A stretch of 64,000 nt of DNA from a virus (lineage: Duplodnaviria > Caudoviricetes), in the IMG/VR virus record IMGVR_UViG_3300012973_001074, positions 32,001 to 96,000 of that record; one strand, written 5' to 3'. Within the stretch, counting starts at the first letter, position 1. Each line of letters begins with the position of its first letter. Of this stretch, positions 1 to 64,000 are shown piece after piece. Under the pieces are notes generated by a model. That model was given only the letters and a program-made list of their open reading frames with translations, was not told the origin of the DNA and searched no databases. Both the position numbers and the translations under genes were made by a program.

Positions 1-126
1 GAGCGTGATCCGGTCGCCGCCCGCCGTGTCGGCAAGATCGTAGTCGAGCGACGTCAGTACCGGCGGCTTCGCAGGTCGTGAGGTCATGCTCGTGGCGACG
101 AGCACGCCGCAGATGGATCCCATCAT
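1..126 (-). CDS. Partial CDS running off the window; probable IPT/TIG-domain tail-associated protein
   Basis: ATG overlaps the stop of the upstream gene (ATGA); translation ...PPVLTSLDYDLADTAGGDRITL resembles the start of an IPT/TIG domain. Confidence 0.45.
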   Translation of the reverse strand, partial: MMGSICGVLVATSMTSRPAKPPVLTSLDYDLADTAGGDRITL

Positions 127-1487
127 GGCGACGAGAGTTGCTCCTGGACGCGGACGGCGATGGTCCAGTTGCGTGGGTCGGCGTCGCCGGCGGCGAGCCG
201 AATCTGAATCGCGTCGCCAGTGACGACGAAGGTCGCTCCGTCGGCTGCGACAGTCTCCTGCTCAGGGGTTTGATAGGCCGGGGGGACGTCGGCGAGCGGA
301 TTCGCAGCCGCGCCCGTCTTTCGATATGTGGCGCTGCCTTTGTACGTGGACGCCTTGGTGACCGCGCCCTGGCGGGCCATCGTGACGACGAAGTCGACGG
401 CTACTGCGGTCTCCGCCACCGCTGTCCAAACGGTTTGATCGACCGGGCCAGCGCTGGAGGTCTGCGTCTCGATCACGAACTCGCGGATGCGGACGCGCGT
501 GCCCGTGTAGCCCGCGCGGACCTGCACGATCTCGCCGCTCGGCTTGCGGTACTTGAGCGTGTAGTCATCCGCGTCGTCGACCCACGGGATGATCCCGCTA
601 GTGGGGTTCGACGTCGGCGGCGTCGATGCCCTGCGCCAGTACATGACGCCGACACCGCCGCCGAAGGTCGAGGCAGCCGCGGCGCCGCTGAGCAGCGCGA
701 CGTTGCCCTGTCCGGTCCCGACGAGGAAGTCGATGCCTCCGGCCTGCAGACGCGTCTTGCCGGCGCTGGTCGTGCCGCTTCCGCTCGTCAGGATGAGGTC
801 GCCGCCGGTGCTGTTCGGCCCCGGCGCGTCCTGGGCCTGCACCGTGAACCACGCACCCGTGACCCCTGCAGCCGGGTTGCTCTCCTGCCTGAAGAGCACG
901 CTCGTCGCGCTGGGCACGACGCTGTAGAGCGACTGGCCCGTTCTGCGAGCTCGGAGCTGGACGCCAACGCCTCCTGCGCCGAAGTACACCGCACCTTCGG
1001 ACCCCTCGGAGCCGCCGCTCCCGGCGTAGAGGTACAGCGACCCGCCGCTGAATCCTGCGCCGGTGCTCTGCGCTTGAATCGTCAGGTGTGAGCCGCTGCG
1101 GCCGGAGGCGCCGGCCTGGCGGATCACCGGGCTGCCGGTAACCGGGAAGGTGAGCGACGTGCCCGGGATGGCCACAGCCCCCTGGTTTGCCGCGAGGACG
1201 GGCGCCCAGGTGTTGTTTGTGTGCGTGCGGAAGTATAGGAGGCCCGTGGTCGTGTCGATCGCAAGCGAGCCCGGAGCCGGCGGCGTTGTGAAGTCGGCGT
1301 CCGTGGGTGGGGCTGCAACGTGCTTTGCGTGCAGGCCGCTCGGAGGTGCTTCATCAACGCTGCGGGTTGCCGCGATGTGCTCCGGCGCGCCCGGTCCGGG
1401 GAACGCCTCTCCGGTCCAGTCGGGCTGCTCGCTCGACCACGAGACCATCTCGCCCGTCGTCGACGAGCGCGCTTGCATCAAGAACAT
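123..1487 (-). CDS. Putative tail fibre / tail-associated protein
   Basis: 454 aa, Gly/Thr/Ala-rich, with internal repeat (LTIQAQS..GGSLYLYAGSG / FTVQAQD..GGDLILTSGSG); downstream of baseplate genes. Confidence 0.6.
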   Translation of the reverse strand: MFLMQARSSTTGEMVSWSSEQPDWTGEAFPGPGAPEHIAATRSVDEAPPSGLHAKHVAAPPTDADFTTPPAPGSLAIDTTTGLLYFRTHTNNTWAPVLAANQGAVAIPGTSLTFPVTGSPVIRQAGASGRSGSHLTIQAQSTGAGFSGGSLYLYAGSGGSEGSEGAVYFGAGGVGVQLRARRTGQSLYSVVPSATSVLFRQESNPAAGVTGAWFTVQAQDAPGPNSTGGDLILTSGSGTTSAGKTRLQAGGIDFLVGTGQGNVALLSGAAAASTFGGGVGVMYWRRASTPPTSNPTSGIIPWVDDADDYTLKYRKPSGEIVQVRAGYTGTRVRIREFVIETQTSSAGPVDQTVWTAVAETAVAVDFVVTMARQGAVTKASTYKGSATYRKTGAAANPLADVPPAYQTPEQETVAADGATFVVTGDAIQIRLAAGDADPRNWTIAVRVQEQLSSP

Positions 1488-1494
1488 GCAGACC

Positions 1495-1875
1495 TCACGA
1501 CTGGAGCTGGACAGCCTTCAGGGAGGCGAAGCCGCTCGGGCCGATGACCTCGGCCTGGAACTGGTAGAGGTGGCCACCGCGCAGGTCGAAGACGCCGGAG
1601 AGCGCGCGCGTGTCGACCATCGCGCTCAGTGTCGCCACCGAGCCTTCGACTGGGGCACACAGGGTGAGGTCGAACACGCGGACGTGGAGCTCGACGCCCG
1701 GCTCCGTGACCGAGCCGATGATCTCGACTGCCCCGCGTTCGGTCGCGGGAACATAGAAGGCGCCGACCACGTACCAGGCCGGACCCTGCGGGACTGTGTT
1801 GATCGACTGGATCGGCGCTGCGTAGCCGCTGACGATCTCAACGGTCTTGTCGTTCGTGAGCGCGATCGTTCTCAT
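1495..1875 (-). CDS. Hypothetical tail-region protein (126 aa, MRTIALTNDK...)
   Basis: Start re-assigned to ATG 1875, which overlaps the previous stop (ATGA); beta-rich sequence. Confidence 0.6.
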   Translation of the reverse strand: MRTIALTNDKTVEIVSGYAAPIQSINTVPQGPAWYVVGAFYVPATERGAVEIIGSVTEPGVELHVRVFDLTLCAPVEGSVATLSAMVDTRALSGVFDLRGGHLYQFQAEVIGPSGFASLKAVQLQS

Positions 1876-2495
1876 TGTGGCTGGCCTCGCATCGTGACGA
1901 CGTCGCTCACGAGTCCGCCGTCGCTCGTGGCGGTGACGTCGCCGACGCCGTTCCTGGCGGGGGCGGAAAGGTCCTTGCGGGCGTCGCCCCATCGAAACTG
2001 CCGGTCGGACCTCGTCGTCGGAGCGAGCATCCGCAGCCCCATGCCGCCGGCCTTGGTATCGCGGAGCATCCCGAGCAGGAGCACGGGATCGTGTTCGGTC
2101 GGCTCCTGGAACTCGATGAGCATCACCGCGGGGCTGCGCTCGTCGAAGTGGGTCGGCGTTCCGCCGGCGATGATGGCGAGGACCGCGAGGACGTCTTGCG
2201 CGCCGCCTTTCGATCGATTGATGCGGATGCGTGCGGCGATGAAGAGGCGGTAGACGTCGTCGCCGCGGCTTCGGCGAGGCTCGCCGACGATGCGCCCGAT
2301 GACATCGAGCAGCACACCCTCGGCGTTGTCGAGCAGGCGCTTGACCCGAACGTCGAACGCGGCGTCCTCGAGCACCTGCACCTGGCGGAGGTAGCTCCGA
2401 ACCCACGCCTCGATGCGCGGCTTTCGCTTGTACTGGTCGAGCAAGAGCGCGAGGCCTTGCTCGACGTGGTCGGTGACGCGAGTGAGGTCGCTCAC
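1872..2495 (-). CDS. Baseplate wedge protein (DUF2612-like)
   Basis: LDNAEGVLLDVIGRIVG..R...DDVYRLFIAARI motif; follows baseplate J. Confidence 0.75.
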   Translation of the reverse strand: MSDLTRVTDHVEQGLALLLDQYKRKPRIEAWVRSYLRQVQVLEDAAFDVRVKRLLDNAEGVLLDVIGRIVGEPRRSRGDDVYRLFIAARIRINRSKGGAQDVLAVLAIIAGGTPTHFDERSPAVMLIEFQEPTEHDPVLLLGMLRDTKAGGMGLRMLAPTTRSDRQFRWGDARKDLSAPARNGVGDVTATSDGGLVSDVVTMRGQPQ

Positions 2496-3694
2496 GAGTT
2501 CACCTTGATTCGGTCGGTCGAGAAGCGCGCGATCTGCCGGAGGCTGATCGGGAAGTTCTCGGTTGCGACCGGATTTGCGGCGAGACCGATTCGCACGGCC
2601 CGCACGTCCTTCACACCCTGGAGCGCGAGCGGGAACGAGCGAAGGAACTGGACGATGACGTCCTCGCCGGGCCCGAACTTCGCATTCGCCTGACTGGCGA
2701 CGTGCTTCGCGACCTCGGCGTCGCCGACGTACCCGGCCTTCGGGGTGACGTCGATCTCTAGCCAGAGACGCAGGACTTCGGCGCGCGTGAATCGGACCTC
2801 GAAGTCCGTCACGGTGCCATCGGGAAGCGTGCCCTTCGCGATGCCGTGCTCGTTACCGTAGGTGCCCGCGCCGCCGGCCTTCGAGTCGAAGATGACTTGT
2901 GCCAGCGCGTCGTCATCGATGGACGGGGTTTCGCCGTCAAAGATGAGGACCTCGAGCGTGTGCGGTGGCAGGCCGTTCTCGTCGGTCTCGTCCTTGTCGT
3001 TCTCGAAGACGTTGAGGCTGAGGAGCTCTTCGGGAAACGCCTGCGCGACGTTCGCAGCGATGGACGGCACGGTGGCCGAGCCCGACGTCGCAAGTTCGCG
3101 CTCGCGGCGCAGGCGCAGCTCGGTGTCCGTGTCGATCTCCTTTCCGAGCTCGGCATCCTCCGGGTTGACCGTCGTGTGCCAGCCGACCACCGGGGTCGCG
3201 ATGACGTTGATCGTCCCGGCGAAGCCCTCGATCGGGCCGTACTGCTCGGAAACGAAGGTGATCACATGCGCGCCGTCAGACGGTGCTGTGAAGTCGGCCT
3301 TCGGAGTCCAGCGGACGTCGGGCCGGTCCTCGATAGCCGCGTAGTGTTCGTCAGCGAGCAGCACGGTCCCGGCGTCGAGCGTGACGGACTGCTTCACCTC
3401 GCTTCGCGTGCTGCCGCGTCTGCGCGTGCCAGTGATCTTGCTGACGTTCTCGAGCGAGCGCCCTTCGGCGGCGTCGGGATCGTAGGCGTTGTAGCACCCC
3501 TCGACGGCCTCCCACGCGATGCCAAGCTGGCGGCCGACGATGCCATTGATCTGGCCGGCGAGCTGGTCAGGGGCGGTATCGAAGTCGTCCCCGATGTCTG
3601 CCTTCTGGTCGGCCTCGAAGGCAGCAACGAGGTCTGCCTCGGTCATGCGGACGAAGCCTTGCGCGGTGACACCGAAAGCGCGCGGTGTGGCCAT
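2492..3694 (-). CDS. Baseplate J/gp47-like protein
   Basis: Start MATPRAFG (3694); YDPDAAEGRSLE, DTDTELRLRR and NGLPPHTLEV motifs. Confidence 0.85.
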   Translation of the reverse strand: MATPRAFGVTAQGFVRMTEADLVAAFEADQKADIGDDFDTAPDQLAGQINGIVGRQLGIAWEAVEGCYNAYDPDAAEGRSLENVSKITGTRRRGSTRSEVKQSVTLDAGTVLLADEHYAAIEDRPDVRWTPKADFTAPSDGAHVITFVSEQYGPIEGFAGTINVIATPVVGWHTTVNPEDAELGKEIDTDTELRLRRERELATSGSATVPSIAANVAQAFPEELLSLNVFENDKDETDENGLPPHTLEVLIFDGETPSIDDDALAQVIFDSKAGGAGTYGNEHGIAKGTLPDGTVTDFEVRFTRAEVLRLWLEIDVTPKAGYVGDAEVAKHVASQANAKFGPGEDVIVQFLRSFPLALQGVKDVRAVRIGLAANPVATENFPISLRQIARFSTDRIKVNS

Positions 3695-4098
3695 CAGGCA
3701 GCCCTCATGTACGGGATGACGAACGCGGGGTCCGGCTGGTGGACGATGAGCACGCCGCCTTCGACCAGGCGCGCCTCGAATTCGACCGCGAGGGTGCGCG
3801 CGCGCGCGTCGTTTGCGAGCACGAGGCGGGTGATCGAGGCGACCTCCTGCACGGAGAGGATGGTCCTTCGCAGGAGGGTCCGTGCGACGTCGAGGTCCGC
3901 GTTCTTGACGAGGATGTTGCGGTAGTAGGGCACGCCGAGGCGCAAGTCGCGGAACCACTCGCCGAGGAAGAACTTCAGGCGCGAGGCGATCTTCTGCCGG
4001 ACGTAGGCGACGCCGACCGAAGTCACGAGTCGTCGCGGCTCTCCTCGGCCTCCGGAGAGCGCGAGGTCTCCGGCGGGGATGACGCGGTAGAGGGGCAT
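3694..4098 (-). CDS. Baseplate wedge subunit / sheath initiator (gp25/gp46-like)
   Basis: Start MPLYRVIPAGDL (4098); RQKIASRLKFFLGEWFRDLRLGVPY motif. Confidence 0.8.
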   Translation of the reverse strand: MPLYRVIPAGDLALSGGRGEPRRLVTSVGVAYVRQKIASRLKFFLGEWFRDLRLGVPYYRNILVKNADLDVARTLLRRTILSVQEVASITRLVLANDARARTLAVEFEARLVEGGVLIVHQPDPAFVIPYMRAA

Positions 4099-4108
4099 CG
4101 TCGCCTCG

Positions 4109-4603
4109 CTACGTGAGGGGGAGGATCGTGTTCGGGGGCGGGGCGACAGTCGCCTTGATGCCGCTCGGCGCTGCTGTCGCCGCGTGGAGCGCTGCGGCCA
4201 TGCCGGCGGCGCACGTCTCAGTGCTGTTCGCGAGGTTCCCGAAGACGGTCGCGAGAGGGCCCGAGAGGGAGCTCGCGCTCGTGACGTCGGTGATCGATCC
4301 GCTCTGCGTGACGCCGACGACCGCGACGCCGGTCCAATAGGCTGCGACGCCGCTCGCCCAGGCGGCGGCGAGCTTCCCCGGTAGGCCGAGGTGGGGGTCG
4401 GCGATCGCGGCGCCCAGCGTCGTCGCGAGCGCGTCGCGCTTCGCATCCGGGAGCGTCGGGACGCCCTCGGCCCCGACGCGGCCGGCCTTCGCGTAGTCGT
4501 GGTACGCGTTCGCCATTGCGGTAGCGGCTGCAGCCGGCGTTGACTGCGCGGTGTCGAGGACCTTCTTGAGCGCGTTCTTCAGGTCAGTCTGGGAGAGGGC
4601 CAA
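4109..4603 (-). CDS. Hypothetical baseplate-region protein (Ala-rich)
   Basis: TTG start just after the spike gene stop; ALSQTDLKNALK... 164 aa. Confidence 0.6.
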   Translation of the reverse strand: MALSQTDLKNALKKVLDTAQSTPAAAATAMANAYHDYAKAGRVGAEGVPTLPDAKRDALATTLGAAIADPHLGLPGKLAAAWASGVAAYWTGVAVVGVTQSGSITDVTSASSLSGPLATVFGNLANSTETCAAGMAAALHAATAAPSGIKATVAPPPNTILPLT

Positions 4604-4607
4604 TCGG

Positions 4608-5240
4608 CTACTCCGCCTTGAGCTTCTTCGCCTGTGTGCTGCCGCCCAGCCACTGCTCGATGGGCGAGGTCGTCGGGCCAACCCCGGAGCCGTGTCGATG
4701 CAGCTTGAAGAGCTCGATGAAGGCGTCGACGACGGGCCCGAGTGCAACGGGCACGGAAACGGTTTTCGAGCCGATGCGGTAGACGCCTCCGCCGAGGACG
4801 GCCTCAGTCGGATCCATCCCCGGTAGAGGAGGATCGAGAAGCGGCGAGGTCTGCGGCGCGATCCCAGCGATGGCGACCGCGTGTGATAGGTGGTGTCTCC
4901 GCAGGTCACCGGGTTCGCTCTCGCTGCCGGTCTCGCGCCACATCGCGGGCGAGTCGTGCGTGAACAGCAAGAGCACGTGGTCGCCGGGCCTGAGCGGCAG
5001 GTGAATGAAGAAGCCGCCCGCGCGCGGCCAGAGGACGGGCACGTCGGGCAGGACCGGAAACGACTCGTGGACGGTCTTGCCGGCGACCTTCACGGGGCGC
5101 TGGACGACGGGCTGCACCTCGCAGGTTTGCGTGACCGGATCGTAGGTCTGGACCCGGCCGACGGTCGCAACCATGACCTCATCGAGCTGGGCCTTGATCG
5201 CGTCGCGGATGACTTCGGCAAGGCTCGGCGTTCCGGGCAT
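4608..5240 (-). CDS. Baseplate spike / membrane-puncturing protein (Gp138-like)
   Basis: GRVQTYDP..C.VQP, LPDVPVLWPRAGGF..LPLRPGD.VLLLF, R.HHLSHAVAI and C-terminal HRH metal motif. Confidence 0.8.
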   Translation of the reverse strand: MPGTPSLAEVIRDAIKAQLDEVMVATVGRVQTYDPVTQTCEVQPVVQRPVKVAGKTVHESFPVLPDVPVLWPRAGGFFIHLPLRPGDHVLLLFTHDSPAMWRETGSESEPGDLRRHHLSHAVAIAGIAPQTSPLLDPPLPGMDPTEAVLGGGVYRIGSKTVSVPVALGPVVDAFIELFKLHRHGSGVGPTTSPIEQWLGGSTQAKKLKAE

Positions 5241-6164
5241 TCACAACCTCGACGCTTCGATTTCGACGCTCCACGAGTCGCCGGCGCTGTCGGCCTCCCA
5301 GGTGATCCTCTCGGCCCTGTAGTTGCCCTTGATGCGATCGGCATCGACGACGAGCAAGCGGCCTGGCCGGATGCCGGGTTGCATGAGCATCTTGACGGTG
5401 AGGATCCCGTCGATGTCGACGGTTGGGGACTCGAGCATCCCCGTTTCCGAGGAGACCAGGATTGCGCTTTCGGCGAGCGCCTTGCCTGCGTCGATGATTT
5501 GCAGTGTGCCGTCCTGAATCGAGAACTCGATGTCGGCCGAGCGGGCGAAGTCGCGGAGCTCGCGCTGCACGGGTCCGGAGAAGACGGTGCCGCGGGGAAA
5601 GAGCTTCCCCATGCCCCCGACCTTGAGCTTGTGGACGATCTGCTCGAGGTTTCCTTGGCCGATCCCGAGCGCGCGCACCATCGCGCGTAGAGCCGTGTCT
5701 ACGGGCGTCTTCGGCCCGAAGCTCACGTTCATGCGGGCGTTCTGCCAGGCCTTCTCCCCGTCGCCGGACTCGAGGACCGTGACCCAGTGGGGGCCGTCGC
5801 GGAGCGAGTGGGCCGAGCGGAGATCGCCGAGCCAGAGCAGCGACAGGTCGCCCTCGTCCTCGTAGCCGGCCTCGATGCGGACCGGAATGCCCTTCGTTGC
5901 CTGCTGCCGCACGGCGGTCTTTGCCTTGGCGGCGGCAAGCGCACTGACCGTGCCGACCGTCGGGTTCAGCTCCTCGATCTGTGCGCGCTGCGTCTCGTTC
6001 AGGTTCCAGACGTGGAGCTCGCACGTGTTGGGCTCGTCCTTGAGGCTCTTCTCGATCTTGAAGGCGACGTCGAGCTCCGTGATCTCGATGGTGTTGACCG
6101 TCACGCGCCAGCGCCGCACGAACGACGGCGGGCGAGCGGCGAGACCGAAGGAGCTGGGAAGCAT
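5241..6164 (-). CDS. Baseplate hub protein
   Basis: FKIEKSL..EPNTCELHVWNLN, IEAGY, FSIQDG.LQI, TGMLESP motifs; synteny. Confidence 0.75.
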   Translation of the reverse strand: MLPSSFGLAARPPSFVRRWRVTVNTIEITELDVAFKIEKSLKDEPNTCELHVWNLNETQRAQIEELNPTVGTVSALAAAKAKTAVRQQATKGIPVRIEAGYEDEGDLSLLWLGDLRSAHSLRDGPHWVTVLESGDGEKAWQNARMNVSFGPKTPVDTALRAMVRALGIGQGNLEQIVHKLKVGGMGKLFPRGTVFSGPVQRELRDFARSADIEFSIQDGTLQIIDAGKALAESAILVSSETGMLESPTVDIDGILTVKMLMQPGIRPGRLLVVDADRIKGNYRAERITWEADSAGDSWSVEIEASRL

Positions 6165-6167
6165 CGC

Positions 6168-6536
6168 TTAGAGGTCGGTGACGGGGAAGTACGTGAGCTC
6201 GCAGCGCTTGCCGATCGCGAGCTCGTTCAGACGCGGAGGCGAGCGATCGCCCGACAGGTCGATCGCCATGAGCTCGCCCGGCGGCAGTCGCTTGTCCCAG
6301 CGGTGGAAGCGGAGGAGCGGCCAGTTCGCGACGATCTTGATGCCGACAGCGATCGGCTCCTCCGCCGTCGACAGGATGTCGAAGTACCAGCGGTCTTGCC
6401 GCTGGTTCCAGATGAAGCGAAGGATGAAGTCGCGCCCGTCGAGCCTCGTCCGCATGACGTAGTGCGGGTTGCCCACGACCGTCGGCAGGACCTTCGACGT
6501 CGGCAGAGCAGCGATCACGTCGTCGATCGTTGCCAT
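6168..6536 (-). CDS. Baseplate plug-like protein
   Basis: LDGRDFILRFIWNQRQDRWYFDI motif; located between Dit-like and hub genes. Confidence 0.7.
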   Translation of the reverse strand: MATIDDVIAALPTSKVLPTVVGNPHYVMRTRLDGRDFILRFIWNQRQDRWYFDILSTAEEPIAVGIKIVANWPLLRFHRWDKRLPPGELMAIDLSGDRSPPRLNELAIGKRCELTYFPVTDL

Positions 6537-6548
6537 TCGTAGCTCCGC

Positions 6549-7307
6549 TTACTTCTTGAGGAAGCCGGGGACGGGGAGGCCCAAGTCATCGCCGGCATCG
6601 ACGCCTTGCACGATGATGCTCTTCAGCTCGTTCTTCTTCTTGTCGTCGTTCTTCGCGTTCTGCGCGGCCTTGCTCCCCGAGTTCGTGAGGCCTTCGCCGC
6701 GCTTTTCGGCCGAGACCGGCGCCTCGACGGTGGCGCTCTTGACGATGCGCACCTGCAAGACGTCGACTTGGAACGACGCTCCGTTGCCGTCTTCCGTCGT
6801 GCGCGGGACGCTGAGCCGCTCGATGAGGCAGTTTTCGAGGTCGGCGAGGGCGGTCGAGACGGTGACGAGGGCTCGTGCCTGCTGCGCCGCGTAGAGCAGC
6901 TCCCACATCTCACGTGCGCGAGCGGGAACGTCGCCCGTCGGTGCGAGGACCATCGCCTGGTTCTGCGGCTTCTTGAGCAGGCCCTCGACGAAGCCGACTG
7001 CGGCGCGCGTGAGCCCTCCGGGCGTCGGCGCGAGAGGCGAGGGCTGCTTCGGGATGGCGAGCTCGATGGGGCGGAACTCGGCGAACTTTTCGACGCCGGG
7101 GTTCGACCAAAGCGGTTTGTTCGAGACGTAGCCCTCGATGGTGATCCGCTGATTCTCGGGGCGGGCGTGGTCGGTGATGTTCGCTCCCTCCTCGACCGGA
7201 TGCGAGGTGATGGTCATGACCGATTCGTGCGTTTCGGTCGTGACGACGTCGAAGCGCGCTGCGAGCGTCTCGCCGCTTTTCTTGTCAGTCCAGGAGAGGA
7301 TCAGCAC
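6549..7307 (-). CDS. Dit-like tail/baseplate protein
   Basis: FDVVTTETH...ITSHPVEEGANITDHARP motif; directly after tape measure. Confidence 0.8.
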   Translation of the reverse strand: MLILSWTDKKSGETLAARFDVVTTETHESVMTITSHPVEEGANITDHARPENQRITIEGYVSNKPLWSNPGVEKFAEFRPIELAIPKQPSPLAPTPGGLTRAAVGFVEGLLKKPQNQAMVLAPTGDVPARAREMWELLYAAQQARALVTVSTALADLENCLIERLSVPRTTEDGNGASFQVDVLQVRIVKSATVEAPVSAEKRGEGLTNSGSKAAQNAKNDDKKKNELKSIIVQGVDAGDDLGLPVPGFLKK

Positions 7308-9007
7308 TACGCCCCCCCGGGCTTGAGGGCAGCGTGGGTCGCCTTCATGTTGATCGTCGCGCCCTTGCTTGCGCCGTTCGCGGCAGCGGTCGCGACGCGG
7401 TTCGCGACTTCGGCGGGCGTTCCAGGCGGAACGGTGACGTTGACCTCGGTGTTGATGTTCACTGGCGACGGCGCGCCCTTGATGACGCGTCCGGCTGCCA
7501 CCATCTCCTCACGGACCTGCGCGAGCTCGGCCTTGCCCGCGGCATCGACTCGCTCGAACGCGTCGGCGGCTCCCTTGTGGCTCTCGAGCCCTCCGATGAG
7601 CTCGTCGATGTCCTTCTGGAGGCCGGTGCGCTTCGTGAGCCCCGCGACCTTGCTCATCAGGCGGAGCGGAGCCTGCGTGCCGGCGACTATGCCGTTCCAG
7701 AGCTGCGTGAACGCGTCTTGGACGCTGGCGATGACGAGGAGCCAGCCGTTCTTGAACGCAACCCACTGGACGCGCAGCAGACCGAGCAGGACCTCGCCGC
7801 TTGCAGATACCTTGTCCTTGAAGTTCGCCCAGCCTCCCGTCATCAGGTCCATCACGAAGGCCCACGTCTTGCCGATCGCGATGATGTAGCCGCCGATGTA
7901 CTTCCCGAACGCGGCCTGGATGTCCTTCTTGAGCTCGCTCGTGAAGACGCGCCAGTCGTCGAGAAGCTTCTCGGGACGCTTGCGGATGTCCTCGATGAAG
8001 CGCGTGAACTCGGCCCAGACGTAGAGGACCCACGCGCGAACCTTTTCGGCGGTGCCCTTGCCGAAGACGTTCTCGAGCATCCGCCCGAACGCCGAGTCGC
8101 CGCCGGCGAGGAAGACGAGCAGGTCTTCGAGGATCAGTAGCGGCAGGATGACCTTGAAGAACTGCCCCGAGAGCGTCTTCAGCGCCTTGCCGAGGGGACC
8201 AATCTTGCCGGCGAGAAGGACGATCCCCCTGAGGGCGAGGCCGATGGCGGCGGCCTCAAAGAGCTTCGTGTTCCGAACCACCTTGACGACGACCTGGACC
8301 AAGGTGACGGCACGCTTGGAGAGCTCCAGCAGCGTCGGCAGCACTCGCGACAGGATCGTGATCGCGAGGTTCTTCCAGAGCGTTTTGACGCGCGTGAGGT
8401 TGTCGTTGTACTCCTCCGCGCTCTTTCCGAAGTCCTCGGTGAAGCCGCCGCCGAACGCCTCGAACTCTTCGCGCGTCTTGCGCAGGCCTTCAGCGCCGCC
8501 CTCGAGCAGCGGCATAAGCTGCGCGTAGTTTCGCCCAAGGAGCCGCATGGCGAGCCGGTTCCGCTCGGCGGGGTCCGTGGTCTTCGATAGCTGATCGGCG
8601 ACGTCGTCGAGAATGTCGGTCGCGCCGCGCATCCCGCCGGCAGCGTCCTTCACGGACACGCCGAGCTCCTTCATGGCCTTCGGGTCGTAACGGCCGCTGC
8701 TGAGGCGCGAGAGCGTGGAGGCGAGAGCTTGGGAACTGACGCCGGCGAGCGAGGCTGCGTAGTTCCACTGCTGCAACTCGGCCATGCTCACGCCGAGCAG
8801 GCGCGACTGCTTGGCGAGGGCATCGGCCTCCTCGATGAGACCGTCGGTGAACTTGTAGATGGCGCCGAGGCTGAGGCCGACTCCGAGCGCGCCGGCGAAG
8901 GCCTTGAGCTTGCCGATGAAGCCTTCCACCGCGCCCGCGCCCGCCTTCAGCGGCTTGTCGTCGAAAGTGACGCCGAAGTGGGCGAGGATCTCGCGGAGAG
9001 CAGCCAT
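7307..9007 (-). CDS. Tail tape measure protein
   Basis: 566 aa helical, Ala/Leu-rich with hydrophobic stretches; follows the chaperones. Confidence 0.85.
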   Translation of the reverse strand: MAALREILAHFGVTFDDKPLKAGAGAVEGFIGKLKAFAGALGVGLSLGAIYKFTDGLIEEADALAKQSRLLGVSMAELQQWNYAASLAGVSSQALASTLSRLSSGRYDPKAMKELGVSVKDAAGGMRGATDILDDVADQLSKTTDPAERNRLAMRLLGRNYAQLMPLLEGGAEGLRKTREEFEAFGGGFTEDFGKSAEEYNDNLTRVKTLWKNLAITILSRVLPTLLELSKRAVTLVQVVVKVVRNTKLFEAAAIGLALRGIVLLAGKIGPLGKALKTLSGQFFKVILPLLILEDLLVFLAGGDSAFGRMLENVFGKGTAEKVRAWVLYVWAEFTRFIEDIRKRPEKLLDDWRVFTSELKKDIQAAFGKYIGGYIIAIGKTWAFVMDLMTGGWANFKDKVSASGEVLLGLLRVQWVAFKNGWLLVIASVQDAFTQLWNGIVAGTQAPLRLMSKVAGLTKRTGLQKDIDELIGGLESHKGAADAFERVDAAGKAELAQVREEMVAAGRVIKGAPSPVNINTEVNVTVPPGTPAEVANRVATAAANGASKGATINMKATHAALKPGGA

Positions 9008-9009
9008 GG

Positions 9010-9276
9010 CTACCTCGTGGGCGCGTTCAGCTCGGCGTCGCGCTCAGCCCGCTCGTAGGCCTTCGCCTCGACGTCATCCCAGACGTCGAGAGCCATGTTG
9101 GCGTCGAGCAGGTCATCGAGCGACCAGTCGTCGAGTTCGACGAGGGACTTTACTGGGGCGCGCTCGTGAGTGAGGACGCGCCAGACGAACCAGTCGAGGC
9201 CTGGGGGGATGGTCGCTTGGACGCCGCCTTTTGCACGCGGGCGATCATTTGTCCAAGCGACATATCGCCTAAAAAA
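9010..9276 (-). CDS. Tail assembly chaperone, -1 frameshift extension (GT product)
   Basis: -1 frame after T TTT TTA reads FFRRYVAW...WSLDDLLDANMALD; no independent start needed. Confidence 0.75.
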   Translation of the reverse strand, partial: FFRRYVAWTNDRPRAKGGVQATIPPGLDWFVWRVLTHERAPVKSLVELDDWSLDDLLDANMALDVWDDVEAKAYERAERDAELNAPTR

Positions 9277-9668
9277 CTGCCGAAGTTGTAGAGCACGCAC
9301 TCGGCGAGCCAGTGAGACATCTGCACGTAGCGACGCGCGAAGTGCTGGTCGAAGACGACGCCAGTGAGCTGCGGCCACTTCTCGCCGCCCTCTGGCTGCG
9401 GAACGCGGACGATGGTGTGCTTGCCGAAGACCTCGTAGAGCTGCTCGGCGGTGTCATCGTCGAGGCCTTCGAGCACCGCTGCGAGCGCTCCGACGAGCGC
9501 CTTTTCGTCGTACGCGTCGGCTGCCGCGAGCTCCTTCAGCGGTGCGACGAGCGCTTGCCAGAGCTTCAGCCAGATCTTGCGCCCTTCTCGGGCGCCGAGC
9601 TGCTGCAGCTTGTAGTCGTGGCCGTCGATCGTGACGTCCTTCTCGATGAGCGAGGTGGTCGCGTCCAT
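9150..9668 (-). CDS. Tail assembly chaperone (G)
   Basis: Between tube and tape measure; DVTIDGHDYKLQQL start; contains slippery heptamer. Confidence 0.8.
   Translation of the reverse strand: MDATTSLIEKDVTIDGHDYKLQQLGAREGRKIWLKLWQALVAPLKELAAADAYDEKALVGALAAVLEGLDDDTAEQLYEVFGKHTIVRVPQPEGGEKWPQLTGVVFDQHFARRYVQMSHWLAECVLYNFGSFLGDMSLGQMIARVQKAASKRPSPQASTGSSGASSLTSAPQ
9270..9276 (-). promoter_or_regulatory. Programmed -1 ribosomal frameshift site (U UUU UUA)
   Basis: Minus strand AGT TTT TTA GGC; an AT run in ~70% GC DNA, in X XXY YYZ phase, joining two overlapping ORFs. Confidence 0.85.
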
Positions 9669-9677
9669 GGATCTCCC

Positions 9678-10109
9678 TCAGTTGCCGCCGATGAACTGCA
9701 CCGCTCCGTGGACGCCGAAGCGCCACTGGAGCACGTTGGCCTCCTTCGCGTATGCGTTGTCCGGCACCTTGATGATCCACGCCTCGGCCGCGGCGAAGAG
9801 CGATGTGCCTTGGCGATCGCGGATGAGGATCGGCGCGATGCCGGAGCCGCCCGGGATGGCGATGTCGCCGTTGTGGATCGCCGAGAGGAGCGCGTTGCCC
9901 TTCGACGTCCGCATCAGGGTGAGGGTGACCTCGTAGTAGTTGTTGCGGCTCTCGCTGCGCGTGCCCTCTCCGTCGACGCCGGCCTTGTACGTGTACGTGT
10001 CCTCGGCCTTGGCGATGGAGACGAACTCGTCGTCGCCGCGGCCCGTGTCGAAGCTGATGGTCGCGAAGTTGAACGTGACTTCGTTCGCGGAGTAGACCTT
10101 GAGACCCAT
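9678..10109 (-). CDS. Tail tube protein (DUF3277-like)
   Basis: 143 aa after the sheath; KVYSANEV, AGVDGEG, VTLTLMRTSKGN motifs. Confidence 0.8.
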   Translation of the reverse strand: MGLKVYSANEVTFNFATISFDTGRGDDEFVSIAKAEDTYTYKAGVDGEGTRSESRNNYYEVTLTLMRTSKGNALLSAIHNGDIAIPGGSGIAPILIRDRQGTSLFAAAEAWIIKVPDNAYAKEANVLQWRFGVHGAVQFIGGN

Positions 10110-10207
10110 GGCCCGTTGCTCCTGTCGACGCGCCCGCGCGTCTGAGTGAAGGGTTCAGGCGCGCGCGCTCCGGCTCGGGCGCGCGCGTCGATCGAGGGGA
10201 GGAGGCG

Positions 10208-11518
10208 TCAGACCGAGACGCGGCCGCGCACCGGGGTCATGCGGTGAACCGCTCCCGCGAGGTGCGCTGTCCAGTTGACGTCCGGTAGCGTGCGGTTGAT
10301 CCGCTGCGCCGCGGGCACGTTGCGGACGAGCGGAGCGGTGACCGTGGGCTCGGGCTTTGCCGCGAAGCCGCCCGCGTCGATCCCCTGCTGGATGACGGAC
10401 ATGATCGCGCTGCGGAGCGCGTCGACGCCCGAGTCGGTGAAGGGGATCTTCGGATTGTTGCGGAGCGTGAAGAGGACGCGCTCGCGCATGCGCGCGTAGA
10501 CCCAGTCGAGGAACCGGATCGTGTCCATGTACTCACCCGCGCCGCTCTTGCCCTCGAACGTGATGGGCAGGCCGCCCGTGCGCGTGTAGTGCGAGCCGTT
10601 CTTCGCGAGGATGGCATTCTCGTGGCTCTGAAGCAGAGCGTCCGGCCTCACGCCCGAGACCTCCTTGAAGGCCCAGGTGTCCGACCCCGGCTGCGTCGTC
10701 AGGCGTCCCGCCTGCCAGCCCGCGGCGAGCCACTCGCGGCCGCCGATGGCTCGGTGGTAGACGCCGTTCGTGCGCGTGTAGCTCGAGTCTCGAAGCGCCG
10801 AGAAGGTGTCGTCGATGACGTTGCCGTCGAGGATGTCGGTGTCGGCGCTCTGGATCGTCAGGATCTTGCGCGTCGTCTCGATCCAGGCAGCGGCATTCAG
10901 CGCCGTGGCCTTGCTCTGAGAGTCGAGGACGAGCAGGCCATAGAAGTCGAAGTCCTCGTCGGCGATGTTCGGCAGCTCGTTGTCCGTGGTCGTGTCCTCG
11001 GTCACGTCGCGGATGTGCACGCCCGACTCGAGGTCGACGTCGACGACGGTGCCGGGCTCGGCGCTGAGCGTGAGGACATCGCCTTCGACCGCACTGGTCA
11101 TGCCGACCCCGAGGTCGGTGATGACCGAGCCGAGCGCTGCGGCGATCGTGGCCGGCGTCGCGGCAGCGCCGACGGTGTAGCTCAGGGCCTTGCCGCCGAT
11201 CGTGCCCTTGTACCGGAAGCCTTGCCTTGTGATCGTCGGGGTGATCTCGACCGTCTGCGTGAGCGGCGTGACGCGTCGACCGATCTTGAACGTCTCGGGG
11301 CTGGGGTCCTGCGACTTGACGATCTGCGCTGCCCTGTAGAGGTAGTGGTCGGCGTCGAAGCCGTCGTCGAGCATCTCGTCAGGGTCGGCGTACTCCTTGA
11401 CGAGGCGGTCGACCCACGCGACGTGGTGTCCGAAGAGCAGCGGCGTACCGAAGCCCTCCTCGAACGGCGCACGGCTATCGACCGTGATCTGCAGGTTCAT
11501 GATCGTGTCGAGCGACAT
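10208..11518 (-). CDS. Tail sheath protein (DUF3383-like)
   Basis: Start MSLDTIMN; GFGTPLL, PGSDTWAFKEVSGV, YMDTIRFLDW, KIPFTDSG, AGAVH motifs. Confidence 0.9.
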   Translation of the reverse strand: MSLDTIMNLQITVDSRAPFEEGFGTPLLFGHHVAWVDRLVKEYADPDEMLDDGFDADHYLYRAAQIVKSQDPSPETFKIGRRVTPLTQTVEITPTITRQGFRYKGTIGGKALSYTVGAAATPATIAAALGSVITDLGVGMTSAVEGDVLTLSAEPGTVVDVDLESGVHIRDVTEDTTTDNELPNIADEDFDFYGLLVLDSQSKATALNAAAWIETTRKILTIQSADTDILDGNVIDDTFSALRDSSYTRTNGVYHRAIGGREWLAAGWQAGRLTTQPGSDTWAFKEVSGVRPDALLQSHENAILAKNGSHYTRTGGLPITFEGKSGAGEYMDTIRFLDWVYARMRERVLFTLRNNPKIPFTDSGVDALRSAIMSVIQQGIDAGGFAAKPEPTVTAPLVRNVPAAQRINRTLPDVNWTAHLAGAVHRMTPVRGRVSV

Positions 11519-11627
11519 GCGGGACTCCTCGTGAGCGGGGCATGGGCGCACGTCGGCGAGGGCCGTCCGCGAGCGGGCGCGGGGCCTTGGTCGTGCGCGA
11601 GGTTGAAGAGGGCAGGGGCGCGCGCGG

Positions 11628-12320
11628 CTAGGGCACGCGCGCGCGGGAGCTACTCTCGAGCCCGGGGCTGAGCTCGCTTTGCATGTTCGACTTGGGGGCT
11701 GCGATGCCCTCGATGTCGGACGACAAGACGATCCGCTCGATCCATCCGACGGGCACCGGATCGACGTCGTTGATGGCGGCGGTGAACGTCACGTCCATCG
11801 ACGCGATGGACCAGCGGCGCTTTTCGTACGTCGCGGTCATGTTCGCCGTGGGGCCGCAGTCGGTGATGTCGACGTTCACCGCGAGCATGCGGTCGTAGGA
11901 GCTCTGGCGGTTGAGTCGCGTGCGGAGTCGCTCGAGCGTGTTCATCGCGGACTGCGCGTCCGTCTCTTCGAGCGACCAGGCTTGCACCTGCAGGACGAAG
12001 CGCCGGAGGCCGCAGATCGTCTCGACGAGGTCGGTGACCGGCTCGCCATCTGCGACGTCGATCGTCTGCTCTTCGTAGCGGAACTCGTCGCCGCCGACGC
12101 CGACGCAGCTCGTGACCTTGAGGAAGAGCGCGAGCGCCTGCTGCGGGTGGATGAACTCGGAAGCTCCAGGGCGCTCCCTCCACTGCGCGCTCCACTCGGG
12201 CGTCTGGAGCGCGTCGTGGTACGGCTTGCCGCCAGGCTCGGCGACGGTCTTGACCTGGTCGACGGCGAGCTCGGTGAAGAGCGCGATGAGCGCCGGATTG
12301 ATCTCGCTCCAGTGCATCAT
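11628..12320 (-). CDS. Neck/tail terminator protein
   Basis: Position immediately upstream of sheath; size and beta-strand pattern. Confidence 0.6.
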   Translation of the reverse strand: MMHWSEINPALIALFTELAVDQVKTVAEPGGKPYHDALQTPEWSAQWRERPGASEFIHPQQALALFLKVTSCVGVGGDEFRYEEQTIDVADGEPVTDLVETICGLRRFVLQVQAWSLEETDAQSAMNTLERLRTRLNRQSSYDRMLAVNVDITDCGPTANMTATYEKRRWSIASMDVTFTAAINDVDPVPVGWIERIVLSSDIEGIAAPKSNMQSELSPGLESSSRARVP

Positions 12321-12329
12321 CGGTGCACC

Positions 12330-12860
12330 TCACTCCTCGCCGCCTCCGCCTCGGCCACCGGTCGCGACGACGCGACCGGTGGCGTTCACCACGTACGTGA
12401 TCGAGCTACGGAGCTGCCCGGTGTCGATGAGGGGGACGCTTGAGCCCTTGCGTTGGATCGTGATGGGAGAGAGCGGCGGCTCGATGCGGTCGGCGATGCG
12501 CTTCTGGATCTCGGCGACGTACAGGTTGCCGAGGCGCTCGAACGCCTGCGCCATGCTCGGCACCTTGCCCTTGGCGACGGCTTCGGCCATGACGACGAGC
12601 TGCGATTCGTGCCGCTCACGGTTCTCGTCCGACCAGTCCGCGATGAACGAGCGTCGCGGGACGCCGAGACCGAACTCGTGAAACGAGCCGATCTCGGCGA
12701 TCGTCGCTTCCGACGAGTGCGGCTTGGCTCCGTCGCCTTCGTGAATGCCGACGGTTAGGAAGGCCTTGGTGGATGCGAGCTTGCGCATCCGTTCGAGCAC
12801 GTCCTTCGCGCCCCTGTCGGTGTCCGTGACCCTGGAGGCGGCCCGGGCGGGACGCGCCAT
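12330..12860 (-). CDS. Virion morphogenesis / neck protein
   Basis: TVGI, HEFG..VPRRSF, PPLSPITIQRKGSSVPLIDTGQLRSSITY motifs. Confidence 0.8.
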   Translation of the reverse strand: MARPARAASRVTDTDRGAKDVLERMRKLASTKAFLTVGIHEGDGAKPHSSEATIAEIGSFHEFGLGVPRRSFIADWSDENRERHESQLVVMAEAVAKGKVPSMAQAFERLGNLYVAEIQKRIADRIEPPLSPITIQRKGSSVPLIDTGQLRSSITYVVNATGRVVATGGRGGGGEE

Positions 12861-12863
12861 CGG

Positions 12864-13226
12864 TCAGGGGGCCTTACGGCTCCGGTCCTTGTCGGGCGCA
12901 GCTTCAGTCCGCGTCGGCGGAGCGGAGCGATCGACCACGGGCGTCTCGGTCGTGCGCGCGGTTGCGCCGGGGGGGCCCGAGTGGTCCGAGGCGAGGGCGC
13001 TATCGGTGGCAGGGACCGGGCTCTCTGTCGGCCGGGCGACATCGCCGAGCGAGCGCTTTGCGGCTTCGACCAGTTGCTGACGGAGTCGGCGCGGCGTGGG
13101 CTTGTCGTCGGGCAGCGGGATCGGGGGTTCGTCGCCGATCTTGAGGTTGAGGAAGCGGTAGCCCGAGGGCTGCGTGCGGTCCTGTTCGATGTTGACCTTC
13201 ACTTTGACGGTGACGCTCTTGGGCAT
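12864..13226 (-). CDS. Hypothetical protein
   Basis: Fills the gap in the operon; preceded by a GAGAGGA Shine-Dalgarno. Confidence 0.55.
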   Translation of the reverse strand: MPKSVTVKVKVNIEQDRTQPSGYRFLNLKIGDEPPIPLPDDKPTPRRLRQQLVEAAKRSLGDVARPTESPVPATDSALASDHSGPPGATARTTETPVVDRSAPPTRTEAAPDKDRSRKAP

Positions 13227-13235
13227 TGGGTCCTC

Positions 13236-13508
13236 TCAGGTGACGATCATCCGGATGCCGACTTGCTTCTTGATGGCGTTGAGCTTCGTCTCGTACGACG
13301 TCATCCGGTCGTCTTCGTCGAGCCGGAGAGAGCGTCCGAACGGGGAGCCTGCGAGATCGATGGCGGCGATGAGGCCGATCGCCATCTCGGCCTTGAGCCC
13401 GTAGACCGCGGGGTCGACCTGGAGCGTCGCGTCGGCGAGCGCCTTCTCGATGAGAGCGCCCGCGCTGCGGAACTCGGGGTACCTCGCGAGGAATTCGGTC
13501 GGGGTCAT
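13236..13508 (-). CDS. Head-tail adaptor (DUF4054-like)
   Basis: EFLARYPEF N-terminus and TSY near the C-terminus. Confidence 0.7.
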   Translation of the reverse strand: MTPTEFLARYPEFRSAGALIEKALADATLQVDPAVYGLKAEMAIGLIAAIDLAGSPFGRSLRLDEDDRMTSYETKLNAIKKQVGIRMIVT

Positions 13509-13512
13509 GAGG

Positions 13513-14037
13513 TCACGTCCTCGCGCGAGCGGTCTTCTTCGGCGGCTTGTGCTTGCCCTTGTCGCTCTGCGCCGGGATGGTCGACGGCGGCGCTGGCGGA
13601 GCGATGTCCGGACGCGGCGCCGGAACGAACGGCGGCGCTGGCAGCTCCGCGGGTTCGGGAGTCGGCGCAGGGACGGGCAGGGGATTGATGGGCGCCGGGA
13701 TCGCCGGCGGCGCCTCAGGAGCGGCCGGCATGGGACCTGGCAATGGCTTCTCGGTCGAGTCCTCGGTCGGCGTCGGCTCGACGACGTCCGGCGGCTCGAC
13801 TGGTGCTGCGGGCACGGCCACGGGCGCAGGCGCGACGACGCTCGGCGAGGGCGCGAGCGGGTTCGTCGTCGTCGTCGGCTCCTGGTCGATGACGGTGACG
13901 AGTTTCGACTTGACGAGCGCGCGCAGGAGCGCGCGTTCGCTGCGACTGAGAGAATCCGGGAGGCGGTTCTCTCCCTTCTCGATGAAGGACCGTCCGTTCC
14001 GACGGAAGCCGCCGCGAACCTTGCTGAAGACGAGCAT
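13513..14037 (-). CDS. Hypothetical Pro-rich protein following capsid
   Basis: Start MLVFSKVRGG immediately after the capsid stop. Confidence 0.55.
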   Translation of the reverse strand: MLVFSKVRGGFRRNGRSFIEKGENRLPDSLSRSERALLRALVKSKLVTVIDQEPTTTTNPLAPSPSVVAPAPVAVPAAPVEPPDVVEPTPTEDSTEKPLPGPMPAAPEAPPAIPAPINPLPVPAPTPEPAELPAPPFVPAPRPDIAPPAPPSTIPAQSDKGKHKPPKKTARART

Positions 14038-14039
14038 CG

Positions 14040-15044
14040 TCACGCCGCGAACACGAAGTCCAGGTACCGCATCGCGAGCGGCTGGTAGATCTTTACTCCG
14101 CCGCAGCGAGCGTGGCAGTTGTGGAGGAATTCGAAGACCTTCTGCTCGGGCGGCATGACCTCGAACTCCTGCGGAATGATCGCCTCGAGCACGTCGGGTG
14201 TCTTCCGGTACGAGATGGCGCGAGGCACGCCTCCGACGCCCGCCTTGTTGAGGCGGTGCCATGGTGCGATTGTCGTGATGTTCGGGTTGTTGCGGCGGAA
14301 GATCGTGAGGATCGACTCGCCCGTGAGCGCCGAGAACGGCGTCTGCTGGATGTAGCTGAAGTACCGGGTCGGCAGGAGGAGGGTGTCCGCCGCCCACTGA
14401 TTGTCGGAGTAGTTGCCGACTTCGGCCGCGAGGCGCGCGAGGTCAGCGAGGATGATGTCGGGGTCGAGCGGCGTCGTCGGCGGAGCGCCGGCGGCGGTGA
14501 GCCAGGCGCCTCCGCCCATGACGCCGAGCGCGGCGACGAAGGGGTTGTTCACGAGGCCGTTGAGGCCGACGTCCGGGAGCACGCCGTTCTCGTCGGCGAG
14601 CGAGCCGAACGCGAGGACCTCGTCGATGCCGCGCTCGATGAAGTCCGCGGCCGCGCGAGCTTTCGAGTCCGACAGCTGTACGCCGAGGCGCGCCGCTTCG
14701 CGTAGTTCGTTGATGTCCCAGCCGTAGGCGGCGCCGATCGGCGTCACCTTGCCGAGCACCTCCTCGGCCGCGACGTCGACGCGCGGGATGTCGTCGCTCT
14801 TGTACGTGATGAGCTTCGCCCGGCCGACGGGCTTCATGACCTTGTAGCTGTAGGTCGAAGCGCTCGCGGCGATGTCCGTCGCCTTCGGGGCAAACGTGCG
14901 CGCGAGCGTCGGCAGGAACGCGACTTCGTACATCTTCGCGCGCAGCTGCGTGAGCTCGCGCTCGAGGAACATCGTCTCGTTCGCGTCGAAGTGCTGCACG
15001 AGCGCTGCGCGCTGCAGACGCTTGTACTGGATCTCGTCGAGCAT
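14040..15044 (-). CDS. Major capsid protein (DUF2184 / encapsulin-like HK97 fold)
   Basis: HFDANETMFLERELTQL, YGWDINELREA, GLVNNP, DTLLLP, ARCGGVKIYQPLA motifs. Confidence 0.92.
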   Translation of the reverse strand: MLDEIQYKRLQRAALVQHFDANETMFLERELTQLRAKMYEVAFLPTLARTFAPKATDIAASASTYSYKVMKPVGRAKLITYKSDDIPRVDVAAEEVLGKVTPIGAAYGWDINELREAARLGVQLSDSKARAAADFIERGIDEVLAFGSLADENGVLPDVGLNGLVNNPFVAALGVMGGGAWLTAAGAPPTTPLDPDIILADLARLAAEVGNYSDNQWAADTLLLPTRYFSYIQQTPFSALTGESILTIFRRNNPNITTIAPWHRLNKAGVGGVPRAISYRKTPDVLEAIIPQEFEVMPPEQKVFEFLHNCHARCGGVKIYQPLAMRYLDFVFAA

Positions 15045-15149
15045 CTTTCGGGTCCTTTCGTGCGGACAAAGCGCCGCCGGCCCGGTGCGCAGCGAGGCGC
15101 CCAGGCTCTGAAGTCCTTGGTGATGAGAGGGAGCGAGAGAGCGGGGAAA

Positions 15150-15195
15150 CGCGAACGCCCCGCGACTTCAGTGAGTCAGCGGGGCGTTGTTCGCG
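15150..15195 (-). terminator. Long GC hairpin followed by TTT (terminator/processing site)
   Basis: Minus strand CGCGAAC-AAC-GCCCCGC..GCGGGGC-GTTCGCG then TTT, in the decoration-capsid intergenic gap. Confidence 0.45.
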
Positions 15196-15229
15196 CGCGC
15201 GGCGATGTCCGCGCTACGTGTCGAGCGGC

Positions 15230-15718
15230 TTACGCGCCGTTGGGGCGGCCCGGGTAGTTGAGCTGCAGAACCGCGACGCCCGCGGCGCCGACGCCGCGAT
15301 AGACGCTGACGCCCGAGGGCTGCACCGCGCTTGCGTCGTCAGCGTCGTTGCGCCATCCGCCCTTCGTGCCCTCTCCTGCGAAGCGGACGAACGGAGTCGC
15401 CTGCGCGGCGATCGCCTGCTCCGTTGCGACCCAGACGCGGCCCTGCAGCATGACGGGCACGACGTCGCCCTGCTTGTGGCCCAGGCCGCTCGGACGCGTC
15501 GGGGTAGCGAGGGCGACGCCGCCCTCGCCATCGGTGACCTCCGCAGCGTCGTCGGCGAGCTCGCAGTAGCCGCCGCTCACGCGGACGTATGCACCGAAGG
15601 GAATGTCCTCCTGCGCGACGCAAGAGACCACGTCCTTCGGGCCCGTGTCGTAGATCAAGCCCGGGTAGCCGGCGCTCGGCTCCGCGGTGATCGCTGTCTG
15701 AACCACGTCGGCCATCAC
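15230..15718 (-). CDS. Capsid decoration/cement protein (gp24-like)
   Basis: AGYPGLI, IPFG, GDVVPVMLQGRVWV motifs; between protease and capsid. Confidence 0.8.
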   Translation of the reverse strand: MMADVVQTAITAEPSAGYPGLIYDTGPKDVVSCVAQEDIPFGAYVRVSGGYCELADDAAEVTDGEGGVALATPTRPSGLGHKQGDVVPVMLQGRVWVATEQAIAAQATPFVRFAGEGTKGGWRNDADDASAVQPSGVSVYRGVGAAGVAVLQLNYPGRPNGA

Positions 15719-17841
15719 TTACCTCCGTTCATCTGCTGCTGGCCGGTTTGCCAGAGCGACGCCGCCTTCTGGTCGCGATTGCGGCGCGCTCGGCTGACCG
15801 GATCGTTGTCGTTGGGGGTGTCGAACGAGTCGAGGTTGTGCACCTCGCGGACGACTGCGCGACGAACGCCGTTGATGCCGTTCGCGTCGCGGACCTGCTC
15901 GATCATCGCGTCGTAGCGGCTGCGGACGTAATCGTCCGACTTGCCCTTGTCGTCGAAGTCGGGGTTCTTCTTCCGGATCGCGTAGAGCATGACCTCGCGA
16001 TCGCTCTTCGAGTCGAGCTTCTCGAAGGGGTTCTTCTTCTTCGTGACGGTCTTCTTCTTCTTCTTGCCGTCTTCGTCGACCTCTTCCTCCTCGACGACCT
16101 CCTCCTCCTCGTCTTCGTCGGCGGAGCCGAACCAGCGGGCGACCTCGGTGAGGAGGCGGACGCGCGAGCGGACCTCGGACTGCGTGCGCTTCTTGAGCTC
16201 GTCGGCGTCCTTGTCCTTCGCCTTCTGGGCGTCGGCCTTGAACTCGTCGAGCGACTGCTTCGCCGCATCGCGAGCGCCCTCGGCCTCGTCGGCGCGCTTC
16301 TTCTCGGCGCTGAGATCTGCAGAGAGCTTGTCGATCTTCGCCTTCGCGTCGTTGCGGACCTGATCGACCTCGCGCCGGTGCATGTCGTCGAGCTTGTCGA
16401 GATGCGCCTGCGAACCGACCTCGTACTCCCTGCCGTCGATGCGGATGACCTTCATCGTTTGCTCCTGTTCTTCGTCGTGGGACACGCCCCAAGGGGGCCC
16501 CTGGTTATCGAGGCGCAGTCCCACTTCGGGTCCGGCCCGACCTCGGTTCGGCGGACAGAGCGCCGCGTGGTTGTAACGGATGTCTCTCTGGATGCAGTCG
16601 AAGCGCTCACCCTCGTAGGTGCCGCTCGTCATCTCGAGGCGGCAGCGGTAGCCGCAGGAGATCTCGGAGCGATCGCCGGTCTCGATCGCGTCGAGCGTTT
16701 CGGCGTCCTGCACGATGAGGTCGCTCGCGATGAACTTGCCGTCCTGGCGGACGCGCGCGACGTGCCCGAGAGAGACCCTGCGCCACGTCTCCGGTGTGAC
16801 CAGGCCCGTGTGGTCTTTGATGTCGATGACGGGCGCGTGCTCGAGCGTCGCGAGCGAGTCGGCCTTGAAGACCTCTTCGGGGAGCCGGAGTTCGCGACGC
16901 TGTGTGCCGTCAGGGTTCACGTACGTGAGCACGCCGGTGCGCGTGAGGCGCGCCGGGACGCGTGCGCCGCCGACCTGCGTGCGATCGACCTTGCCGAGAC
17001 GTGAGCGATCGAGGCGGAGGACGAGCTCGCCGGAGTCGAAGCGACGCTGCTCGTCGGCGTCAGAGGTCCACCGGCCGTCTTCCTCACGGGGGACGTTCAG
17101 GTGGCCTTCGCCGCTTCCGCCAGAGCCGCCGGCGCCATTGCTCCTGGCCGCGGCGGTGTTTTCGTCGGCATCGGCACGCTGCTCGAGGGCAAGCCGCCGC
17201 TTGCGAGTCTGGTGCATTGCGAGCTCCCTTGCTGCTTCCGAGACGCGCCTGCGCATCTCCTCGTCCGTGGGCGACGCCGCTTCGTCAGCGGCGTCGAGGT
17301 CGTCCTCGTCGTCCTCGTCGTCCTCGTCGGGCTGCGCTTCTGGGTTCAGGAACGGCGTGCCCGCGTTCTCATCGAGCCCGATCGGAACGAAGGAGACCTC
17401 GACGAGGCGAGCAGCGGGCGAGGCTGCGCGCGTCGTCGCGGCGGGGTTGTCGACCTCGGCCTCGTCGTCCTCGGGCTCGTCCTCGTCCTCGGCGCTGTCG
17501 GCCGAGCCTTCTGGTCCGCCGTCGTAGCCGATCGATACGGAGCGGATGACGCCGTCCTTCACGCCCTGCCAGACCTGCTCGGCGAGCGGGTTGACGGCCT
17601 CGCGCGCGAACGTGACACGCATGCGCAGGCCTTCGGCGGAGGCCTCCACGTCGTTCGCGAGACCGATCGGGAGCTCGGCGGCGTCGTGTGCCCAGAGGAT
17701 GACTGGGTTCTTGAGGAAGCGCTCGAGCTCCCATTCGGTGATCTGCACGCCGTCGACGGGCTCGGGCGACGACGCGATGATCCATACCGAGCGCGTGTAC
17801 TCGTCGACCTTCGCGACGCGCGCGAGGAGGTTCTTGGGCAT
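15715..17841 (-). CDS. Prohead protease/scaffold: HK97-type protease domain + DUF2213 domain + coiled-coil scaffold
   Basis: Start MPKNLLAR (17841). N-domain FLKNPVILWAHD..LPIG..IRSVSIGY..LVEVSFVP; second domain TRTGVLTY..ELRLPEEVF..EISCGY..QRDIRYNHAAL..RGRAG. Confidence 0.85.
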   Translation of the reverse strand: MPKNLLARVAKVDEYTRSVWIIASSPEPVDGVQITEWELERFLKNPVILWAHDAAELPIGLANDVEASAEGLRMRVTFAREAVNPLAEQVWQGVKDGVIRSVSIGYDGGPEGSADSAEDEDEPEDDEAEVDNPAATTRAASPAARLVEVSFVPIGLDENAGTPFLNPEAQPDEDDEDDEDDLDAADEAASPTDEEMRRRVSEAARELAMHQTRKRRLALEQRADADENTAAARSNGAGGSGGSGEGHLNVPREEDGRWTSDADEQRRFDSGELVLRLDRSRLGKVDRTQVGGARVPARLTRTGVLTYVNPDGTQRRELRLPEEVFKADSLATLEHAPVIDIKDHTGLVTPETWRRVSLGHVARVRQDGKFIASDLIVQDAETLDAIETGDRSEISCGYRCRLEMTSGTYEGERFDCIQRDIRYNHAALCPPNRGRAGPEVGLRLDNQGPPWGVSHDEEQEQTMKVIRIDGREYEVGSQAHLDKLDDMHRREVDQVRNDAKAKIDKLSADLSAEKKRADEAEGARDAAKQSLDEFKADAQKAKDKDADELKKRTQSEVRSRVRLLTEVARWFGSADEDEEEEVVEEEEVDEDGKKKKKTVTKKKNPFEKLDSKSDREVMLYAIRKKNPDFDDKGKSDDYVRSRYDAMIEQVRDANGINGVRRAVVREVHNLDSFDTPNDNDPVSRARRNRDQKAASLWQTGQQQMNGGK

Positions 17842-17855
17842 GCCTGACCTCGGAG

Positions 17856-19133
17856 TTAGGTGGCGGGCGGAACAAGCGGGCCGTTGGCGTAGAGGCGCAG
17901 GCTCGCGGTGACGGAGGACGCCGTCGCAGCAAGGAAGCCGCCGCCACCTGCGAAGACGTTCGCGGCCGCGCCGAGCCGGTGGCCGCCGTAGCGCCACGTT
18001 GCTCCCGCGTCGGGCGAAAAGACGATGTCTCCGAAGGCGCCCGCGGCTGCGCAGTAGAGCGCTCCGACCGTTCCGAGCGATCCGATCTCCACGCCGACTG
18101 CCCCGACTTCGGCGAAGCTCTCCCCCTGAGTGCTCGAACGGAGGACGCGAGAGACGCCGTTGCGCGACCACGCGCAGACGAACATGTCGAGCAGCTCGTC
18201 GTAGCGGAGCGAGAGCCCAGGCGGCGAGCCGCCTCCAATGAGGTGCTCGCCGCGCGGGGTCCAGGTCATCCCACCATCGTCGGAGGTCGCCCACCGGAGT
18301 GCGCCGGCGTTCGTGTTGGCGTGGAGCCAGACGAGGCGCCCCGATGCCGGATTGAGAGCGAGGAGGTTATCGGTGGAAGGCCCGCCGAACTCGGCTGGCG
18401 TAGTACGGGCGGTCCAGGCCGCAGCGTCAGGGCTCGTGAAGACCTTGGGCCCCGTCCCGCTGCCGTGAACCACGACCCATAGTGCGTGCACCGAGTCGTA
18501 ACGGACGGAGGGGCGATCCGCCACCACGCCCCCCGGCAGGACGGGTGCCGACCAGAGGTTGGTTGGGCTCCGCACATCGAGCGTGGCGGAGCCGTTGTTG
18601 GCGATAGCCACGAGCCCCGTCGGGGTGACGTCGATGTCGTGGCTGACGCGACCGCCAGCCGGAAGCGCGAGATCGGTCCACGCGCGCCCGAACGTTGCCG
18701 ACGAGCGTCCGGTGTTTGTCGCGCCGACGCCGAACCATGTGGAGAGCTCGGGCACGTACCGCAGGCGCCGATTGATCCCGTTGACCGTCACGGGCGCTCC
18801 GAAGTTGAGCGCTGGGAGGCTCCCCCAGGTGTGCATCCACTCCGCGCGCCGTGCGGCGAGCAAGGTCGTCATCTCGACCCTGTAGGCCGCGAGCTCGTCT
18901 TCGTCGTGGTTCTGGTCCTCGATGAGCGCGGAGAGGAGCGCGGCGAACTGACGGTCGAGCCAGTTGCGGTACTGGCCTCCGAACTGCCGCCCGGGACGCA
19001 TGCCTTGGCGAAGCTCGGCGAGCGACGGCTGGATCTTGACCGGGCTGTCGTCGACGTCGTCGCCGGCGGCCGCGAAGTTTATGTCCGTCGCGATCTCGAG
19101 CGCCTGCGACGAGTAGATTGGCTTGTCGCTCAT
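17856..19133 (-). CDS. Beta-propeller (BNR/Asp-box) virion-associated protein
   Basis: Asp-box-like repeats TSPDAAAW, TSDDGGMTW, FSPDAGATW; fibre-like N-terminus. Confidence 0.6.
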   Translation of the reverse strand: MSDKPIYSSQALEIATDINFAAAGDDVDDSPVKIQPSLAELRQGMRPGRQFGGQYRNWLDRQFAALLSALIEDQNHDEDELAAYRVEMTTLLAARRAEWMHTWGSLPALNFGAPVTVNGINRRLRYVPELSTWFGVGATNTGRSSATFGRAWTDLALPAGGRVSHDIDVTPTGLVAIANNGSATLDVRSPTNLWSAPVLPGGVVADRPSVRYDSVHALWVVVHGSGTGPKVFTSPDAAAWTARTTPAEFGGPSTDNLLALNPASGRLVWLHANTNAGALRWATSDDGGMTWTPRGEHLIGGGSPPGLSLRYDELLDMFVCAWSRNGVSRVLRSSTQGESFAEVGAVGVEIGSLGTVGALYCAAAGAFGDIVFSPDAGATWRYGGHRLGAAANVFAGGGGFLAATASSVTASLRLYANGPLVPPAT

Positions 19134-19144
19134 TCGTTCGCGCC

Positions 19145-19529
19145 TCAGAAGGGCGTGATCGAGACGCCGCGTGTGGCGACCTCGTCACGGATGTTCGACC
19201 AGATCGTGTGGCAGCCTCGCGCCATCGCGAGCTGACCTGGTGAGAGCGGGACCTTCGGAATCGGGCCCCAGTACAGGACCTCGCAGGGCGCGCCTGTCGC
19301 GTGGCTCGCGAGCCACTTGCGGAGCGCGCGGACGACGGCGGGCGACGCCTTCGATGATCCAGGGCCCAGGTTCTTCGAGCCAGGTGGCGACCTCGGACGA
19401 GGCCGCCGACCATGCGTATGCGCCGATGAGATCGTCCGTGTGGCGCACGCCGAGGTTGAGGCCTTTGCCGAGCTCCTCGGCGAAGGACGTCTTGCCCGTG
19501 CGCGGGCCGCCGGCGACGAGGATGCGCAT
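19145..19529 (-). pseudogene. Frameshifted small P-loop (adenylate-kinase-like) protein
   Basis: MRILVAGGPRTGKT..WIIEGVA continues as VVRALRKW in another frame; 4-bp duplication at 19337-19344. Confidence 0.7.
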
Positions 19530-19614
19530 GGTTTCGTGCGGATGCGAGCGCGTCCGCGGAGTCGTCGGGCCCCGGTGTTGTCAGTTGGCAATTCGGTCGG
19601 CTAGCGTGGATCGA

Positions 19615-20238
19615 ATGAGAATTGTCACTCTCGTCGGATTCGTCGCTCTGGTCGGTGCGTGCTCCAGGGGGAACGCCATTGGTCCCGATGACCGGCACCC
19701 GGACGGGCAGCAGAACCAGGACCCTTCGAAGGACGATCCCTCCGACCCTTCGAAGCCGACCCCGTCAGACCCTTCGAAAGCCGGGACGAGCGGTTCGCGG
19801 TTGAAGGCGCGCTACTACGAGGGCGAGGACGGCTCGAAGCAGTTCATCGGCTGGTGGGACTCGCAGCGGCAGGAAGACTGTGTGATGGTGCCAGCCAAGG
19901 ATGGGAAGCTGCGCTGCCTACCGGCGGCAAATGTCGCCATCACTGGCTACGCAGACGCGAACTGCAGCGTGCCTGTCGTGACGGTCCGCAAGGGCTGCGC
20001 TGCGCCGTCGGCGGCAATCGTTATGGAAACGTCAGGGAACGTATCCTGCAGCCTGGGATACGCGTACGCCGCGTACGGTGTAGACCCTGCGAAGTTCACC
20101 GGGACGTTGTACGGAGGCTCGCCTTCGACCTGTAAGGTCACAACGGGCGAACCGTACGCCGAAACCATGGATTTTCACCGACTCAGCTCGGAAATTCCTC
20201 CGACCTCGTTCGTAGCGGTGAACCAGACGCACGACTAG
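19615..20238 (+). CDS. Cys-rich lipoprotein (moron)
   Basis: Signal peptide with lipobox VGAC; SGSRLKARY..WWDS..C..DGKLRCLP; opposite strand to head genes. Confidence 0.75.
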   Translation: MRIVTLVGFVALVGACSRGNAIGPDDRHPDGQQNQDPSKDDPSDPSKPTPSDPSKAGTSGSRLKARYYEGEDGSKQFIGWWDSQRQEDCVMVPAKDGKLRCLPAANVAITGYADANCSVPVVTVRKGCAAPSAAIVMETSGNVSCSLGYAYAAYGVDPAKFTGTLYGGSPSTCKVTTGEPYAETMDFHRLSSEIPPTSFVAVNQTHD

Positions 20239-21137
20239 TTGAGGCCGACTTCTTCGAGCTCGGGGAGGACGGGGTAGGCGATGCATCGGCAGTTGATGGG
20301 CTCGCCCGGGTGGCCCTCTTCGGGGTGACCGTCGGCCCACGTGAAGCGCGCGCCTTCGAGGTCCTTGTGCTCGGGCCGCACGCGCTCGTCGTTGCTCGTC
20401 GTCCAGATGTACTCATCGATGCCCGCAGCGGTTTGGCGCTCGCGGGTGATGTTCGCGTTGAGCGTGAGGATCTGGTCCCGCGCGAGCGCCTCGGCGCGCG
20501 ACAGCGTGACATCGTCGAGCTGGCGCGCGATCTCCTTGGCGAGCGTCTGCGCCGTGTGGCCTCGGCCCTCGCGAAGGATCCTCTCGATCTTCGCGAGCTG
20601 GTCCTTCTGCATGCCCGTGATGCGGGCGACGTTGTCCTTCCGCCAGCCGTCGATGAGCCACTTGAGGTGGGGCTCCTTCTCGACGTTGATCCCGAGGCGG
20701 GAGAACTCGCGCTGCGAGTGCTGCACGACGCGCTTGGCTGCGCGGTTCGATGTTCGTGAGAAGCCGGGTTCGTTGAAGGCATCGAAGCCTGCGAACTCCA
20801 GGTCCTCGAGAAGCTCGTCGAGCTCCGAGTCCTCGAGCAGCTCCAGGTCGAGATCCTCGAGCTCGTCACCCGGTGCATCGAGCCGCTCGGCAGCGTCGGT
20901 CTTCGTGACGCGGCGCTCAGCGGCGGCGGCGAGTTTTGGAAAGACGACCTTCCCGACGGCTCGTGCGAAGGCGGCCGCGATGCGGCGAAGCTCCAGCACC
21001 ATCATCAGCTCGGCCCCGCGCGGCAGTTGAGGTGAGCGGGTGCGGCGGACGGCGTTGCTGGGAGGGCGTTGGGTCCTCTTCGGGAGCCTCGGTCGGCGAG
21101 GCCTTCGCGGCGGATGGCGCAGTGCTGCGCGAGCCAT
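20235..21137 (-). CDS. MuF / SPP1 gp7-like head morphogenesis protein
   Basis: RAEALARDQ, YIWTTSNDERVRPEH, HPGEPINCRC motifs. Confidence 0.92.
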   Translation of the reverse strand: MARAALRHPPRRPRRPRLPKRTQRPPSNAVRRTRSPQLPRGAELMMVLELRRIAAAFARAVGKVVFPKLAAAAERRVTKTDAAERLDAPGDELEDLDLELLEDSELDELLEDLEFAGFDAFNEPGFSRTSNRAAKRVVQHSQREFSRLGINVEKEPHLKWLIDGWRKDNVARITGMQKDQLAKIERILREGRGHTAQTLAKEIARQLDDVTLSRAEALARDQILTLNANITRERQTAAGIDEYIWTTSNDERVRPEHKDLEGARFTWADGHPEEGHPGEPINCRCIAYPVLPELEEVGLN

Positions 21138-21638
21138 TCATGCCTGCGTCGGCTCGTCGTCGTTGTTCGCTGCAGGCTCGTCGGTGTTTGCTGCAGGTTC
21201 GTCGCCTGGCGGCGCGGGGAGCGCTTCCGGCGGCGGCGGCAGAGGAGGGATCGGCGGCGGCTCGGGCTCTTCGGGCTCGCTCGGCTGTTCGGGCTGTTCG
21301 GGCTCAGGGTCGGGATGCTGGGCAAGCATCTCGTCGTCCACGCCTTCGAGCATGATCAGCGCGAGATTGTCGACCGGGTCATACGTCAGCGTGACCATGC
21401 CCGACGGTGGCTCGATCCCGCGCGCGCGCAGCACATCGACCAAGCGGGCAGCGTCGGCGAACGCGGCGGGCGAAACGAGCGTGTTCAAGAGCACGAACGG
21501 CTCGGTCGATTCGTCGCCTTCGGCGCTGCCCGTCGTGTCGAACGCGTTGCGACGCAGCCATCGCACGGTCTCACGAATGCCGGGATCGAGCGCGTCATAG
21601 TCGATCGGCGGCAATCCGCCGGGGCTTGCAGGCATCAT
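21138..21638 (-). CDS. Hypothetical phage protein with Pro/Glu-rich tail
   Basis: Start MMPASPGG; LDPGIRETVRWLRRNAFDTTGSAEG motif; abuts the MuF start. Confidence 0.6.
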   Translation of the reverse strand: MMPASPGGLPPIDYDALDPGIRETVRWLRRNAFDTTGSAEGDESTEPFVLLNTLVSPAAFADAARLVDVLRARGIEPPSGMVTLTYDPVDNLALIMLEGVDDEMLAQHPDPEPEQPEQPSEPEEPEPPPIPPLPPPPEALPAPPGDEPAANTDEPAANNDDEPTQA

Positions 21639-21765
21639 GGATCGTGCTCCCTTCGAGGTCGGCGCTGACTCCCAATTGAACGTCGATTGAATGTCGAAAA
21701 ACGAAAGAAAGTTCGATGGTTGACTGTGTCTGGCCTCGTCGGCCATCATCTGCGTCACGACGAAG

Positions 21766-22299
21766 ATGACGAGCAAGACGAAGACGAAGACGAGGCCGAA
21801 GACGAAGACGAAGGCGAAGGCGAAGGCGAAGGACCCGTTCGACGACTTCCCGGCGCGCCTCAAGGCGGCGCGAGAGCGGTGCGGGTATGGAGTGAACGAG
21901 CTAGACCGGCTCGTGGGCGTCTCCGTCGGGCAGACCTCGCGGCTCGAGCTCGGTGCGCGGCCGCGCGTGAGCATAGAGACCGTCGCGAAGTTCGCGCGCG
22001 TTCTCGATGTCACCATCGACTGGCTGTGGAACGGACCGGTCCCTTCGGGAGGAGTGAAGGTCCTGCAGCGGGGGGCTCGGAGGGAGCCGCGTTACGTGCC
22101 CTCGACCCTGCGGCGAGCCATCGGGAGGCCTCTTGAGGAAGTCGCCGAGAAGGCGGGTATCGGACTGACCAATGTGGCGCGCGTCGAGGCCGGGGAGAAC
22201 GCGACCCTCGCGGACCTCGCGGGCTTCGCCAAGGGTATCGACATGAAGCTTGAAGTCGCCTTCGTCGCAGGCGAGCGGCGCTACCGCATCGACGTGTGA
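21766..22299 (+). CDS. XRE-family regulator with two HTH domains
   Basis: RLKAARERCG..ELDRLVGVS..SRLE..IDWL and LRRAIG..EEVAEKAGIG..VARVEAG; AT-rich promoter region 21670-21730. Confidence 0.8.
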   Translation: MTSKTKTKTRPKTKTKAKAKAKDPFDDFPARLKAARERCGYGVNELDRLVGVSVGQTSRLELGARPRVSIETVAKFARVLDVTIDWLWNGPVPSGGVKVLQRGARREPRYVPSTLRRAIGRPLEEVAEKAGIGLTNVARVEAGENATLADLAGFAKGIDMKLEVAFVAGERRYRIDV

Positions 22300-22516
22300 G
22301 CCGGCTCTTGCGCGACCGCGATGGCGTTCGTAGGTTGCGACGCCTCGGAGCCCACACGCAAACTGTCCTCGGTAGGCGAGGGCTGCTTTAGGGAAGCAGA
22401 TGCGCCGGTGCGACTCCGGCCTCGCGCTCCGAGCACTCGGTCCCGCTGGCAGACGCTGGCGGGGCCGTCGCGTGTCGGGGTTGAGTCCGCCTGGAATTCG
22501 CGATGGACTTGCGGCA

Positions 22517-23167
22517 ATGGAGTCCGCCGTCATCACTGCTCTCGCTGCGATCGGCGGCGTGGTCCTTGGTGCATACCTGACACGGAAGAACGCCTTGGCC
22601 GTCGCCGAACTGTCGGCGAAGACGGCACGGGAGCAGGAGCTTGAGCGCGAACGGAGAGCGCTCGCCCGCGACCGGCTGGAGCGGCAGTTCGAAGCAAGGC
22701 TCGCCGTGCAGCGATTCGTTCTGAACAACTTGAACGGCCCTGGTTGGTCGGACCCGGGCGTCCGAGAGGAGGCAGCTCAGATTGCGGGACGGGTAGCATC
22801 CGCCTTCACTGCGCCACGCTTCGCAGCGTTCCTCTACGAGGTGCTCTTCTACGAAGTCGCGCTCCCGATCCGTCCTGGAATGTTCCAGAAGGCGCCACGA
22901 ACGATGACGGAGAGCCAGCTCTTGGCGCTCTGGAACCGAAGCGACAAGGAGATGTTGCGCGTCATCGAAGAGACGGTGCGCGTGTCCGGCTATGGCGAGC
23001 TGGAGATCCCGAAGGTTCCTTCGAAAGATGAGGCAGTCAAGGAAGCGCCGCGGACGCGAATCGCGTCCCTGTCCGCGGCGTCCGCGAGCGAGCCAACTGC
23101 AGCAGACCCGGAGGCTTCGGAGGAGGCGGCAGCGCTATCGGACTCGCGGCGCGCTCGGGGCGGCTGA
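22517..23167 (+). CDS. Membrane-anchored hypothetical protein (moron)
   Basis: Start MESAVITALAAIGGVVLGAYL, a single N-terminal TM followed by coiled coil. Confidence 0.6.
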   Translation: MESAVITALAAIGGVVLGAYLTRKNALAVAELSAKTAREQELERERRALARDRLERQFEARLAVQRFVLNNLNGPGWSDPGVREEAAQIAGRVASAFTAPRFAAFLYEVLFYEVALPIRPGMFQKAPRTMTESQLLALWNRSDKEMLRVIEETVRVSGYGELEIPKVPSKDEAVKEAPRTRIASLSAASASEPTAADPEASEEAAALSDSRRARGG

Positions 23168-23193
23168 GCCGGGCTGTCATGCTGGCGCTTCGC

Positions 23194-23214
23194 TTTCGGA
23201 CGCGGTGTCTGAAA
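23194..23214. promoter_or_regulatory. Operator copy TTTCGGAC-N5-GTCTGAAA
   Basis: Near-perfect palindrome matching the CGGAC-N5-GTCCG core repeated in the early region. Confidence 0.6.
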
Positions 23215-23306
23215 CCGAAAGCGGCCCAGAAAGCCCGTCATTTCGCCGTGTAGCGCGACCGGTCGCCGCGCGGTACACTTCTAGTGGACCCGGAAGGAGG
23301 GTCTGG

Positions 23307-23498
23307 ATGAATGCGAAGTCCCCGAAGACGGTAGAGGCACCGAAGCCAGGCAAGTCGAGCCTGGACATGTTCAACGAGGCCTACGCGAAAGCGATGGCCG
23401 AGGAAGCCGAGGAGACCGAGAACCTCCCGAAGGCCTTCACGCCGGAGGAGAGCCTGGTCGAGGTCGTGGACGACGACGACAAGCACTTCGGCGTCTAG
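23307..23498 (+). CDS. Small acidic protein (63 aa), convergent with the zeta-like kinase gene
   Basis: AAGGAGG Shine-Dalgarno at 23294-23300; stop overlaps the neighbouring stop (CTAG). Confidence 0.65.
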   Translation: MNAKSPKTVEAPKPGKSSLDMFNEAYAKAMAEEAEETENLPKAFTPEESLVEVVDDDDKHFGV

Positions 23499-25447
23499 CC
23501 GCCGCGTTTCCTCTGCAGCTTGACCTTGTGGCCGTTGGCCGCGTCGTAGACCGTGAGGTTCGGCGCGGCCGCGTGAATTTTGTCGCGGGCCTTTTCGATC
23601 TTCGCGTACGTGCCGCGGATGACGTGCTCGGGCACGTAGCGCCCTGAGCCCTCGGCGCGCGAGGCGGCGCGCCGGACGCCCTCGTCCGGGTTCAGGTCAG
23701 GGTGGTGCACGTGGACGTCGTAGCCCTTCGCTTCGAGGTGGTTCATCAGCGCGATGAACTTGTCGGCGTTGCCGCCCGTGCCGTCGATGATCACGTGGTG
23801 CCCGCGGTCGACGGCGCGGTCCCGGATCTGCTTGGCGACGGCGCTCGACTCCTCGTGCACCTGCGCGGCCGCGCCTCGGAACGTCGGGCCGGCGCTCGGG
23901 TCCTTCGGAACGCTCGCCTTGTACTCGGGGAGCTGGGACTTCACTTCGTCCGGATCGACGTGGACGAAGCGCGACGTGTCGAGACCGTGTTTCGCGAGCT
24001 TGCCGAGCACGACGCCTTTGCCGCTCGCCGGTCCGCCCATCGTGAGGATCGCGATGGGCTTCTCGCCGAGCTCGCCGGCGGTCTTCTTGCCATCGAAGGC
24101 GGGCGCGATGAGCTCGCGTTCGTGAAAGGCGGCGCGCTCGGGCGAGGGCTTGCCGCCTTCGTCCGGGTGCTTGTCGTAGTGGTCCTTCCAGGTCTCGTTG
24201 CTCTTGCCCATCAGCTGGCCGGACCACGAGCCGTCGGGGTTCTCGGTGCCGACCCAGGTGCGACCGGGCTTGAGCGGTTCGTCCTTCGCCGGGGCGGGCT
24301 GCTTCTGCGCGCTCGGCGGGACCTTGTCGTGCGTGCTCGAGAAGTCCCCCGCGGGCCCGCCGCTGCCGCCTCTACCACCGACCTTGTGCAGGCCCGGGCC
24401 GGGCGGTCCCTCGCGGTCGCTGCCGCCGCTGCCGGAGCCGATGCTCGTCCAGCGTCCCTCCTCGTCGCGCGGAACGCCTTCCCACTCGTCCGCGTCCGTG
24501 CGCTCTTCACCCGCTTCGAGACCGAATTGCGCGGCGAGCTGCCTCCACGCCCATTCGAGCTGCTTGTCGGTGAGCTTCGGGTTCTCGCGCTTCGCCTCGG
24601 CGAGCCACTGACCCTTGTACTTGCGTGGGTTCGCTGCGAGCTCGTCGAGGAACTCGTCGCGCGCACGCTTTTCCGTGTCGCTCACGCCCGGCTTCGCATC
24701 GGTGCGCGTCTTTTCGAGGCGCATCGTGACGTAGTCGGGGTGATCGAACCGGTCGTAGTCCCAGTCGGTCGCCGCGTACTCAGAGTTGAACGCATCGCGC
24801 GTCGCCTCCTTGAAGCCGACCTTCTCGTAGAGCTTGTTGAGGGTCGGCCCGTAGCACTCGACGTAGTTGACGCCGTAGTTGTCGACGACGTGACGAAGGA
24901 GCTCGACGCCGATGCCCTTCTGGCCACCCTGGTTGAAGAGCGCTGTCGCCTCGATGCGCCCGTCACCGTGGTCTTTGACCGCGACGCCGGCCTTGCCGTC
25001 GGGGCTCATGACGCAGCTCATCTTCCCCAGGTCTTCGACCCCATAGTGCGAGACGTGATGCTTGAACGGGGAGTCCTTGAACGCAGAGTCGAAGGCCGCC
25101 TTGAACTTGTCGGCCTTCTCGCGCACGGGCGAGACCGCGGCGCGCGCGCCCTCGGCGCTCTTCCAGTCGCCCGAGCTCGAGCCGCCGCCCTTGCCGCCGG
25201 GACGGTGCACACCGATGCCCGCGTCGGTCCCCGCTGAGGTGTCGCCGCCGCTGCTCGTCCAGAGGCCCTTCTCGTCGCGCGGGACCTCCTCCCAGCCTTC
25301 GGCGTCCGTGCGTTTCTGCTGCTTGTCGCGAGAGCCGGTGAGCCCTTCCTGCTCCTTCCTGGCCGCCGCGCCGGGCTCGGGCTCGTCGCCGTCGAAGACG
25401 AAGCCGCCGAGCTCGGACGAGATGAACCGGTCCGCGCGCGTCGTCAT
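23495..25447 (-). CDS. Multidomain virion-associated effector: GNAT-like acetyltransferase + zeta-toxin-like P-loop kinase
   Basis: GNAT-like ALFNQGGQKGIGVELL..LNKLYEKVGF; zeta-like ILTMGGPASGKG..VDPDEVK..LPEY..VHEESS..IIDGTG; translationally coupled to portal. Confidence 0.8.
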   Translation of the reverse strand: MTTRADRFISSELGGFVFDGDEPEPGAAARKEQEGLTGSRDKQQKRTDAEGWEEVPRDEKGLWTSSGGDTSAGTDAGIGVHRPGGKGGGSSSGDWKSAEGARAAVSPVREKADKFKAAFDSAFKDSPFKHHVSHYGVEDLGKMSCVMSPDGKAGVAVKDHGDGRIEATALFNQGGQKGIGVELLRHVVDNYGVNYVECYGPTLNKLYEKVGFKEATRDAFNSEYAATDWDYDRFDHPDYVTMRLEKTRTDAKPGVSDTEKRARDEFLDELAANPRKYKGQWLAEAKRENPKLTDKQLEWAWRQLAAQFGLEAGEERTDADEWEGVPRDEEGRWTSIGSGSGGSDREGPPGPGLHKVGGRGGSGGPAGDFSSTHDKVPPSAQKQPAPAKDEPLKPGRTWVGTENPDGSWSGQLMGKSNETWKDHYDKHPDEGGKPSPERAAFHERELIAPAFDGKKTAGELGEKPIAILTMGGPASGKGVVLGKLAKHGLDTSRFVHVDPDEVKSQLPEYKASVPKDPSAGPTFRGAAAQVHEESSAVAKQIRDRAVDRGHHVIIDGTGGNADKFIALMNHLEAKGYDVHVHHPDLNPDEGVRRAASRAEGSGRYVPEHVIRGTYAKIEKARDKIHAAAPNLTVYDAANGHKVKLQRKRGG

Positions 25448-28365
25448 TGGACCTCCTCGGCATCGATGAGAAGACGCGGCGGGCGACCGATCTCGAGGTC
25501 GACCTGCGCGTAGCTTTCGCGCTTCACCGACCTGATCCGGAACCGTGTTCCCTTCGGGAGGAGGACCTCGGCTTCGTTCTGGTACTCGGACGCGCCGGAG
25601 ACCGTGACGCCGCTCTTGTGCTGCACGCGAATCACGGCATCGAATCCGTGGGGCAGGACCGCTGCGGTGGCGCCGCGATCGAGGTCCTCCTTTTCGAGGC
25701 TCGCGAACTGGGTCGCGACGTCTCGGTGATCGGAGAAGCTCGTCATCGAGTCGAGCGTGAACGTCTGCGAGTTGAGCATCTTCTCGACGACGCGCGGCGG
25801 GACCTGCTTGAGACCGCGGTAGACGGTCCCTGGCGTTGGGGGCACGTCGCGGAAGATGCCGTTCAGGTGCTCGATCGCCTGCTGCGCGCGCTCGGTGTGG
25901 TCCGCCGCGGACGAGGCCCCGTGCAGGAACTGCTTAGCGAGCTCCTCGGGCGTGCGGACGTGCTGGTCGCCATAGCGATCGGGCTGGGAGCGATACAGCG
26001 TCCCGGCTTCGTTCAGCGTGTAGCCGGACTCGGCGATCCGCTGGTCGAGATGCGCCTGCGTCGCGCGCGTGACCTCTTCGGGATCCGCTCCCGATTCGAG
26101 CTTGCGGATCGAAGTGTCGTAGCCCTTCGTGTACTGCGAGAGCGCATCGTAGTGCTCATCGCGGAGCTTGCTCGCGACGGCCTCCGCAGCGTCGAGGTGA
26201 GCGCGCTCGTTGAACGTGTTGCGCGTGTCTTCCTCGGTTGCGGCCTGCGAGCGGATGACGCGCGCGAGGGCCGCTCTCTCGCTCGCTCGCTCTGCAATCG
26301 GAGGCGGCTCGCCATTCTTGAAGAGGTGCTCTTCGTCGAAGTCTGCGAGCGCCTTCGCCTGCTCGCGCGACAGGCCGCGTGACTCGAGGCGATCGATTCG
26401 CTCGGCGACGTCGCCTGATACGCCCTCGCTCTCGACGATGCTGCTGATGCGCGCGCTCTTGTCGCCAGACCGAGGCTCAGAGCTCGAGTCACCGTCCTTC
26501 GGCGTGAACCGGCCCCCATCGGGCTCGCCAGCCGGCACGCGTTCGACGTTCGCCTCGTCCCAGTCGTCGGTGCGGACCGCGTCGTCGAGGAAGCGGATCT
26601 CGGTCTTGCCGCCGTGTCCGTGGATCTCGCGGACCTCGTCGAGCGAGTCGAAGAGCGTCGTCGAGCGGTGCTTCGTGAGCCAGCGCATGGCGACGGTGCC
26701 GTCCTCGAAGACGGCTCCGTGAGCGACGACGCCGGTACCGGAGACGCCGGTCTCGTCCTCGATGCGGTAGAGCTCGAAGAGGCGCGGACCGCTCGTCGCG
26801 TCCGTGCGCACGCGCGCGCGCTCGTAGTCGTCTTGGGTCGGCTTCGGCTTCTGCGCGACGCCGGGCGGAAGCTGCGGGGGACCTCCCTGCTGGGGGCCTC
26901 CCTGCTGCGGGGGACCTCCCTGCGGGGGCGGACCTCCCATGCCCGGAGGGGCGCCCGGTCCGCCCATCTCCGTCGGGTCGGGCGGGTTCTCCATTTGCTC
27001 GAGGTCGGCCTCGAGCACGGCCTGGCGCGCCTTGATGGCGTCGTCGGAGAGCCGGACCTCGTCCTCGAAGCCGCCGGCGATGCCGAAGCGCGCGATGGCG
27101 ACCTCCTCGGGCAGCAGGACCTGGGCCTGGATGTACGTCGAGTCCCGCTGCGCGATCGCGCTCTGGCGCTGCGCCTGCACGAGCGGTGTCTCGGTCCAGA
27201 GCGGGGTGAACTTGACCGTGAGCGACTTTGGCCGCGTGCGCGTCGGCGACGCCTTCGACTGCAGCCAGATGACGAGCAGGCGCCGGATCTTCGGCGCGAG
27301 CATCGTCGTCTGCTCGGCGCGGATGCGGTCGTAGAACCAGCGGAAGTCGCTCTCGCCCGTGGCGTTCATGCCGGCGGGCGACTGGCCCATCAGGATGGTG
27401 ACGGGGATCTGCACCGCCGCGGCGAGGCGGAGCATGAACTTTTCGAGCGTCGCGGGGATCTCGCTGAACGAGACGGAGTGCCGCGTGAACTCCTCCTTCG
27501 CGTCAGCATCGACGACGATGGCGCGCATCACCGAGCGGTAGAGCTCGATGATCTGCAGGCGCGCCTGGAGCTTCGCCTGCTCGTTGGCGCCGATCATCTC
27601 GGCGAGACCGGTCATCTTGAAGATGGCCTGGTTGCCGTCGGTGAGCAGCGTCTCGACGGCCGCCCATCCGGTGTTGAACGAGCGCAGCACGTTGTACGCG
27701 CGCTGCAGGACGGACATGTCCCAGCCGAAGAGCTGCTGCCGCTCGCGGATGCCCGTCGATGCTCCGCGGAAGAGGATGAGCCGCGACTCGTGGACAAGCA
27801 TCGTCGGCGACGACTTGGCCCCGGCCGCGGTGACGGCGTACGTCTTGGGCGTGCCGAACTTCGGGCCCGGTTCCTCGTAGAAGTCGACGGGCCAGAGAAG
27901 TCGGCGATCGAGCGGGTAGAGCCACTCTACGTCGTTCGCGCGCGCGGGCTTGAGCGGCTTCCAGGCCTCCTGGCCGTCGTCGGCACCGATGAGGACGGCG
28001 CCGCCGCCGTAGCAGCGGCCCCACTTGGACCCTTCTTGGAAGTTGCCGCGGACGTCGAGCGCGTCGAACTTCTCCTGGATGACCTCGTCGAGCTTCGGGT
28101 CGCCGGTCTCGATCGAGAACGGCTCGCGAAGCATCTCCTGCGGGACGACGTCGACCATGCGCGCCGCCATGTCGTCTGCGTGATAGAGCGCGGAGAGCTC
28201 GACATCCTCGAGCATCCGGTTCGGTAGGACGTAGCCGTAGGTCGTCTTGTCGCGCGCGGTGCCGAAGCCGGTGACCTCGTTGATCCACGCGTCGAAGCGC
28301 GACGTAGCGCGTGCGCGGAAGGCGCCGAGCGCCTCGCGCATCTTGATCGACGCGGAGTTCAGCAT
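25444..28365 (-). CDS. Portal protein (DUF1073/HI1409-like) fused to a C-terminal ADP-ribosyltransferase
   Basis: Portal: VHESRL, IPVTILMGQSPAGMNATGESDFRWFYDRI. ART: YT, VYRG, TSFS, NEAEVLLPKGTRF (R-S-ExE). Confidence 0.88.
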   Translation of the reverse strand: MLNSASIKMREALGAFRARATSRFDAWINEVTGFGTARDKTTYGYVLPNRMLEDVELSALYHADDMAARMVDVVPQEMLREPFSIETGDPKLDEVIQEKFDALDVRGNFQEGSKWGRCYGGGAVLIGADDGQEAWKPLKPARANDVEWLYPLDRRLLWPVDFYEEPGPKFGTPKTYAVTAAGAKSSPTMLVHESRLILFRGASTGIRERQQLFGWDMSVLQRAYNVLRSFNTGWAAVETLLTDGNQAIFKMTGLAEMIGANEQAKLQARLQIIELYRSVMRAIVVDADAKEEFTRHSVSFSEIPATLEKFMLRLAAAVQIPVTILMGQSPAGMNATGESDFRWFYDRIRAEQTTMLAPKIRRLLVIWLQSKASPTRTRPKSLTVKFTPLWTETPLVQAQRQSAIAQRDSTYIQAQVLLPEEVAIARFGIAGGFEDEVRLSDDAIKARQAVLEADLEQMENPPDPTEMGGPGAPPGMGGPPPQGGPPQQGGPQQGGPPQLPPGVAQKPKPTQDDYERARVRTDATSGPRLFELYRIEDETGVSGTGVVAHGAVFEDGTVAMRWLTKHRSTTLFDSLDEVREIHGHGGKTEIRFLDDAVRTDDWDEANVERVPAGEPDGGRFTPKDGDSSSEPRSGDKSARISSIVESEGVSGDVAERIDRLESRGLSREQAKALADFDEEHLFKNGEPPPIAERASERAALARVIRSQAATEEDTRNTFNERAHLDAAEAVASKLRDEHYDALSQYTKGYDTSIRKLESGADPEEVTRATQAHLDQRIAESGYTLNEAGTLYRSQPDRYGDQHVRTPEELAKQFLHGASSAADHTERAQQAIEHLNGIFRDVPPTPGTVYRGLKQVPPRVVEKMLNSQTFTLDSMTSFSDHRDVATQFASLEKEDLDRGATAAVLPHGFDAVIRVQHKSGVTVSGASEYQNEAEVLLPKGTRFRIRSVKRESYAQVDLEIGRPPRLLIDAEEVQ

Positions 28366-28442
28366 GCGAAGCCCTCGACGGGAGATGGAAGGGACCTGCG
28401 CACGCCCAAACTGGTAGGGAGGCGCGCGCGAAAGCCGCGGAA

Positions 28443-28754
28443 CTATTTCGGCGCGTTCAGCGGGCGGCGGCGCATCCGCTCGATGCGTCGCCGCGTCTGT
28501 TCGAGTCCCCGCGAGATAGCCCTCCGCCGATCGTCAGGGCTGAGAACGCGAAAGGAGGCAGCACCGGTCGGCGGAGGAGTCTCAGAGATGCGCCGCGTCG
28601 GCGGTGGCTCGTCGTCGTCGCGGCAGCCGACGAGAGCGCGGAAGCCTGGGGTGCACGGGTCGCGCGCGTCGCACGAGAGCGCGAAGCCTGCGCCGCTTTC
28701 CGGCCCGCACGTGCAGTCCTCGCCCATGTCGCAAGTGAGCGCGTGGACCTTCAC
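28443..28754 (-). CDS. Small Cys-rich hypothetical protein
   Basis: GTG start overlapping the TerL stop (GTGA); HALTCDMGEDCTC. Confidence 0.45.
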   Translation of the reverse strand: MKVHALTCDMGEDCTCGPESGAGFALSCDARDPCTPGFRALVGCRDDDEPPPTRRISETPPPTGAASFRVLSPDDRRRAISRGLEQTRRRIERMRRRPLNAPK

Positions 28755-30139
28755 GTGCCGGTCCTCTTGCCCAGCGCTTCGACCATCGGGTTGACCGTCG
28801 AGCAGGCATGCAGCGCCAGGGCGAGGGCCCAGGCTCGGTCGCCGTGCCCTTCGCTCGTGCGCGGCGTCTCGTACTTGACGTTGCCTGCGCTCGTAATGAC
28901 GCGCTTGATCGACGCGAGCTCCTTGCGGAGAAGCTCGGCGGTCTTCGGCTCGGCGAACGGAAGGACCTTGTCCTCGGCGGGGAGCCGGACGTTCTTCGCC
29001 GCGGTCGCCGCGTACAGGCCCGTCGCGAGCTCCTCTTTCATGTTCGGAGTGAAGTCGACGAGCTCGACGCGCGGGCGACGGTGCGGGACGTCGATCCTCT
29101 CCGAGTGCTTCCTCTTGATGCGTTCGGCCGGGAAGTAGCCGAGGCCCGTAGAGTCGATGCAGAGGCGCTTGAGGTGGTACTTCTCGAAGGCGCGCGAGAC
29201 CATGGCCTCGAGCCCCTCGGAGTCGGTCCGCTTCATCGTCTCGACGTGGACGACGTAGCGGACGCCTCTCACGAGACGGACGACGAGCAGGACGGACAGG
29301 TCGACCTCGCGGCCGATGTCGAGGCCTGCGTAGTAGTCGCCGTACGCGAGGCCCGGAACGTCGTAGCTGACGCTGCAGGCCTTGATCTGGTCGGTCGGGA
29401 TGTACTGCAGCTCGTTGTCGAGGAACGAGCAGCGGAACATCTGCGCGAACAGGCGCGGGTCGCCCTTCGCCAGCTTCCAGCACTTGCGGAGATCGACTGG
29501 GTAGCCCTGCGAGATCGCGAGCTCGATCGGAATCGAGTGCGGGGCCCATCCGCTGTTCGGCTCGAGGGCCTTTTCCCAGAGGACATGGAAGTCGTTCCCG
29601 ATGCCGTTCGGCGTCGAGACGACCCGCATCTTGTAGCCGAGGAGCGTGACGGGCGCGGCCGCGTCCCAGACCTTGGCGGCGTGCTCCTGGTAGGCGAACT
29701 CGTCGAGGAAGACGTTGCCGGTGAAGCCGCGGCCACCGGAGGAGGGGAGCGCGAGGATCCTTCCGCCGCTCGCGAAGGTCAGCTCGTTCGAGTTGTCCTT
29801 GCGCCCGAAGCGCGCCATCTCGGAGCCCAGGGCCTGCAGCACCTGCGCGTGCTTGCGCGCCTTGTCGAGGACCTCGACGGCCTCGCGGTCGCCGACGGAG
29901 ATGACCGTGGTGAGCTCGCCGTGGAAGGCGCCCCAGAGAACGCCGACGGCGCTCGTCGTGTGCGAGGTGCCGATCTGGCGAGACTTGTTCGCGATCGCCG
30001 CGTCGTTCTGCTCGAACAGCCAGTCGCGCTGGAACGGGTAGAAGCTGCCGGCCCAGGCGGCGAGCGCCGAGAACTCACTCTCGGGGAGCGCTTGCTGGTA
30101 CTTCGCCAGCGCCTGCGCCGCTTGACTCGGAAGCCTCAT
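28751..30139 (-). CDS. terL: Terminase large subunit
   Basis: Start MRLPSQ (30139); KSRQIGTS (Walker A), RGFTGNVFLDEFA (Walker B), VSTPNG, GLDIG, HGDRAWALALA. Confidence 0.95.
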   Translation of the reverse strand: MRLPSQAAQALAKYQQALPESEFSALAAWAGSFYPFQRDWLFEQNDAAIANKSRQIGTSHTTSAVGVLWGAFHGELTTVISVGDREAVEVLDKARKHAQVLQALGSEMARFGRKDNSNELTFASGGRILALPSSGGRGFTGNVFLDEFAYQEHAAKVWDAAAPVTLLGYKMRVVSTPNGIGNDFHVLWEKALEPNSGWAPHSIPIELAISQGYPVDLRKCWKLAKGDPRLFAQMFRCSFLDNELQYIPTDQIKACSVSYDVPGLAYGDYYAGLDIGREVDLSVLLVVRLVRGVRYVVHVETMKRTDSEGLEAMVSRAFEKYHLKRLCIDSTGLGYFPAERIKRKHSERIDVPHRRPRVELVDFTPNMKEELATGLYAATAAKNVRLPAEDKVLPFAEPKTAELLRKELASIKRVITSAGNVKYETPRTSEGHGDRAWALALALHACSTVNPMVEALGKRTGT

Positions 30140-30695
30140 CCGGTGGTCCCTGCTGCTCGGGCGGCGGCGGCGGCGGTTGCTCGAGCCACGCGGGATCGAT
30201 GGGCGCCGGCGGGACCGTGACCTCGCCGACGGCGGGGCCTCGCGCGCCGTGCTCGCCGAAGAGCTCCCGCACGAGGCGGGCGGCCTCGACGACCGTGGGC
30301 GCGTCGCCCATGAGCGGGCCGCCGTTTGCGCCGGTGAGCTGCTGCTGTTTCGGCGCGTCGAGCCCGAGGTACGCGGAGATCCGCGTCTGGATGGCGAGCA
30401 TCCGGTCGATGGCGGCGAGCTCGCCACGCTGAGCGCGCTGGTAGAGACCGCCGCGCAGGACCGCTTCGAGCCTCGCGACCTCGATCCAGCGCTGCTCGTC
30501 GACCGTCTCGTTCGCCTCCTGCCGGAGTCGCTCGACTGCCTTGCGGAACACCTTGAAGGGACCGGACGCGTTCGCGTAGCCGAGCTCCTTCGCGATCATC
30601 GACCACGTGAGCCCGGCGCGCCGGCGCTGGATGATCGACTCTTCGAGCTCGAGGTTCGCGACCTCGCCCGCGTCACGCTTCGACGTGTTGCCCAT
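30075..30695 (-). CDS. terS: Terminase small subunit-like HTH protein
   Basis: RRAGLTWSMIAKELGY HTH, YLGLDAPKQQQLTGANGGP; overlaps the TerL start. Confidence 0.75.
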   Translation of the reverse strand: MGNTSKRDAGEVANLELEESIIQRRRAGLTWSMIAKELGYANASGPFKVFRKAVERLRQEANETVDEQRWIEVARLEAVLRGGLYQRAQRGELAAIDRMLAIQTRISAYLGLDAPKQQQLTGANGGPLMGDAPTVVEAARLVRELFGEHGARGPAVGEVTVPPAPIDPAWLEQPPPPPPEQQGPPDEASESSGAGAGEVPASAPRE

Positions 30696-31329
30696 CGGTT
30701 CGCTCGCGGTGCGCGGCGCCGAGTCCTTCGAAGACTATCGCCGTATACGTCTGCTTGTTCGAGCCCTTGCCCGTGCTGCCGCCGCTCGCGTTCCAGGCCT
30801 GCAGCGGGTGGACGTTCGAACGCGCGAAGAACGAGCGGATCGCCATCGGCGTGATCGCGACGTCGGCCTTGCGCCCGACCTTCAGCGACCCGAGACCGGA
30901 CAGGCTCGCGAGCGCGTGGCTCGCGAAGCCCCAGCGCGTCTTGAGGTCCGACCACGTGAGGATGACCGCGCCGCGTTCGCCCGCTTGCCAGGTGCGGCGC
31001 ACGCTGAGGATCGTGAGCTGCTCCCACGGCTCGCCGAACGCGTCGAGGTCGAAGACGTTGTACGCCTGGAGATCGATCGCGCGCATGACCGTGCGGTTGT
31101 CGCCGACGAAGCGCCGCCGCGGATCGAACGGCTCGTAGACCTCGTCGCATCCGACGTACGAGGCAGCGCGCTTCCAGACGGCTCGCCACATCTCGCCGCT
31201 CGGGCCGCAGTACGCATCGAACACATGGGCCGGCTTCACGTGCTCGAGCACGCTCATGCGCATGCCGACCTTCGCCCTGAGCGCGAGAGCGCCGTTGTGC
31301 TCTCCCTTGATCCGATCCGCGCGGCTCAT
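30673..31329 (-). CDS. SAM-dependent methyltransferase-like protein
   Basis: VFDAYCGPSG (motif I-like), YVGCDE, FDLDAFGEPW (motif IV-like). Confidence 0.6.
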   Translation of the reverse strand: MSRADRIKGEHNGALALRAKVGMRMSVLEHVKPAHVFDAYCGPSGEMWRAVWKRAASYVGCDEVYEPFDPRRRFVGDNRTVMRAIDLQAYNVFDLDAFGEPWEQLTILSVRRTWQAGERGAVILTWSDLKTRWGFASHALASLSGLGSLKVGRKADVAITPMAIRSFFARSNVHPLQAWNASGGSTGKGSNKQTYTAIVFEGLGAAHRERTDGQHVEA

Positions 31330-32024
31330 CCGGTACCGATCTGGACCTCGACGCCGTCGATGCCCGAGAGGTGCTCGCGGAGCGCGTCGAGCACGTCGGG
31401 CTGAGCGGGCAGGGGACCGCGCACGCTGATCCAGAACGTGACCCGTTCGAGCGCCTCGATGTCAACGGCGTGGACCTCGAGCTCGGAGGCCTCGACCTTC
31501 TCCGGTTCGAAGCCGGCGATCGCGCGGTCCTCGTCGTCGTAGCGCGCGAGGACCTCGTCGAGCCGCTTGCCGTCCCAGTCGGACAGCTCGTTCAAGCGGT
31601 TGTCGGCGAGCGCGTAGAGGTCGGCCTCCTCCTCGCTCGCGAAGTCGTGGAAGACGACGCGCACGAGCCCGGGGCCGGGTGCGCCCTTCGCCGTGAAGCC
31701 CGGTCCGTGCTGCTCGAGCAGCAGCCGGAAGGCGAGCAGGCGGGTGTCGCCGGCGACCATCCGCCCGGCCTTGCGCCAGACGACGATCGGATTGACGAAG
31801 CCGAAGCGCTCGATGCTCGCGGCGACGCGGGGGACGTTCGCCTCGTTGTCGCGCGGGTTCGACTCCCATCGCTTCAGCTCGGCGTGGGGGAGCCAGACGC
31901 TGTCGGAGTCCTGCACGGCCTTGGCCACGTTGGCGGTCTTGCCGCTCGGCGGGGCCACCACGTCGGGCGGGGTTGCCGGAGCGCCGCCGTTTCCTGCCGT
32001 ACGCTTTTCCGCCGCTCTCGCCAT
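31326..32024 (-). CDS. ParB/Srx N-terminal domain protein
   Basis: LKRWESNPR..VAASIERFGFVNPIVV..MVAGDTRL..LADNRLNELSDWD. Confidence 0.85.
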   Translation of the reverse strand: MARAAEKRTAGNGGAPATPPDVVAPPSGKTANVAKAVQDSDSVWLPHAELKRWESNPRDNEANVPRVAASIERFGFVNPIVVWRKAGRMVAGDTRLLAFRLLLEQHGPGFTAKGAPGPGLVRVVFHDFASEEEADLYALADNRLNELSDWDGKRLDEVLARYDDEDRAIAGFEPEKVEASELEVHAVDIEALERVTFWISVRGPLPAQPDVLDALREHLSGIDGVEVQIGTG

Positions 32025-32395
32025 GCGTGCGCTCGCTTGCGCTCTCGGTTCTCGCTGCAATGTCGCCAGGTTGCACTGCGACAAGGAGCCGGTGGACGGC
32101 GCCGCTGCATCAGCTCGGTCGTTTCCGACCTAAGCGCGACTCTGCGACGCCGCCCACCGAAGGAGAGGACCGTGAGCAATCGTGACGTGCCGTCGCAGCG
32201 GTGACGACGAACCGGCGGGCGCGGCCTTGCGACCGTGCCGGCTGCGCCCTTGCGAGCGCCCATATAAGAGAGCTGCGTCGAACGGCGCTAGTTGACCCTA
32301 GTTGCACTTATCACGCATCTCGGTCGCGTCGCTTTCGCGCGCGGGCTCGCGAGGGAAAACGCGGAGTCGGGCACATAGGAGCGCGAGCGCTTCGG

Positions 32396-32428
32396 GAACG
32401 GTTCGCCGAACGGTTCCCGGAACGGTTC
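32396..32428. repeat. Three GAACGGTTC units with 12-bp period
   Basis: Copies at 32396, 32408 and 32420 in the divergent late/early intergenic region. Confidence 0.7.
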
Positions 32429-32606
32429 CGGAGTCCCCGCAGAACCCGAAGAGCGCGCCCTTCGCGAAGAGGCGCCGTTCGCTTCTCAAGCGGGGAACAC
32501 GCACCGCACCGGTCGCGCGTCAAGCTCCCTGCGTGCTCTCGCTTCCGTGTCTGGCGACGAGAAACCGCGCACTTTCCAATGGTTGCGGGTGAACACCCAC
32601 CTATTT

Positions 32607-32657
32607 CGGACGTCCCGTCCGAATGTCGCTCGACATTGCCAATTAGCAACCCATAAT
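32607..32657 (+). promoter_or_regulatory. Operator (CGGAC-N5-GTCCG) + sigma70-like promoter (TCGACA...CATAAT) containing TGCCAATTAGCA
   Basis: Motifs read directly upstream of the 32707 gene. Confidence 0.6.
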
Positions 32658-32706
32658 GCTCAGTGTCTCCGGCGCGGAACGCCGGGGGCGAGGAGAAGTG
32701 AGCGAT

Positions 32707-33681
32707 ATGGCACGCAGGAAGTTTGCAGACATCAAGGCCGCCAACGACGCCGCGCGAGAAGCGCTCATCCAGGCCGCGGGTAAGCCCGGCCTCGCGAAGA
32801 CGAGCGGCGACCATCTCGGTGACCTCGCGTGGTGGGACCCGGTGTTCGGTTGGAAGGGCCCGGTCGCGGACGTCGCGGCCGTCTTCCGCAAGCACGGTTT
32901 CGATCCGGACCAGGTCCTGCCGGCGAGCCCGGACTGGCCGGTGGCCTTCGGCCGCGCGGTGACCCACGTGCGCGGCGGTCTGCGCGATCGCGACTACCTC
33001 CTGACCGATGCGGCCAACGGTCCGAATGGCGAGCGGCGCGTCGCGGTCGTGAAGGTCGAGCGAAACAGCAAGGTCTCGACCACGCACGAGGGCTCGATCG
33101 TCTGCCCGAAAGACGGCGCGAAGCCCTACGTCGAGCAGGAAGATCCGGCCGGCATCGCCTCCGAGGTCATCGCGGCGGCGGGCAACTACTTCGGCCGCTA
33201 CATCTCGGACGACGTTCGAACAGCGGTCGTCGAGACCTTCGAACGGCACGCGGCGATGCCTTGCCGGGCACGCATCCCTTACATCGTTTACTGGATGCCT
33301 CCGTCGGGCGGCGACGTCCTGCGCCGGCTCGCGGACGCGGTCGAGGAGTGCGGCTGGGGCCGCATCGAGCTCTTCGCCGGGTACGTCAGCGACGAGCGCT
33401 CGAAGCGCGCGTGCGTGAACGCGGTCAACGATGGCCTGGAGAGCAAGCTCAAGGCCTTCGGTGAGGAGGTCGCGAAGTACGCCGGCCAGGACCCGGAGCG
33501 GACCCGCGCGAAGACGATCGAGGCGAAGCTCGACGACGCCAAGAAGCTCCGCGCCCAGGGCGCCCTCTACCGCACGATCCTCGGCGCGGCGGTCGAGAGC
33601 ATCGACGAACGCATGACCGCGATCGAGAACTCCCTGAAGGAGACACTCGGTCTGGTCGAGGCGGCCCACGCCGCGGAGTGA
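32707..33681 (+). CDS. DUF6744-like phage/plasmid protein
   Basis: Start MARRKF with GAGGAG SD; LGDLAWW..AFGRAV..VYWMP pattern and C-terminal coiled coil. Confidence 0.6.
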   Translation: MARRKFADIKAANDAAREALIQAAGKPGLAKTSGDHLGDLAWWDPVFGWKGPVADVAAVFRKHGFDPDQVLPASPDWPVAFGRAVTHVRGGLRDRDYLLTDAANGPNGERRVAVVKVERNSKVSTTHEGSIVCPKDGAKPYVEQEDPAGIASEVIAAAGNYFGRYISDDVRTAVVETFERHAAMPCRARIPYIVYWMPPSGGDVLRRLADAVEECGWGRIELFAGYVSDERSKRACVNAVNDGLESKLKAFGEEVAKYAGQDPERTRAKTIEAKLDDAKKLRAQGALYRTILGAAVESIDERMTAIENSLKETLGLVEAAHAAE

Positions 33682-33716
33682 GGGGGCCCGGCTCGGGCCG
33701 CGCGGGGTGCGCGGCC

Positions 33717-33760
33717 CCTGAGGTCGACCGGGAAGCGGGCGCTTCGCGGTCGACCTCAGG
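33717..33760 (+). terminator. Strong intergenic hairpin
   Basis: CCTGAGGTCGACCG...CGGTCGACCTCAGG inverted repeat; no U-tract. Confidence 0.4.
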
Positions 33761-33770
33761 GAGAGACCCA

Positions 33771-34136
33771 ATGGCAACAACGAGAAGTGAAGAGCTGACT
33801 CACGAGGTCACCACGATCGCGACTCAGCTCGCGAAGGCTCGGTCGGACGTCACGCTTCGCGAGGTCCTGAACCTCGTGGTGCGCTCCGACGGCGGAATGC
33901 GCCGGGAGTTCTTCCGGGTGCGCCTCGTCATCCGTTCGAACAGCTACCGCGACCAATGCTCCGCGCAGATCGATGTCTGGCGCGGCCAGTGGCACGAGGT
34001 GCATTCGATCGAGCCCGAATGCATGAACACCGCGGCCAAGCTCAGTAGCGACGCCTCGGTCAGAGGCGAGGCCTTCGCCCTGGATCGCGCCGAGCTGCTC
34101 CGCGTGGCGGCGGCGGTCCTTCACGTGGAGCGCTGA
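33771..34136 (+). CDS. Hypothetical phage protein
   Basis: Start MATTRSEE with GGAG SD. Confidence 0.6.
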   Translation: MATTRSEELTHEVTTIATQLAKARSDVTLREVLNLVVRSDGGMRREFFRVRLVIRSNSYRDQCSAQIDVWRGQWHEVHSIEPECMNTAAKLSSDASVRGEAFALDRAELLRVAAAVLHVER

Positions 34137-34138
34137 CC

Positions 34139-34531
34139 ATGAACGCCGATCGCAAACAGCTCGAATCGCTCGTCTGGCGTCACACGCATCGGGACTTCAA
34201 GGGCAAGCGCGAGGACGGCACCCGCTGCGTCAATCATCTCGTGCCGGAGTACGGGACCTGCTCGGTCCCGCTCGCGTCGCTCACCGATGCCGAGCTGCTC
34301 GGAAAGCTCCCGGCGCGTGTCCGCGCTGAGGTACGCGCGGAGCCCGACCGGCTCGAGTACCAGGAGCACGATCGCGAGCGCGCGATCGCGGACGTCGCCC
34401 GGATGCTCCGCTCGCCGATGCTCATCGCGTCCTCGCCCGATCGCCATGTCGCAATCGAGCTGGCGTACTTCCACAAGGTCACCGCGGCCGAGCTGCTCGA
34501 GCACGCCTGTGAGAGGGGAGGGCGCGCATGA
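34139..34531 (+). CDS. Hypothetical phage protein
   Basis: Tightly packed in operon. Confidence 0.6.
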   Translation: MNADRKQLESLVWRHTHRDFKGKREDGTRCVNHLVPEYGTCSVPLASLTDAELLGKLPARVRAEVRAEPDRLEYQEHDRERAIADVARMLRSPMLIASSPDRHVAIELAYFHKVTAAELLEHACERGGRA

Positions 34532-34863
34532 AGCGGATCCGCGTCGCGCTCTGGATCGACGTTCCGAGCGAGTATGACCGGAGCGAGGCGGCCGCCGACC
34601 TCGCGCGGCTTTTGCCCGAGGGATGGTGCGCCGTCTCCGGTGAGACGGCCGACGCTCCGTGGTACCGGACCGAGGACGAGGTCGACAGCATCTGCCCGAG
34701 CTGCGGGTTCACGGTGCCCGAGCACGGGCCCTCGTGTCTGACGCGACGGCGCCCGACGCCCGAGCCCCCGGCGGGGCGCGTGGTGCTGGAGTCGCCGATC
34801 TCCTGCGGACGCTGCGAGGACCCGCTCTGCCAGGGCGGGCTCTGCCAGGCCCAGGCCCGATGA
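34528..34863 (+). CDS. Hypothetical Cys-rich (Zn-finger-like) protein
   Basis: ATGA overlap; CPSC, CGRC motifs. Confidence 0.5.
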   Translation: MKRIRVALWIDVPSEYDRSEAAADLARLLPEGWCAVSGETADAPWYRTEDEVDSICPSCGFTVPEHGPSCLTRRRPTPEPPAGRVVLESPISCGRCEDPLCQGGLCQAQAR

Positions 34864-35000
34864 GCGCGCTCTGCAGCTGCGTCGGCTGCGCCGGAGACGC
34901 GGCCCGGGGCGGGGTGTGCCGGCGCTGCGCCTCTCGCGGCTGCGGGCCAGACGAGCCGCGGTGCGGTGAACCATGGGACCGAGAACCAACGGAGGATCGA

Positions 35001-35516
35001 GTGAGCAAGCTGCGCGTCGTCGTCTGCAATTCCGGAGAGCTCCCTGTCGAGCGCGAGATCGAGCACTCGCTCGAGTCGCTGCAGGCCATCGTCGGAGGCA
35101 GCCTCCAGCTCGTTCCGCTCGCCGGCGGTGGGCGGCTGCGAGGGCTCGACGTCTTCGTGAACGAGGAGGGCCGCTATCTGGAGCTCCCGTTCAATCGCGT
35201 CGTCGGCGGCCACGTCATCCTCGGTCCGATCCTTGTCTCGAAGGCGAACGCTCGCGGCGACCAGATCCCGCTAACGCCGGACGACGTTGCGAGCGCCATC
35301 GCGGCGCTCGGCGCCGAGCAGGTCGCGATCGTCGACGCGGAGGGCGCGCTCCTCGCGGTCCGCGCGCGCGGCCAGTGGCTCTGCCCCTACGGCGGGACGT
35401 TCACCGCGCGAGAGCTGCGCAACCTGGATGCGCTCGTCGCCGGCGAGATCGACGCGGCGAGTCTCGGGCTCCGCGTCCACCGCACGCCGACGATCGCTTC
35501 TCCAGTCACGTCATGA
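35001..35516 (+). CDS. DUF3846-like protein
   Basis: GGAGG SD + GTG (alternative start 34860); SLESLQAIVGG..VNEEG..LPFNR..ILGPILV. Confidence 0.75.
   Translation: MSKLRVVVCNSGELPVEREIEHSLESLQAIVGGSLQLVPLAGGGRLRGLDVFVNEEGRYLELPFNRVVGGHVILGPILVSKANARGDQIPLTPDDVASAIAALGAEQVAIVDAEGALLAVRARGQWLCPYGGTFTARELRNLDALVAGEIDAASLGLRVHRTPTIASPVTS
35457..35482 (+). repeat. 26-bp direct repeat, left copy
   Basis: GCGAGTCTCGGGCTCCGCGTCCACCG, identical at 39828-39853. Confidence 0.85.
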
Positions 35517-35690
35517 CGTTCTTCGCCCATGGCCGACCAGTCGGCCGGCAGGCAGCTCGGCTGCGTGAAAAGAAGCGTTCGACACTCCGTGCGCGCGAGG
35601 CCGGTCCTCGCCACCGACCGCACCCGCAGTCGCATCCAACGGTGCCGCACCCCCGACTGCACGACGGATGCAGGCTCGACGTGATGCGCT

Positions 35691-36800
35691 CTACTGCAGC
35701 TTCACGACTGGATGAGCGCGTGGTTGAGGCGCACCAGGAAAGGCCGCGAAACACACGCGATCGCCGACAACGACCGTATCCCCGTACACGCTAACCGTGT
35801 GGAAGAAGATCTCTCGCCCCTTGGCATCGTTGATGAACCCGAACGCATACGGGCCGAAGGGGAGGCTGCGGACGACTCCTTCTTGCCGAGGAGCAGACGA
35901 GTAGCAAAGCGCACTGCACGCTGCGCTTAGCTCGTCTGCGGTCAAGCGCGCCTCGGGATCGACCACGACGCACTTCAGAACGAGCTGATACAGCTCGTCG
36001 ATGAGCGGAGCGAATTGGGGCTTACGGCGCGCGAGGGGAAATGGCGGGACCTTGCCTTCGAGGATGAGCGGGACAGCCTTGAGACCACTGCCAAATGGCT
36101 TCGTCCCCGTGAGCAGTTCGTAACAGATCGCCCCCAGGGCCCAGACGTCAGTCGGTTTCCCGCTCTTGCTGGGGGTCTTGATCATCTCGGGAGACATGTA
36201 CGGGAGCGCTCCAACCGCCGTCTGGCTCGCCGTCAGCGATTGGTCGTCTTCGGCCGCTGCCTTCAGCTCTTCTTCGGCCATCTTCGCGATACCGAAGTCG
36301 GTGATCTTCACGACGGCCAACGACAAGCCCGGCGAGACCATGATGTTGCTCGGCTTCAGGTCGCGATGCACGACGTCGACGTGGTGCGATGCGGCAACTC
36401 CGTGCGCGAGGTAATGTAGAATGTGCGCGACGAGGTACGGATCCATCAGGGGCAGCCGAACGCGCAGGTCATGCAGGTCCTGTCCCTCGATGAACTCTTC
36501 AATGAGGTACGAACGTCCGCCGTCCTCAAAGTAATCGAGGGTCTTGGCTGCGTTCGGGTGGTTCACCTTGGCGCTCAGCAACGCGCTTCGCTTGAAGCGG
36601 CGCTCCGCCGAAGCATTCTTGGGCACCTTGAGCGCGACCACTCGATCCAGCGTCTGATCGAGCGCCTTGTAGACCTCCTGCATGCCGCCGGCCCCGATGG
36701 AGCCAACGACCTCGTACCGACCACCGAGAACCTCGCCGACCTGATGGATCGCGTTCTCGCGTCGGCGCGCAGGGGGGATGTTGGGCGGAGTCGTGCTCAC
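35691..36800 (-). CDS. pfkA: Ser/Thr protein kinase with C-terminal cold-shock (OB) domain, KKP-module kinase
   Basis: IGAGGM, VALK, HRDLKPSN, DFG, YMSPE; C-terminal FGFI..EIFFH..GDRVCF. Symbol assigned from recalled domain architecture. Confidence 0.8.
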   Translation of the reverse strand: MSTTPPNIPPARRRENAIHQVGEVLGGRYEVVGSIGAGGMQEVYKALDQTLDRVVALKVPKNASAERRFKRSALLSAKVNHPNAAKTLDYFEDGGRSYLIEEFIEGQDLHDLRVRLPLMDPYLVAHILHYLAHGVAASHHVDVVHRDLKPSNIMVSPGLSLAVVKITDFGIAKMAEEELKAAAEDDQSLTASQTAVGALPYMSPEMIKTPSKSGKPTDVWALGAICYELLTGTKPFGSGLKAVPLILEGKVPPFPLARRKPQFAPLIDELYQLVLKCVVVDPEARLTADELSAACSALCYSSAPRQEGVVRSLPFGPYAFGFINDAKGREIFFHTVSVYGDTVVVGDRVCFAAFPGAPQPRAHPVVKLQ

Positions 36801-37900
36801 GGGACGACGACCTCCGGGCGCGAGATGTCGACGGTGACGAAAAGGCGCTGGTTGCCCGGCCCGACGCTACCGAGCGTGAGGACGCAGCTCTCGGGTATGC
36901 GCATGTTGACTGTGACGGGGACGTTGTTGAGGTACACGTCTCCCGCCGCCGCGGTGACGAAAAAGCCGAGGCCGTCATAGTTGATTGTGACGGTGCCGAG
37001 ACCTGGCTTCTGCACGACTACGGAGCGACGGGTCGCATCGCACGTGTAGGAGCCACCCGTGTGCGTCAGCAATGCGCGGTGCTGGCCTTCGACGAGGTGA
37101 GCCTCGAGCAGCGCACGGACGTCACGCATGTTCGGTCGGCTAGCCGGGTCCGAGCTGAGGCACGCGTCGAGCAACGGGCAGACTGCCGCGGGGATCGACA
37201 TCGCGAGTGTTCCGAACCCTCGCGCTTGCACCCATGCATCGGGCCGCGGTGGTCTCTCGAGCAGCTCCGCGGATGGCTTGCCCTTCGCGAGACAGATCGC
37301 GGTGACAGCGAATGCGTACACATCCACGGCCTTGGTGAACCGCACGATGCCGGTCGTGTGTAGCTCCGGCGCCGTGAAGCCGTCCGTCCCGACGTAGCCA
37401 CGCGTTTGCGCGTCCTGGTCCTCGTCCGCGCGCGCGAGGCCGAAGTCGAAGATTTTGAGGATGTTCTCTTGGTCGTAGCGAACGTTGTTCGGCTTGATGT
37501 CGCGGTGGATGCGGTCCTGGGCGTGGATGTCCTCGAGGCCGCGCGCGAGCTGATAGAGCACGCGCAGGAACTGCTCCGGCGTTGGCGCCGTCTTCCAGAA
37601 GCCGGAGAGATCGTTCCCAGGAAGGAACTCCTGCACGATCCCGATCTGGTTCCCGGGTTGGTGGATCACCACGTCGTAGAGCTGCACGACGTGCTTGGAC
37701 CGGATCGCCTGCAGCGCGCGAACCTCGTCGAGAACGCGACGTTTGTCTCGCCCCGGCAGGAGGAATTTGATCGCGACCCTGCGCTCGAGCTGCGGGTCAA
37801 TGCAAAACTCGACGGAGCCCATCCCGCCCGCAGCGGACGGCGTCCCGTCCGGAATGTATCGCCCCCCAAAGGCGGCCGTGTTCGACGCGATGCTGGTCAT
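36797..37900 (-). CDS. pfkB: Ser/Thr protein kinase with C-terminal FHA-like domain, KKP-module kinase
   Basis: GGMG, VAIK, HRDIKPNN, DFG, GTDGFTAPE; C-terminal GDVYLNN..CVLTLG. Symbol assigned from recalled domain architecture. Confidence 0.8.
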   Translation of the reverse strand: MTSIASNTAAFGGRYIPDGTPSAAGGMGSVEFCIDPQLERRVAIKFLLPGRDKRRVLDEVRALQAIRSKHVVQLYDVVIHQPGNQIGIVQEFLPGNDLSGFWKTAPTPEQFLRVLYQLARGLEDIHAQDRIHRDIKPNNVRYDQENILKIFDFGLARADEDQDAQTRGYVGTDGFTAPELHTTGIVRFTKAVDVYAFAVTAICLAKGKPSAELLERPPRPDAWVQARGFGTLAMSIPAAVCPLLDACLSSDPASRPNMRDVRALLEAHLVEGQHRALLTHTGGSYTCDATRRSVVVQKPGLGTVTINYDGLGFFVTAAAGDVYLNNVPVTVNMRIPESCVLTLGSVGPGNQRLFVTVDISRPEVVVP

Positions 37901-39270
37901 TCTCCCGACTTCGGCGTGCGCGGCGTGTTCGGATTGTCGTCGACGTCAGGGGCAGGCCCGATGATGACTTCACCGTCTCGCCCTTGGGGGCGCGGTACCT
38001 GGTCGCGTCGCTTCTTCCCAGCCTTCGTGCGCGATTGCTCAGAGCGGAACGGGATATCACGCGCGACACTTGCGTCGCGCGGGACGTCACGTGTGGAGGG
38101 GGCGGCGTTTGGTACCTCCTTCACGACCGGGCGATCGTCCGAGGCCACACGGTACGCAGGCGGCCTGTTGGCGCGCGTCTGGACGACGATGGCCGACTCG
38201 CGAGCGACGAGACTCGCTCCACCATGCATGAATACGTTGCGTACTGCTCGCGCTGCGTGGACGTCGATGAACATGTGCATCGAGCTGTTCGCCACACCCC
38301 ATAGAACAAGCGTTTGCGCCGCGAGGTTGTTGTGCGGTGTGCTTTCGAGGAACTGACTGGCGAACGTGGCGGCGGTCGCGTCGTCGCCCACTCCGAACCA
38401 CTCGGCACATTCCAGCAAACGCTCTACAAGCTGTCGCGCGGTGGTCGCGTTCCGCGCAACGAGGGCGGCTACCCCGGATGGAAGCCGGTACGCTCCGTCG
38501 GTGCAGACGAGGAAGAAGCGCGCCTCAAAAGCGTCACCGAAGGAGGCGAGATGGGGTTCGACGTCCGGCCCCATGCCGATGAACTGCAGGAGTTTGTGAT
38601 GTTCCGGACTGGGCTCGGTGCCTTTCTGCCCGAGTGCGTCGAGTGCGCCTTGCAGCGTGTCGTCCGGAGTCAGCTGCTCAAGGTCAGCTCCGGTGGCGGG
38701 CGGGGACGCGTCGCGCACGGCGAAGACACGCGTATCGCCGACGGAACAGATGAAGGCGTCGTGAGCGTGTACGACGACAGCGGCAAGAGTCGTTCCGCCG
38801 TGCCCCCCGAACAGTTCGTAGACTCGTTGATTCGCGTACTCCGCAGCCGCGCGCAGCGAGACCCTTAGCGGGACGCCGGACGACGTCATGGCTGCGAGCA
38901 CCAGCACGAAGGCCGCGATGGCAGTTTCGGCGCAGTCCGCGCCATGCTCCAAGCCTCCGATCCCGTCGCAGACGACAAACGCGTCGGCTGCGCCTCCGTT
39001 GCCATCAGAGAAGCGTGCGCAGAGCACTCGATCTTGGTTGTGCTTCCGGAGCGTTCCTACGCGCGTGCCGATGCAGGTGAGCTCGGTCAGCGGGCTTGCG
39101 ATCCCTCGCGCTTGGGGTCGGAGCCACGACGCGATTGCCAGCTCGCGCTGTTGCAGCTCCCCGATCATTGCCGTTCTTTCGCACCCGCGGTTCGTCGCGC
39201 CCGTCTCACGGGCCAATCTTAGCGCCGACAGTAAATAACGTAAGGCCACTTTCGTCAACGAAGTCTCCAT
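37897..39270 (-). CDS. pfpC: PP2C-family phosphatase, KKP module (start may be 39168)
   Basis: RKHNQD, VCDGIGG, GGTT, SVGDTR, QLTPDD, CTDG, DDAT motifs. Confidence 0.85.
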   Translation of the reverse strand: METSLTKVALRYLLSALRLARETGATNRGCERTAMIGELQQRELAIASWLRPQARGIASPLTELTCIGTRVGTLRKHNQDRVLCARFSDGNGGAADAFVVCDGIGGLEHGADCAETAIAAFVLVLAAMTSSGVPLRVSLRAAAEYANQRVYELFGGHGGTTLAAVVVHAHDAFICSVGDTRVFAVRDASPPATGADLEQLTPDDTLQGALDALGQKGTEPSPEHHKLLQFIGMGPDVEPHLASFGDAFEARFFLVCTDGAYRLPSGVAALVARNATTARQLVERLLECAEWFGVGDDATAATFASQFLESTPHNNLAAQTLVLWGVANSSMHMFIDVHAARAVRNVFMHGGASLVARESAIVVQTRANRPPAYRVASDDRPVVKEVPNAAPSTRDVPRDASVARDIPFRSEQSRTKAGKKRRDQVPRPQGRDGEVIIGPAPDVDDNPNTPRTPKSGE

Positions 39271-39827
39271 CTTGACGCGCGCCCTGGCGCTTCGGCGACG
39301 ACCACGCGCCGTGGACGTGGCGTCACTCCGTAGGTCGCGACGCCATAGCGTCGCCAACAGACAGAGGACCACGATGACCAGGAAGCCGAGGAAGCGGACG
39401 GGACAGAAGCCAACCGAACCCTCCGCCGCTGCCGCGCGATCAATCTGAACGTCCGGGTGACGCCCGAGGAGCTCGCGAAGCGCCACGCCCTCGCTGCCGA
39501 TCGCGACCTCACGGCGCGCACGTTCGTCCGGCACGTCGTGCGCGACGCGTATGCAGCTCGCTTCGGCAACGCGCCGCCGCCGGCGTCGAGGGACGTAGCC
39601 AGGCTGCCGCCGGGGCGGGCGAGCTGCGGAAGCTCGAGACGGGATGGGAGGCGCGCCGTGCGGATCGACGGGAGCCGAAAGGGCTTCTTCCTCTCGACGA
39701 TCGCGCCGAACGATGAGCCAGTGGCGCGCGAGCCGCTTGTCTCTCTCGGTCAGGTCCGGAGGAGAGCATCGCAAGACACACGGACGTCATCACGCAGCCT
39801 TCCCAGTCTCGATCTGCCTCCGAAGCT

Positions 39828-39853
39828 GCGAGTCTCGGGCTCCGCGTCCACCG
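39828..39853 (+). repeat. 26-bp direct repeat, right copy
   Basis: Identical to 35457-35482. Confidence 0.85.
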
Positions 39854-39864
39854 AACGCCCGGGC

Positions 39865-40083
39865 TCAGTCCGTCATGCGGTAGAGGACGTCGGGTCGCTC
39901 GAACGCCCCATGGGCCACCCCGTCGAGCTTCTCCCACGACGCATTCGGCATTGCGCGCTCGAGCCGCCCCACAATGTCTATGGTCCACTTCCACCGATCT
40001 GGAGCTCTGTGTCTGGCCGCCCAGTAGTAGGCCTTCTGCACGAGCCTCGCGCGTATCGCGGGATTGCCCACTCGCTCGCTCAC
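39865..40083 (-). CDS. Hypothetical protein (72 aa)
   Basis: GTGA overlap with the upstream lipoprotein gene stop. Confidence 0.45.
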   Translation of the reverse strand: MSERVGNPAIRARLVQKAYYWAARHRAPDRWKWTIDIVGRLERAMPNASWEKLDGVAHGAFERPDVLYRMTD

Positions 40084-40435
40084 TTGCAGCCTGCCTTGGC
40101 CCTGCAGGCGTTGAACTGGTCGCGGCAGTCGCGCTCGATCTCGCGGATGATCTCGTCGTCGCCCGGCTCGGGAATGATTCGAAGCGGTCGCCGACGGTCG
40201 GAGGCCTTACAGACCTCGAACCCGTGCGCGCAGGTTGCGCACGGCGAGGGCCCCTTGCTCCTCCGTGCGTGCTCGCGCGTTCGTGTACTTTCACGCACGA
40301 CTCGTAGTCCTTCGAATACGGGCAGTGCTGCGCGAGGTACGCCTCGCGTGCGAGCTGCTCCTTCGACTTCGACTTGCATCCGATCGCCGCAAGCGCGCCG
40401 AGCACGACGAGCGCCGCCAGGTAGCCCTTGCCCAT
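40080..40435 (-). pseudogene. Frameshifted Cys-rich lipoprotein
   Basis: MGKGYLAALVVLGALAAIGC lipobox in one frame; CATC..DCRDQFNACRAKAGCK* in another; shift near 40260-40290. Confidence 0.55.
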
Positions 40436-40672
40436 GTTCGCAGTATGCGGGCTTCGGTTGTCGGAGCGCAATCCGTTCCGCCGCCCGTCAAGCTCTCCGC
40501 GCGCTGCCGCTTGCGGATTTGTCGGGCGGGGCGGTCGGCGCTCCTCCGGCGGACGGCCTCGGCGGTGGCCGCTCCTCCGCGTACGCGGCTCCTCCGCGCA
40601 TCCGCGGAGCGAGGGCCCTACCAGCGCCTTCGGCGCGCTTCGGGCCGCCCACGAGGCGTTTACGCGGACTCA

Positions 40673-40733
40673 CGAAGATCCCGAAGAATCGCGGCGGGTG
40701 CCACTTAACTTTCGGACGCCGTGTCCGTATCTT
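40673..40733 (+). promoter_or_regulatory. Repeated promoter/operator element, copy 1
   Basis: CGAAGATCCCGAAG...TTAACT-ttCGGACgccgtGTCCG-TATCTT. Confidence 0.8.
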
Positions 40734-40754
40734 TTTGTTGTGGGAGGCACGGCG

Positions 40755-41054
40755 ATGGCGAAGCGATTCTGGTTCAAGACCTCGGAGCTCTACATGAAGG
40801 GGCCGTTCACACTTGTGGGCGTGCTCGCCTCGTCCTGGGACGAGGCAAAGGAGGTCGCGATCCGCGAGCCGGCCTCGCGCGCGCTCCTCTGCCTCCCGTG
40901 CGGGTGGCTCCACGCCAACGTCATCGATGTCGGCGTCTTCCCCTGCTCGGAGACGGCGACGGTCGTCGTCCGTCTGCCGGAGCCGGAGACCCGAAAACCG
41001 GGGCTGAAGTGTGCTCCCAAGCGCACGCGCACAAAGGCCCGGAAAGCGGCCTGA
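40755..41054 (+). CDS. Hypothetical phage protein
   Basis: GGGAGG SD + MAKRFWFK, directly after the repeated promoter. Confidence 0.6.
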   Translation: MAKRFWFKTSELYMKGPFTLVGVLASSWDEAKEVAIREPASRALLCLPCGWLHANVIDVGVFPCSETATVVVRLPEPETRKPGLKCAPKRTRTKARKAA

Positions 41055-41061
41055 GCGCTCC

Positions 41062-41122
41062 CGAAGTTCCCGAAGAATATCGGGTGTCACACTTAGGATT
41101 TCAGACACGGCGTCCGGAACAT
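41062..41122 (+). promoter_or_regulatory. Repeated promoter/operator element, copy 2
   Basis: CGAAGTTCCCGAAG...TAGGAT-ttCAGACacggcGTCCG-GAACAT. Confidence 0.75.
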
Positions 41123-41143
41123 ATCAACGGAAGGCGGGACGAG

Positions 41144-41569
41144 ATGATTGAGATGAAGCCGTTTGCACGACATGACTGGTACGGGTTCGCGGGCGCGGAG
41201 CGCTTCGCCGACGGCAGCGAGCCGCTGATTGGCTCGGCCACGGTGGTCTCGGAAGGGACCGAATTCGGCGCGATCGTCGTGCTCGACGCGGTGGGCCTCT
41301 TCGTGGAGGTCATCTGCGACGAGGGGAACCGGCTCGCCTACGTGGTGTTCGAGGGCTCGTACGCCGCGCGCTCTCTGGCGATGCTCGGCAAGAGGGTCGA
41401 GTGGCCGGTCCTGCGCGCCATGCCCGGTGCGGAGGTCCTCGACCACGAGGTGCCGAAAGGGCGCGAAGACGAGCTCGTGTGCGTCGAGTGCGAGCACGGC
41501 TCGCACTACGGCATGCCGGACGACGGCGTGCCCGCCTTCCCGACGGTCTCGACCCTGGCGGCGCACTAA
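41144..41569 (+). CDS. Hypothetical phage protein
   Basis: MIEMKPFARHDWYGFAGAE, after the repeated promoter. Confidence 0.65.
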   Translation: MIEMKPFARHDWYGFAGAERFADGSEPLIGSATVVSEGTEFGAIVVLDAVGLFVEVICDEGNRLAYVVFEGSYAARSLAMLGKRVEWPVLRAMPGAEVLDHEVPKGREDELVCVECEHGSHYGMPDDGVPAFPTVSTLAAH

Positions 41570-41571
41570 CG

Positions 41572-41632
41572 CGGAGTCCCCGAAGTTTCTTTCGGGGAGC
41601 CACTAGACTTTCGGACACGGCGACCGATACTA
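41572..41632 (+). promoter_or_regulatory. Repeated promoter/operator element, copy 3
   Basis: CGGAGTCCCCGAAG...TAGACT-ttCGGACacggcGACCG-ATACTA. Confidence 0.75.
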
Positions 41633-41652
41633 AAGGTGTGAGGGAGACGACA

Positions 41653-42813
41653 ATGGCAAACGTGACCAGCATCAGCAGCAAGAAGTCCACGACCAACGCG
41701 AGCGGCCTCGTCCAGCTCGTCGCCGAATTGAACGCCGCGTTCCCGGAGCGCTCCGAGGTCGTCGCGGCCCTCGTGACGGTGGCTGTCGCCGGCGAACATG
41801 CGGTGATGCTCGGTCCGCCCGGTACCGCGAAGAGCGCGCTCGCTCGAGCCCTCTCGGCGGCCTTTCAGACAAAGAGCTACTTCGAGCTTCTGATGACGCG
41901 GTTCACGACGCCCGAGGAAGTCTTCGGGCCGGTGAAGCTCTCGGGCCTGCAGCAGGACCGCTTCTCTCGCGCGACGGCGGGCTACTTGCCGACGGCGGAG
42001 GTCGCGTTCATCGATGAGATTTTCAAGGCGAACAGCGCCATCCTGAACGCGCTGCTCACGGGCCTGAACGAGCGCGTGTTCCACGACGACGGCAAGCCCG
42101 TCAGCATCCCGCTCGTCACGTGCATCGCGGCGAGCAACGAGCTTCCCGAGGGCCCGGAGCTGGACGCGCTCTACGACCGGTTCCTCGTTCGCGTCGTCAC
42201 CGACTACATCGCGGACCGCGACACGTTCCGTGACCTCCTCGCCAACATCGCGGGCGGAAAGCACACGAAGGTCGCGGCGACGGTCGACATTCGCGCGGAA
42301 CAGGCCGCGGCCAAGAAGGTCACGATCACGGACGAGACGATCGACGCTCTCACGGGCCTCCGCGACGCGGCTCGCACCGCGGGCCTCACGGTCTCGGACC
42401 GCCGGTGGGTCCAGTGCCTCGCGCTCGTTCGCGCCGCGGCCCACGTCGACGGCCGGGCCTCGACGCTCCCGGATGACCTCGAAATTCTGGAGCACGTGCT
42501 CTGGCGCAAGCCGGACGAGCGAGTCTCGGTGGCGCGGACCATCCAGACGACGGTGAACCCGGCAGGCGCGAGGGCGGTCGAAGAGCTCGACGCCGCGCGA
42601 GAGCTTCTCGCGAAGCTCCCGGTCCACGGCTCGGTCGACCCGGGCTCTTACATGGCCGCGATCGGCAGCGCGACGAAGGACATCAGCGAGATCCTCAAGC
42701 GGGTCTCGGGCCTCCCGTCGGGCCGCAAGGTGGACGCCGCGAAAGCGGAGATCGCCAAGATCAAGCAGGACATCGGCAGGCGGGCAATGCGCGCGGCGGG
42801 CATTGAGCTGTGA
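41653..42813 (+). CDS. MoxR/RavA-family AAA+ ATPase
   Basis: GPPGTAKS, RFTTPEEVFGP, FIDEIFKANSAILNALL, ASNELP, ALYDRF, SDRRW. Confidence 0.92.
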   Translation: MANVTSISSKKSTTNASGLVQLVAELNAAFPERSEVVAALVTVAVAGEHAVMLGPPGTAKSALARALSAAFQTKSYFELLMTRFTTPEEVFGPVKLSGLQQDRFSRATAGYLPTAEVAFIDEIFKANSAILNALLTGLNERVFHDDGKPVSIPLVTCIAASNELPEGPELDALYDRFLVRVVTDYIADRDTFRDLLANIAGGKHTKVAATVDIRAEQAAAKKVTITDETIDALTGLRDAARTAGLTVSDRRWVQCLALVRAAAHVDGRASTLPDDLEILEHVLWRKPDERVSVARTIQTTVNPAGARAVEELDAARELLAKLPVHGSVDPGSYMAAIGSATKDISEILKRVSGLPSGRKVDAAKAEIAKIKQDIGRRAMRAAGIEL

Positions 42814-42944
42814 GGTCGGTCGCGGAGGCCGCCTCCGGCGCTCCTCTGGCCCTCCGGGGCCGGTTCGGGCGCCGGTGCTCCCCGGACCCTTCGGCCGGGG
42901 CTCGAGCCCTCCCGCGGGCGCTCTACGCAGCGCACGGACCGCAC

Positions 42945-43005
42945 CGAAGTTCCCGAAGTTACTTTCGGTCGCGGTCGACACGTTCGGACGCGGCGTCCGT
43001 ATGTT
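42945..43005 (+). promoter_or_regulatory. Repeated promoter/operator element, copy 4
   Basis: CGAAGTTCCCGAAG...ttCGGACgcggcGTCCG-TATGTT. Confidence 0.8.
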
Positions 43006-43035
43006 CTATGGGTGTAACGGAGCTGAACGGAGGAG

Positions 43036-44493
43036 ATGACGATGGATCGCGCGAACTGCTACGACGTCCCGAAGCACCACCGAAACCTGTGGCGCGACTA
43101 CTCGACGGAGACCCGCGAGCCGGCGCGCGTCGCGGAGACCGGCGACAAGCGCGCGTCGGGCTTCGGCGAGGGCTTCATGCCGGAGCTGTTTCACCGACTG
43201 TACGCGGAGACGCCGCGCGAGGTGGCGGACGACTCCCGGTCGACGGCGGCGGCGGTTCGGTCGAAGCTCCACGGCCTCGTGAGCGAGCTGCCGGAGTTTG
43301 AGACCCTGCGCAAGCAGACCGTGCGCGACGCAATGTGGTCCGGGATGGCGGCGACGGCGCTCGCCGACCACGTCACGCGGGTGATGCCGGACCTCTCGCC
43401 CAACACGCCGGACGCGGACCGCGCGACGGCGCTGCTCGAAGGCCTGCAGCAGCTCGCCGGCGACACGCCGGAGGCGGCGCTCGCGTTCGCCTCGCACGTT
43501 GCGAAGGCCAAGGCCGCAGCGGAAGCCGCGGACGCGGCGGTGAGCGCGCAGGCCGCGAGCCTCGACGAAACGGCGCTCCGGCAGGCGATGCGCGCGGGCA
43601 TCAAGGCCGCGGCGGACGCGATTGACGAGGCGGAGGCGGCGCTCGCGTCGCTCGGTTGGGGAACGTCGGTCTCGGGCGGCGGAGCGAACAAGGCCCCGGG
43701 CGTCGCGGTCGAGCTGGCTCGCCGGGTGCGCTCGTCGGAGACCTTGAAGCGGATCATCGAGCTTGCGGGTCGGCTCATCCTGACCGCGCGGCAGAAGCGA
43801 GCCACGCGAACCGAGTATGCCCGCAGCGAAATCGTGGGCGTCGAGCAGACCGGGAACCTCGCGCGGATCCTCCCGAGTGAGCTCGTCTCGCTCGCCGACC
43901 CGATGATGACCGCGAGCCTCTACCGGCGAGTCCTCGAGCGCGCGGCGCTCGGGTACAAAATGGCCGGCTCGGAACGGTCGGCGAAGGGACCGATCGTCCT
44001 CCTGCTCGACCAGAGCGGCTCGATGCTCGACGACGGAAAGGACGAATGGGCGAAGGGCGTCGCGCTTGCGCTGCTCGACGCGGCCCGCGCGGAGAAGCGA
44101 GCCTTCGGGATCATCCTCTACAACGGCGGCGTTGCTGAGGCGAAGCTCTTCCCGGTCGCCGCGGACGCCGACCCGCGCGCCATCCTCGACCTGCTCTCGC
44201 GGTCGCCGGACGGCGGAACGAACTACGCTCCCGCGATGAAGCAGGCCCTCGACTGGATCTCGACGGCCGGGACCTTCAAGCGCGCGGACGTGGTCCACAT
44301 CACCGACGGCGAGGCTGACACGAAGGAGGCAGCGGCCGCTCGGACCCGCGCGAAGGACCTCGGCGTCCACATCTTCGGCATCGGAATCGCGGGCGGTGGC
44401 CGGGCTCTGGAGGCCTGGAGCGACGAGGTCCGGACCATCCGCGACGTCAAAGCGGACGCCCCGGCGGTCGACTTGATCTTCGATTCGATCTGA
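43036..44493 (+). CDS. vWA-domain protein (ViaA-like)
   Basis: LARILPSEL, GPIVLLLDQSGSM (MIDAS), GGTN, ITDG. Confidence 0.9.
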   Translation: MTMDRANCYDVPKHHRNLWRDYSTETREPARVAETGDKRASGFGEGFMPELFHRLYAETPREVADDSRSTAAAVRSKLHGLVSELPEFETLRKQTVRDAMWSGMAATALADHVTRVMPDLSPNTPDADRATALLEGLQQLAGDTPEAALAFASHVAKAKAAAEAADAAVSAQAASLDETALRQAMRAGIKAAADAIDEAEAALASLGWGTSVSGGGANKAPGVAVELARRVRSSETLKRIIELAGRLILTARQKRATRTEYARSEIVGVEQTGNLARILPSELVSLADPMMTASLYRRVLERAALGYKMAGSERSAKGPIVLLLDQSGSMLDDGKDEWAKGVALALLDAARAEKRAFGIILYNGGVAEAKLFPVAADADPRAILDLLSRSPDGGTNYAPAMKQALDWISTAGTFKRADVVHITDGEADTKEAAAARTRAKDLGVHIFGIGIAGGGRALEAWSDEVRTIRDVKADAPAVDLIFDSI

Positions 44494-44514
44494 GTCGCTC
44501 GGGGGGAGCGACTC
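44492..44514 (+). terminator. Hairpin after the vWA gene
   Basis: GAGTCGCTC-N5-GAGCGACTC. Confidence 0.4.
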
Positions 44515-44676
44515 GGTCGGCCGCGACCAGAACCTACACCTCACATCGGCCGACCCTTCACCAGAAAAGAAACAGTTTGTGCTCCAAGCATCTCCTTTGC
44601 CGTTGCCCCTGCACAACTAGTTTCGCTTACCAGCAACCTGAGCACTCGCAAGACGAGCGAGAGACGCGGTAGAATC

Positions 44677-44892
44677 ATGTCGACGCGGGGCAAGTACGAA
44701 GTTCTGATCACGGTGGCCATGCGGTTCGACGACCAAGATTCGGCCGTCGAGACCGCGGCCGCCTACGGGGTCGCGACGCGCGAGATTGCGCACGCCGACA
44801 GGATCCCCCTTGAGATGCAGTGTCAGCTTCGCGTGTGCGACGACGACGAGCCAGCGCTGACGACGGCGCCGAGCTTCAGCAAGGCGAACTGA
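44677..44892 (+). CDS. Hypothetical protein
   Basis: 71-aa ORF co-oriented with neighbours. Confidence 0.4.
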   Translation: MSTRGKYEVLITVAMRFDDQDSAVETAAAYGVATREIAHADRIPLEMQCQLRVCDDDEPALTTAPSFSKAN

Positions 44893-44970
44893 TGATGAGC
44901 GCCGGCAGGCGCGTGAAGGCCTGCACCGGAGCGAGGCCATGGTCGAACGGCTTAGGAAAGAGGCTTCCCG

Positions 44971-45444
44971 ATGACCGACGCAGGCAAGAAGGGTCGTCGC
45001 GTGTACCGCGTCCTCTACGAGGGTGTTCACTCATCGATCGAAGTTGTCGCGGTGGAGCACGACGAGTTTGCCGGTACTGGGATGACCTTTGCCGAGGCAA
45101 AGCGCGAGCTCTGCCGGTACCTTCGGCGCTGCCGCGACGAATGGGCAGAGGCGGCTCGAGCCGCCTCGCAGCTCGAGCCGGCGCACGTGAGCAACAGTCT
45201 GCTCCGCGCGGAGTCGGTCGCGAAGCGCGTCAAGAACAGGATGGTCGGTCCGTGGGAGTACCACCGGTGTGCGGCTCACGGGGTCGGCAATCAGTTTCGG
45301 TGGACGTGGCCTGCGAACGGCACGGTCCGAGACGCGGTCGTCGAGTACGCGCGGTCCGGATGCACCGAGTGCAAGGCGGCCTGGCAGAAGCACAGCGCCG
45401 ATAGAGACGTCGCGAGAATGCTGTTGGAGCTTGGCAGCGGCTGA
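44971..45444 (+). CDS. Hypothetical protein
   Basis: 157-aa ORF with GAGG SD. Confidence 0.5.
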   Translation: MTDAGKKGRRVYRVLYEGVHSSIEVVAVEHDEFAGTGMTFAEAKRELCRYLRRCRDEWAEAARAASQLEPAHVSNSLLRAESVAKRVKNRMVGPWEYHRCAAHGVGNQFRWTWPANGTVRDAVVEYARSGCTECKAAWQKHSADRDVARMLLELGSG

Positions 45445-45556
45445 CGTGCGCCGCGACGACTAGCGGCAAACCACCATTGCATGCCCGAGCGGCGGATCGT
45501 CTTCTGGACCGATCGCGTTGGCGTCGGCGCGCGAGAAGAGGAAGAGGAGAGAGAAC

Positions 45557-46153
45557 ATGAATCAGCAGTACCCGCAGTACCCTCAGGGCCAGTACCCTCA
45601 GGGCCAGTACCCCCAAGGCCCATACGGGCAGCCGCCAAAGCGCGGGCTCGGAACCGGGGCGACCATCGCGATCGTGCTCGCGTGCCTCTTCGGCGGCTGC
45701 ATGTTCCTGGGCGGCGTCGGCAAGGCGCTCGGGCCGAAGCAGCCGACGAGCTCGACGTCGACCGCGACGCCGGCGGCGAAGGCGGCGGCCCCGTCGCTCA
45801 AGACGGACGAGGACGACGAGTCCACCTACGTGCATACGCCAGTGACCGCTGGGCAGCTCATCGCCGACTACGAAGGCAACGAGGTTCGCGGCGACAACGC
45901 GTGGAAGGGCCAGCGTGTCGCCGTCACGGGCGTCGTCCGCTCGGTTGACAAGGGACCGCTTGGAGGGCTCTACGTCGTTGTCGTGCCGGAGAACGCGTCG
46001 CCCTATCAGTTCCACTCGGTCCACGTGAATCTGAAGAAGGGCGAGGAGAGCAGCGCCGCATCGCTCAACAAGGGCGAGAAGCACACGTTCAAGGGCAAGG
46101 TACAGGGCTTCATCGTCGGCTCGGTCTCCGTCCGCGACGCCGTGATCGACTAG
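45557..46153 (+). CDS. Membrane-anchored OB-fold protein (tRNA_anti-like)
   Basis: QYPQG repeats, one TM, then LIADYEGNEVRGDNAWKGQRVAVTGVV..LNKG. Confidence 0.75.
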   Translation: MNQQYPQYPQGQYPQGQYPQGPYGQPPKRGLGTGATIAIVLACLFGGCMFLGGVGKALGPKQPTSSTSTATPAAKAAAPSLKTDEDDESTYVHTPVTAGQLIADYEGNEVRGDNAWKGQRVAVTGVVRSVDKGPLGGLYVVVVPENASPYQFHSVHVNLKKGEESSAASLNKGEKHTFKGKVQGFIVGSVSVRDAVID

Positions 46154-46413
46154 CGCTCTCACGCGCATCCCACCGCACGCCGATAGAGCGAGTGTCAAGC
46201 TCGCTGACCCGAGGCGTCGCTGAATTGTAGGGGGTTCCGCGCGTGAATGCGCCGCGCGGGACCTCTACTGCACCGCTGCCCCTTCCCGGGCCTTGGGAGT
46301 CCTCGGCACCCTCGCCACGGCCGGCGCGCAACGCGCGGTCCAAAGGCCGGTTCCGGCGCTCCTCGGGCCGGTCGCGCGCGGACCGCACGAATCGCGCGCC
46401 GTCGGGCTCCGGT

Positions 46414-46474
46414 CGAAGTCCCCGAAGTTTCTTCGTGGCCAGGTCTTCACTTTCGGACTCGGTGTCCGTATGTT
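46414..46474 (+). promoter_or_regulatory. Repeated promoter/operator element, copy 5
   Basis: CGAAGTCCCCGAAG...TTCACT-ttCGGACtcggtGTCCG-TATGTT. Confidence 0.8.
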
Positions 46475-46488
46475 CTTTGTGTCGGGAG

Positions 46489-46848
46489 ATGGCGATGAAA
46501 ACGACTCACTGCGTGATCGAGGAAATCAACGGCGTGCGTACGGTCGACTCGTGGTGGTGCCACGAGCACACCGCGAAGGAGCACGCCCAGCAGGCCGCGG
46601 GCATCCGCTCGCGATTCGGCAAGCCGGACGGCCGGACCCGCCGATACCTCGTGGTCGGGGACGAGCCCGGCGTGGCGCTCGCCGATATGACCGTGCTTCA
46701 CGCCTTCGATGTGAGGCCGCCGTGCACGAAGTGCGGTGCGCTCGGGCACGCTGCGCAGGACCACGCATGGGATCCGGAACTGCGCGGAGTTCCCGAAGTT
46801 TCTTCGGTTCTACGCTCGACAATCGGACATGGTGACCGTAAGTTCTGA
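46489..46848 (+). CDS. Hypothetical protein with Zn-knuckle-like motif
   Basis: GGGAG SD; CTKCGALGH; 3' end reads through the next repeated promoter. Confidence 0.55.
   Translation: MAMKTTHCVIEEINGVRTVDSWWCHEHTAKEHAQQAAGIRSRFGKPDGRTRRYLVVGDEPGVALADMTVLHAFDVRPPCTKCGALGHAAQDHAWDPELRGVPEVSSVLRSTIGHGDRKF
46785..46844 (+). promoter_or_regulatory. Repeated promoter/operator element, copy 6
   Basis: CGGAGTTCCCGAAG...TCGACA-atCGGACatggtGACCG-TAAGTT. Confidence 0.75.
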
Positions 46849-46860
46849 CGCGAGAGGGAG

Positions 46861-47214
46861 ATGGCGATGGAGACGAAGGATGCGAGGTACGAGGTCCTGG
46901 CGGCGCGCGCGGCGGAGCTGGCGCTTCCGAGGTGCTTCGAGACGGACCTTACGATGCACGACCGCGCGTGCCTCGCGTCGAACCCGGTGGGCCGGCGCTT
47001 CCTCTGGGCCATCGGCGAGTCGGGCACGACCCTCGTGTGGCTCGACCCGGCGCGTCTCGTCACGGAGCGGCTGGACATCGCGGTCGGCAACCCGGTCAAG
47101 GCTCGGTCGCTCGTGCGGACGCTCGCCGAGTTTCGGCCCGAGCTGCACTACTGGGACGGCGAGAAGCTCGAGCCCATCACCGCGGAGCGCGCTGTCGCGC
47201 TGCTCGCGGCCTGA
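46861..47214 (+). CDS. Hypothetical phage/plasmid protein
   Basis: GAGGGAG SD; DLTMHDR..FLWAIGESGTTL..HYWDG. Confidence 0.65.
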   Translation: MAMETKDARYEVLAARAAELALPRCFETDLTMHDRACLASNPVGRRFLWAIGESGTTLVWLDPARLVTERLDIAVGNPVKARSLVRTLAEFRPELHYWDGEKLEPITAERAVALLAA

Positions 47215-47224
47215 GGAGGACGAC

Positions 47225-47338
47225 ATGAAGACGACGAAGGCATCGCGCGCGAGCAAGGTGCCGCGCGCTACGCGCAAGGGGCTCGCAGCGCACGACAAGC
47301 TCATCGCTCGCGTGCGCCGCATCGGGAGGACGTCGTGA
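47225..47338 (+). CDS. Very small basic protein (37 aa)
   Basis: GAGGAGG SD + ATG; GTGA coupling to the next gene. Confidence 0.45.
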   Translation: MKTTKASRASKVPRATRKGLAAHDKLIARVRRIGRTS

Positions 47339-47544
47339 TCTCGATCGGTGGCATGACGTTCGACGAGGCGGGACCGCCGGAGCCGGCTGCGCCGGAGACG
47401 TTCGAGCCGGTCGAGGTCGCCTACCGCGTCCCGGGTCACGCCCCGAAACGGAAGGTCTGCAAGACGCGGCGGGCGCTCGACGCGCTGCTTGCCAAGCTCG
47501 AAGACGAGGGCGGCGAAACGCTCGCGTTCGCGAGGCTCTCGTGA
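47335..47544 (+). CDS. Hypothetical protein (69 aa)
   Basis: Coupled starts/stops on both sides. Confidence 0.5.
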   Translation: MISIGGMTFDEAGPPEPAAPETFEPVEVAYRVPGHAPKRKVCKTRRALDALLAKLEDEGGETLAFARLS

Positions 47545-47672
47545 TGACCGACGAACAGCTGCAGCTGCTCGCCTCGCTCGGCGAGGCGAGGTCGGCGCTC
47601 GCGGCGCTTGCTCGTCGCAGCGCGGAGGTGGCGGATGAGGACGAAGACACGGAGAACCCCGACGATGAGTGA
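47544..47672 (+). CDS. Very small acidic protein (42 aa, MTDEQLQLLASL...)
   Basis: TGATG coupling; below the ORF-track size cut-off. Confidence 0.4.
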   Translation: MTDEQLQLLASLGEARSALAALARRSAEVADEDEDTENPDDE

Positions 47673-48468
47673 CGAGACGACGACGGCGCGAACGCCGAAC
47701 GCCTGGGAACAGAAGGTCGCGGCGCGGCTCGACCGCCTCCGCGCGTACGCCGAGCGAAAGCGGGCCGAAGGCACCGCGCTCGTCGAGCGCGCGCACAGGA
47801 TGGCGGAGGTGATCCCGTTCGGACAGCCGATCCTGGTCGGCCACTACAGCGAGCGCCGCGATCGGCGGTACCGCGGACGCATCGAGGGGAAGTTTCGTAA
47901 GGGCTTCGAGACGCTCGCGGAGGCGCGGGACATCGAGCGGCGCGTCGCTGCCGCGGAGGCGAACACCGCGATCTCCAGCGACGACCCGAACGCACTCGAC
48001 AAGCTGCGCGCGAAGCTCGCGGAGCACGAGAGGCAGCACTCCGTCGTGCTCGACGTCAACAAGCGGCTCCGCAAGGGCGCCACGATCGGGGACGTCGCAC
48101 CGCTGCTCGATTGGTGGGAGGCGCCCGAACGACGGCTGCAGATCATCATGTCGATGGGGCACCGGACCATCCCGGTGACCAACAGCAGCGCGGAGACGCG
48201 GCGCATCAAGGCCCGCATCGCGGAGTTGGAAGCCCGAGCAGTGCGCGCGCCGCGCGAGCCGCAGCACTTCGGTTCGGTGACGGTCGAGGAGGGCGACAAT
48301 CGCGTGCGCCTCGTCTTCCCGGGCAAGCCTCTCGCCGAGGTCCGATCACTGCTCAAGTCTCATGGCTTCCGGTGGTCGCCGACGGCGGAGGCGTGGCAGC
48401 GCCGCGCGTCACCCGGTGCATGGGAGCTCGCTGTCACGCTCGCAAAGCAGATCGGAGGTGCAGCATGA
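47665..48468 (+). CDS. DUF3560-domain protein
   Basis: IPFGQPILVGHYSERRDRR, ISSDDPNA, RVRLVFPGKP..LKSHGFRWSP..AWQR. Confidence 0.85.
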   Translation: MSDETTTARTPNAWEQKVAARLDRLRAYAERKRAEGTALVERAHRMAEVIPFGQPILVGHYSERRDRRYRGRIEGKFRKGFETLAEARDIERRVAAAEANTAISSDDPNALDKLRAKLAEHERQHSVVLDVNKRLRKGATIGDVAPLLDWWEAPERRLQIIMSMGHRTIPVTNSSAETRRIKARIAELEARAVRAPREPQHFGSVTVEEGDNRVRLVFPGKPLAEVRSLLKSHGFRWSPTAEAWQRRASPGAWELAVTLAKQIGGAA

Positions 48469-48743
48469 CGCGCCTGCTCGTCGTCCTGGAGTTCGACGAC
48501 GGAGACCCTCTCGACGCGTACGACGTGGTCGACCGCGTGCTCGACGCGGGGACCTTCCAAGACGCGATCGCCGAGTACGCGGAGGACGCGGGCCGACCCG
48601 TCGCGGTGACGTCCGCCGTCGTCAGCTTCGCGCCGGACGAGCCGGAGCCCTCGCACGACGGCGGCTGCGGCGCGTTCATCGGGGCGGTCCTGCACGATGC
48701 CGCGCTTGAAGCGAAGGAGCGGGGAGGGGGCGATCGCGAATGA
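48465..48743 (+). CDS. Hypothetical acidic protein
   Basis: GGAGG SD, ATGA overlaps at both ends. Confidence 0.55.
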   Translation: MTRLLVVLEFDDGDPLDAYDVVDRVLDAGTFQDAIAEYAEDAGRPVAVTSAVVSFAPDEPEPSHDGGCGAFIGAVLHDAALEAKERGGGDRE

Positions 48744-49663
48744 ACGCCAGCACCCTGCGAGACATACGCCTGCGCGCGCTGCTCGGGCAGGCGCTGCCGG
48801 TCGAGGACCTCGTGCCCGTGCTCGAAGATGTCGAGGACGCGTTGAACGAGGCCAACGTGGACGAAACCGATGACCTCGTCGGCGCCGTCGAGAATGTGAG
48901 GGAGCTTCGCGAGGAGCGCACGAGGCTCGAGGTTCAGATCGAGGCGCTAGAAGCGGACATCGACGAGCTGAAGGCGCGACTCGCGCAGCTCTCACCGACG
49001 GCGGCAGGCGAGACCACGCCGAAGCTCGCGCCGGTCATCGCGCTCGACAGTCGGCGGCCGCTCGCTCGGCCGTCGGCGCCGTACCGCGGTAAGCCTGCGC
49101 CGGTGATCCGCGTCTCGTTCGGAAGCGGGCACCGCGCCTACTCTCAACGTGCGGCCCGTCAGACCGCGTACGCGCTCTACCAGCGGGCCTCGGACCTCGA
49201 CGAGGACCCGGAACGTCTCGTCGAGGCCGAGCACATGTACCTTGAGGCGATCGCGCTCGACCCGAGGCTCGCGTGCGCGCTAACGAACCTCGGCAACGTC
49301 CGGTACCGCAGGGGGTTCCTGAGCGAGGCGACGGACCTATACCTGCAGGCCCTCGCGCTCGACGACAACCAGCCCGAGGCCCACTACAACCTGGGCTACG
49401 TCTCGATCGAGCAGGGCAAGCTCGACGCCGCGGTGAAGTGCCTCCGCAAGGCCGTCGCGCTCGACGCGGCTTTCGCCGACGCACACTTCAATCTCGCGGT
49501 GGCGCTCGATCAGCTCGGGCGACGTCGCACCGCGCGCCAGCACTGGAAGCGCTACCTGGACCTCGAGCCGGTCGGCGAGCACGGCGACTTCGCGCGAGAC
49601 CAGCTTGGAAGGGTCCGCGTCGTCCGCGGGCGCTCACGCAAGACGAAGCAGACCGCAACCTGA
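48740..49663 (+). CDS. Coiled-coil + tetratricopeptide repeat protein
   Basis: ALTNLG, AHYNLG, AHFNLA TPR signatures. Confidence 0.85.
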   Translation: MNASTLRDIRLRALLGQALPVEDLVPVLEDVEDALNEANVDETDDLVGAVENVRELREERTRLEVQIEALEADIDELKARLAQLSPTAAGETTPKLAPVIALDSRRPLARPSAPYRGKPAPVIRVSFGSGHRAYSQRAARQTAYALYQRASDLDEDPERLVEAEHMYLEAIALDPRLACALTNLGNVRYRRGFLSEATDLYLQALALDDNQPEAHYNLGYVSIEQGKLDAAVKCLRKAVALDAAFADAHFNLAVALDQLGRRRTARQHWKRYLDLEPVGEHGDFARDQLGRVRVVRGRSRKTKQTAT

Positions 49664-49673
49664 AGGAGAGACC

Positions 49674-50363
49674 ATGTTCACGATCACCACGTCGACGACC
49701 GACTTGATCCGCTACCTGAAGACCGCGCTCATTGCGGCGAGTAGGGACGAAACGCGTCAGCCGCTCTGCGCCGTCCAGCTCTTCGTCACCGCCGACAGCA
49801 AGGCCGCCGTCGCGGCGACGGACGGACACTGCGCCGTCGTGATCCAGCTCCTGGGAGCCCAGGTCGACGGCTCGGGGCAGGCGCACTTGCTCCGGTCGGA
49901 CATCGAACGCCTCGTGAAGAGCGCGCCGAAGAGAGACGACCCGAACGCGCGCGAGACCAAGATCGAACGGACTGCGGACATCGTCACGGTCACCATGGGG
50001 GCGTCGACGATGCAGCTTCGCGTGCCGGACGTGCAGTCCCCGCCGCTTGCCGAGGTCCTGCCGCGCGAGGTCTACCAGGAGATCCCGCCGCCGGTGCTCT
50101 CGCACGACATGCACGAGCAGATCGCGAAATCACTCTCGGCGATCTCGCCGCGGGCGAAGGACTCGGCCATCCAGGTGTACGCGACGAGCGCCGACGACCC
50201 GAGGCACGCGCCAGCGGCGATCATCGCGTCAGACATCCCCGAGCTGCTCTTCGTTGCCATGCCGATGCGCGAGCCCAAGAAGCGTCCCTGGCAGCTGCCG
50301 CGGCTCGGGAGCTTCCGAGAGCTCCTCACTCCTCCGTCGAAGAGCGCAGCGAAGGCGGCCTGA
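49674..50363 (+). CDS. DNA polymerase III beta-clamp-like protein (short)
   Basis: AASRDETRQPLCAV, AATDGH, C-terminal VAMPMR. Confidence 0.65.
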   Translation: MFTITTSTTDLIRYLKTALIAASRDETRQPLCAVQLFVTADSKAAVAATDGHCAVVIQLLGAQVDGSGQAHLLRSDIERLVKSAPKRDDPNARETKIERTADIVTVTMGASTMQLRVPDVQSPPLAEVLPREVYQEIPPPVLSHDMHEQIAKSLSAISPRAKDSAIQVYATSADDPRHAPAAIIASDIPELLFVAMPMREPKKRPWQLPRLGSFRELLTPPSKSAAKAA

Positions 50364-50412
50364 CGAAATGCGCAACCAGGGAGCTCACCGCTCTCTTTTT
50401 TGCGGCGCTCGC

Positions 50413-50448
50413 GTTGACAATCGTCAACACTAAATGCCAATTGGCATT
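50413..50448 (+). promoter_or_regulatory. Promoter/operator: TTGACA within GTTGAC-N4-GTCAAC, plus perfect palindrome AATGCCAATTGGCATT
   Basis: Directly upstream of the RHH gene. Confidence 0.65.
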
Positions 50449-50463
50449 CGCGCGGAGTCTCCG

Positions 50464-50682
50464 ATGAGCACGAAACAGATCACGGTGAAGGTCAGCACGA
50501 GCATCGTCGAACGCGCGGACGACCTGCGCGAATACCTCACTGAAGAGAGCGGGATCGAGATGCGGCGCGCGGACGTGCTCCGGCGCGCGCTGTCTCTCGG
50601 CCTGCGCCAGCTCGCGCAGCGACGTCGTGATGGGGCACGCGCGCTGCAGCCTGGCGAAGCAGACGACGAGGCCGCCAGCTAG
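50464..50682 (+). CDS. Ribbon-helix-helix regulator
   Basis: KQITVKVS beta-ribbon, then helices with RADVLRRAL. Confidence 0.7.
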   Translation: MSTKQITVKVSTSIVERADDLREYLTEESGIEMRRADVLRRALSLGLRQLAQRRRDGARALQPGEADDEAAS

Positions 50683-50765
50683 CGCGGCCTCCGCACGAGA
50701 GACGAGACAACGCCCATCACCGATTGGTGATCGTGCGCCATGGGGCGACGGAGGAAAGGTGTATC

Positions 50766-52631
50766 ATGCAAGAGACGAAGATTAACTGGACCGAGCATTC
50801 ATGGAACCCGGTCAGCGGCTGCACGAAAGTGAGTGAGGAGTGCAAGCACTGCCTCGACCCATCGACACCGATTCTCTACGCCGACTTGACGTGGCGACCA
50901 ATCGGCGATGCGCGCGTCGGGGACGAGTTGCTCGCCTTCGACGAACATTCGCTCGACGGTCAGCAGCGCGCGTTCCGAACGACGCGTATCAAGGCGGTAT
51001 GGGCGTCCACAAGACCGCGCGTCCGCATCGTCACGCGCCAGTCCGACATTGTTACGACCGGCGAACACCGCTGGCTTGTGACGAACGGAGGCCGGACCCC
51101 GTGGCGGGACACGAACCACCTGTACCGCGGGAACATTCTGCGCTGGCTCGGCGACAGCGAGAGCCCGAAAGAGACCAGCGATTATCGGCGCGGCTACCTC
51201 GCCGGCATGACGATGGGCGACGGGACGTACCGCTTCGACCCGAGCCGCGCACGCTCGGAGCAACCGCAGCCGTACTGGCGAGTCGCGCTCATCGATCACG
51301 AGGCGATCGGTCGACTCGTCTCGTACCTGGCGTCGTTCGGCATCGAAGCCCATTCGCGGCCGTTTACGCAGAACATGTCGTGCGTCGAGCTTCGGAGCAT
51401 GGGCAAGCTCGCGTTGATCGACCCGCTTCTGACCCACGACGACCAGACGACGGAGTTCGCGCGTGGCTACGTAGCCGGCTTCTTCGACTCTGAGGGCTCT
51501 TTCAGCGCGGGCAACATCCGCCTTTGTCAGAAGGACCCGAACGTCCTCGCCCGCGTGACGCGCTACATCGCGCGTCTTGGGTTCGCCTGCTGTCTCGAGA
51601 GTAACGGCACGGCGGAGGGCGGACCGATCAACATCATTCGCGTTCCGGGCGGAATCGTCGACCAGATGCGGTTTCTGTCGACCATCCAGCCGGCGATCAG
51701 GCGCAAGCTCGCGCCCGCGCTCGACGGCGCGAAGCTTCGGTCCGACCTGACTGAGGTGATCCTTACCGAGAAGGCCGGTACCGGCGACGTCGTGGACATC
51801 GAGACGGAGAGCCATACGTTCTTCGCGGCCGGAGTCGCGACGCACAACTGCTACGCCGAGACGCTCGCCGAGAACCGCCGCGGGACGCCCGCGTTCCCGA
51901 ACGGATTCGACATCACGCTGAGGCCTTGGAAGCTCGGCGAACCGCGGAAGATCAAGCGCGGCTCGCTGATCTTCACGAACAGCACGTCGGACCTGTTCCA
52001 CGAAAAGATCCCCGACGAGTATCGCGACCAGGTCCTCGACGTCATCGAGTCGACGCCGCATCACCGCTATCAGGTCCTCACGAAGAGGCCCGAGATTGCC
52101 GCGCGCTTCGCCAAGCGCCGGGCGCTCCCGCGCAACATCTGGCTCGGCGTCACCGTCGGCCACGCCAAGCGCGTCGAGCGGATCGACATCCTCCGGAGCA
52201 TCGACGCACACGTTCGCTTCATCTCGGCGGAGCCGCTCCTCACGGACCTGCCGAAGCTCGACCTCCGCGGGATTCACTGGCTCATCTCGGGTGGCGAAAG
52301 CGGCGCGCACCTGAGCGACGCGAAGGTGATGGCGCGCCGCGGGCTCGTCATGCGCGGAGAGGTGGGCGAGCCGCGTTGGGTCCCGAGGCTCGATCGGTAC
52401 GGCTGGATCGCCTCGCTCCGCGACCAGTGCGTCGCCGCGGGCGTCGCCTACTGGTTCAAGCAGTGGGGCGGACCGCGGCCCGAGTCCGGCGGGCGGGTGC
52501 TCGAGGGCCGGACCTGGGAGGAGCTGCCGACGTTCATCGCGGGCGCCATGCCGGACAACTACCAACATCGGGCCGAGCTCAAACGAGACCACGTGAAGGC
52601 GGGCAAGCTGCAGCTCCCGCTCGTGCAGTGA
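50766..52631 (+). CDS. Phage Gp37/Gp68 (DUF5131) radical-SAM-like protein containing an intein
   Basis: INWTEHSWNPVSGCTKVSEECKH|CYA, IFTNSTSDLFH, YQVLTKRP, FISAEPLL, GGESG, FKQWGG. Confidence 0.92.
   Translation: MQETKINWTEHSWNPVSGCTKVSEECKHCLDPSTPILYADLTWRPIGDARVGDELLAFDEHSLDGQQRAFRTTRIKAVWASTRPRVRIVTRQSDIVTTGEHRWLVTNGGRTPWRDTNHLYRGNILRWLGDSESPKETSDYRRGYLAGMTMGDGTYRFDPSRARSEQPQPYWRVALIDHEAIGRLVSYLASFGIEAHSRPFTQNMSCVELRSMGKLALIDPLLTHDDQTTEFARGYVAGFFDSEGSFSAGNIRLCQKDPNVLARVTRYIARLGFACCLESNGTAEGGPINIIRVPGGIVDQMRFLSTIQPAIRRKLAPALDGAKLRSDLTEVILTEKAGTGDVVDIETESHTFFAAGVATHNCYAETLAENRRGTPAFPNGFDITLRPWKLGEPRKIKRGSLIFTNSTSDLFHEKIPDEYRDQVLDVIESTPHHRYQVLTKRPEIAARFAKRRALPRNIWLGVTVGHAKRVERIDILRSIDAHVRFISAEPLLTDLPKLDLRGIHWLISGGESGAHLSDAKVMARRGLVMRGEVGEPRWVPRLDRYGWIASLRDQCVAAGVAYWFKQWGGPRPESGGRVLEGRTWEELPTFIAGAMPDNYQHRAELKRDHVKAGKLQLPLVQ
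50850..51848 (+). mobile_element. Intein with LAGLIDADG homing endonuclease (333 aa)
   Basis: N-terminal CLDPSTPIL, block B TGEHRW, YLAGMTMGDG and YVAGFFDSEG, C-terminal VVDIET..THN followed by Cys. Confidence 0.93.
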
Positions 52632-52809
52632 TGGCCGGTGCTCACGAGCACGAAAGCCAGGGCGGAGACGCCTGCAGAGCAGGCGACGACGGCACGTGCG
52701 CTGAGTGCGGGGTCGCGCTCGTCCGCTGCGAGGCCTGCGGCGGCACGGGCTACCACCGCGACGACTGCGAGCTCGGCGACGAGGAATCAACCAGGACGAA
52801 GGAGACATC

Positions 52810-54363
52810 ATGGGAATCACGCGACTTGAGATCAGAAACTACCGGGGCGTTGCCGCACTTGAGGTCCAGGTGCCCGAGCACGGGGCCGTGGCGAGCGGCG
52901 CGACGGGAAGAGGGAAGACGACCATCCTCCGGGCCATTCGCGCCGCGCTCGAAGCGCAGGACATCGGAGCGGATGCGATCCGACAGGGGACGGACCGCGC
53001 CGAGATCACGGTCGACCTCGATGACGTTAGCGTGCGCCGAGTGATTGGACCGCTACGCTCGTCTGTATCGGTCACGAGGCACGGCGCCGACGGCAAGGAC
53101 TCGAAGGAGAAGCCGAAGGAGTTCCTCCAGAACCTGCTCGGAACGAGCTCGCTCGATCCGTTGGAGCTCTACGTCGCGAAGCCGAAGGAGCGGCGCGCGA
53201 GGATCCTCGGCGCGCTCCCGATCACGGTCACGCTCGCCGATCTCCAGAAGTACGCCCCGGACTTGCCAGCCGACTTCGACGTCTCCGGCCATGGGCTTGA
53301 GGTCCTCGAACGCGCGCGCAAGCGCTACTACGATCTGCGGACGGTCGCGAACCGTGAGGCCACCGACGCGAAGCAGGCGGCGGCGGACTTCGCAGCGCAG
53401 GTCTCGAAGGCTACGCCCGACGTGCCCGGGGTCACCGTCGACGGAGCGCGAACGACGGCAGACGAGGCGAACGCGAAGCTCGTAGCCCTCCACACGCAAG
53501 CGCAGAACGCCGCGGCCGCCGAGGCTCGGTCGCAGGCGACCCGGGCGCGCATAGACAAGCTCCGCGCCGACGCGGCATCGATCGGTGATCCGGACGGGCC
53601 GACCGAGGAAGCCGTCGCAGACGCGAAGAAGGACTTCGACGAACGCGCCGCGCGCGTCCTCGCGCTCGAGGCGGCGCTGGCCATCGCACGCAGTGAGCAG
53701 GCGTCCGCCCGCATCGCCTACGAGCAAACGCTCGGGGACCGGCAGGCGGCGGCGGCGGCGAAGGAGAAGGCCGGCGCGCTGAGGGCCCAGGCCGACGAGC
53801 TCGAAGCGGCCATCGGCGCCCTCGCTCCCGCGCCGGCACCCGAGGCCATCGCGCACGCGGAGGCGCAGCTCGCCGAGGCCCAGGCCGCGGTCGAAGTGGC
53901 GAAGGAGATCGAGCGGGCGCGCGCGCTCCGCAAGATGGCGCTCGACGCCAGCAAGGCGCTTGCCGAGGCCGAGGCGAAGGCCGAGGCGCTCGACAAGACG
54001 GTGAAGGCGCTGACGGTAGAAGCTCCCGCGGAGCTCCTCGCGACCGGCAACGCGATCCCGGGCCTGTCGCTCGAAGGCGACGAGGTCCTGCTCGACGGCA
54101 AGCGGCTCGACGCGCTCTGCGGGGCTGAGCAGCTCGAGTTCGCGGTGGAGATCGCGCGACGAGCGAACGCGCGCTCGAAGATCCTCATCGTCGATGGGCT
54201 GGAGCGCCTCGATCCGGAGGCTTACGCGCGGTTCGTGCGGAAAGCGACCGCGGATGGGTACCAGCTGATTGGCACGCGGGTCGCCGCCGGGGACATCGTC
54301 ATCGAGGCGATCACGCCCGATACGTTGGAATGCGAGATCGAACGAGACGTTGCGGCAGGATGA
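52810..54363 (+). CDS. SbcC/Rad50/SMC-like ATPase
   Basis: ITRLEIRNYRGV, GATGRGKTT, long coiled coil, LCGAEQ signature, LIVDGLERLD. Confidence 0.85.
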   Translation: MGITRLEIRNYRGVAALEVQVPEHGAVASGATGRGKTTILRAIRAALEAQDIGADAIRQGTDRAEITVDLDDVSVRRVIGPLRSSVSVTRHGADGKDSKEKPKEFLQNLLGTSSLDPLELYVAKPKERRARILGALPITVTLADLQKYAPDLPADFDVSGHGLEVLERARKRYYDLRTVANREATDAKQAAADFAAQVSKATPDVPGVTVDGARTTADEANAKLVALHTQAQNAAAAEARSQATRARIDKLRADAASIGDPDGPTEEAVADAKKDFDERAARVLALEAALAIARSEQASARIAYEQTLGDRQAAAAAKEKAGALRAQADELEAAIGALAPAPAPEAIAHAEAQLAEAQAAVEVAKEIERARALRKMALDASKALAEAEAKAEALDKTVKALTVEAPAELLATGNAIPGLSLEGDEVLLDGKRLDALCGAEQLEFAVEIARRANARSKILIVDGLERLDPEAYARFVRKATADGYQLIGTRVAAGDIVIEAITPDTLECEIERDVAAG

Positions 54364-54386
54364 CGCTATACAGCGGCACGGTACAA

Positions 54387-54947
54387 ATGCACAAGGCTCG
54401 GCCCCGCCATCTCCGTTGGTTCACGCTCTTCATCCTGTCGATTGGCTGCAGTCGGTCGCCCACCTCTGCAGCTGACGCGTCCGCCTCGTCGTCCGCGGAT
54501 GCCGACCCGAGACTGCGCTCCTATTCGAACTCGCTGGCGTACTTCCAGAACGACCGACTCCTACGTTGTGCGGACATCAAGATGGAGGTCCGCCTTAATG
54601 ACGATGCTGGGCTCGAGTTCTGGGAGACCATCGAAGCCGAGCGAAAGGCGTCCCTCGAAGGGCTAGAGAAGGGGATCGGAGGGACGCCGATCAAGGGCAC
54701 CTGCGCCGAGAACTTCGGTGACCGAGTTGTGCTCGGCGAGTGCACGATGGAGAAGAGCGGGTCGAGTACTGCGCGCACCGGCACCATGAACATGCACATC
54801 GCGGAGTACACGTTTGCCCGCGTCGGCGCCTCCGATCAGGGCATGCAGGAGTGCCTCAAGCTGAAGGGGCAGTGGAAGGCGACGGTCAGCCGCGGATCGC
54901 CGGAATGGGCCAAGGCGAAGGCCGAGCACGAGAACGTGCCCAAGTGA
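54387..54947 (+). CDS. Putative lipoprotein
   Basis: FTLFILSIGC lipobox; several Cys. Confidence 0.6.
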   Translation: MHKARPRHLRWFTLFILSIGCSRSPTSAADASASSSADADPRLRSYSNSLAYFQNDRLLRCADIKMEVRLNDDAGLEFWETIEAERKASLEGLEKGIGGTPIKGTCAENFGDRVVLGECTMEKSGSSTARTGTMNMHIAEYTFARVGASDQGMQECLKLKGQWKATVSRGSPEWAKAKAEHENVPK

Positions 54948-55275
54948 GGAGCATGTGGCGCGCGCAGCGTTCCCCCGGCGGGGGAGCTGCGGTGCATCCT
55001 TACTTGACGATGTCGGGCGCCGGCGCGGGAACGCCCGCCAAGCGATCCAAGGTGGTGCGTTGCTTGGCAGGGATCGTTCTCGGAGACCGCAACAAGCTGC
55101 GCCGTGCGCGCGGATGTGGGCGAGCCTGATCCGCAATGCGCCGCAATGCGTGGCAGCCGACGGTTGCCGGCGAAGCAGAGCGAGTGGTGTGAGATTGGTG
55201 TTCACGACGCGCCGATCTCGCTGCTCTCGCGCTTTTCCTCGGGCGGGTGGGCGCGGGTGCCGTAGCATCGGAAGC

Positions 55276-55779
55276 ATGCGGGGATGGCTTGTCGGCGCGC
55301 TGGTCGCAGTAGTCGTCGGGTGCAGCAAGTCGGACGCGACCACGAAGGCTGCGCCGTCGGCCACTTCGGCGCCGGTCACACCGGGACCGTCCCTCTCCGC
55401 GGTACAGGCCGAGACTCGCGCTGCTCAGGCGACGACGCCGCCGATCGAGAACTTGAGGGCCGACGTTCGGAAGCTCCTTCCGGAACTGCGACAGCAGCTC
55501 GCCGCCGGGAAGGTGAAGGCTCGAGGGAGCGACGCGACTTGCACGCGCGACCTCGTCGCGCGGCAGAGGCGACTTCATGAGCTTCGGGCGTCCGTCTTGC
55601 CCACAACCGAAACGTGGGGGGCGTGGGACGCACCGCAGTTCGAGATCGCCGGCAAGTGCGATGAGGCGATCGTGGAGCTTTTGATCTGCGTCTCGTGTGA
55701 TGAGCGCCAAGGTCCGCGGTCGTGCGGTAGCGCCGCCAGGGCGCTCGGAGAGCTCGAGGGGATGCTCGCCGCCAAGTAG
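55276..55779 (+). CDS. Putative Cys-rich lipoprotein
   Basis: MRGWLVGALVAVVVGC lipobox. Confidence 0.65.
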   Translation: MRGWLVGALVAVVVGCSKSDATTKAAPSATSAPVTPGPSLSAVQAETRAAQATTPPIENLRADVRKLLPELRQQLAAGKVKARGSDATCTRDLVARQRRLHELRASVLPTTETWGAWDAPQFEIAGKCDEAIVELLICVSCDERQGPRSCGSAARALGELEGMLAAK

Positions 55780-55919
55780 CCCGCCGGCTGAGGTGACTTG
55801 GGCGCGAACTCAGGGACTTCCTTCCCGTGTGAACCAGCCTAGCTGGGGCAGAGCGCTGCGCGGTAGCGGCGCTGGATCCGCAGTCTCCTCCGCGCCGTCC
55901 CGTGGATGGCCGTTGCGCG

Positions 55920-57200
55920 CTAGTGCGAGTGCGCCTTCCAGAGGAAGTACATGTCCGAGAGCATGACGTCCCTTCGTGTGGTGAGATAGCCCTCGACCGC
56001 CCTGGTAACGGATGCTCCGGCGAGGGCGACGGCTCCGCCGATGGCCACGCCAGTGCCGAACGGTGTGGCGCTGAGTAGGCCGACCGCCGCGGTCGCCGTT
56101 CCAAGCGCAACCCCAGCCGCTGAGCTGCGAGTGGCGAGCCAGCGTCCTCCCGCAAGACGATCTTTGATCTTCCGAAGCTCGGGCTCGATTAGGTCCTCCT
56201 GAACCTCGCGACTGACCTTCTCTACATCGCTCGCGCCAGAGCGAACCTTCTCCAGCAGCGCCTTCTTCAACGACCGCTGAAAGCGCTCGAACGCTTCGGC
56301 TTCTTCGTGACGAAGCCTGATCAGCGATGCGATCGTCGCGCCTTGAGACACGGGAAGCGTCAGGTTGAACGCGATGTCTTCCACTTGAGGGGCGACCTTC
56401 TTCGCGAGTAGCCGCCTGTACAACGCAACAGTGCTGCCGAGTGCGGCGCCAGATACTTTGGAAGCGCTTGCGTCCGCGCTGAGTTCGGCGAGATATCTGA
56501 GCACGACATCTTTTGCGATGGCCCTTCGAATCTCGGCTTCCTCTCGTGGGACCTGTCGTTCCATAAAGCAAAGCGCTCCCCAGCACGTGTGTTCAAACCA
56601 CGCGTGGCTAAGCGAATATTCGATGTCCTCGTGATCCTCCGTGGCAAATTGATTCCACTCGATGTCGCCCGCGCTGGCGATGTCGTTCGTCAGAATTTCT
56701 GTGTTGTCGACTGCGTGCTCGATTCCCGCCTCGCGCGCATGCTCCACATAGTGGGCGCGGCAGCTCGGACGGCGAACCTCGAATTCAACTAGGGGCAACG
56801 CGCCGAGGGCGTCCAAGTGCCCAAGCACGTCGACGAACGGAGCGAGATCCGTCACTAGACTTGATACGTCGCGATGTGTCTCGAACCGCATCAAGCTTTC
56901 AAGCGCCTGATCGGGAAGCAGGATCCGGTCGAAGTAGTGCCAAGCGTGTCTGAACAGCGAGTCGATCTCTCGTTTCAGGCATTCAGGCGCGCGGCAGCCA
57001 AGTCGGCCGGTGAGGTCTATCCCTTTGCCGGCCGTGAGAAGAACGCCATCGCTCACGGGACGCGTCGTGAGCTCGGGCTCCGGTGCGGATTGGAGGAGAG
57101 CATCGAGAGAGCCTGCACGACTCAACGCCGCCGGAAGAAACTCCGGGCGGTCGGCTGCGTGTTGGCGCGCCCACTGAAGAAACCAGTATGGGGGTACCAT
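55920..57200 (-). CDS. Hypothetical protein with C-terminal hydrophobic hairpin (candidate membrane effector)
   Basis: 426 aa; GVALGTATAAVGLL..GVAIGGAVALAG then MYFLWKA; visibly lower GC. Confidence 0.7.
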   Translation of the reverse strand: MVPPYWFLQWARQHAADRPEFLPAALSRAGSLDALLQSAPEPELTTRPVSDGVLLTAGKGIDLTGRLGCRAPECLKREIDSLFRHAWHYFDRILLPDQALESLMRFETHRDVSSLVTDLAPFVDVLGHLDALGALPLVEFEVRRPSCRAHYVEHAREAGIEHAVDNTEILTNDIASAGDIEWNQFATEDHEDIEYSLSHAWFEHTCWGALCFMERQVPREEAEIRRAIAKDVVLRYLAELSADASASKVSGAALGSTVALYRRLLAKKVAPQVEDIAFNLTLPVSQGATIASLIRLRHEEAEAFERFQRSLKKALLEKVRSGASDVEKVSREVQEDLIEPELRKIKDRLAGGRWLATRSSAAGVALGTATAAVGLLSATPFGTGVAIGGAVALAGASVTRAVEGYLTTRRDVMLSDMYFLWKAHSH

Positions 57201-57205
57201 GCGGT

Positions 57206-59050
57206 TCAGCGATGCCCTCGACGTTGAATGAGCTCGTACGCCCGCGCGTATCTCTCCCCCTCGTTCGTGAGTCGAAGGGCGCCTTCCTCCAGAGTGAGGA
57301 ACGACTTGTATCGCGAGTACGTTGCCCAGACGTCCACGTTGATATCGCGGGGAAAGTTCTTGCGAATCTTATCCCAGACGGCTGGTGCGGTGAGCGGCTC
57401 TTCCTCTCCAAGCAACGTGAGGAGCACACGTGCGATCGCGGGCGGGCTCGGCATTCTCACGGGCGCGAGGCGAGAGAGGCGAAGGTCGTGGACCTCTTTT
57501 TCGTAGCAGCATTCTTGCCATGCACGCATCCACGCCCGTGCCTCCGAGACCTCCGCGGACGTGTCGAAGTCACCCAGATCAGTGTGAAGCTGTCCGCTGC
57601 TTTCTCTTGTCGAGAGCCCGAGCCGGTACACGAAGGCATCAGGGATGACAGAGGAGGGGATAGCCGTAATCGTTCCGCCACCTCTCTTGAGTGAGGCGAG
57701 GAGCCGAACCTCTTGCAGATGGTAGCGTCGACGGTCTGTCCCAATTCGCTCGCGCACGAGCGTGAACAACGCCGGGCGGAAGAGGAAGTCATTGCGATGC
57801 TTCAGATCGGCCACACCGGTGGGTTCCCGACCGTCGCGATCTTTCTTCGACGAGACGCGCAGTCGGACGCCCGGGAATATCGTGATCTCCAGCTTTCCAA
57901 AGTCATCTAGCAAGCCCGACTGATAGCCTAGAAGCGTCAGCGGTTCGGAGTACTTCTGTCCAACAACGACCTCGGGCTCCGGCGCGCCGTCGACGTCGGG
58001 TTGCTCGACGTGGTGGAACTCTTCGTCCGTCAGCCGTTGATGCTGAACGACCGTATTGAGGCCTGGGTTGACGATCTTTTCAACCGCTTCAAGAACTTGA
58101 ACGTTCTCCCGGATACGCTCCGGGACCTTGCCGTCCACGGCATCCTGGAACATCGAGAGCGAGAGATAGCGAGCGATGCTATCGCCTAGCGGCTCGCCTT
58201 CGACTTCGGGTGCGAAGTGGAACACGGCACTTCCGACGGCAATCTGCTCAAGGCGGCTCGAGGGGACGTTCGTCAAGAACGAGAACTGGTCGCGAAGCGC
58301 TGCCTGTGCATGATTCTCGAAACGCTTTACGGAGCTCAGGAACGTGAGAGCGTTGCTCACGTCGATACCGCCACCCTGGGCGACGCCTTCAGCGTACCGG
58401 ATCTTGTAGCTGTCCTTCTTTGGCTTCTGCCGCTGCTCTTTCACGGCGAGAGCCGCGCGTAGAAGTGTGTCAAAGCGTGAGGTCTCTTCCTCAGAGCGCA
58501 ACGTTGCGCGAGCCATCTGCGATCGGAGCTTGCGCTTGTCGGCTGGAGCCAAGGTGACCTTCAGCGCATTCAGAGCACCGCTTCGCGCGTGAACGATCAA
58601 TCCTGTGTGGACCAGCCGCTCCAGCGTGCTGTCGTCCAGGCCATCGGGATAGAGGAACCTGCGCGCGACCTTGTCGGCAAGCGCGGCCCGGAAAGAATCG
58701 AACGCCTTGAGGTTGCGAAAGACGTAAATGCGTCTCTTCGCCATCGAAATGGTGGCTTTATGACCTGCCGGTGGCCGAATCTCATTCAAGTTCGCGAGCG
58801 CGACGAACTCTTCGGAGAGGTCCACAACGATCGGGCGGTCGGGCGCACGTAGCGAGATCGCGATGTTCTCAGGCAGACGAGTCAGCGCGCCACGGGCCTC
58901 GAGCGCGGCCGCTTGTTCGTCCGTGTATGGGACGCGCAAACGCGTAGCCCCGTGCATGAGGTCGTCTGCGTCACGAACCGCGGCCGCACCCCACGAGGCC
59001 TCAGCACGATGATCGCGTCTGCCTTCGTAGCCGATGACAAGGACGTCCAT
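57206..59050 (-). CDS. Hypothetical multidomain protein with probable C-terminal winged helix
   Basis: 614 aa; C-terminal PLTAPAVWDKI..LRLTNEG; TGATG-coupled to the upstream gene. Confidence 0.7.
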   Translation of the reverse strand: MDVLVIGYEGRRDHRAEASWGAAAVRDADDLMHGATRLRVPYTDEQAAALEARGALTRLPENIAISLRAPDRPIVVDLSEEFVALANLNEIRPPAGHKATISMAKRRIYVFRNLKAFDSFRAALADKVARRFLYPDGLDDSTLERLVHTGLIVHARSGALNALKVTLAPADKRKLRSQMARATLRSEEETSRFDTLLRAALAVKEQRQKPKKDSYKIRYAEGVAQGGGIDVSNALTFLSSVKRFENHAQAALRDQFSFLTNVPSSRLEQIAVGSAVFHFAPEVEGEPLGDSIARYLSLSMFQDAVDGKVPERIRENVQVLEAVEKIVNPGLNTVVQHQRLTDEEFHHVEQPDVDGAPEPEVVVGQKYSEPLTLLGYQSGLLDDFGKLEITIFPGVRLRVSSKKDRDGREPTGVADLKHRNDFLFRPALFTLVRERIGTDRRRYHLQEVRLLASLKRGGGTITAIPSSVIPDAFVYRLGLSTRESSGQLHTDLGDFDTSAEVSEARAWMRAWQECCYEKEVHDLRLSRLAPVRMPSPPAIARVLLTLLGEEEPLTAPAVWDKIRKNFPRDINVDVWATYSRYKSFLTLEEGALRLTNEGERYARAYELIQRRGHR

Positions 59051-59808
59051 CAGGCAGCCTGCTCGTCCTTGAGACGTTCAACCAGCAGTCCCACGCCACC
59101 CTCTTCATAGGTTTCCGCAAGCCTCAGGAGCCACGCTTCGTCTTCCCCATACCTCCGTTCGGCGCTGTCGATAATGCGGGCATGCATCGACGGCGAGCAC
59201 GTCCAGTGGCGGAGCGTCGCTACAAGGAAGTGCTCGGGTTCCGCACGACCTTCCCACGTCCAAGCTCGCCAGTCAGTGTTCGATGTCCAGATCGGATGCT
59301 GCGGCCCACCAGGCCAATGGTGATGCGGCCCGTCGCCGTCGTGAGGCCTCTGCGCCTCCAAGTAGTGCTTCACGAGTTCCGCACTCGTCGATGGGTACCG
59401 CTCCAACACCGCGCCTTTCTCCGTCGCGAGCTGGAACGAGAACGCCGCAAGGTAGACGCACTTCTCGTTGTCGACGAGCTGCGAGACCGGCGCGATCTTG
59501 TTGATCAGTCCGCCCGTATCAAAGGGGGACATTTGACCGCCGATCAGACCGTTGGGCGGGAGCACGATCGCGTTGTCGCCGAAGGCCTCGAGGGTCCGGC
59601 CGAGATAGGCGTAAACGCGGTGCGGAGTGATGTTCAGTCGCTGCTCGTATTGTCGTGTCTCGCTCGCGGGATTCGGGTGCGGTCGCGGGCCTTCTCGAAG
59701 GACCCTCACGACCGCGTCTTCGTCCGTGAGGGGCTCCTCGTTGTCGTCGTCAGAGTCCAGCTTCGGGTGATGCCTGTTGAACGCGTGGAACCAGAACAGT
59801 TGCGCCAT
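59050..59808 (-). CDS. Hypothetical protein (possible ART-like fold)
   Basis: 252 aa; FWFH, VYAYLGR..FGD, SPFDTGGL. Confidence 0.65.
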   Translation of the reverse strand: MAQLFWFHAFNRHHPKLDSDDDNEEPLTDEDAVVRVLREGPRPHPNPASETRQYEQRLNITPHRVYAYLGRTLEAFGDNAIVLPPNGLIGGQMSPFDTGGLINKIAPVSQLVDNEKCVYLAAFSFQLATEKGAVLERYPSTSAELVKHYLEAQRPHDGDGPHHHWPGGPQHPIWTSNTDWRAWTWEGRAEPEHFLVATLRHWTCSPSMHARIIDSAERRYGEDEAWLLRLAETYEEGGVGLLVERLKDEQAA

Positions 59809-60187
59809 CCAACCTCTCGTACTTTCGCCTCGGCGCGCGCTGCTCTAGAGGGTAGCCGTTTCGGACTGGGACATAGAAGCGCGCGACACCGATTGCACTA
59901 AGAACCAGCACGCGGTGGAGGATGGCGGCATCACCCCTAGGGGTTACCATCTATACCCAAAGGCACAGCTTGATAGACGCGTTGCGTCATGGCGGTGGCG
60001 GCGGGAGCGACGTTCGTCCCTCGCAACCCAACAAATGTGCTTCTCCAAGACGTCTCCACGACGCGCGACGATTCACGTGGACTCGTGCGGACTGGAGTGG
60101 AACCGCTTGACCACTGGTTCCGGCGCGAATCCGAACCCTTCCGAGTGAAAGACGAGCGACCTCGCCACGTTGGCTAGAAGCTCTCGG

Positions 60188-60215
60188 CAGAGTTCGACTC
60201 CCTGTGCCGAAACCT
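60188..60215 (+). other. Possible degenerate tRNA 3'-end fragment (att-site relic)
   Basis: CAGAG-TTCGACT-CCCTG T-arm-like (one mismatch) + 7 nt + ACCT; beside the integrase remnant 3' end. Confidence 0.3.
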
Positions 60216-60259
60216 CTGCGGGGCTGGAAACATGGCCTCTCGTGAGCGACCTGGGGCGT

Positions 60260-60545
60260 TCACTGGGCCAAACGAGGTTGCCGGGCACGTCGAGGAAGGG
60301 CGAGCCAACGGAGCCGCTCACGTCCTCGGCGGACTTCACGTAGCCCATGGTCGTCTGGATCGTGTCGCGGCGGCGCGCCGCTGCATCTTCATGACGTCGA
60401 CGCCCGCGAGCGCCAGCCACGTGATGCCCGTATCGCGCCACGAGCGGAAGCCGATCGGCATTTGCGTCGCGTCGTCGGTGAAGAGCCGCGCGTGGGTGAC
60501 GCCCGCCGTTCGCAGGTGCGCGCGCATGAGCACTCTTCTGCGTCC
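60260..60545 (-). pseudogene. Tyrosine recombinase/integrase C-terminal remnant
   Basis: IGFRSWRDTGITWLALAG..MQRRA then, frameshifted, DTIQTTMGYV (catalytic Tyr region); N-terminus absent. Confidence 0.75.
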
Positions 60546-60837
60546 TGACGAGCACGCTGGGGGCTTGGGGTTCCCGCGGCGGCGACCGCCGGCTTGCTTC
60601 CCCGGACGCTCGCCGCCGTGGCTCGCTGCCGGAGTCCGTCGACCCCATCGTCCTCAGCATCCTTCCCCGAGCGCTGGCCGGTCGTGGCCGACGGTTGAGC
60701 CTACATGCTGCAGATGCGACCGAGCATCACTCCGAAGGTCCGAAGGGTTATGCGGGGATGTGCGTCATCCTTGCCGGAACGACAGGGTACCGGTCGATTT
60801 CCAGCAACTGGTTCCGTGAGGGGCCGACACGTCGGAG

Positions 60838-61743
60838 ATGTCGATCGATGCCGTATACCGCTCGAGACGGTACGAACCGCCGACCGAGCCCGAGGCCGCA
60901 CCAGTCAATCCGGCGGCACGACCATCAAAGCGCCGGGAAGCATCGGAGCTCGAGCACCCCATCCGCTACCCGCGCGAGCTGTTCGAGGGCGGCGCTGCGC
61001 GTGAGGCCGGTCTCTCGTTCGAGAAGAAGCCGGGAGTGTTCGGCAGGACGGCCCCTCATCGCGCCGACGGGTACGAGCGGATCACGCACGAGCGTCCGCC
61101 CGCCGTCGGCGGCACGACGACCATCACCGGCGCGAAGGTGTACACGAACGCGACGACCGAGATCGGCGTGGCGAAGACGAAGCTCTCGACACCTGAGATG
61201 GTGGCGCTCATCCGAAAGCACTGGTCCGATCTGACCGAAGAAGGTGCCCGGACCCTCGCGGCGCAGTGGGCCGCGGAGACTGGCTTCGGCCAGAACTGCT
61301 ACTCGTTCAACTTCGGGAACGTGAAGTGCATCGACCCGAAGCAAGGTCACATGTACCTGGCCGGTGTCTGGGAGGTTCCGAAGACGGATGCCGAGGCCGC
61401 GAAGATGCGAGCTGCTGGCGGACGGGACGCAGATGACGCCTTCAAGAAGAAGCTCGGCTTGCCGCCAAACATGCGCGTCATCGTGTTCGAACCCCCGCAT
61501 CCGGCGAGCCGCTTCCGAGCATTTATGAGCGCGGACGAAGGGATGGCCTTCTGGGTCGGGTTCAAGAAGAACATCGCCGCGAAGCATCCGGAGTACCTCG
61601 ATGCGCTCAACCGCGGCGACATTGCGACCGCCGCGCACGTGCTCGCAAAGGCGAAGTACGCGACCGCTCCAGAGGCCATGTACCGTGACGCGATGATTCG
61701 TTGCCGTAGGACGATAGACGGCCAACTTGGAGCGGCGTCGTGA
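60838..61743 (+). CDS. Peptidoglycan hydrolase, GH73/FlgJ-like glucosaminidase
   Basis: AAQWAAETGFG, NFGNVK, FRAF, YATAP motifs. Confidence 0.75.
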   Translation: MSIDAVYRSRRYEPPTEPEAAPVNPAARPSKRREASELEHPIRYPRELFEGGAAREAGLSFEKKPGVFGRTAPHRADGYERITHERPPAVGGTTTITGAKVYTNATTEIGVAKTKLSTPEMVALIRKHWSDLTEEGARTLAAQWAAETGFGQNCYSFNFGNVKCIDPKQGHMYLAGVWEVPKTDAEAAKMRAAGGRDADDAFKKKLGLPPNMRVIVFEPPHPASRFRAFMSADEGMAFWVGFKKNIAAKHPEYLDALNRGDIATAAHVLAKAKYATAPEAMYRDAMIRCRRTIDGQLGAAS

Positions 61744-62225
61744 AGCGCGCCATCGTCTTCCTGGCACTCGCGCTGGTCGCCTGCAGGAAGGACAAGGGCA
61801 AGAACGTCCCGCCCGTACCCGTCGCGGCAAGTTCGGCCAGCGTGGCGGTCGAGAACCTCATCCCGTTCGAGACTCCGCTGGGGGTACGCATCGACGTGCC
61901 GGAGGGGTTCGGCGTCGAGCAGTTCAAGGACGACGACATCATCGTCCGCACGCCGGAACGCGCGAAGCTTCAATTGACGGCCATGGGATCGTGCGGGCGT
62001 TCGCTGAAGCGTGTGTGCAGCGAGGGGAAGGTCGTGGGGGACACCTGCGAGGAGAACGGCAGCCTGACCCGCATCTCCGACGGGGTCGTTCACACGCTCA
62101 GCTTCGAGGGAAAGGTCTCGCCCTCAGTGCTCCGGTCGTGGAAGGTCCCCGCATCGACCCCGGTGGGGGTCGGCTTCTACTGCTCGCCACGCGAGATCGT
62201 GGAGAACATGGCCGCCGAGCAGTAG
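61740..62225 (+). CDS. Lipoprotein (candidate immunity protein)
   Basis: KRAIVFLALALVAC lipobox; GTGA overlap with the hydrolase. Confidence 0.7.
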   Translation: MKRAIVFLALALVACRKDKGKNVPPVPVAASSASVAVENLIPFETPLGVRIDVPEGFGVEQFKDDDIIVRTPERAKLQLTAMGSCGRSLKRVCSEGKVVGDTCEENGSLTRISDGVVHTLSFEGKVSPSVLRSWKVPASTPVGVGFYCSPREIVENMAAEQ

Positions 62226-62480
62226 CGCCCATCGTGCGCCGAATGAGAGCACGCTTACGGTTTGCCCCTTGGCGTGCGCGTTCGCATTCGTGGACATTGT
62301 GGAGGCGATCACCAGCGGCGCCTGATTCCGATGGGCATGGTCGGCACCACGGAGTGCCTCGCGGTAGGGCTCGCAGGCAATGGGCTGGCTGGCCACGGTT
62401 CTGAAGCGCCCGAGACACGTCGAACGGAACACCGATCGCCGCTCGGACACCCGGTCGACGGAGAGCGGAACGGCCTTCCT

Positions 62481-64000
62481 TCACGCTCCGTCGGCTGCAG
62501 CTTGCTCCTCGAGGAGATCGAGCTTCGGCAGTGCGCGGACGATCTTCATCGTCTCGAGGCTGACCGTGATGACGCGCAGCAGAAGCGAGAGCGGGTAGCG
62601 TGGGTCCCCGACGGTCTCGGTGGCCCAGGCGTTCGCGTCCTTTACGATGCCGCTTGCCTTGTCGGTCGTGACGCTCTGCCGCTCCATCACCCATTCGATC
62701 GCGGGCTTACCGTTGACGACGTAGTCGTATGCGTCGAGCGGGATGTCCCGGACGGTGAGGAGGTCATTGTAGTGGATGATGGTCTTGTCCTTGCCCTTGC
62801 CGAATTTCATCTTCTCGACGCGGTACTGCGCGGCGGTCGGCTTGGCGGGGCCCTCGATGCAGGCGGGGTGCTCGGGCACCTTCTCGTAGCCGACGTGAAG
62901 CTCGCCGAGCGCGCGACCGGCCTTGCTGAAGGCCCAGAAGTCCGCGGCCGTCTTCACGCGCGGGATGCGTGGCAGCTCCTTGCCGAGATTGTCGGCGTAG
63001 CGCTCGCGGTAGTCCGGCGAGTGGAGAATGCCGTAGACGTAGTAGAAGACGTCTTCCTTCGTGATCGTTTCGCCGGGGTAGGCGGACTGGAAGTGGGCAA
63101 GGCCGGCATCGGTGATGCCGTCGCGGCGCCCGATCAAGGTCGGATCCTTCTTCGGGGTGGCGAACAGGGACGCTCCATCCTCATCCTCATCCGCCTCTCC
63201 GTCGTACACGTAGAGCGGGAAGAACTGGGAGCCGACCATGTCCACTGCCTTGAGATTGGGGTTCACGTCGGTCATCAGGACCGAGTAGACGCCCATGGAC
63301 TCACTCGCCGACACGCCGATAGCGCGATTCGCAACTCGTTCTGCAAACGGAAAGATGCGCGGGATCTGGTAGACCCTCTCGTTCAGCTTGCGGTCGAAGT
63401 AGAGCCAAGACTTCGTAAACGGACGATAGAGACTCGGAACGATGTTCTTTGTGTCGAATCTAAGGACTGTCCCTTTTACGAGGTCGTTCTTCAGCGCTCC
63501 CGTCCAAGCGATCTTGCTTGGGTCAGTGTCAATGAACCTGTCGATGACCGACTCTCTCTGCTTCTTGTCGAGCCCTGGATGCGTCCTGGCCAAGCGCGTC
63601 AGCTCGGAGTTGTAGAACTCGATCATCCGGCCCATCGCGTCGGCGACACCGTCCCTTGATGGTCCGTACGCCCACGCGTCTCGCTGAGACTTGAGCCCGT
63701 TGGAGTAGAGGTCGCACAGGGCCAGCTGAGCACCGCTCTTGTCGCCGAGCGCAATGAACCGGCCGAAGCTGTCGTCACGCTGTCTAAGCCAGTCGCCATG
63801 CGCGTCGGGCACGATGGTCGTCCACCCGTTCGCTTCCGTGATACCGGCTATGCTGCCAAACTCCGAGACGGCGCCAAGCTTCTCCTCGCGCGAGAGGTAG
63901 TCGCCAATGTCACGAAAGTGGATCCGGCCGCGCTCTTCAGCCTTCGGACTCTTGACGAGGAGCGAGATGGCGACGGGCGCGCGGCTGCCGCTTCCGAAGA
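62481..64000 (-). CDS. Type ISP restriction-modification enzyme (LlaBIII/LlaGI-like), C-terminal part; 5' end outside window
   Basis: FGSGSRAPVAI, DIGDYLSREEKL, GDWLRQRD, SLYRPF, QFFPLY, FYYVYGILHSPDYRERYA..LPRIP, YVVNGKPAIEWVMER. Confidence 0.92.
   Translation of the reverse strand, partial: FGSGSRAPVAISLLVKSPKAEERGRIHFRDIGDYLSREEKLGAVSEFGSIAGITEANGWTTIVPDAHGDWLRQRDDSFGRFIALGDKSGAQLALCDLYSNGLKSQRDAWAYGPSRDGVADAMGRMIEFYNSELTRLARTHPGLDKKQRESVIDRFIDTDPSKIAWTGALKNDLVKGTVLRFDTKNIVPSLYRPFTKSWLYFDRKLNERVYQIPRIFPFAERVANRAIGVSASESMGVYSVLMTDVNPNLKAVDMVGSQFFPLYVYDGEADEDEDGASLFATPKKDPTLIGRRDGITDAGLAHFQSAYPGETITKEDVFYYVYGILHSPDYRERYADNLGKELPRIPRVKTAADFWAFSKAGRALGELHVGYEKVPEHPACIEGPAKPTAAQYRVEKMKFGKGKDKTIIHYNDLLTVRDIPLDAYDYVVNGKPAIEWVMERQSVTTDKASGIVKDANAWATETVGDPRYPLSLLLRVITVSLETMKIVRALPKLDLLEEQAAADGA

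Follow-up and report, generated by a model that had tools for sequence, protein, structure and literature searches.

The window (the whole 64,000-nucleotide stretch of DNA that we analyzed) probably contains a head-assembly module, from a large tailed phage or from a prophage, in which host-directed enzymes ride on larger carrier proteins. All of the head open reading frames and motifs that we describe are on the minus strand of the window, and their translations confirm that the motifs listed in the initial annotation are present where it placed them. Below, "site" refers to an R-x-D-type tetrapeptide and "tag" to a short peptide that recurs ahead of modules.

The first putative carrier would be the portal, a fusion protein of 973 aa (25444..28365) whose C-terminal extension is predicted to hold a cyclic-dinucleotide nuclease of the Acb5 family and an ADP-ribosyltransferase (ART). 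The core matches Pfam Phage_portal_3 (aa 56-409, E = 8.5e-72) and is also a portal according to PHROG. It is followed by a Pro/Gly linker, a site, the Acb5-like domain, another site, a long form of the tag, a helical region, and the C-terminal ART. Other matches are to Pfam ADPrib_exo_Tox (E = 1.8e-5), to Alt-like ARTs in PHROG, and to phrog_7499. The ART module itself (about aa 780-973, 25447..26028) has R, S-x-S, and E-x-E motifs in its translation. Near the N-terminus of the portal, RFDA (aa 23-26, 28288..28299) lies in a conserved motif, R-h-D-[S/G/A]-W-V-N, and 94 of 120 portal homologues have a site of this type within their first 60 aa. In the portal of Pa193, the first 93 residues were not seen by cryo-EM or by LC-MS (PMC11456595). 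We treat RFDA as a candidate site within a conserved motif and are undecided about its cleavage.

The 74-residue domain in the portal extension (aa 524-597, 26575..26796) matches PF26761 ("Acb5", a precomputed annotation on the identical protein P0027) and phrog_7499 (E = 8e-27), and it keeps the conserved Arg, the conserved Trp, and the H-G-H-G-G region. Judging by its sequence, it is a member of the Acb5 anti-CBASS family, which the initial annotation had overlooked. Hosts of the tblastn matches were Streptomyces (128), Bacillus (19), Haloarcula (10), and Mycobacterium (4), and this spread agrees with the one reported for Acb5 (bioRxiv 10.1101/2025.07.12.664507). In comparisons of homologues, candidate cut sites flank the domain on both sides. 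RTDA (aa 520-523, 26797..26808) precedes it, and 32 of 40 portal homologues have a site within 25 aa upstream of the Acb5-like core, usually (26 of the 32) 9-11 residues ahead of it. RTDD (aa 598-601, 26563..26574) follows, and among the homologues whose chain goes on past Acb5, 15 of 18 have a site within 35 aa. Directly after RTDD is the long-form tag (P/E-R-V-P-A-G...G-G-x-F; aa 602-621, 26503..26562, from the translation), a variant that we found in 9 proteins from the sets that we collected. The cassette of RTDDW, long tag, and ART recurs in P0013/L001 and in P0285.

The second carrier would be a polyprotein of 650 aa (23495..25447) with a 45-aa leader, a GNAT domain, a small helical domain, and, after a Gly/Pro linker, a zeta-toxin-like P-loop kinase. 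RTDA (aa 46-49, 25301..25312) closes the leader, and tag 1 (aa 52-65, 25253..25294) comes next. The GNAT-fold domain (about aa 108-245, 24713..25126) was identified from an AlphaFold2 model of aa 100-250 (pLDDT 89; Foldseek probability 1.0). A second RTDA (aa 248-251, 24695..24706) stands directly behind it, without a tag; a third (aa 316-319, 24491..24502) stands between the small domain and tag 2 (aa 322-335, 24443..24484). Both tags were located with the tag pattern. The kinase (23534..24067) matches Pfam Zeta_toxin (aa 461-638, E = 7e-27). The ends of these modules match the natural termini of stand-alone homologues. Stand-alone zeta kinases start with M-A-E-F-D-E-..., which corresponds to the residue right after the RTDA at aa 46-49, and GNAT homologues stop 2-7 residues past the last strand, at the place of the untagged RTDA in the window. 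The cargo identities given in the initial annotation hold, with the ART and the zeta-like kinase confirmed by Pfam and the GNAT by the structural model.

The protease-scaffold protein (708 aa, 15715..17841; its true start is the Met of MPKN) was analyzed with Pfam, PHROG, and an alignment of homologues. It has an S78-like domain, an acidic linker, RADA, a tag, RFDS, a DUF2213 domain, RLDN, and a coiled-coil scaffold part. The S78-like domain (HK97-type prohead protease; aa 1-165, 17347..17841) had gone unnoticed before. It matches Pfam Peptidase_S78 with E = 5e-4 (20.7 bits, against a cut-off of 21 bits) and PHROG protease families at 1e-12 to 2e-13; PF04586 is a precomputed annotation on many of the protein's homologues, and His52 and Ser103 (S-x-G-Y) are invariant. 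The DUF2213 domain (Pa193_gp24; aa 288-442, 16516..16980; Pfam E = 2.6e-34) models as a protease-like domain with the assemblin fold of T4 gp21 and the herpesvirus proteases. Its AlphaFold2 model (pLDDT 93) aligns with T4 gp21 (VIA-align Z = 11.1, rmsd 2.6 Å over 129 residues) and with the protease of VZV (Z = 9.2), and the top Foldseek entries are herpesvirus proteases and gp21. A His, the Ser of S-x-G-Y, and another His are conserved. The modeled fold is that of a prohead protease, and either of the two protease-like domains may be the active one.

Between the two protease-like domains, homologues have more sites than expected (29 versus 12.5). In the window, this junction holds RADA (aa 222-225, 17167..17178), then a tag (aa 247-260, 17062..17103; a tag occurs in just 4 of the 28 junctions that we compared), and then RFDS (aa 267-270, 17032..17043). 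RFDS is the window's version of a conserved junction site: [R/K/H/N]-x-D-[A/G/S] occupies its position in the alignment in 88 of 120 homologues, with the consensus RTDA (51 homologues). RLDN (aa 443-446, 16504..16515) marks the end of DUF2213, and its R-L-D is invariant in five relatives. The alignment also has more hot spots for R-x-D in the scaffold part. Conserved R-x-D-G sequences at aa 367 and 469 are probably in folded parts of the protein and may have a structural role.

The MuF-like head protein (20235..21137; Pfam Phage_Mu_F, E = 8.5e-21) has KTDA (aa 79, 20892-20903) and RLDA (aa 85, 20874-20885) in its N-terminal part, and in 5 of 6 related MuF proteins this region has a site of the form R/K/H-x-D-[A/D]. 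The major capsid protein (14040..15044; PF09950) has no R/K-x-D-[A/G] site. Its N-terminus has a conserved [N/H]-F-D-A-N-E-T, represented in the window by HFDA at aa 18; N/H-F-D-A may or may not be a used site, and we found no support for cleavage there.

The boundary motif

The initial annotation had proposed that R-x-D recurs at domain junctions across the head module. In the five head proteins of the window, generic R-x-D is not enriched (22 observed versus 19.8 expected from shuffling, P = 0.33), and what stands is a narrower motif, R-x-D-[A/G]. The last residue can also be S, or F/Y ahead of a tag, and the middle residue is T, L, F, or A. For RTD[A/D], composition-preserving shuffles predict 0.19 occurrences, versus five in the window, all of them in the portal and the 650-aa protein. 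In the portal, cargo, MuF, and protease-scaffold proteins of six related loci, we found 47 occurrences of R-x-D-[A/G] versus 15.1 expected (z = 8.9; across relatives, z spans 8.9-17.7), but our enrichment counts include homologous sites inherited among relatives, so the z-scores overstate independence. For RTD[A/G] in the same proteins, the counts are 17 versus 0.8. Among the 116 other proteins of these loci, R-x-D-[A/G] is depleted (12 versus 24.5 expected) and RTD[A/G] is near expectation (1 versus 1.3). In 83 portal C-terminal extensions, R-x-D-[A/G] was again enriched (87 versus 29.5, z = 10.5), while neither the control motifs R/K-x-E-[A/G] nor the reversed motif was. Three other sequences that had been listed as boundary sites, RADR (aa 4 of the 650-aa protein), RLDR (aa 276 of the protease-scaffold protein), and the capsid's HFDA, have no support in that role.

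R-x-D-[A/G] is found before Acb5, NUDIX, HNH, P-loop, GNAT, and ART modules and before tags. Its distribution is the one expected of a maturation-protease site: enrichment is confined to head-internal proteins, unrelated cargo modules are bracketed by it, and it recurs both between the two protease-like domains and in the scaffold part.

The tag

A consensus built from 641 copies of the tag has the core P-R-D-x-x-G-R-[W/F] and then a run of Gly; the full prefix is about 20 residues and comprises an aromatic/acidic stretch, this core, and a Gly-rich linker. A strict pattern, run over a six-frame translation of the 115.5-kb contig, finds only the three short-form sites. More broadly, the survey of tags and downstream domains that the initial annotation had called for found the tag in 518 cluster representatives (E ≤ 1e-3), and a single protein can hold as many as 12 copies. 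Of 149 proteins, 61 have their first copy no more than 40 aa from the N-terminus, while only 4 have their last copy that close to the C-terminus, and the median spacing is 227 aa. The associated cargo domains are the repertoire of the polyvalent proteins, including Acb1 and 2H.

The shared tag is therefore real and precedes modules, as first claimed, but its sequence distribution indicates a general prefix on the modules of phage polyvalent proteins, not one particular to this system. In the protease-scaffold protein, the tag precedes the conserved junction site and does not follow it. The tag also occurs in head modules with several different families of portals, capsids, and proteases, and there it lacks the R-x-D element; because these families differ, no phage-specific partner for the tag is evident. 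Some MuF-GNAT fusions have no tag, and the gene for one stand-alone kinase with a tag sits in a group of small genes at a distance from any recognizable head module. We found neither the prefix nor the R-x-D-[A/G] boundary motif in PMC5512222 (main text; Iyer, Burroughs, Anand, de Souza, and Aravind, 2017) or by term searches of PMC9503650, and the tag is apparently undescribed so far.

Proposed release of cargo and its alternatives

From the positions, enrichment, and conservation of the motifs, together with the domain identities and folds, we infer cleavage, the domain responsible for it, packaging, injection, and a function for the tag. We think it somewhat likelier than not that the prohead protease encoded by the phage itself recognizes R-x-D-[A/G], that cargo is freed by cutting after the Asp, and that the tag is a short linear motif. 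The protease would be the protease-scaffold protein, with its S78-like and DUF2213 domains. Prohead proteases usually free themselves and degrade the scaffold; this one would do both, because it has the motif between its two protease-like domains, where DUF2213 ends, and repeatedly in its scaffold part. Cleavage inside the prohead would detach the modules, which would then exit together with the DNA when the phage infects a cell, and the prefix would become the new N-terminus of a module. Our best guess is that the tag would serve a step common to packaged proteins, such as retention in the prohead or threading out via the portal and tail, rather than being the cut site itself. Together, the site and the frequent prefix suggest modular loading and release of injected proteins. 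In the syntenic locus L001, cassettes of site, tag, and cargo have moved between carriers: there, the kinase protein bears the ART with the same long tag, and a gene of its own encodes the GNAT.

Instead, both motifs might be linker or domain-capping features that involve no proteolysis, with the portal fusion and the polyprotein acting as intact multi-enzyme proteins after injection. Some conserved sites are indeed in folded regions, and polyvalent proteins such as the N4 vRNAP are packaged unprocessed, according to PMC5512222. We consider this unlikely. A cap that belongs to one fold would not stand ahead of at least seven unrelated folds, as R-x-D-[A/G] does, and it would also occur in Acb5 homologues without a portal fusion, but the site is absent from two such homologues from Streptomyces phages. 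Also, many copies of the motif are in the scaffold part, and the scaffold has to exit the head. Finally, Acb5 acts as a homotetramer (bioRxiv 10.1101/2025.07.12.664507), and this fits poorly with its being permanently tied to a 12-mer portal.

A less probable alternative is that the tag is the true processing element (for prohead proteases generally, or for a host protease after injection) and R-x-D is a clade-specific flank. In many phages the tag is what marks the starts of modules; it occurs far more widely than R-x-D, and its general consensus has Lys where the Asp of R-x-D stands. But untagged R-x-D-[A/G] sites precede Acb5, NUDIX, HNH, and P-loop modules and follow GNAT; the tags at the extreme N-terminus of some stand-alone proteins need no cut; and the tag adjoins differing protease families.

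It is more doubtful still that both motifs are mainly recombination junctions for the exchange of cassettes, like the pre-toxin motifs of polymorphic toxins, with no role in the protein. Cassettes have clearly been shuffled between carriers, and the DNA of tags 1 and 2 is 81% identical. However, the protease tag shares just 30 of 63 bases with tag 2, and only one of nine identical residues uses the same codon, which suggests purifying selection on the tag's residues. The tag is conserved as protein across 518 clusters of unrelated composition, and the four residues of R-x-D-A are too short for homologous recombination. Chance and the Arg/Asp-rich composition of a high-GC phage would account for generic R-x-D being at expectation in the window, but for R-x-D-[A/G] and the tag they are effectively refuted by the shuffles, the relatives, and the depletion in non-head proteins of the same loci.

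Comparison with known systems

The proposed cleavage by a prohead protease resembles the processing of the prohead core proteins IPI-III and Alt in T4. There, effectors, among them an ART, enter the prohead, an assemblin-fold serine protease trims them, and they are injected with the DNA; here, these steps would be analogous. T4 gp21, the protein closest to the DUF2213 model, cuts after Glu in I/L-x-E (PMC12991175), which is also a three-residue motif with an acidic P1, while the motif here is R-x-D with a small P1'. T4 cargo uses a 10-residue N-terminal targeting peptide that lies before the cut and is removed. Here, the portal or a polyprotein carries the cargo, and the conserved peptide lies after the candidate cut and would stay on the cargo.

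Polyvalent proteins (PMC5512222) and fusions of effectors to portal, MuF, or protease proteins (PMC9503650) are multi-enzyme proteins of head modules that are predicted to be packaged and injected, and effectors fused to portal and MuF were already known. The repertoire listed there (ART, zeta kinase, GNAT, NUDIX, 2H, HNH, ParB, and InPase) is shared, but those papers propose embedded zincin metallopeptidases for processing, and none is present here. In phiKZ and SPN3US, one prohead protease (gp175 or gp245) trims many internal or ejection proteins at S/A/G-x-E, and propeptides are removed from multi-domain proteins (PMC10052503, PMC7411985). The motif differs, and here the head module is much smaller and cargo is fused to the portal.

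In herpesvirus pUL26 and in phage P2 gpO and lambda C, the protease is fused to the scaffold; cutting where the two meet releases it, and a further site lies near the C-terminus. Herpesvirus proteases are among the best fold matches of DUF2213, but here there are two tandem protease-like domains, and the motif has Asp then Ala/Gly instead of the Ala then Ser of herpesviruses. By analogy only, the prefix resembles the encapsulin cargo peptide, a short conserved peptide with a flexible linker on diverse enzymes bound for the interior of an HK97-fold shell. In encapsulins, the peptide is usually at the C-terminus and docks into a defined pocket of the shell, while the phage prefix occurs with several capsid families. 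Lastly, bioRxiv 10.1101/2025.07.12.664507 makes no mention of portal fusion or virion packaging of Acb5; the Acb5 proteins described there are small and stand-alone, while the one in the window is portal-borne.

Effector domains in the head module

All genes of the head region are on the minus strand (the contig is 67% G+C). In order, they encode the large terminase (28751-30142), a portal fusion of 973 amino acids (25444-28365), a multi-domain protein of 650 amino acids (23495-25447), MuF (20235-21137), a 425-amino-acid protein (17856-19133), a protease-scaffold protein of 708 amino acids (15715-17841), and the major capsid protein (14040-15044). The start that we assigned to the protease-scaffold protein is the Met of M-P-K-N rather than the upstream GTG. 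Tail genes lie downstream. They include a tape-measure-like minor tail protein and a DUF3383 / E217 gp31-like protein (7307-9007 and 10208-11551, minus strand), which fits a structural module of the Pbunavirus-like (Pa193/E217) type.

The genes that carry effectors sit between the terminase and capsid genes. As in polyvalent proteins, at least two unrelated effector domains share a chain: an Acb5-like domain and an ART in the portal fusion, and a GNAT domain and a zeta-like kinase in the 650-aa protein. The initial annotation's calls for three of these domains held up. The ART matches ADPrib_exo_Tox (E = 1.8e-5, 24.6 bits, with a cut-off of 23.4 bits) and Alt-like PHROGs, and the R / S-x-S / E-x-E motifs of the R-S-E clade can be read in the translation. 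The kinase matches PF06414 (E = 7e-27) and has a G-x-x-x-x-G-K-G Walker A loop. The GNAT domain has no sequence match in Pfam, and its identification is at the level of the fold: the AF2 model (pLDDT 89) has 216 matches in the PDB at E ≤ 1e-3, and among the matches listed, the top ones are all acetyltransferases (TM about 0.6).

The fourth domain, of 74 residues, lies between two candidate cleavage sites in the portal. It belongs to Pfam's Acb5 family (PF26761), as precomputed for this protein and for about 40 portal homologues, and in an independent check with tblastn, the matches had the host distribution that was reported for Acb5. A sequence search of the PDB found no solved relative. Acb5 cleaves 3'3'-cGAMP and is a homotetramer according to modelling; R10, W38, and H61 of Acb5A are required for activity (bioRxiv 10.1101/2025.07.12.664507). 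When numbering starts just past the upstream site, the portal domain has an Arg, a Trp, and a His at positions 12, 40, and 62, which by position count is a comparable spacing. The Acb5 study does not mention a portal fusion or packaging.

A motif at domain boundaries

The initial annotation proposed that R-x-D marks the boundaries between domains of the head proteins. All of its R-x-D sites and tags are present where it placed them, but R-x-D as such is not a boundary signal: across five head proteins, there are 22 occurrences versus 19.8 expected from shuffled sequences. We therefore rejected the idea that any R-x-D is a site. A narrower motif behaves differently. RTD[A/D] occurs 5 times versus 0.19 expected, each time either in the extension of the portal or in the 650-aa protein.

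We also compared head proteins to other proteins from six related loci. In the portal, cargo, MuF, and protease-scaffold proteins, R-x-D-[A/G] is found 47 times (15.1 expected) and RTD[A/G] is found 17 times (0.8 expected). In 116 other proteins from these loci, the counts are 12 (24.5 expected) and 1 (1.3 expected), respectively. Similarly, the C-terminal extensions of 83 portal homologues contain 87 R-x-D-[A/G] versus 29.5 expected (z = 10.5, although z-scores overstate the independence of the sites because the counts include inherited sites). In these extensions, neither R/K-x-E-[A/G] nor the reversed motif is enriched, and R/K-x-D before other residues is depleted. The preferred residues are Arg (71%) or Lys at P3, Leu, Thr, Ala, or Phe at P2, Asp at P1, and Ala (74%) or Gly at P1'.

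In the portal homologues, unrelated modules lie directly behind the site: the Acb5-like domain, a P-loop NTPase, HNH, NUDIX, or tags. The variety of these modules argues for repeated placement of the site. The Acb5-like domain has a site upstream in 32 of 40 homologues, and in 26 of those 32, the site is 9-11 residues ahead of the core motif. The chain stops after the domain in 22 of the 40; in 15 of the other 18, another site follows no more than 35 residues further on. The motif is not part of the Acb5 fold, because two Acb5 homologues from Streptomyces phages, neither of them joined to a portal, do not have it.

Homologues of the other modules have ends that correspond to the sites. Stand-alone homologues of the zeta kinase begin with Met-Ala and the acidic/aromatic start of the tag, which corresponds to the residue after R-T-D in the window. 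GNAT homologues stop 2-7 residues past the last strand, at the very place of the window's R-T-D-A. The MuF proteins of relatives usually have a site in their N-terminal part. Near the N-terminus of the portal (17-45 residues in), R-h-D-[S/G/A]-W-V-N is conserved in 94 of 120 homologues; the window's copy is at 28288-28299 (minus strand). In the Pa193 portal, the first 93 residues were not seen by either cryo-EM or LC-MS (PMC11456595). The HFDA of the capsid, a possible cut site, is retained in four relatives, where it is within a longer conserved N-arm and lacks Arg or Lys at P3.

Two candidate proteases in one protein

The protease-scaffold protein (15715-17841, minus strand) has an S78-like domain at its N-terminus, then a DUF2213 domain, and then a coiled-coil scaffold part. 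Tandem protease-like domains of these two kinds are a common arrangement among 120 homologues. One homologue of the protein is from a Myxococcaceae MAG. The S78-like domain is just below Pfam's cut-off (E = 5e-4, 20.7 bits instead of 21), and it matches protease families from PHROG with E = 1e-12 to 2e-13. Many of its homologues have precomputed matches to PF04586, and His52 and Ser103 are invariant.

The only experimental study of the DUF2213 family that we found is of Pa193, whose gp24 gave the family its current name in Pfam. That study regards gp24 as a putative scaffolding protein, and the one part of it detected in the virion was a C-terminal helix-turn-helix (PMC11456595). Taken by itself, that paper suggests that DUF2213 is only a scaffold and hence that the S78-like domain is the protease. 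We dropped this reading because the fold search places DUF2213 beside T4 gp21. For the AF2 model (pLDDT 93), VIA-align gave Z = 11.1 for gp21 (2.6 Å rmsd over 129 residues) and Z = 9.2-6.3 for herpesvirus proteases (9.2 for VZV, 7.3 for HCMV), versus 5.8 at most for the next unrelated folds. Foldseek also ranked herpesvirus proteases and gp21 on top, although weakly (E = 2.6e-3). As modelled, DUF2213 has the fold of herpesvirus proteases and T4 gp21. Among 51 homologues, there is little or no variation at a His (D-H-T-G), a Ser (S-x-G-Y), and another His (Y-N-H). Given the gp21-like (assemblin) fold and these conserved residues in DUF2213, and the profile matches and invariant His and Ser of the S78-like domain, both domains are candidate proteases. 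Comparing shallow profiles of the two with hhalign gave no significant similarity (probability 0.2), although the sole aligned stretch was the Ser motif.

The variable junction between the two domains has a majority consensus of R-T-D-A in the 51 homologues. A site is present at this position of the alignment in 88 of 120 homologues, and the junction sites are more numerous than expected (29 versus 12.5). The window's protein has R-F-D-S there. The end of DUF2213 and the scaffold part have more conserved site positions.

In polyvalent proteins, the proposed processing enzyme is an embedded zincin-like metallopeptidase; these are common in such proteins from phages, and are not obligatory. Searches of Pfam and PHROG found none in the window's head proteins, nor any peptidase family besides S78 and DUF2213.

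The tag and a proposed route for cargo

Across all six frames of the 115.5-kb contig, a strict pattern for the tag (core P-R-D-x-x-G-R-[W/F]) matches only the three short-form sites. The fourth, longer tag that the initial annotation listed turned out to be a recurrent variant. We built a profile from eleven copies of the tag (from the window; L001, a related syntenic locus; and L002, another contig with a tagged kinase) and searched 1.84 billion proteins, which yielded 518 cluster representatives at E ≤ 1e-3. These proteins have up to 12 copies of the tag and are up to 3849 amino acids long. Over 641 copies, the consensus starts with a hydrophobic pair, which is followed by K-[Y/F]-S-P-D-Q-P-R-D-E-x-G-R-[W/F]-T-S and then by a run of Gly. 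Since this general consensus has Lys where the window has the Asp of R-T-D, the R-x-D is a clade-specific addition directly ahead of the tag.

Of 149 proteins, 61 have their first tag no more than 40 residues from the N-terminus, while just 4 have their last tag that close to the C-terminus, so the tag is a prefix to modules rather than a symmetric linker. The median spacing between tags is 227 residues. Listing the domains downstream of the tag gave ARTs, zeta kinases, ART-PolyVal, MuF, PI3/4-kinase-like, DRAT, InPase, 2H, ParB-like and HNH nucleases, SprT, Tpt1, and Acb1, which is the repertoire of phage polyvalent proteins. Anti-signalling enzymes seem to be recurrent packaged cargo. Two giant tagged polyvalent proteins are P0157 (3849 amino acids, 12 tags), with an Acb1 anti-CBASS nuclease domain and a GNAT, and P0147 (3010 amino acids, 10 tags), with a 2H phosphoesterase, MuF, and ART.

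For three tagged proteins that we viewed in context, the head modules were of three other types (S78 neighbour, Mu-like, and HK97-like), so no single family of portals or capsids can be the tag's partner. On L002 (119.8 kb), a stand-alone tagged zeta kinase (L002:10001-11293) lies among many small genes, and no head gene is recognizable within 10 kb of it, so tagged cargo can also be encoded outside the head module. The tag of the protease protein shares almost no codons with the other tags, which suggests that selection acted on the protein.

We found no description of the tag in the literature under several spellings, and term searches of papers on polyvalent proteins, MuF toxins, and NAD-ADPr found no mention of it. 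A MuF-based search gave six viral contigs that were too distant and lacked the tag. Among cultured phages, tblastn found only distant relatives (T1-like, S-CBS4, and PSS2), and no tagged protein could be linked to published virion proteomics.

L001 has the window's cargo in a different arrangement. The ART has the same long-form tag and is part of the kinase protein; the GNAT has a gene and a leader of its own; and the portal bears a different P-loop enzyme. R-T-D and a tag lie ahead of every module. The 45-aa leader of the window's 650-aa protein (25313-25447, minus strand) and the 70-aa leader of the GNAT gene (L001:6198-6410) both have R-A-D near the start, and they share G-F-x-F-D-G-x-E-P, which is absent from all other collected loci and proteins. 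This shared motif could be a real head-targeting element for leader-borne cargo. Also, between the portal and the cargo gene is a 66-aa ORF (L001:2791-2991) that is mostly repeated R-[F/T]-D-[Y/F/A] pieces and tag-like fragments; this ORF may be the remnant of a cassette junction.

In the scheme we propose, modules would enter the prohead as parts of their carriers, and the prohead protease would cleave R-x-D-[A/G] behind its Asp. The released modules, many of which would now start with the prefix, would be delivered along with the DNA. The motifs, their statistics, the folds, and the domain identities are observed, and they fit this scheme; from them, we infer cleavage, packaging, injection, and a function for the tag. 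Of the initial annotation, the observation is borne out in part, and the interpretation has partial support.

Protease-processed, packaged effectors are a known theme. What appears to be undescribed is the boundary motif and the tag, and here the cargo includes an anti-CBASS enzyme. The cut motif of T4 is I/L-x-E (PMC12991175); the pattern here is the same, with Asp replacing Glu. The phiKZ-like phages also have this pattern with Glu where the window has Asp. T4-type CTS are N-terminal peptides that end with I/L-x-E and are removed by the protease, while the leader of the 650-aa protein ends with R-T-D and has no L-x-E grammar. The window's system would work like CTS targeting but is not a member of it.

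Pre-packaged effectors work ahead of all phage gene expression. Equipped with an anti-CBASS nuclease, an ART, a kinase, and an acetyltransferase, a head would disarm the host upon entry. Prohead proteases can trigger CBASS (PMC12991175), and the putative protease-released cargo here includes a CBASS antagonist. A defined cleavage motif and a common prefix would allow mature products to be predicted from sequence, would make the role of portal and MuF fusions testable, and would give a design rule for putting foreign proteins into phage capsids.

A broader reading, which we consider rather unlikely, is that many tailed phages, regardless of portal or capsid family, use the P-R-D-x-x-G-R-[W/F] prefix as a portable address label. 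The prefix might hold enzymes in the prohead or guide their exit via the tail (or both), and together with a phage-specific protease motif, it would form a grammar of cut site, label, and cargo. If so, anti-defence enzymes, for example Acb5, Acb1, and 2H, would be loaded in advance and delivered before gene expression, and any protein fused after the label would be packaged and injected.

As for the rest of the contig, there are no tRNAs in the window, and we found no integrase or housekeeping gene among 20 large ORFs scanned on the 115.5-kb contig. Those ORFs include tail genes, DnaB helicase (L018:10788-12338), a GH5 cellulase (L017:12151-13776), and a Type ISP restriction-modification enzyme with Mrr-like nuclease, helicase, coupler, and methylase parts (L018:2-3649, or 96002-99649 of the contig); L017 and L018 are further stretches of this contig. 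Within the window, a 625-aa ORF (37897-39774, minus strand) has a weak match to PP2C phosphatases (E = 5e-5, slightly below the cut-off), and a DUF5131 protein (50724-52631, plus strand) is split by a LAGLIDADG-type domain, which is probably an intein or a homing-endonuclease insertion.

What the first reader, a model, noticed from the sequence alone, without database searches (positions are those of the whole stretch)
25444..26574. Portal protein fused to an Arg-type ADP-ribosyltransferase
Seen: after the ~470-aa DUF1073 portal core and a Gly/Pro/Gln linker, the ORF continues without a stop into an ART domain with the R-S-ExE signature (VYRG, TSFS, NEAEVLL). Established: ExE marks Arg-specific mono-ARTs (VIP2/C2/Alt type), which in phages are usually MuF-fused or standalone. 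Inference: fusion to a dodecameric portal would load about 12 ART copies at the ejection vertex for host takeover or anti-defence. The MuF here carries no toxin extension.
Basis: partly seen in the sequence, partly recalled or inferred. Interest (0 to 1): 0.8.

Follow-up and report, generated by a model that had tools for sequence, protein, structure and literature searches.

The report
Phage portal carrying Acb5 and ADP-ribosyltransferase
The only portal (DNA-entry ring) gene of this uncultured soil phage is a real 973-residue fusion that also carries an anti-CBASS nuclease domain (Acb5) and an intact arginine-type ADP-ribosyltransferase, so it is a new example of the known but untested habit of phages to hang swappable "cargo" enzymes on head proteins.

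Summary
Window 25444-28365 (minus strand) is one 973-aa ORF. It has a complete Phage_portal_3 domain, a Gly/Pro/Gln linker and a C-terminal R-S-ExE ADP-ribosyltransferase (R850, S876-x-S878, E931-x-E933). A confident model of the ART module matches Vis, Certhrax, C2-I, CDTa, iota and Tre1.

[quoted passage not shown] All three experimentally essential residues are kept.

Portal relatives at 43-66% identity carry other C-terminal cargo: Zeta kinase, RelA/SpoT, HNH or NUDIX. Each cargo module opens with a conserved [R/K]-x-D site and a "W-x-E..PR..G-R-F" tag. The next gene (GNAT-like plus Zeta kinase) uses the same tags.

About eight of 143 relatives of this ART sit on portals. 31 of the 67 mid-length ones scanned sit on MuF. 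Effector fusions to portals, ARTs included, are mentioned by Iyer et al. 2017 and 2022. This scan has also met portal-cargo fusions on other DNA.

Verdict: a new member of the portal/MuF-anchored polyvalent effector class. Packaging inside the head is likely. Release and injection are inferred, not shown. I did not find the portal-Acb5 combination and its flanking sites described.

The parts
25444..28365 (-). Whole gene: portal-Acb5-ART polyvalent protein, 973 aa (P0001). Its TGA stop overlaps the ATG of the next gene (ATGA), with GAGGAGG just upstream.
26965..28365 (-). Portal region, aa 1-467 (Pfam Phage_portal_3 at aa 56-409; PHROG 146 at aa 20-446). Sequence relatives with solved dodecamer structures: Pam3 8hds, E217 8fvh, Pa193 9b41.
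26818..26964 (-). Gly/Pro/Gln-rich flexible linker, aa 468-516. Hypervariable among relatives.
26797..26808 (-). R-T-D-A site (aa 520-523), 4-8 residues before the Acb5 fold. [R/K/H]-x-D-[A/G] is kept at this place in most of the 42 relatives (about 38 by eye). Candidate processing site (inferred).
26572..26817 (-). Acb5 (anti-CBASS 5, PF26761) domain, aa 517-598. R534, W562 and H584 correspond to the essential R10, W38 and H61 of Acb5A.
26506..26574 (-). Junction tag, aa 598-620 (R-T-D-D-W-D-E ... P-D-G-G-R-F). A divergent copy of the tag that opens each cargo module in relatives and in the next gene.
26251..26505 (-). Spacer, aa 621-705: low-complexity stretch plus helices leading into the ART module. 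Its C-terminal end (from about aa 690) and the start of the ART module align with P0003 and P0123-P0127.
25447..26250 (-). ART module, aa 706-973: helical lobe plus R-S-ExE catalytic core. R850 = 25816-25818; S876 = 25738-25740; E931 = 25573-25575; E933 = 25567-25569.
23495..25447 (-). Next gene, translationally coupled: 650-aa cargo protein (P0002) with two strong tags (aa 46 and 316), a weak GNAT-like domain and a Zeta-toxin kinase (aa 461-638).
28751..30139 (-). Large terminase (Terminase_6N and 6C), upstream of the portal.
20235..21137 (-). MuF head protein without any effector extension (PF04233 at aa 192-286 of 300; the gene call gives 255 aa).
15715..17841 (-). 708-aa protein combining a prohead-protease-like region (weak Peptidase_S78 match) with DUF2213/Pa193_gp24 (scaffold-like). 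Candidate processing enzyme. Contains one weak tag match.
14040..15044 (-). Major head protein (PHROG 264).

Best explanation
This is the phage's structural portal protein, doubling as a carrier of two enzymes. Twelve copies of the 973-aa chain form the portal ring. The C-terminal extension lies inside the capsid, as the C-terminal barrel of related portals does. It carries an Acb5 domain, which cleaves the CBASS alarm nucleotide 3'3'-cGAMP, and an R-S-ExE mono-ADP-ribosyltransferase predicted to modify arginine in host proteins. The enzymes are therefore built into every head at fixed stoichiometry. They are most likely cut free at the conserved R-x-D sites that flank Acb5 and precede the tagged ART module, by the head protease, and then leave with the DNA at infection. 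Once inside, they would blunt CBASS signalling and reprogramme or disable host proteins, as T4 Alt does. The gene belongs to a hypervariable cargo locus between portal and MuF, in which modules are shuffled between the portal's C-terminus and the next gene. What is shown: the ORF, the three domains, their catalytic residues, the ART fold, cargo swapping among relatives, and the conserved sites and tags. What is inferred: location inside the capsid (about 0.75), proteolytic release and injection (about 0.4-0.5), arginine specificity and the host targets.
For: One portal domain and a single portal gene in the record, placed between TerL and the head genes. ART: PF03496 above its cut-off. phmmer finds Vis at 4e-5, aligning YRG, the STS-like motif and ExE. 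R850, S876, E931 and E933 are conserved in 51 relatives. The AF2 model has pLDDT 88.6 and pTM 0.85. Foldseek top hits are Vis 8e-11, Certhrax, C2-I, VahC, CDTa, Tre1, HopU1, iota Ia and C3. Acb5: precomputed PF26761 hit and PHROG 7499 at E 8e-27. It is 58% and 57% identical to the two aligned 71-72-aa standalone proteins (Streptomyces phage Phredrick, Mycobacterium phage Sejanus), and the host spread of hits is similar to that in the Acb5 paper. R534, W562 and H584 correspond to the essential R10, W38 and H61 and are invariant in 42 portal-fused copies. Cargo swapping: relatives carry Zeta_toxin, RelA_SpoT, HNH_3 or NUDIX after the same portal, most after portal-Acb5. In relative L010 the same ART module sits behind a Zeta kinase in the next gene. 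Sites and tags: RTD occurs 5 times in P0001 plus P0002 against 0.5 expected, out of 9 in the whole proteome. [RKH]-x-D-[AG] is conserved just upstream of Acb5 in most of the 42 relatives, about 38 by eye, although the linker before it is hypervariable. It recurs before each downstream module. Literature: effector fusions to MuF and portal are interpreted as head-packaged and injected (PMC5512222, PMC9503650). A polyvalent protein has been detected in phi24B virions (bioRxiv 10.64898/2026.04.10.717836). The portal C-terminal barrel is inside the head in Pa193 (PMC11456595).
Against: There is no experimental or proteomic evidence for this phage, and its host is unknown (soil metagenome contig). 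A domain still joined to the portal cannot be ejected, and cleavage at R-x-D is only inferred from conservation. I know of no prohead protease shown to cut there. The protease assignment of the 708-aa protein is weak (S78 E 7.5e-4, below its cut-off). The tag in front of the ART is a divergent copy (domain E 0.021 against my tag profile). The ART Pfam score is only just above threshold. Targets and NAD-dependent activity were not tested.
Confidence: 0.6

Rival explanations
1. The cargo is never released or injected. The fused enzymes act in the producing cell late in infection, as part of the free pool of portal protein, with Acb5 destroying cGAMP made when late proteins trigger CBASS and the ART modifying host proteins. 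What ends up in the capsid stays tethered and is functionally irrelevant.
For: Portal genes are expressed late and in excess. A portal protein acting as a cytoplasmic antagonist of host physiology has been shown for T7 Gp8 (PMC13483052). Standalone Acb5 proteins work when expressed in the cytoplasm (bioRxiv 10.1101/2025.07.12.664507). Many relatives end right after Acb5 with no downstream site.
Against: The conserved R-x-D sites on both sides of Acb5 and the tags in front of every module are hard to explain if the chain is never processed. The same cargo types occur on MuF, and the cited genomic studies infer that MuF and its fused effectors are packed in the head and injected. Anti-CBASS activity only late in infection may come too late for a signal that triggers abortive infection.
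Confidence: 0.25
2. The ART is an interbacterial polymorphic toxin of a temperate phage, like MuF toxins or Bacteroides Bxa. It would be released or delivered to kill competitors, with the lysogen protected by immunity genes.
For: The record is classed as a provirus. The C-terminal domain is swapped among relatives in the manner of polymorphic toxins. Fold relatives include the antibacterial toxin Tre1. Bxa is a prophage ART with two immunity proteins (PMC11699363). Three genes of unknown function lie on the opposite strand just downstream of the cargo genes.
Against: No small ORF follows the ART; the next gene overlaps by 4 nt and is another effector. No ADP-ribosylhydrolase or Macro domain was found in the 115.5-kb record. 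The co-fused Acb5 is a counter-defence enzyme, not a toxin. The carrier is an essential structural protein.
Confidence: 0.08
3. The fusion is an artefact: a sequencing or assembly error, for example in the repetitive Gly/Pro/Gln linker DNA, joined separate genes.
For: The linker is low-complexity DNA. Both assemblies that hold the ORF are identical over 13.8 kb and probably share reads. I could not lay raw reads on it.
Against: All three domains and the tag are in one frame with coding-like GC3 throughout. 42 listed relatives have portal and Acb5 in one chain, and many continue into cargo after the same junction motif. Four independent portal-ART chains of the same portal family exist.
Confidence: 0.03
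4. The ART domain is a decayed, non-catalytic remnant used only as a structural or binding module.
For: The Pfam score is marginal (24.6 against 23.4). The subfamily has almost no representatives in cultured phages.
Against: R, S-x-S and E-x-E are all present and conserved across 51 relatives. The model is confident and superposes on active toxins.
Confidence: 0.04

Closest known systems
Phage polyvalent proteins and portal- or MuF-fused effectors (Iyer, Burroughs, Anand, de Souza, Aravind 2017, PMC5512222; Iyer et al. 2022, PMC9503650)
   Same: Several effector domains in one chain, encoded among head genes of a terminase-portal phage. These papers note portal fusions to PBECR, 2H, InPase and Nudix domains, and ARTs fused to head-associated or portal proteins. 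Zeta-like kinase cargo is also described.
   Different: Those reports are comparative genomics without experiments. The combination portal + Acb5 + ART is not mentioned in the passages I read. Nor are the constant Acb5 module, the flanking R-x-D sites or the recurrent tag. Acb5 was named only in 2025.
MuF polymorphic toxins of temperate phages (Jamet et al. 2017, PMC5576092) and Bacteroides Bxa (PMC11699363)
   Same: A head-module carrier domain with a swappable C-terminal toxin, often an ART (14% of MuF toxins). 31 of 67 mid-length relatives of this ART are MuF-fused.
   Different: The carrier here is the portal, and the MuF of this phage is bare. No small downstream immunity ORF and no ADP-ribosylhydrolase were found.
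Acb5 anti-CBASS nuclease (bioRxiv 10.1101/2025.07.12.664507)
   Same: 58% and 57% identity to the two aligned standalone phage Acb5-like proteins. The R, W and H residues needed for activity are conserved.
   Different: The described Acb5 proteins are free proteins, about 72 aa in the homologs I aligned, predicted to form homotetramers. Here the domain is embedded in a 12-copy structural protein between a flexible linker and further cargo.
T4 Alt (packaged ART injected with the DNA)
   Same: An R-S-E class ART carried in the head for immediate action on host proteins. Weak profile similarity to PHROG 802/832 Alt-like families (E about 1e-6).
   Different: From my own knowledge, Alt is a separate internal protein targeted to the prohead and trimmed by the T4 head protease gp21. 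It is not part of the portal, and there is no close sequence relationship.
Vis, Certhrax, C2-I, CDTa, iota Ia, VahC and Tre1 (R-S-ExE mono-ARTs with solved structures)
   Same: Same fold and catalytic triad.
   Different: Only 12-17% identity in the fold alignments. Those are secreted or T6SS-delivered toxins with other delivery domains. The target of the phage enzyme is unknown.

Membership tests
R-S-ExE mono-ADP-ribosyltransferases (Pfam ADPrib_exo_Tox PF03496; C2/C3/VIP2/Vis group) | Profile match above the curated threshold | tested here: met
   24.6 bits against a cut-off of 23.4, which is marginal. phmmer to Vis 4xzj gives E 4.4e-5. 143 relatives at E<=1e-3.
R-S-ExE mono-ADP-ribosyltransferases (Pfam ADPrib_exo_Tox PF03496; C2/C3/VIP2/Vis group) | Catalytic Arg, S-x-S motif and E-x-E (ARTT) motif | tested here: met
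   R850, S876-F-S878 and E931-A-E933. S876 and E933 are invariant, and R850 and E931 are at least 90% conserved, in 51 sequences.
R-S-ExE mono-ADP-ribosyltransferases (Pfam ADPrib_exo_Tox PF03496; C2/C3/VIP2/Vis group) | ART fold | tested here: met
   AF2 model with pLDDT 88.6 and pTM 0.85. 149 PDB matches at E<=1e-3; every one of the best matches listed is an R-S-E ART toxin.
R-S-ExE mono-ADP-ribosyltransferases (Pfam ADPrib_exo_Tox PF03496; C2/C3/VIP2/Vis group) | NAD-dependent transfer to arginine | not testable with these tools
   Needs a biochemical assay.
Phage portal (Pfam Phage_portal_3 / DUF1073) | Full-length portal domain, next to the large terminase, and the sole portal of the genome | tested here: met
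   Profile 2-356 of 357 at E 8.5e-72. TerL lies upstream. No other portal family was found in the record. The Portal_Mu search had no ringing control, so it is uninformative.
Phage portal (Pfam Phage_portal_3 / DUF1073) | Dodecameric ring with the C-terminus inside the capsid | not tested
   Inferred from solved homologs with 12 chains (8hds, 8fvh, 9b41) and the Pa193 description.
Acb5 (PF26761, anti-CBASS 5) | Sequence membership | tested here: met
   Precomputed PF26761 hit without a weak mark. PHROG 7499 at E 8e-27. 161 phage records hit, with a host spread similar to the paper's. PF26761 itself was not returned by the Pfam scan I ran.
Acb5 (PF26761, anti-CBASS 5) | Residues equivalent to R10, W38 and H61 of Acb5A | tested here: met
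   R534, W562 and H584. The numbering was verified on Mycobacterium phage Sejanus gp39. All three are invariant in 42 portal-fused copies. The Acb5A sequence itself was not available to me.
Acb5 (PF26761, anti-CBASS 5) | Homotetramer with a two-fold active site; cleavage of 3'3'-cGAMP | not testable with these tools
Activity needs an assay.
Polyvalent proteins (Iyer et al. 2017) | Two or more conflict-related domains in one chain, in a virion-gene context of a terminase-portal phage | tested here: met
   Acb5 plus ART on the portal, between TerL and MuF.
MuF polymorphic toxins (Jamet et al. 2017) | N-terminal MuF domain | tested here: not met
   No PF04233 in P0001. MuF is a separate 255-300-aa gene.
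MuF polymorphic toxins (Jamet et al. 2017) | Small immunity ORF immediately downstream of the toxin | tested here: not met
   The downstream gene overlaps by 4 nt and encodes a 650-aa GNAT-like/Zeta protein.

The most novel reading that the evidence does not exclude
The portal is a polyprotein. A head protease cuts at the conserved R-x-D sites, freeing twelve roughly 75-residue Acb5 units, enough for three tetramers, and twelve tagged ART modules inside each capsid. The same tag marks the separately encoded GNAT-like and Zeta modules for packaging. The phage would then inject a pre-made anti-CBASS nuclease and a host-modifying ART together with its DNA, before any phage gene is expressed. The R-x-D site plus the W-x-E..PR..G-R-F tag would be a general, undescribed loading and processing signal for head cargo in many uncultured phages.
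Probability: 0.3. Interest if true: 0.75.

Novelty: new member of a known kind. Interest (0 to 1): 0.5.

Why it matters
Effector domains fused to portals or MuF have been catalogued by comparative genomics. In what I read, nobody has shown how they are loaded, cut or delivered. This gene is a compact test case. It has an essential structural carrier, a domain with a recently proven biochemical activity (Acb5 cleaves cGAMP), an ART with an intact active site, and conserved candidate processing sites and tags. These could be mutated one at a time.

If the cargo is pre-packed and injected, phages can neutralise nucleotide-signalling immunity before expressing any gene. The portal would then set the dose at twelve copies.

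The tag and site grammar could also be used to find packaged effectors in metagenomic phages.

Tried and rejected
- **Single-sequence fold.** An AF2 run on aa 668-973 without an alignment gave a poor model (pLDDT 45.8). I replaced it with an alignment-based run.
- **Genome collection.** A scan with the protein alone found nothing. A scan with alignment A2 gave only four loci, in MAGs of Chthoniobacterales, Pseudomonadota, Polyangia and Phycisphaerales.
- **Sequencing runs.** The only run listed held 0.06 of the words, and no RNA holder was listed. Laying it gave short fragments, most under 90% alike, apart from one 211-base piece identical to the window. None spanned a junction. Read-level confirmation of the fusion was therefore not obtained.
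- **Immunity candidates.** No ADP-ribosylhydrolase or Macro domain was found in the record. The opposite-strand 63-aa and 216-aa proteins have no Pfam or PHROG match. The Atlas search of the 216-aa protein found only unnamed clusters.
- **Cultured phages.** No INPHARED record covers more than 45% of the protein. Only Planktothrix phage PaV-LD, in a gene annotated as a minor head protein, matches the ART module.
- **Tag literature.** I found no paper describing the tag or the R-x-D site. I did not run a dedicated literature search for the tag; a word search of this scan's own notes found none that held all the words.
- **Alt membership.** I considered filing the ART as an Alt family member and rejected it. 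There are only weak PHROG matches, and the carrier logic is different.
Full report
**What is in the sequence**

The finding lies at the 3' end of a minus-strand ORF, window 25444..28365, which encodes 973 residues. The frame is coding-like throughout: GC3 is 0.94, 0.78, 0.94, 0.81 and 0.86 in its five segments.

Pfam finds a complete Phage_portal_3 domain at aa 56-409 (E 8.5e-72, profile 2-356 of 357). It also finds a C-terminal ADPrib_exo_Tox match just above the curated threshold. PHROGs agree on the portal (PHROG 146, E 1.8e-93) and give weak Alt-like ART matches.

The window is part of a 115.5-kb IMG/VR provirus record cut from a 149.8-kb soil-metagenome contig. This is the only portal gene I could find in that record.

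**The ART module**

phmmer of aa 706-973 against PDB sequences finds the Vibrio toxin Vis (E 4.4e-5). The alignment places YRG on YRG, TSFS on TSTS and EAEVL on EAEVL. It also finds the T6SS toxin Tre1.

A whole-library phmmer search gave 143 relatives. In an alignment of 51 of them, S876 and E933 are invariant, and R850 and E931 are at least 90% conserved.

With that alignment, AlphaFold2 gives a confident model (pLDDT 88.6, pTM 0.85). Its best PDB matches are all R-S-E ART toxins: Vis at 8e-11, then Certhrax, C2-I, VahC, CDTa, Tre1, HopU1, iota Ia and C3.

So the domain has the fold and the full catalytic set of an arginine-type (ExE) mono-ART. Activity and target remain untested.

**A third domain that was missed**

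Between the Gly/Pro/Gln linker (aa 468-516) and the ART region lies an 80-residue domain. It matches PHROG 7499 (E 8e-27) and carries a precomputed Pfam hit, PF26761 "Acb5".

Acb5 is a recently described family of small phage proteins. They are predicted to form homotetramers, they cleave 3'3'-cGAMP into 2'3'-cyclic mononucleotides, and they thereby inhibit CBASS. R10, W38 and H61 are essential (bioRxiv 10.1101/2025.07.12.664507).

tblastn of this segment hits 161 phage records: Streptomyces 128, Bacillus 19, Haloarcula 10 and Mycobacterium 4. This host spread is similar to the one reported in that paper. In the genomes I checked, the hits are standalone ORFs of 71-72 aa.

In the alignment with Mycobacterium phage Sejanus gp39, whose numbering gives R10, W38 and H61, the equivalents here are R534, W562 and H584. 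All three are invariant in 42 portal-fused copies.

**Relatives and context**

Portal relatives at 43-66% identity carry different C-terminal cargo. HNH_3, RelA_SpoT, Zeta_toxin and NUDIX all occur, many relatives have unknown extensions, and many end right after Acb5.

The closest homolog of the ART module (36% identity) sits at the end of a 1065-aa Zeta-kinase protein. That protein is encoded just after a portal-Acb5-plus-cargo gene, with one 66-aa ORF between them, in a syntenic head module.

In this phage, the gene after the portal overlaps it by ATGA, with a GAGGAGG ribosome-binding site in front. It encodes a 650-aa protein with a weak GNAT-like match and a Zeta kinase domain. MuF follows further on and is bare.

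The stretch between portal and MuF is therefore a variable cargo locus. Modules there move between the portal's C-terminus and separate genes.

**Junction grammar**

Each cargo module is preceded by [R/K]-x-D, then a short tag of the form (W/F)-(D/N/E)-E..(H/E/Q)-(P/E)-R...G-(R/K/Q)-(F/W), then a glycine-rich linker. There is one such junction before the ART, two in the next gene and up to five in a 2407-aa relative.

RTD occurs 9 times in the predicted proteome, and 5 of those are in these two proteins, where 0.5 is expected.

A [R/K/H]-x-D-[A/G] site is kept 4-8 residues before the Acb5 fold in most of the 42 relatives (about 38 by eye), although the preceding linker is hypervariable. It recurs right after Acb5 whenever cargo follows.

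Excision at these sites would yield a unit the size of a free Acb5. This is an inference. I found no described protease with this specificity, and the local candidate (the 708-aa S78-like plus DUF2213 protein) is only weakly assigned.

First-stage notes on this same genome pointed at the R-x-D sites and the tag. I tested them only as far as stated here.

**How common, and what is known**

Of the 143 ART relatives, four carry the same portal family. Their architectures are portal-NUDIX-ART, portal-NUDIX-...-ART, portal-MuF-ART and portal-...-ART.

Among the 67 mid-length relatives, 31 are MuF-fused, three carry Portal_Mu and one carries a P23-45 portal barrel. No cultured phage in INPHARED has the fusion.

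Iyer et al. describe polyvalent proteins and note fusions of PBECR, 2H, InPase and Nudix domains, and of ARTs, to MuF or portal. They interpret these as head-packaged, injected effectors (PMC5512222, PMC9503650). Jamet et al. describe MuF toxins, 14% of which are ARTs (PMC5576092). Bxa is a studied prophage ART with two immunity proteins (PMC11699363). A polyvalent protein has been detected in phi24B virions. In Pa193, whose portal is a distant sequence relative (E 4.5e-7), the portal's C-terminal barrel lies inside the head.

Earlier reports of this scan found portal-cargo fusions on other DNA, carrying topoisomerase IB, a zinc protease or a Zeta-like kinase.

**Verdict**

The fusion is real, and the ART assignment is sound. 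The gene is a new member of the portal/MuF-anchored polyvalent effector class, with an added Acb5 domain. Neither the Acb5 paper nor the passages of the polyvalent-protein papers that I searched for 'portal' mention Acb5 on a portal.

Packaging inside the head is likely from geometry. Release by proteolysis and injection is the best-supported mechanism, but it is unproven. The main rival is late cytoplasmic action, for which the T7 portal offers a precedent (PMC13483052).

No immunity gene is evident, which argues against a Bxa-like interbacterial toxin role.

Noticed in passing
window 23495-25447 (-): A 650-aa cargo protein, translationally coupled to the portal gene. It has two strong junction tags (aa 46 and 316), a weak GNAT-like domain whose homolog is fused to the portal in relative P0030, and a Zeta-toxin kinase that is fused to the portal in relatives P0013 and P0014.
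   Followed up: partly
window 21766-23498 (+): Three genes on the opposite strand are inserted between the cargo gene and MuF: 63 aa (23307-23498), 216 aa (22517-23167) and a 177-aa XRE-type HTH regulator (21766-22299). The first two have no family match. They could be immunity or moron genes.
   Followed up: partly
window 15715-17841 (-): A 708-aa head protein with a weak Peptidase_S78 match at its N-terminus and DUF2213/Pa193_gp24 (putative scaffold) behind it. It contains one weak match to the cargo tag profile.
   Followed up: partly
window 35691-37900 (-): Two adjacent Ser/Thr protein kinase genes (Pkinase) inside the provirus record, a few kb from the terminase.
   Followed up: no
window 31326-32084 (-) and 30075-30695 (-): A ParB-like nuclease or methyltransferase-associated domain protein, and a protein matching PHROG 645, lie just upstream of the terminase. 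No small terminase subunit was identified.
   Followed up: no
window 56001-60000: GC content drops from about 0.67 to 0.61. Another first-stage note suggests an undescribed three-gene defence operon here.
   Followed up: no
L011:1-4128: A relative phage with portal-Acb5-Zeta also encodes a Tad2-like (anti-Thoeris) protein, a NUDIX protein and a dGTP diphosphohydrolase-like protein upstream of its terminase. The lineage appears rich in counter-defence genes.
   Followed up: no
P0146 (2407 aa, metagenomic): A giant portal polyprotein: portal-NUDIX-...-ART plus an M90-like peptidase. Five junction tags separate its modules.
   Followed up: partly
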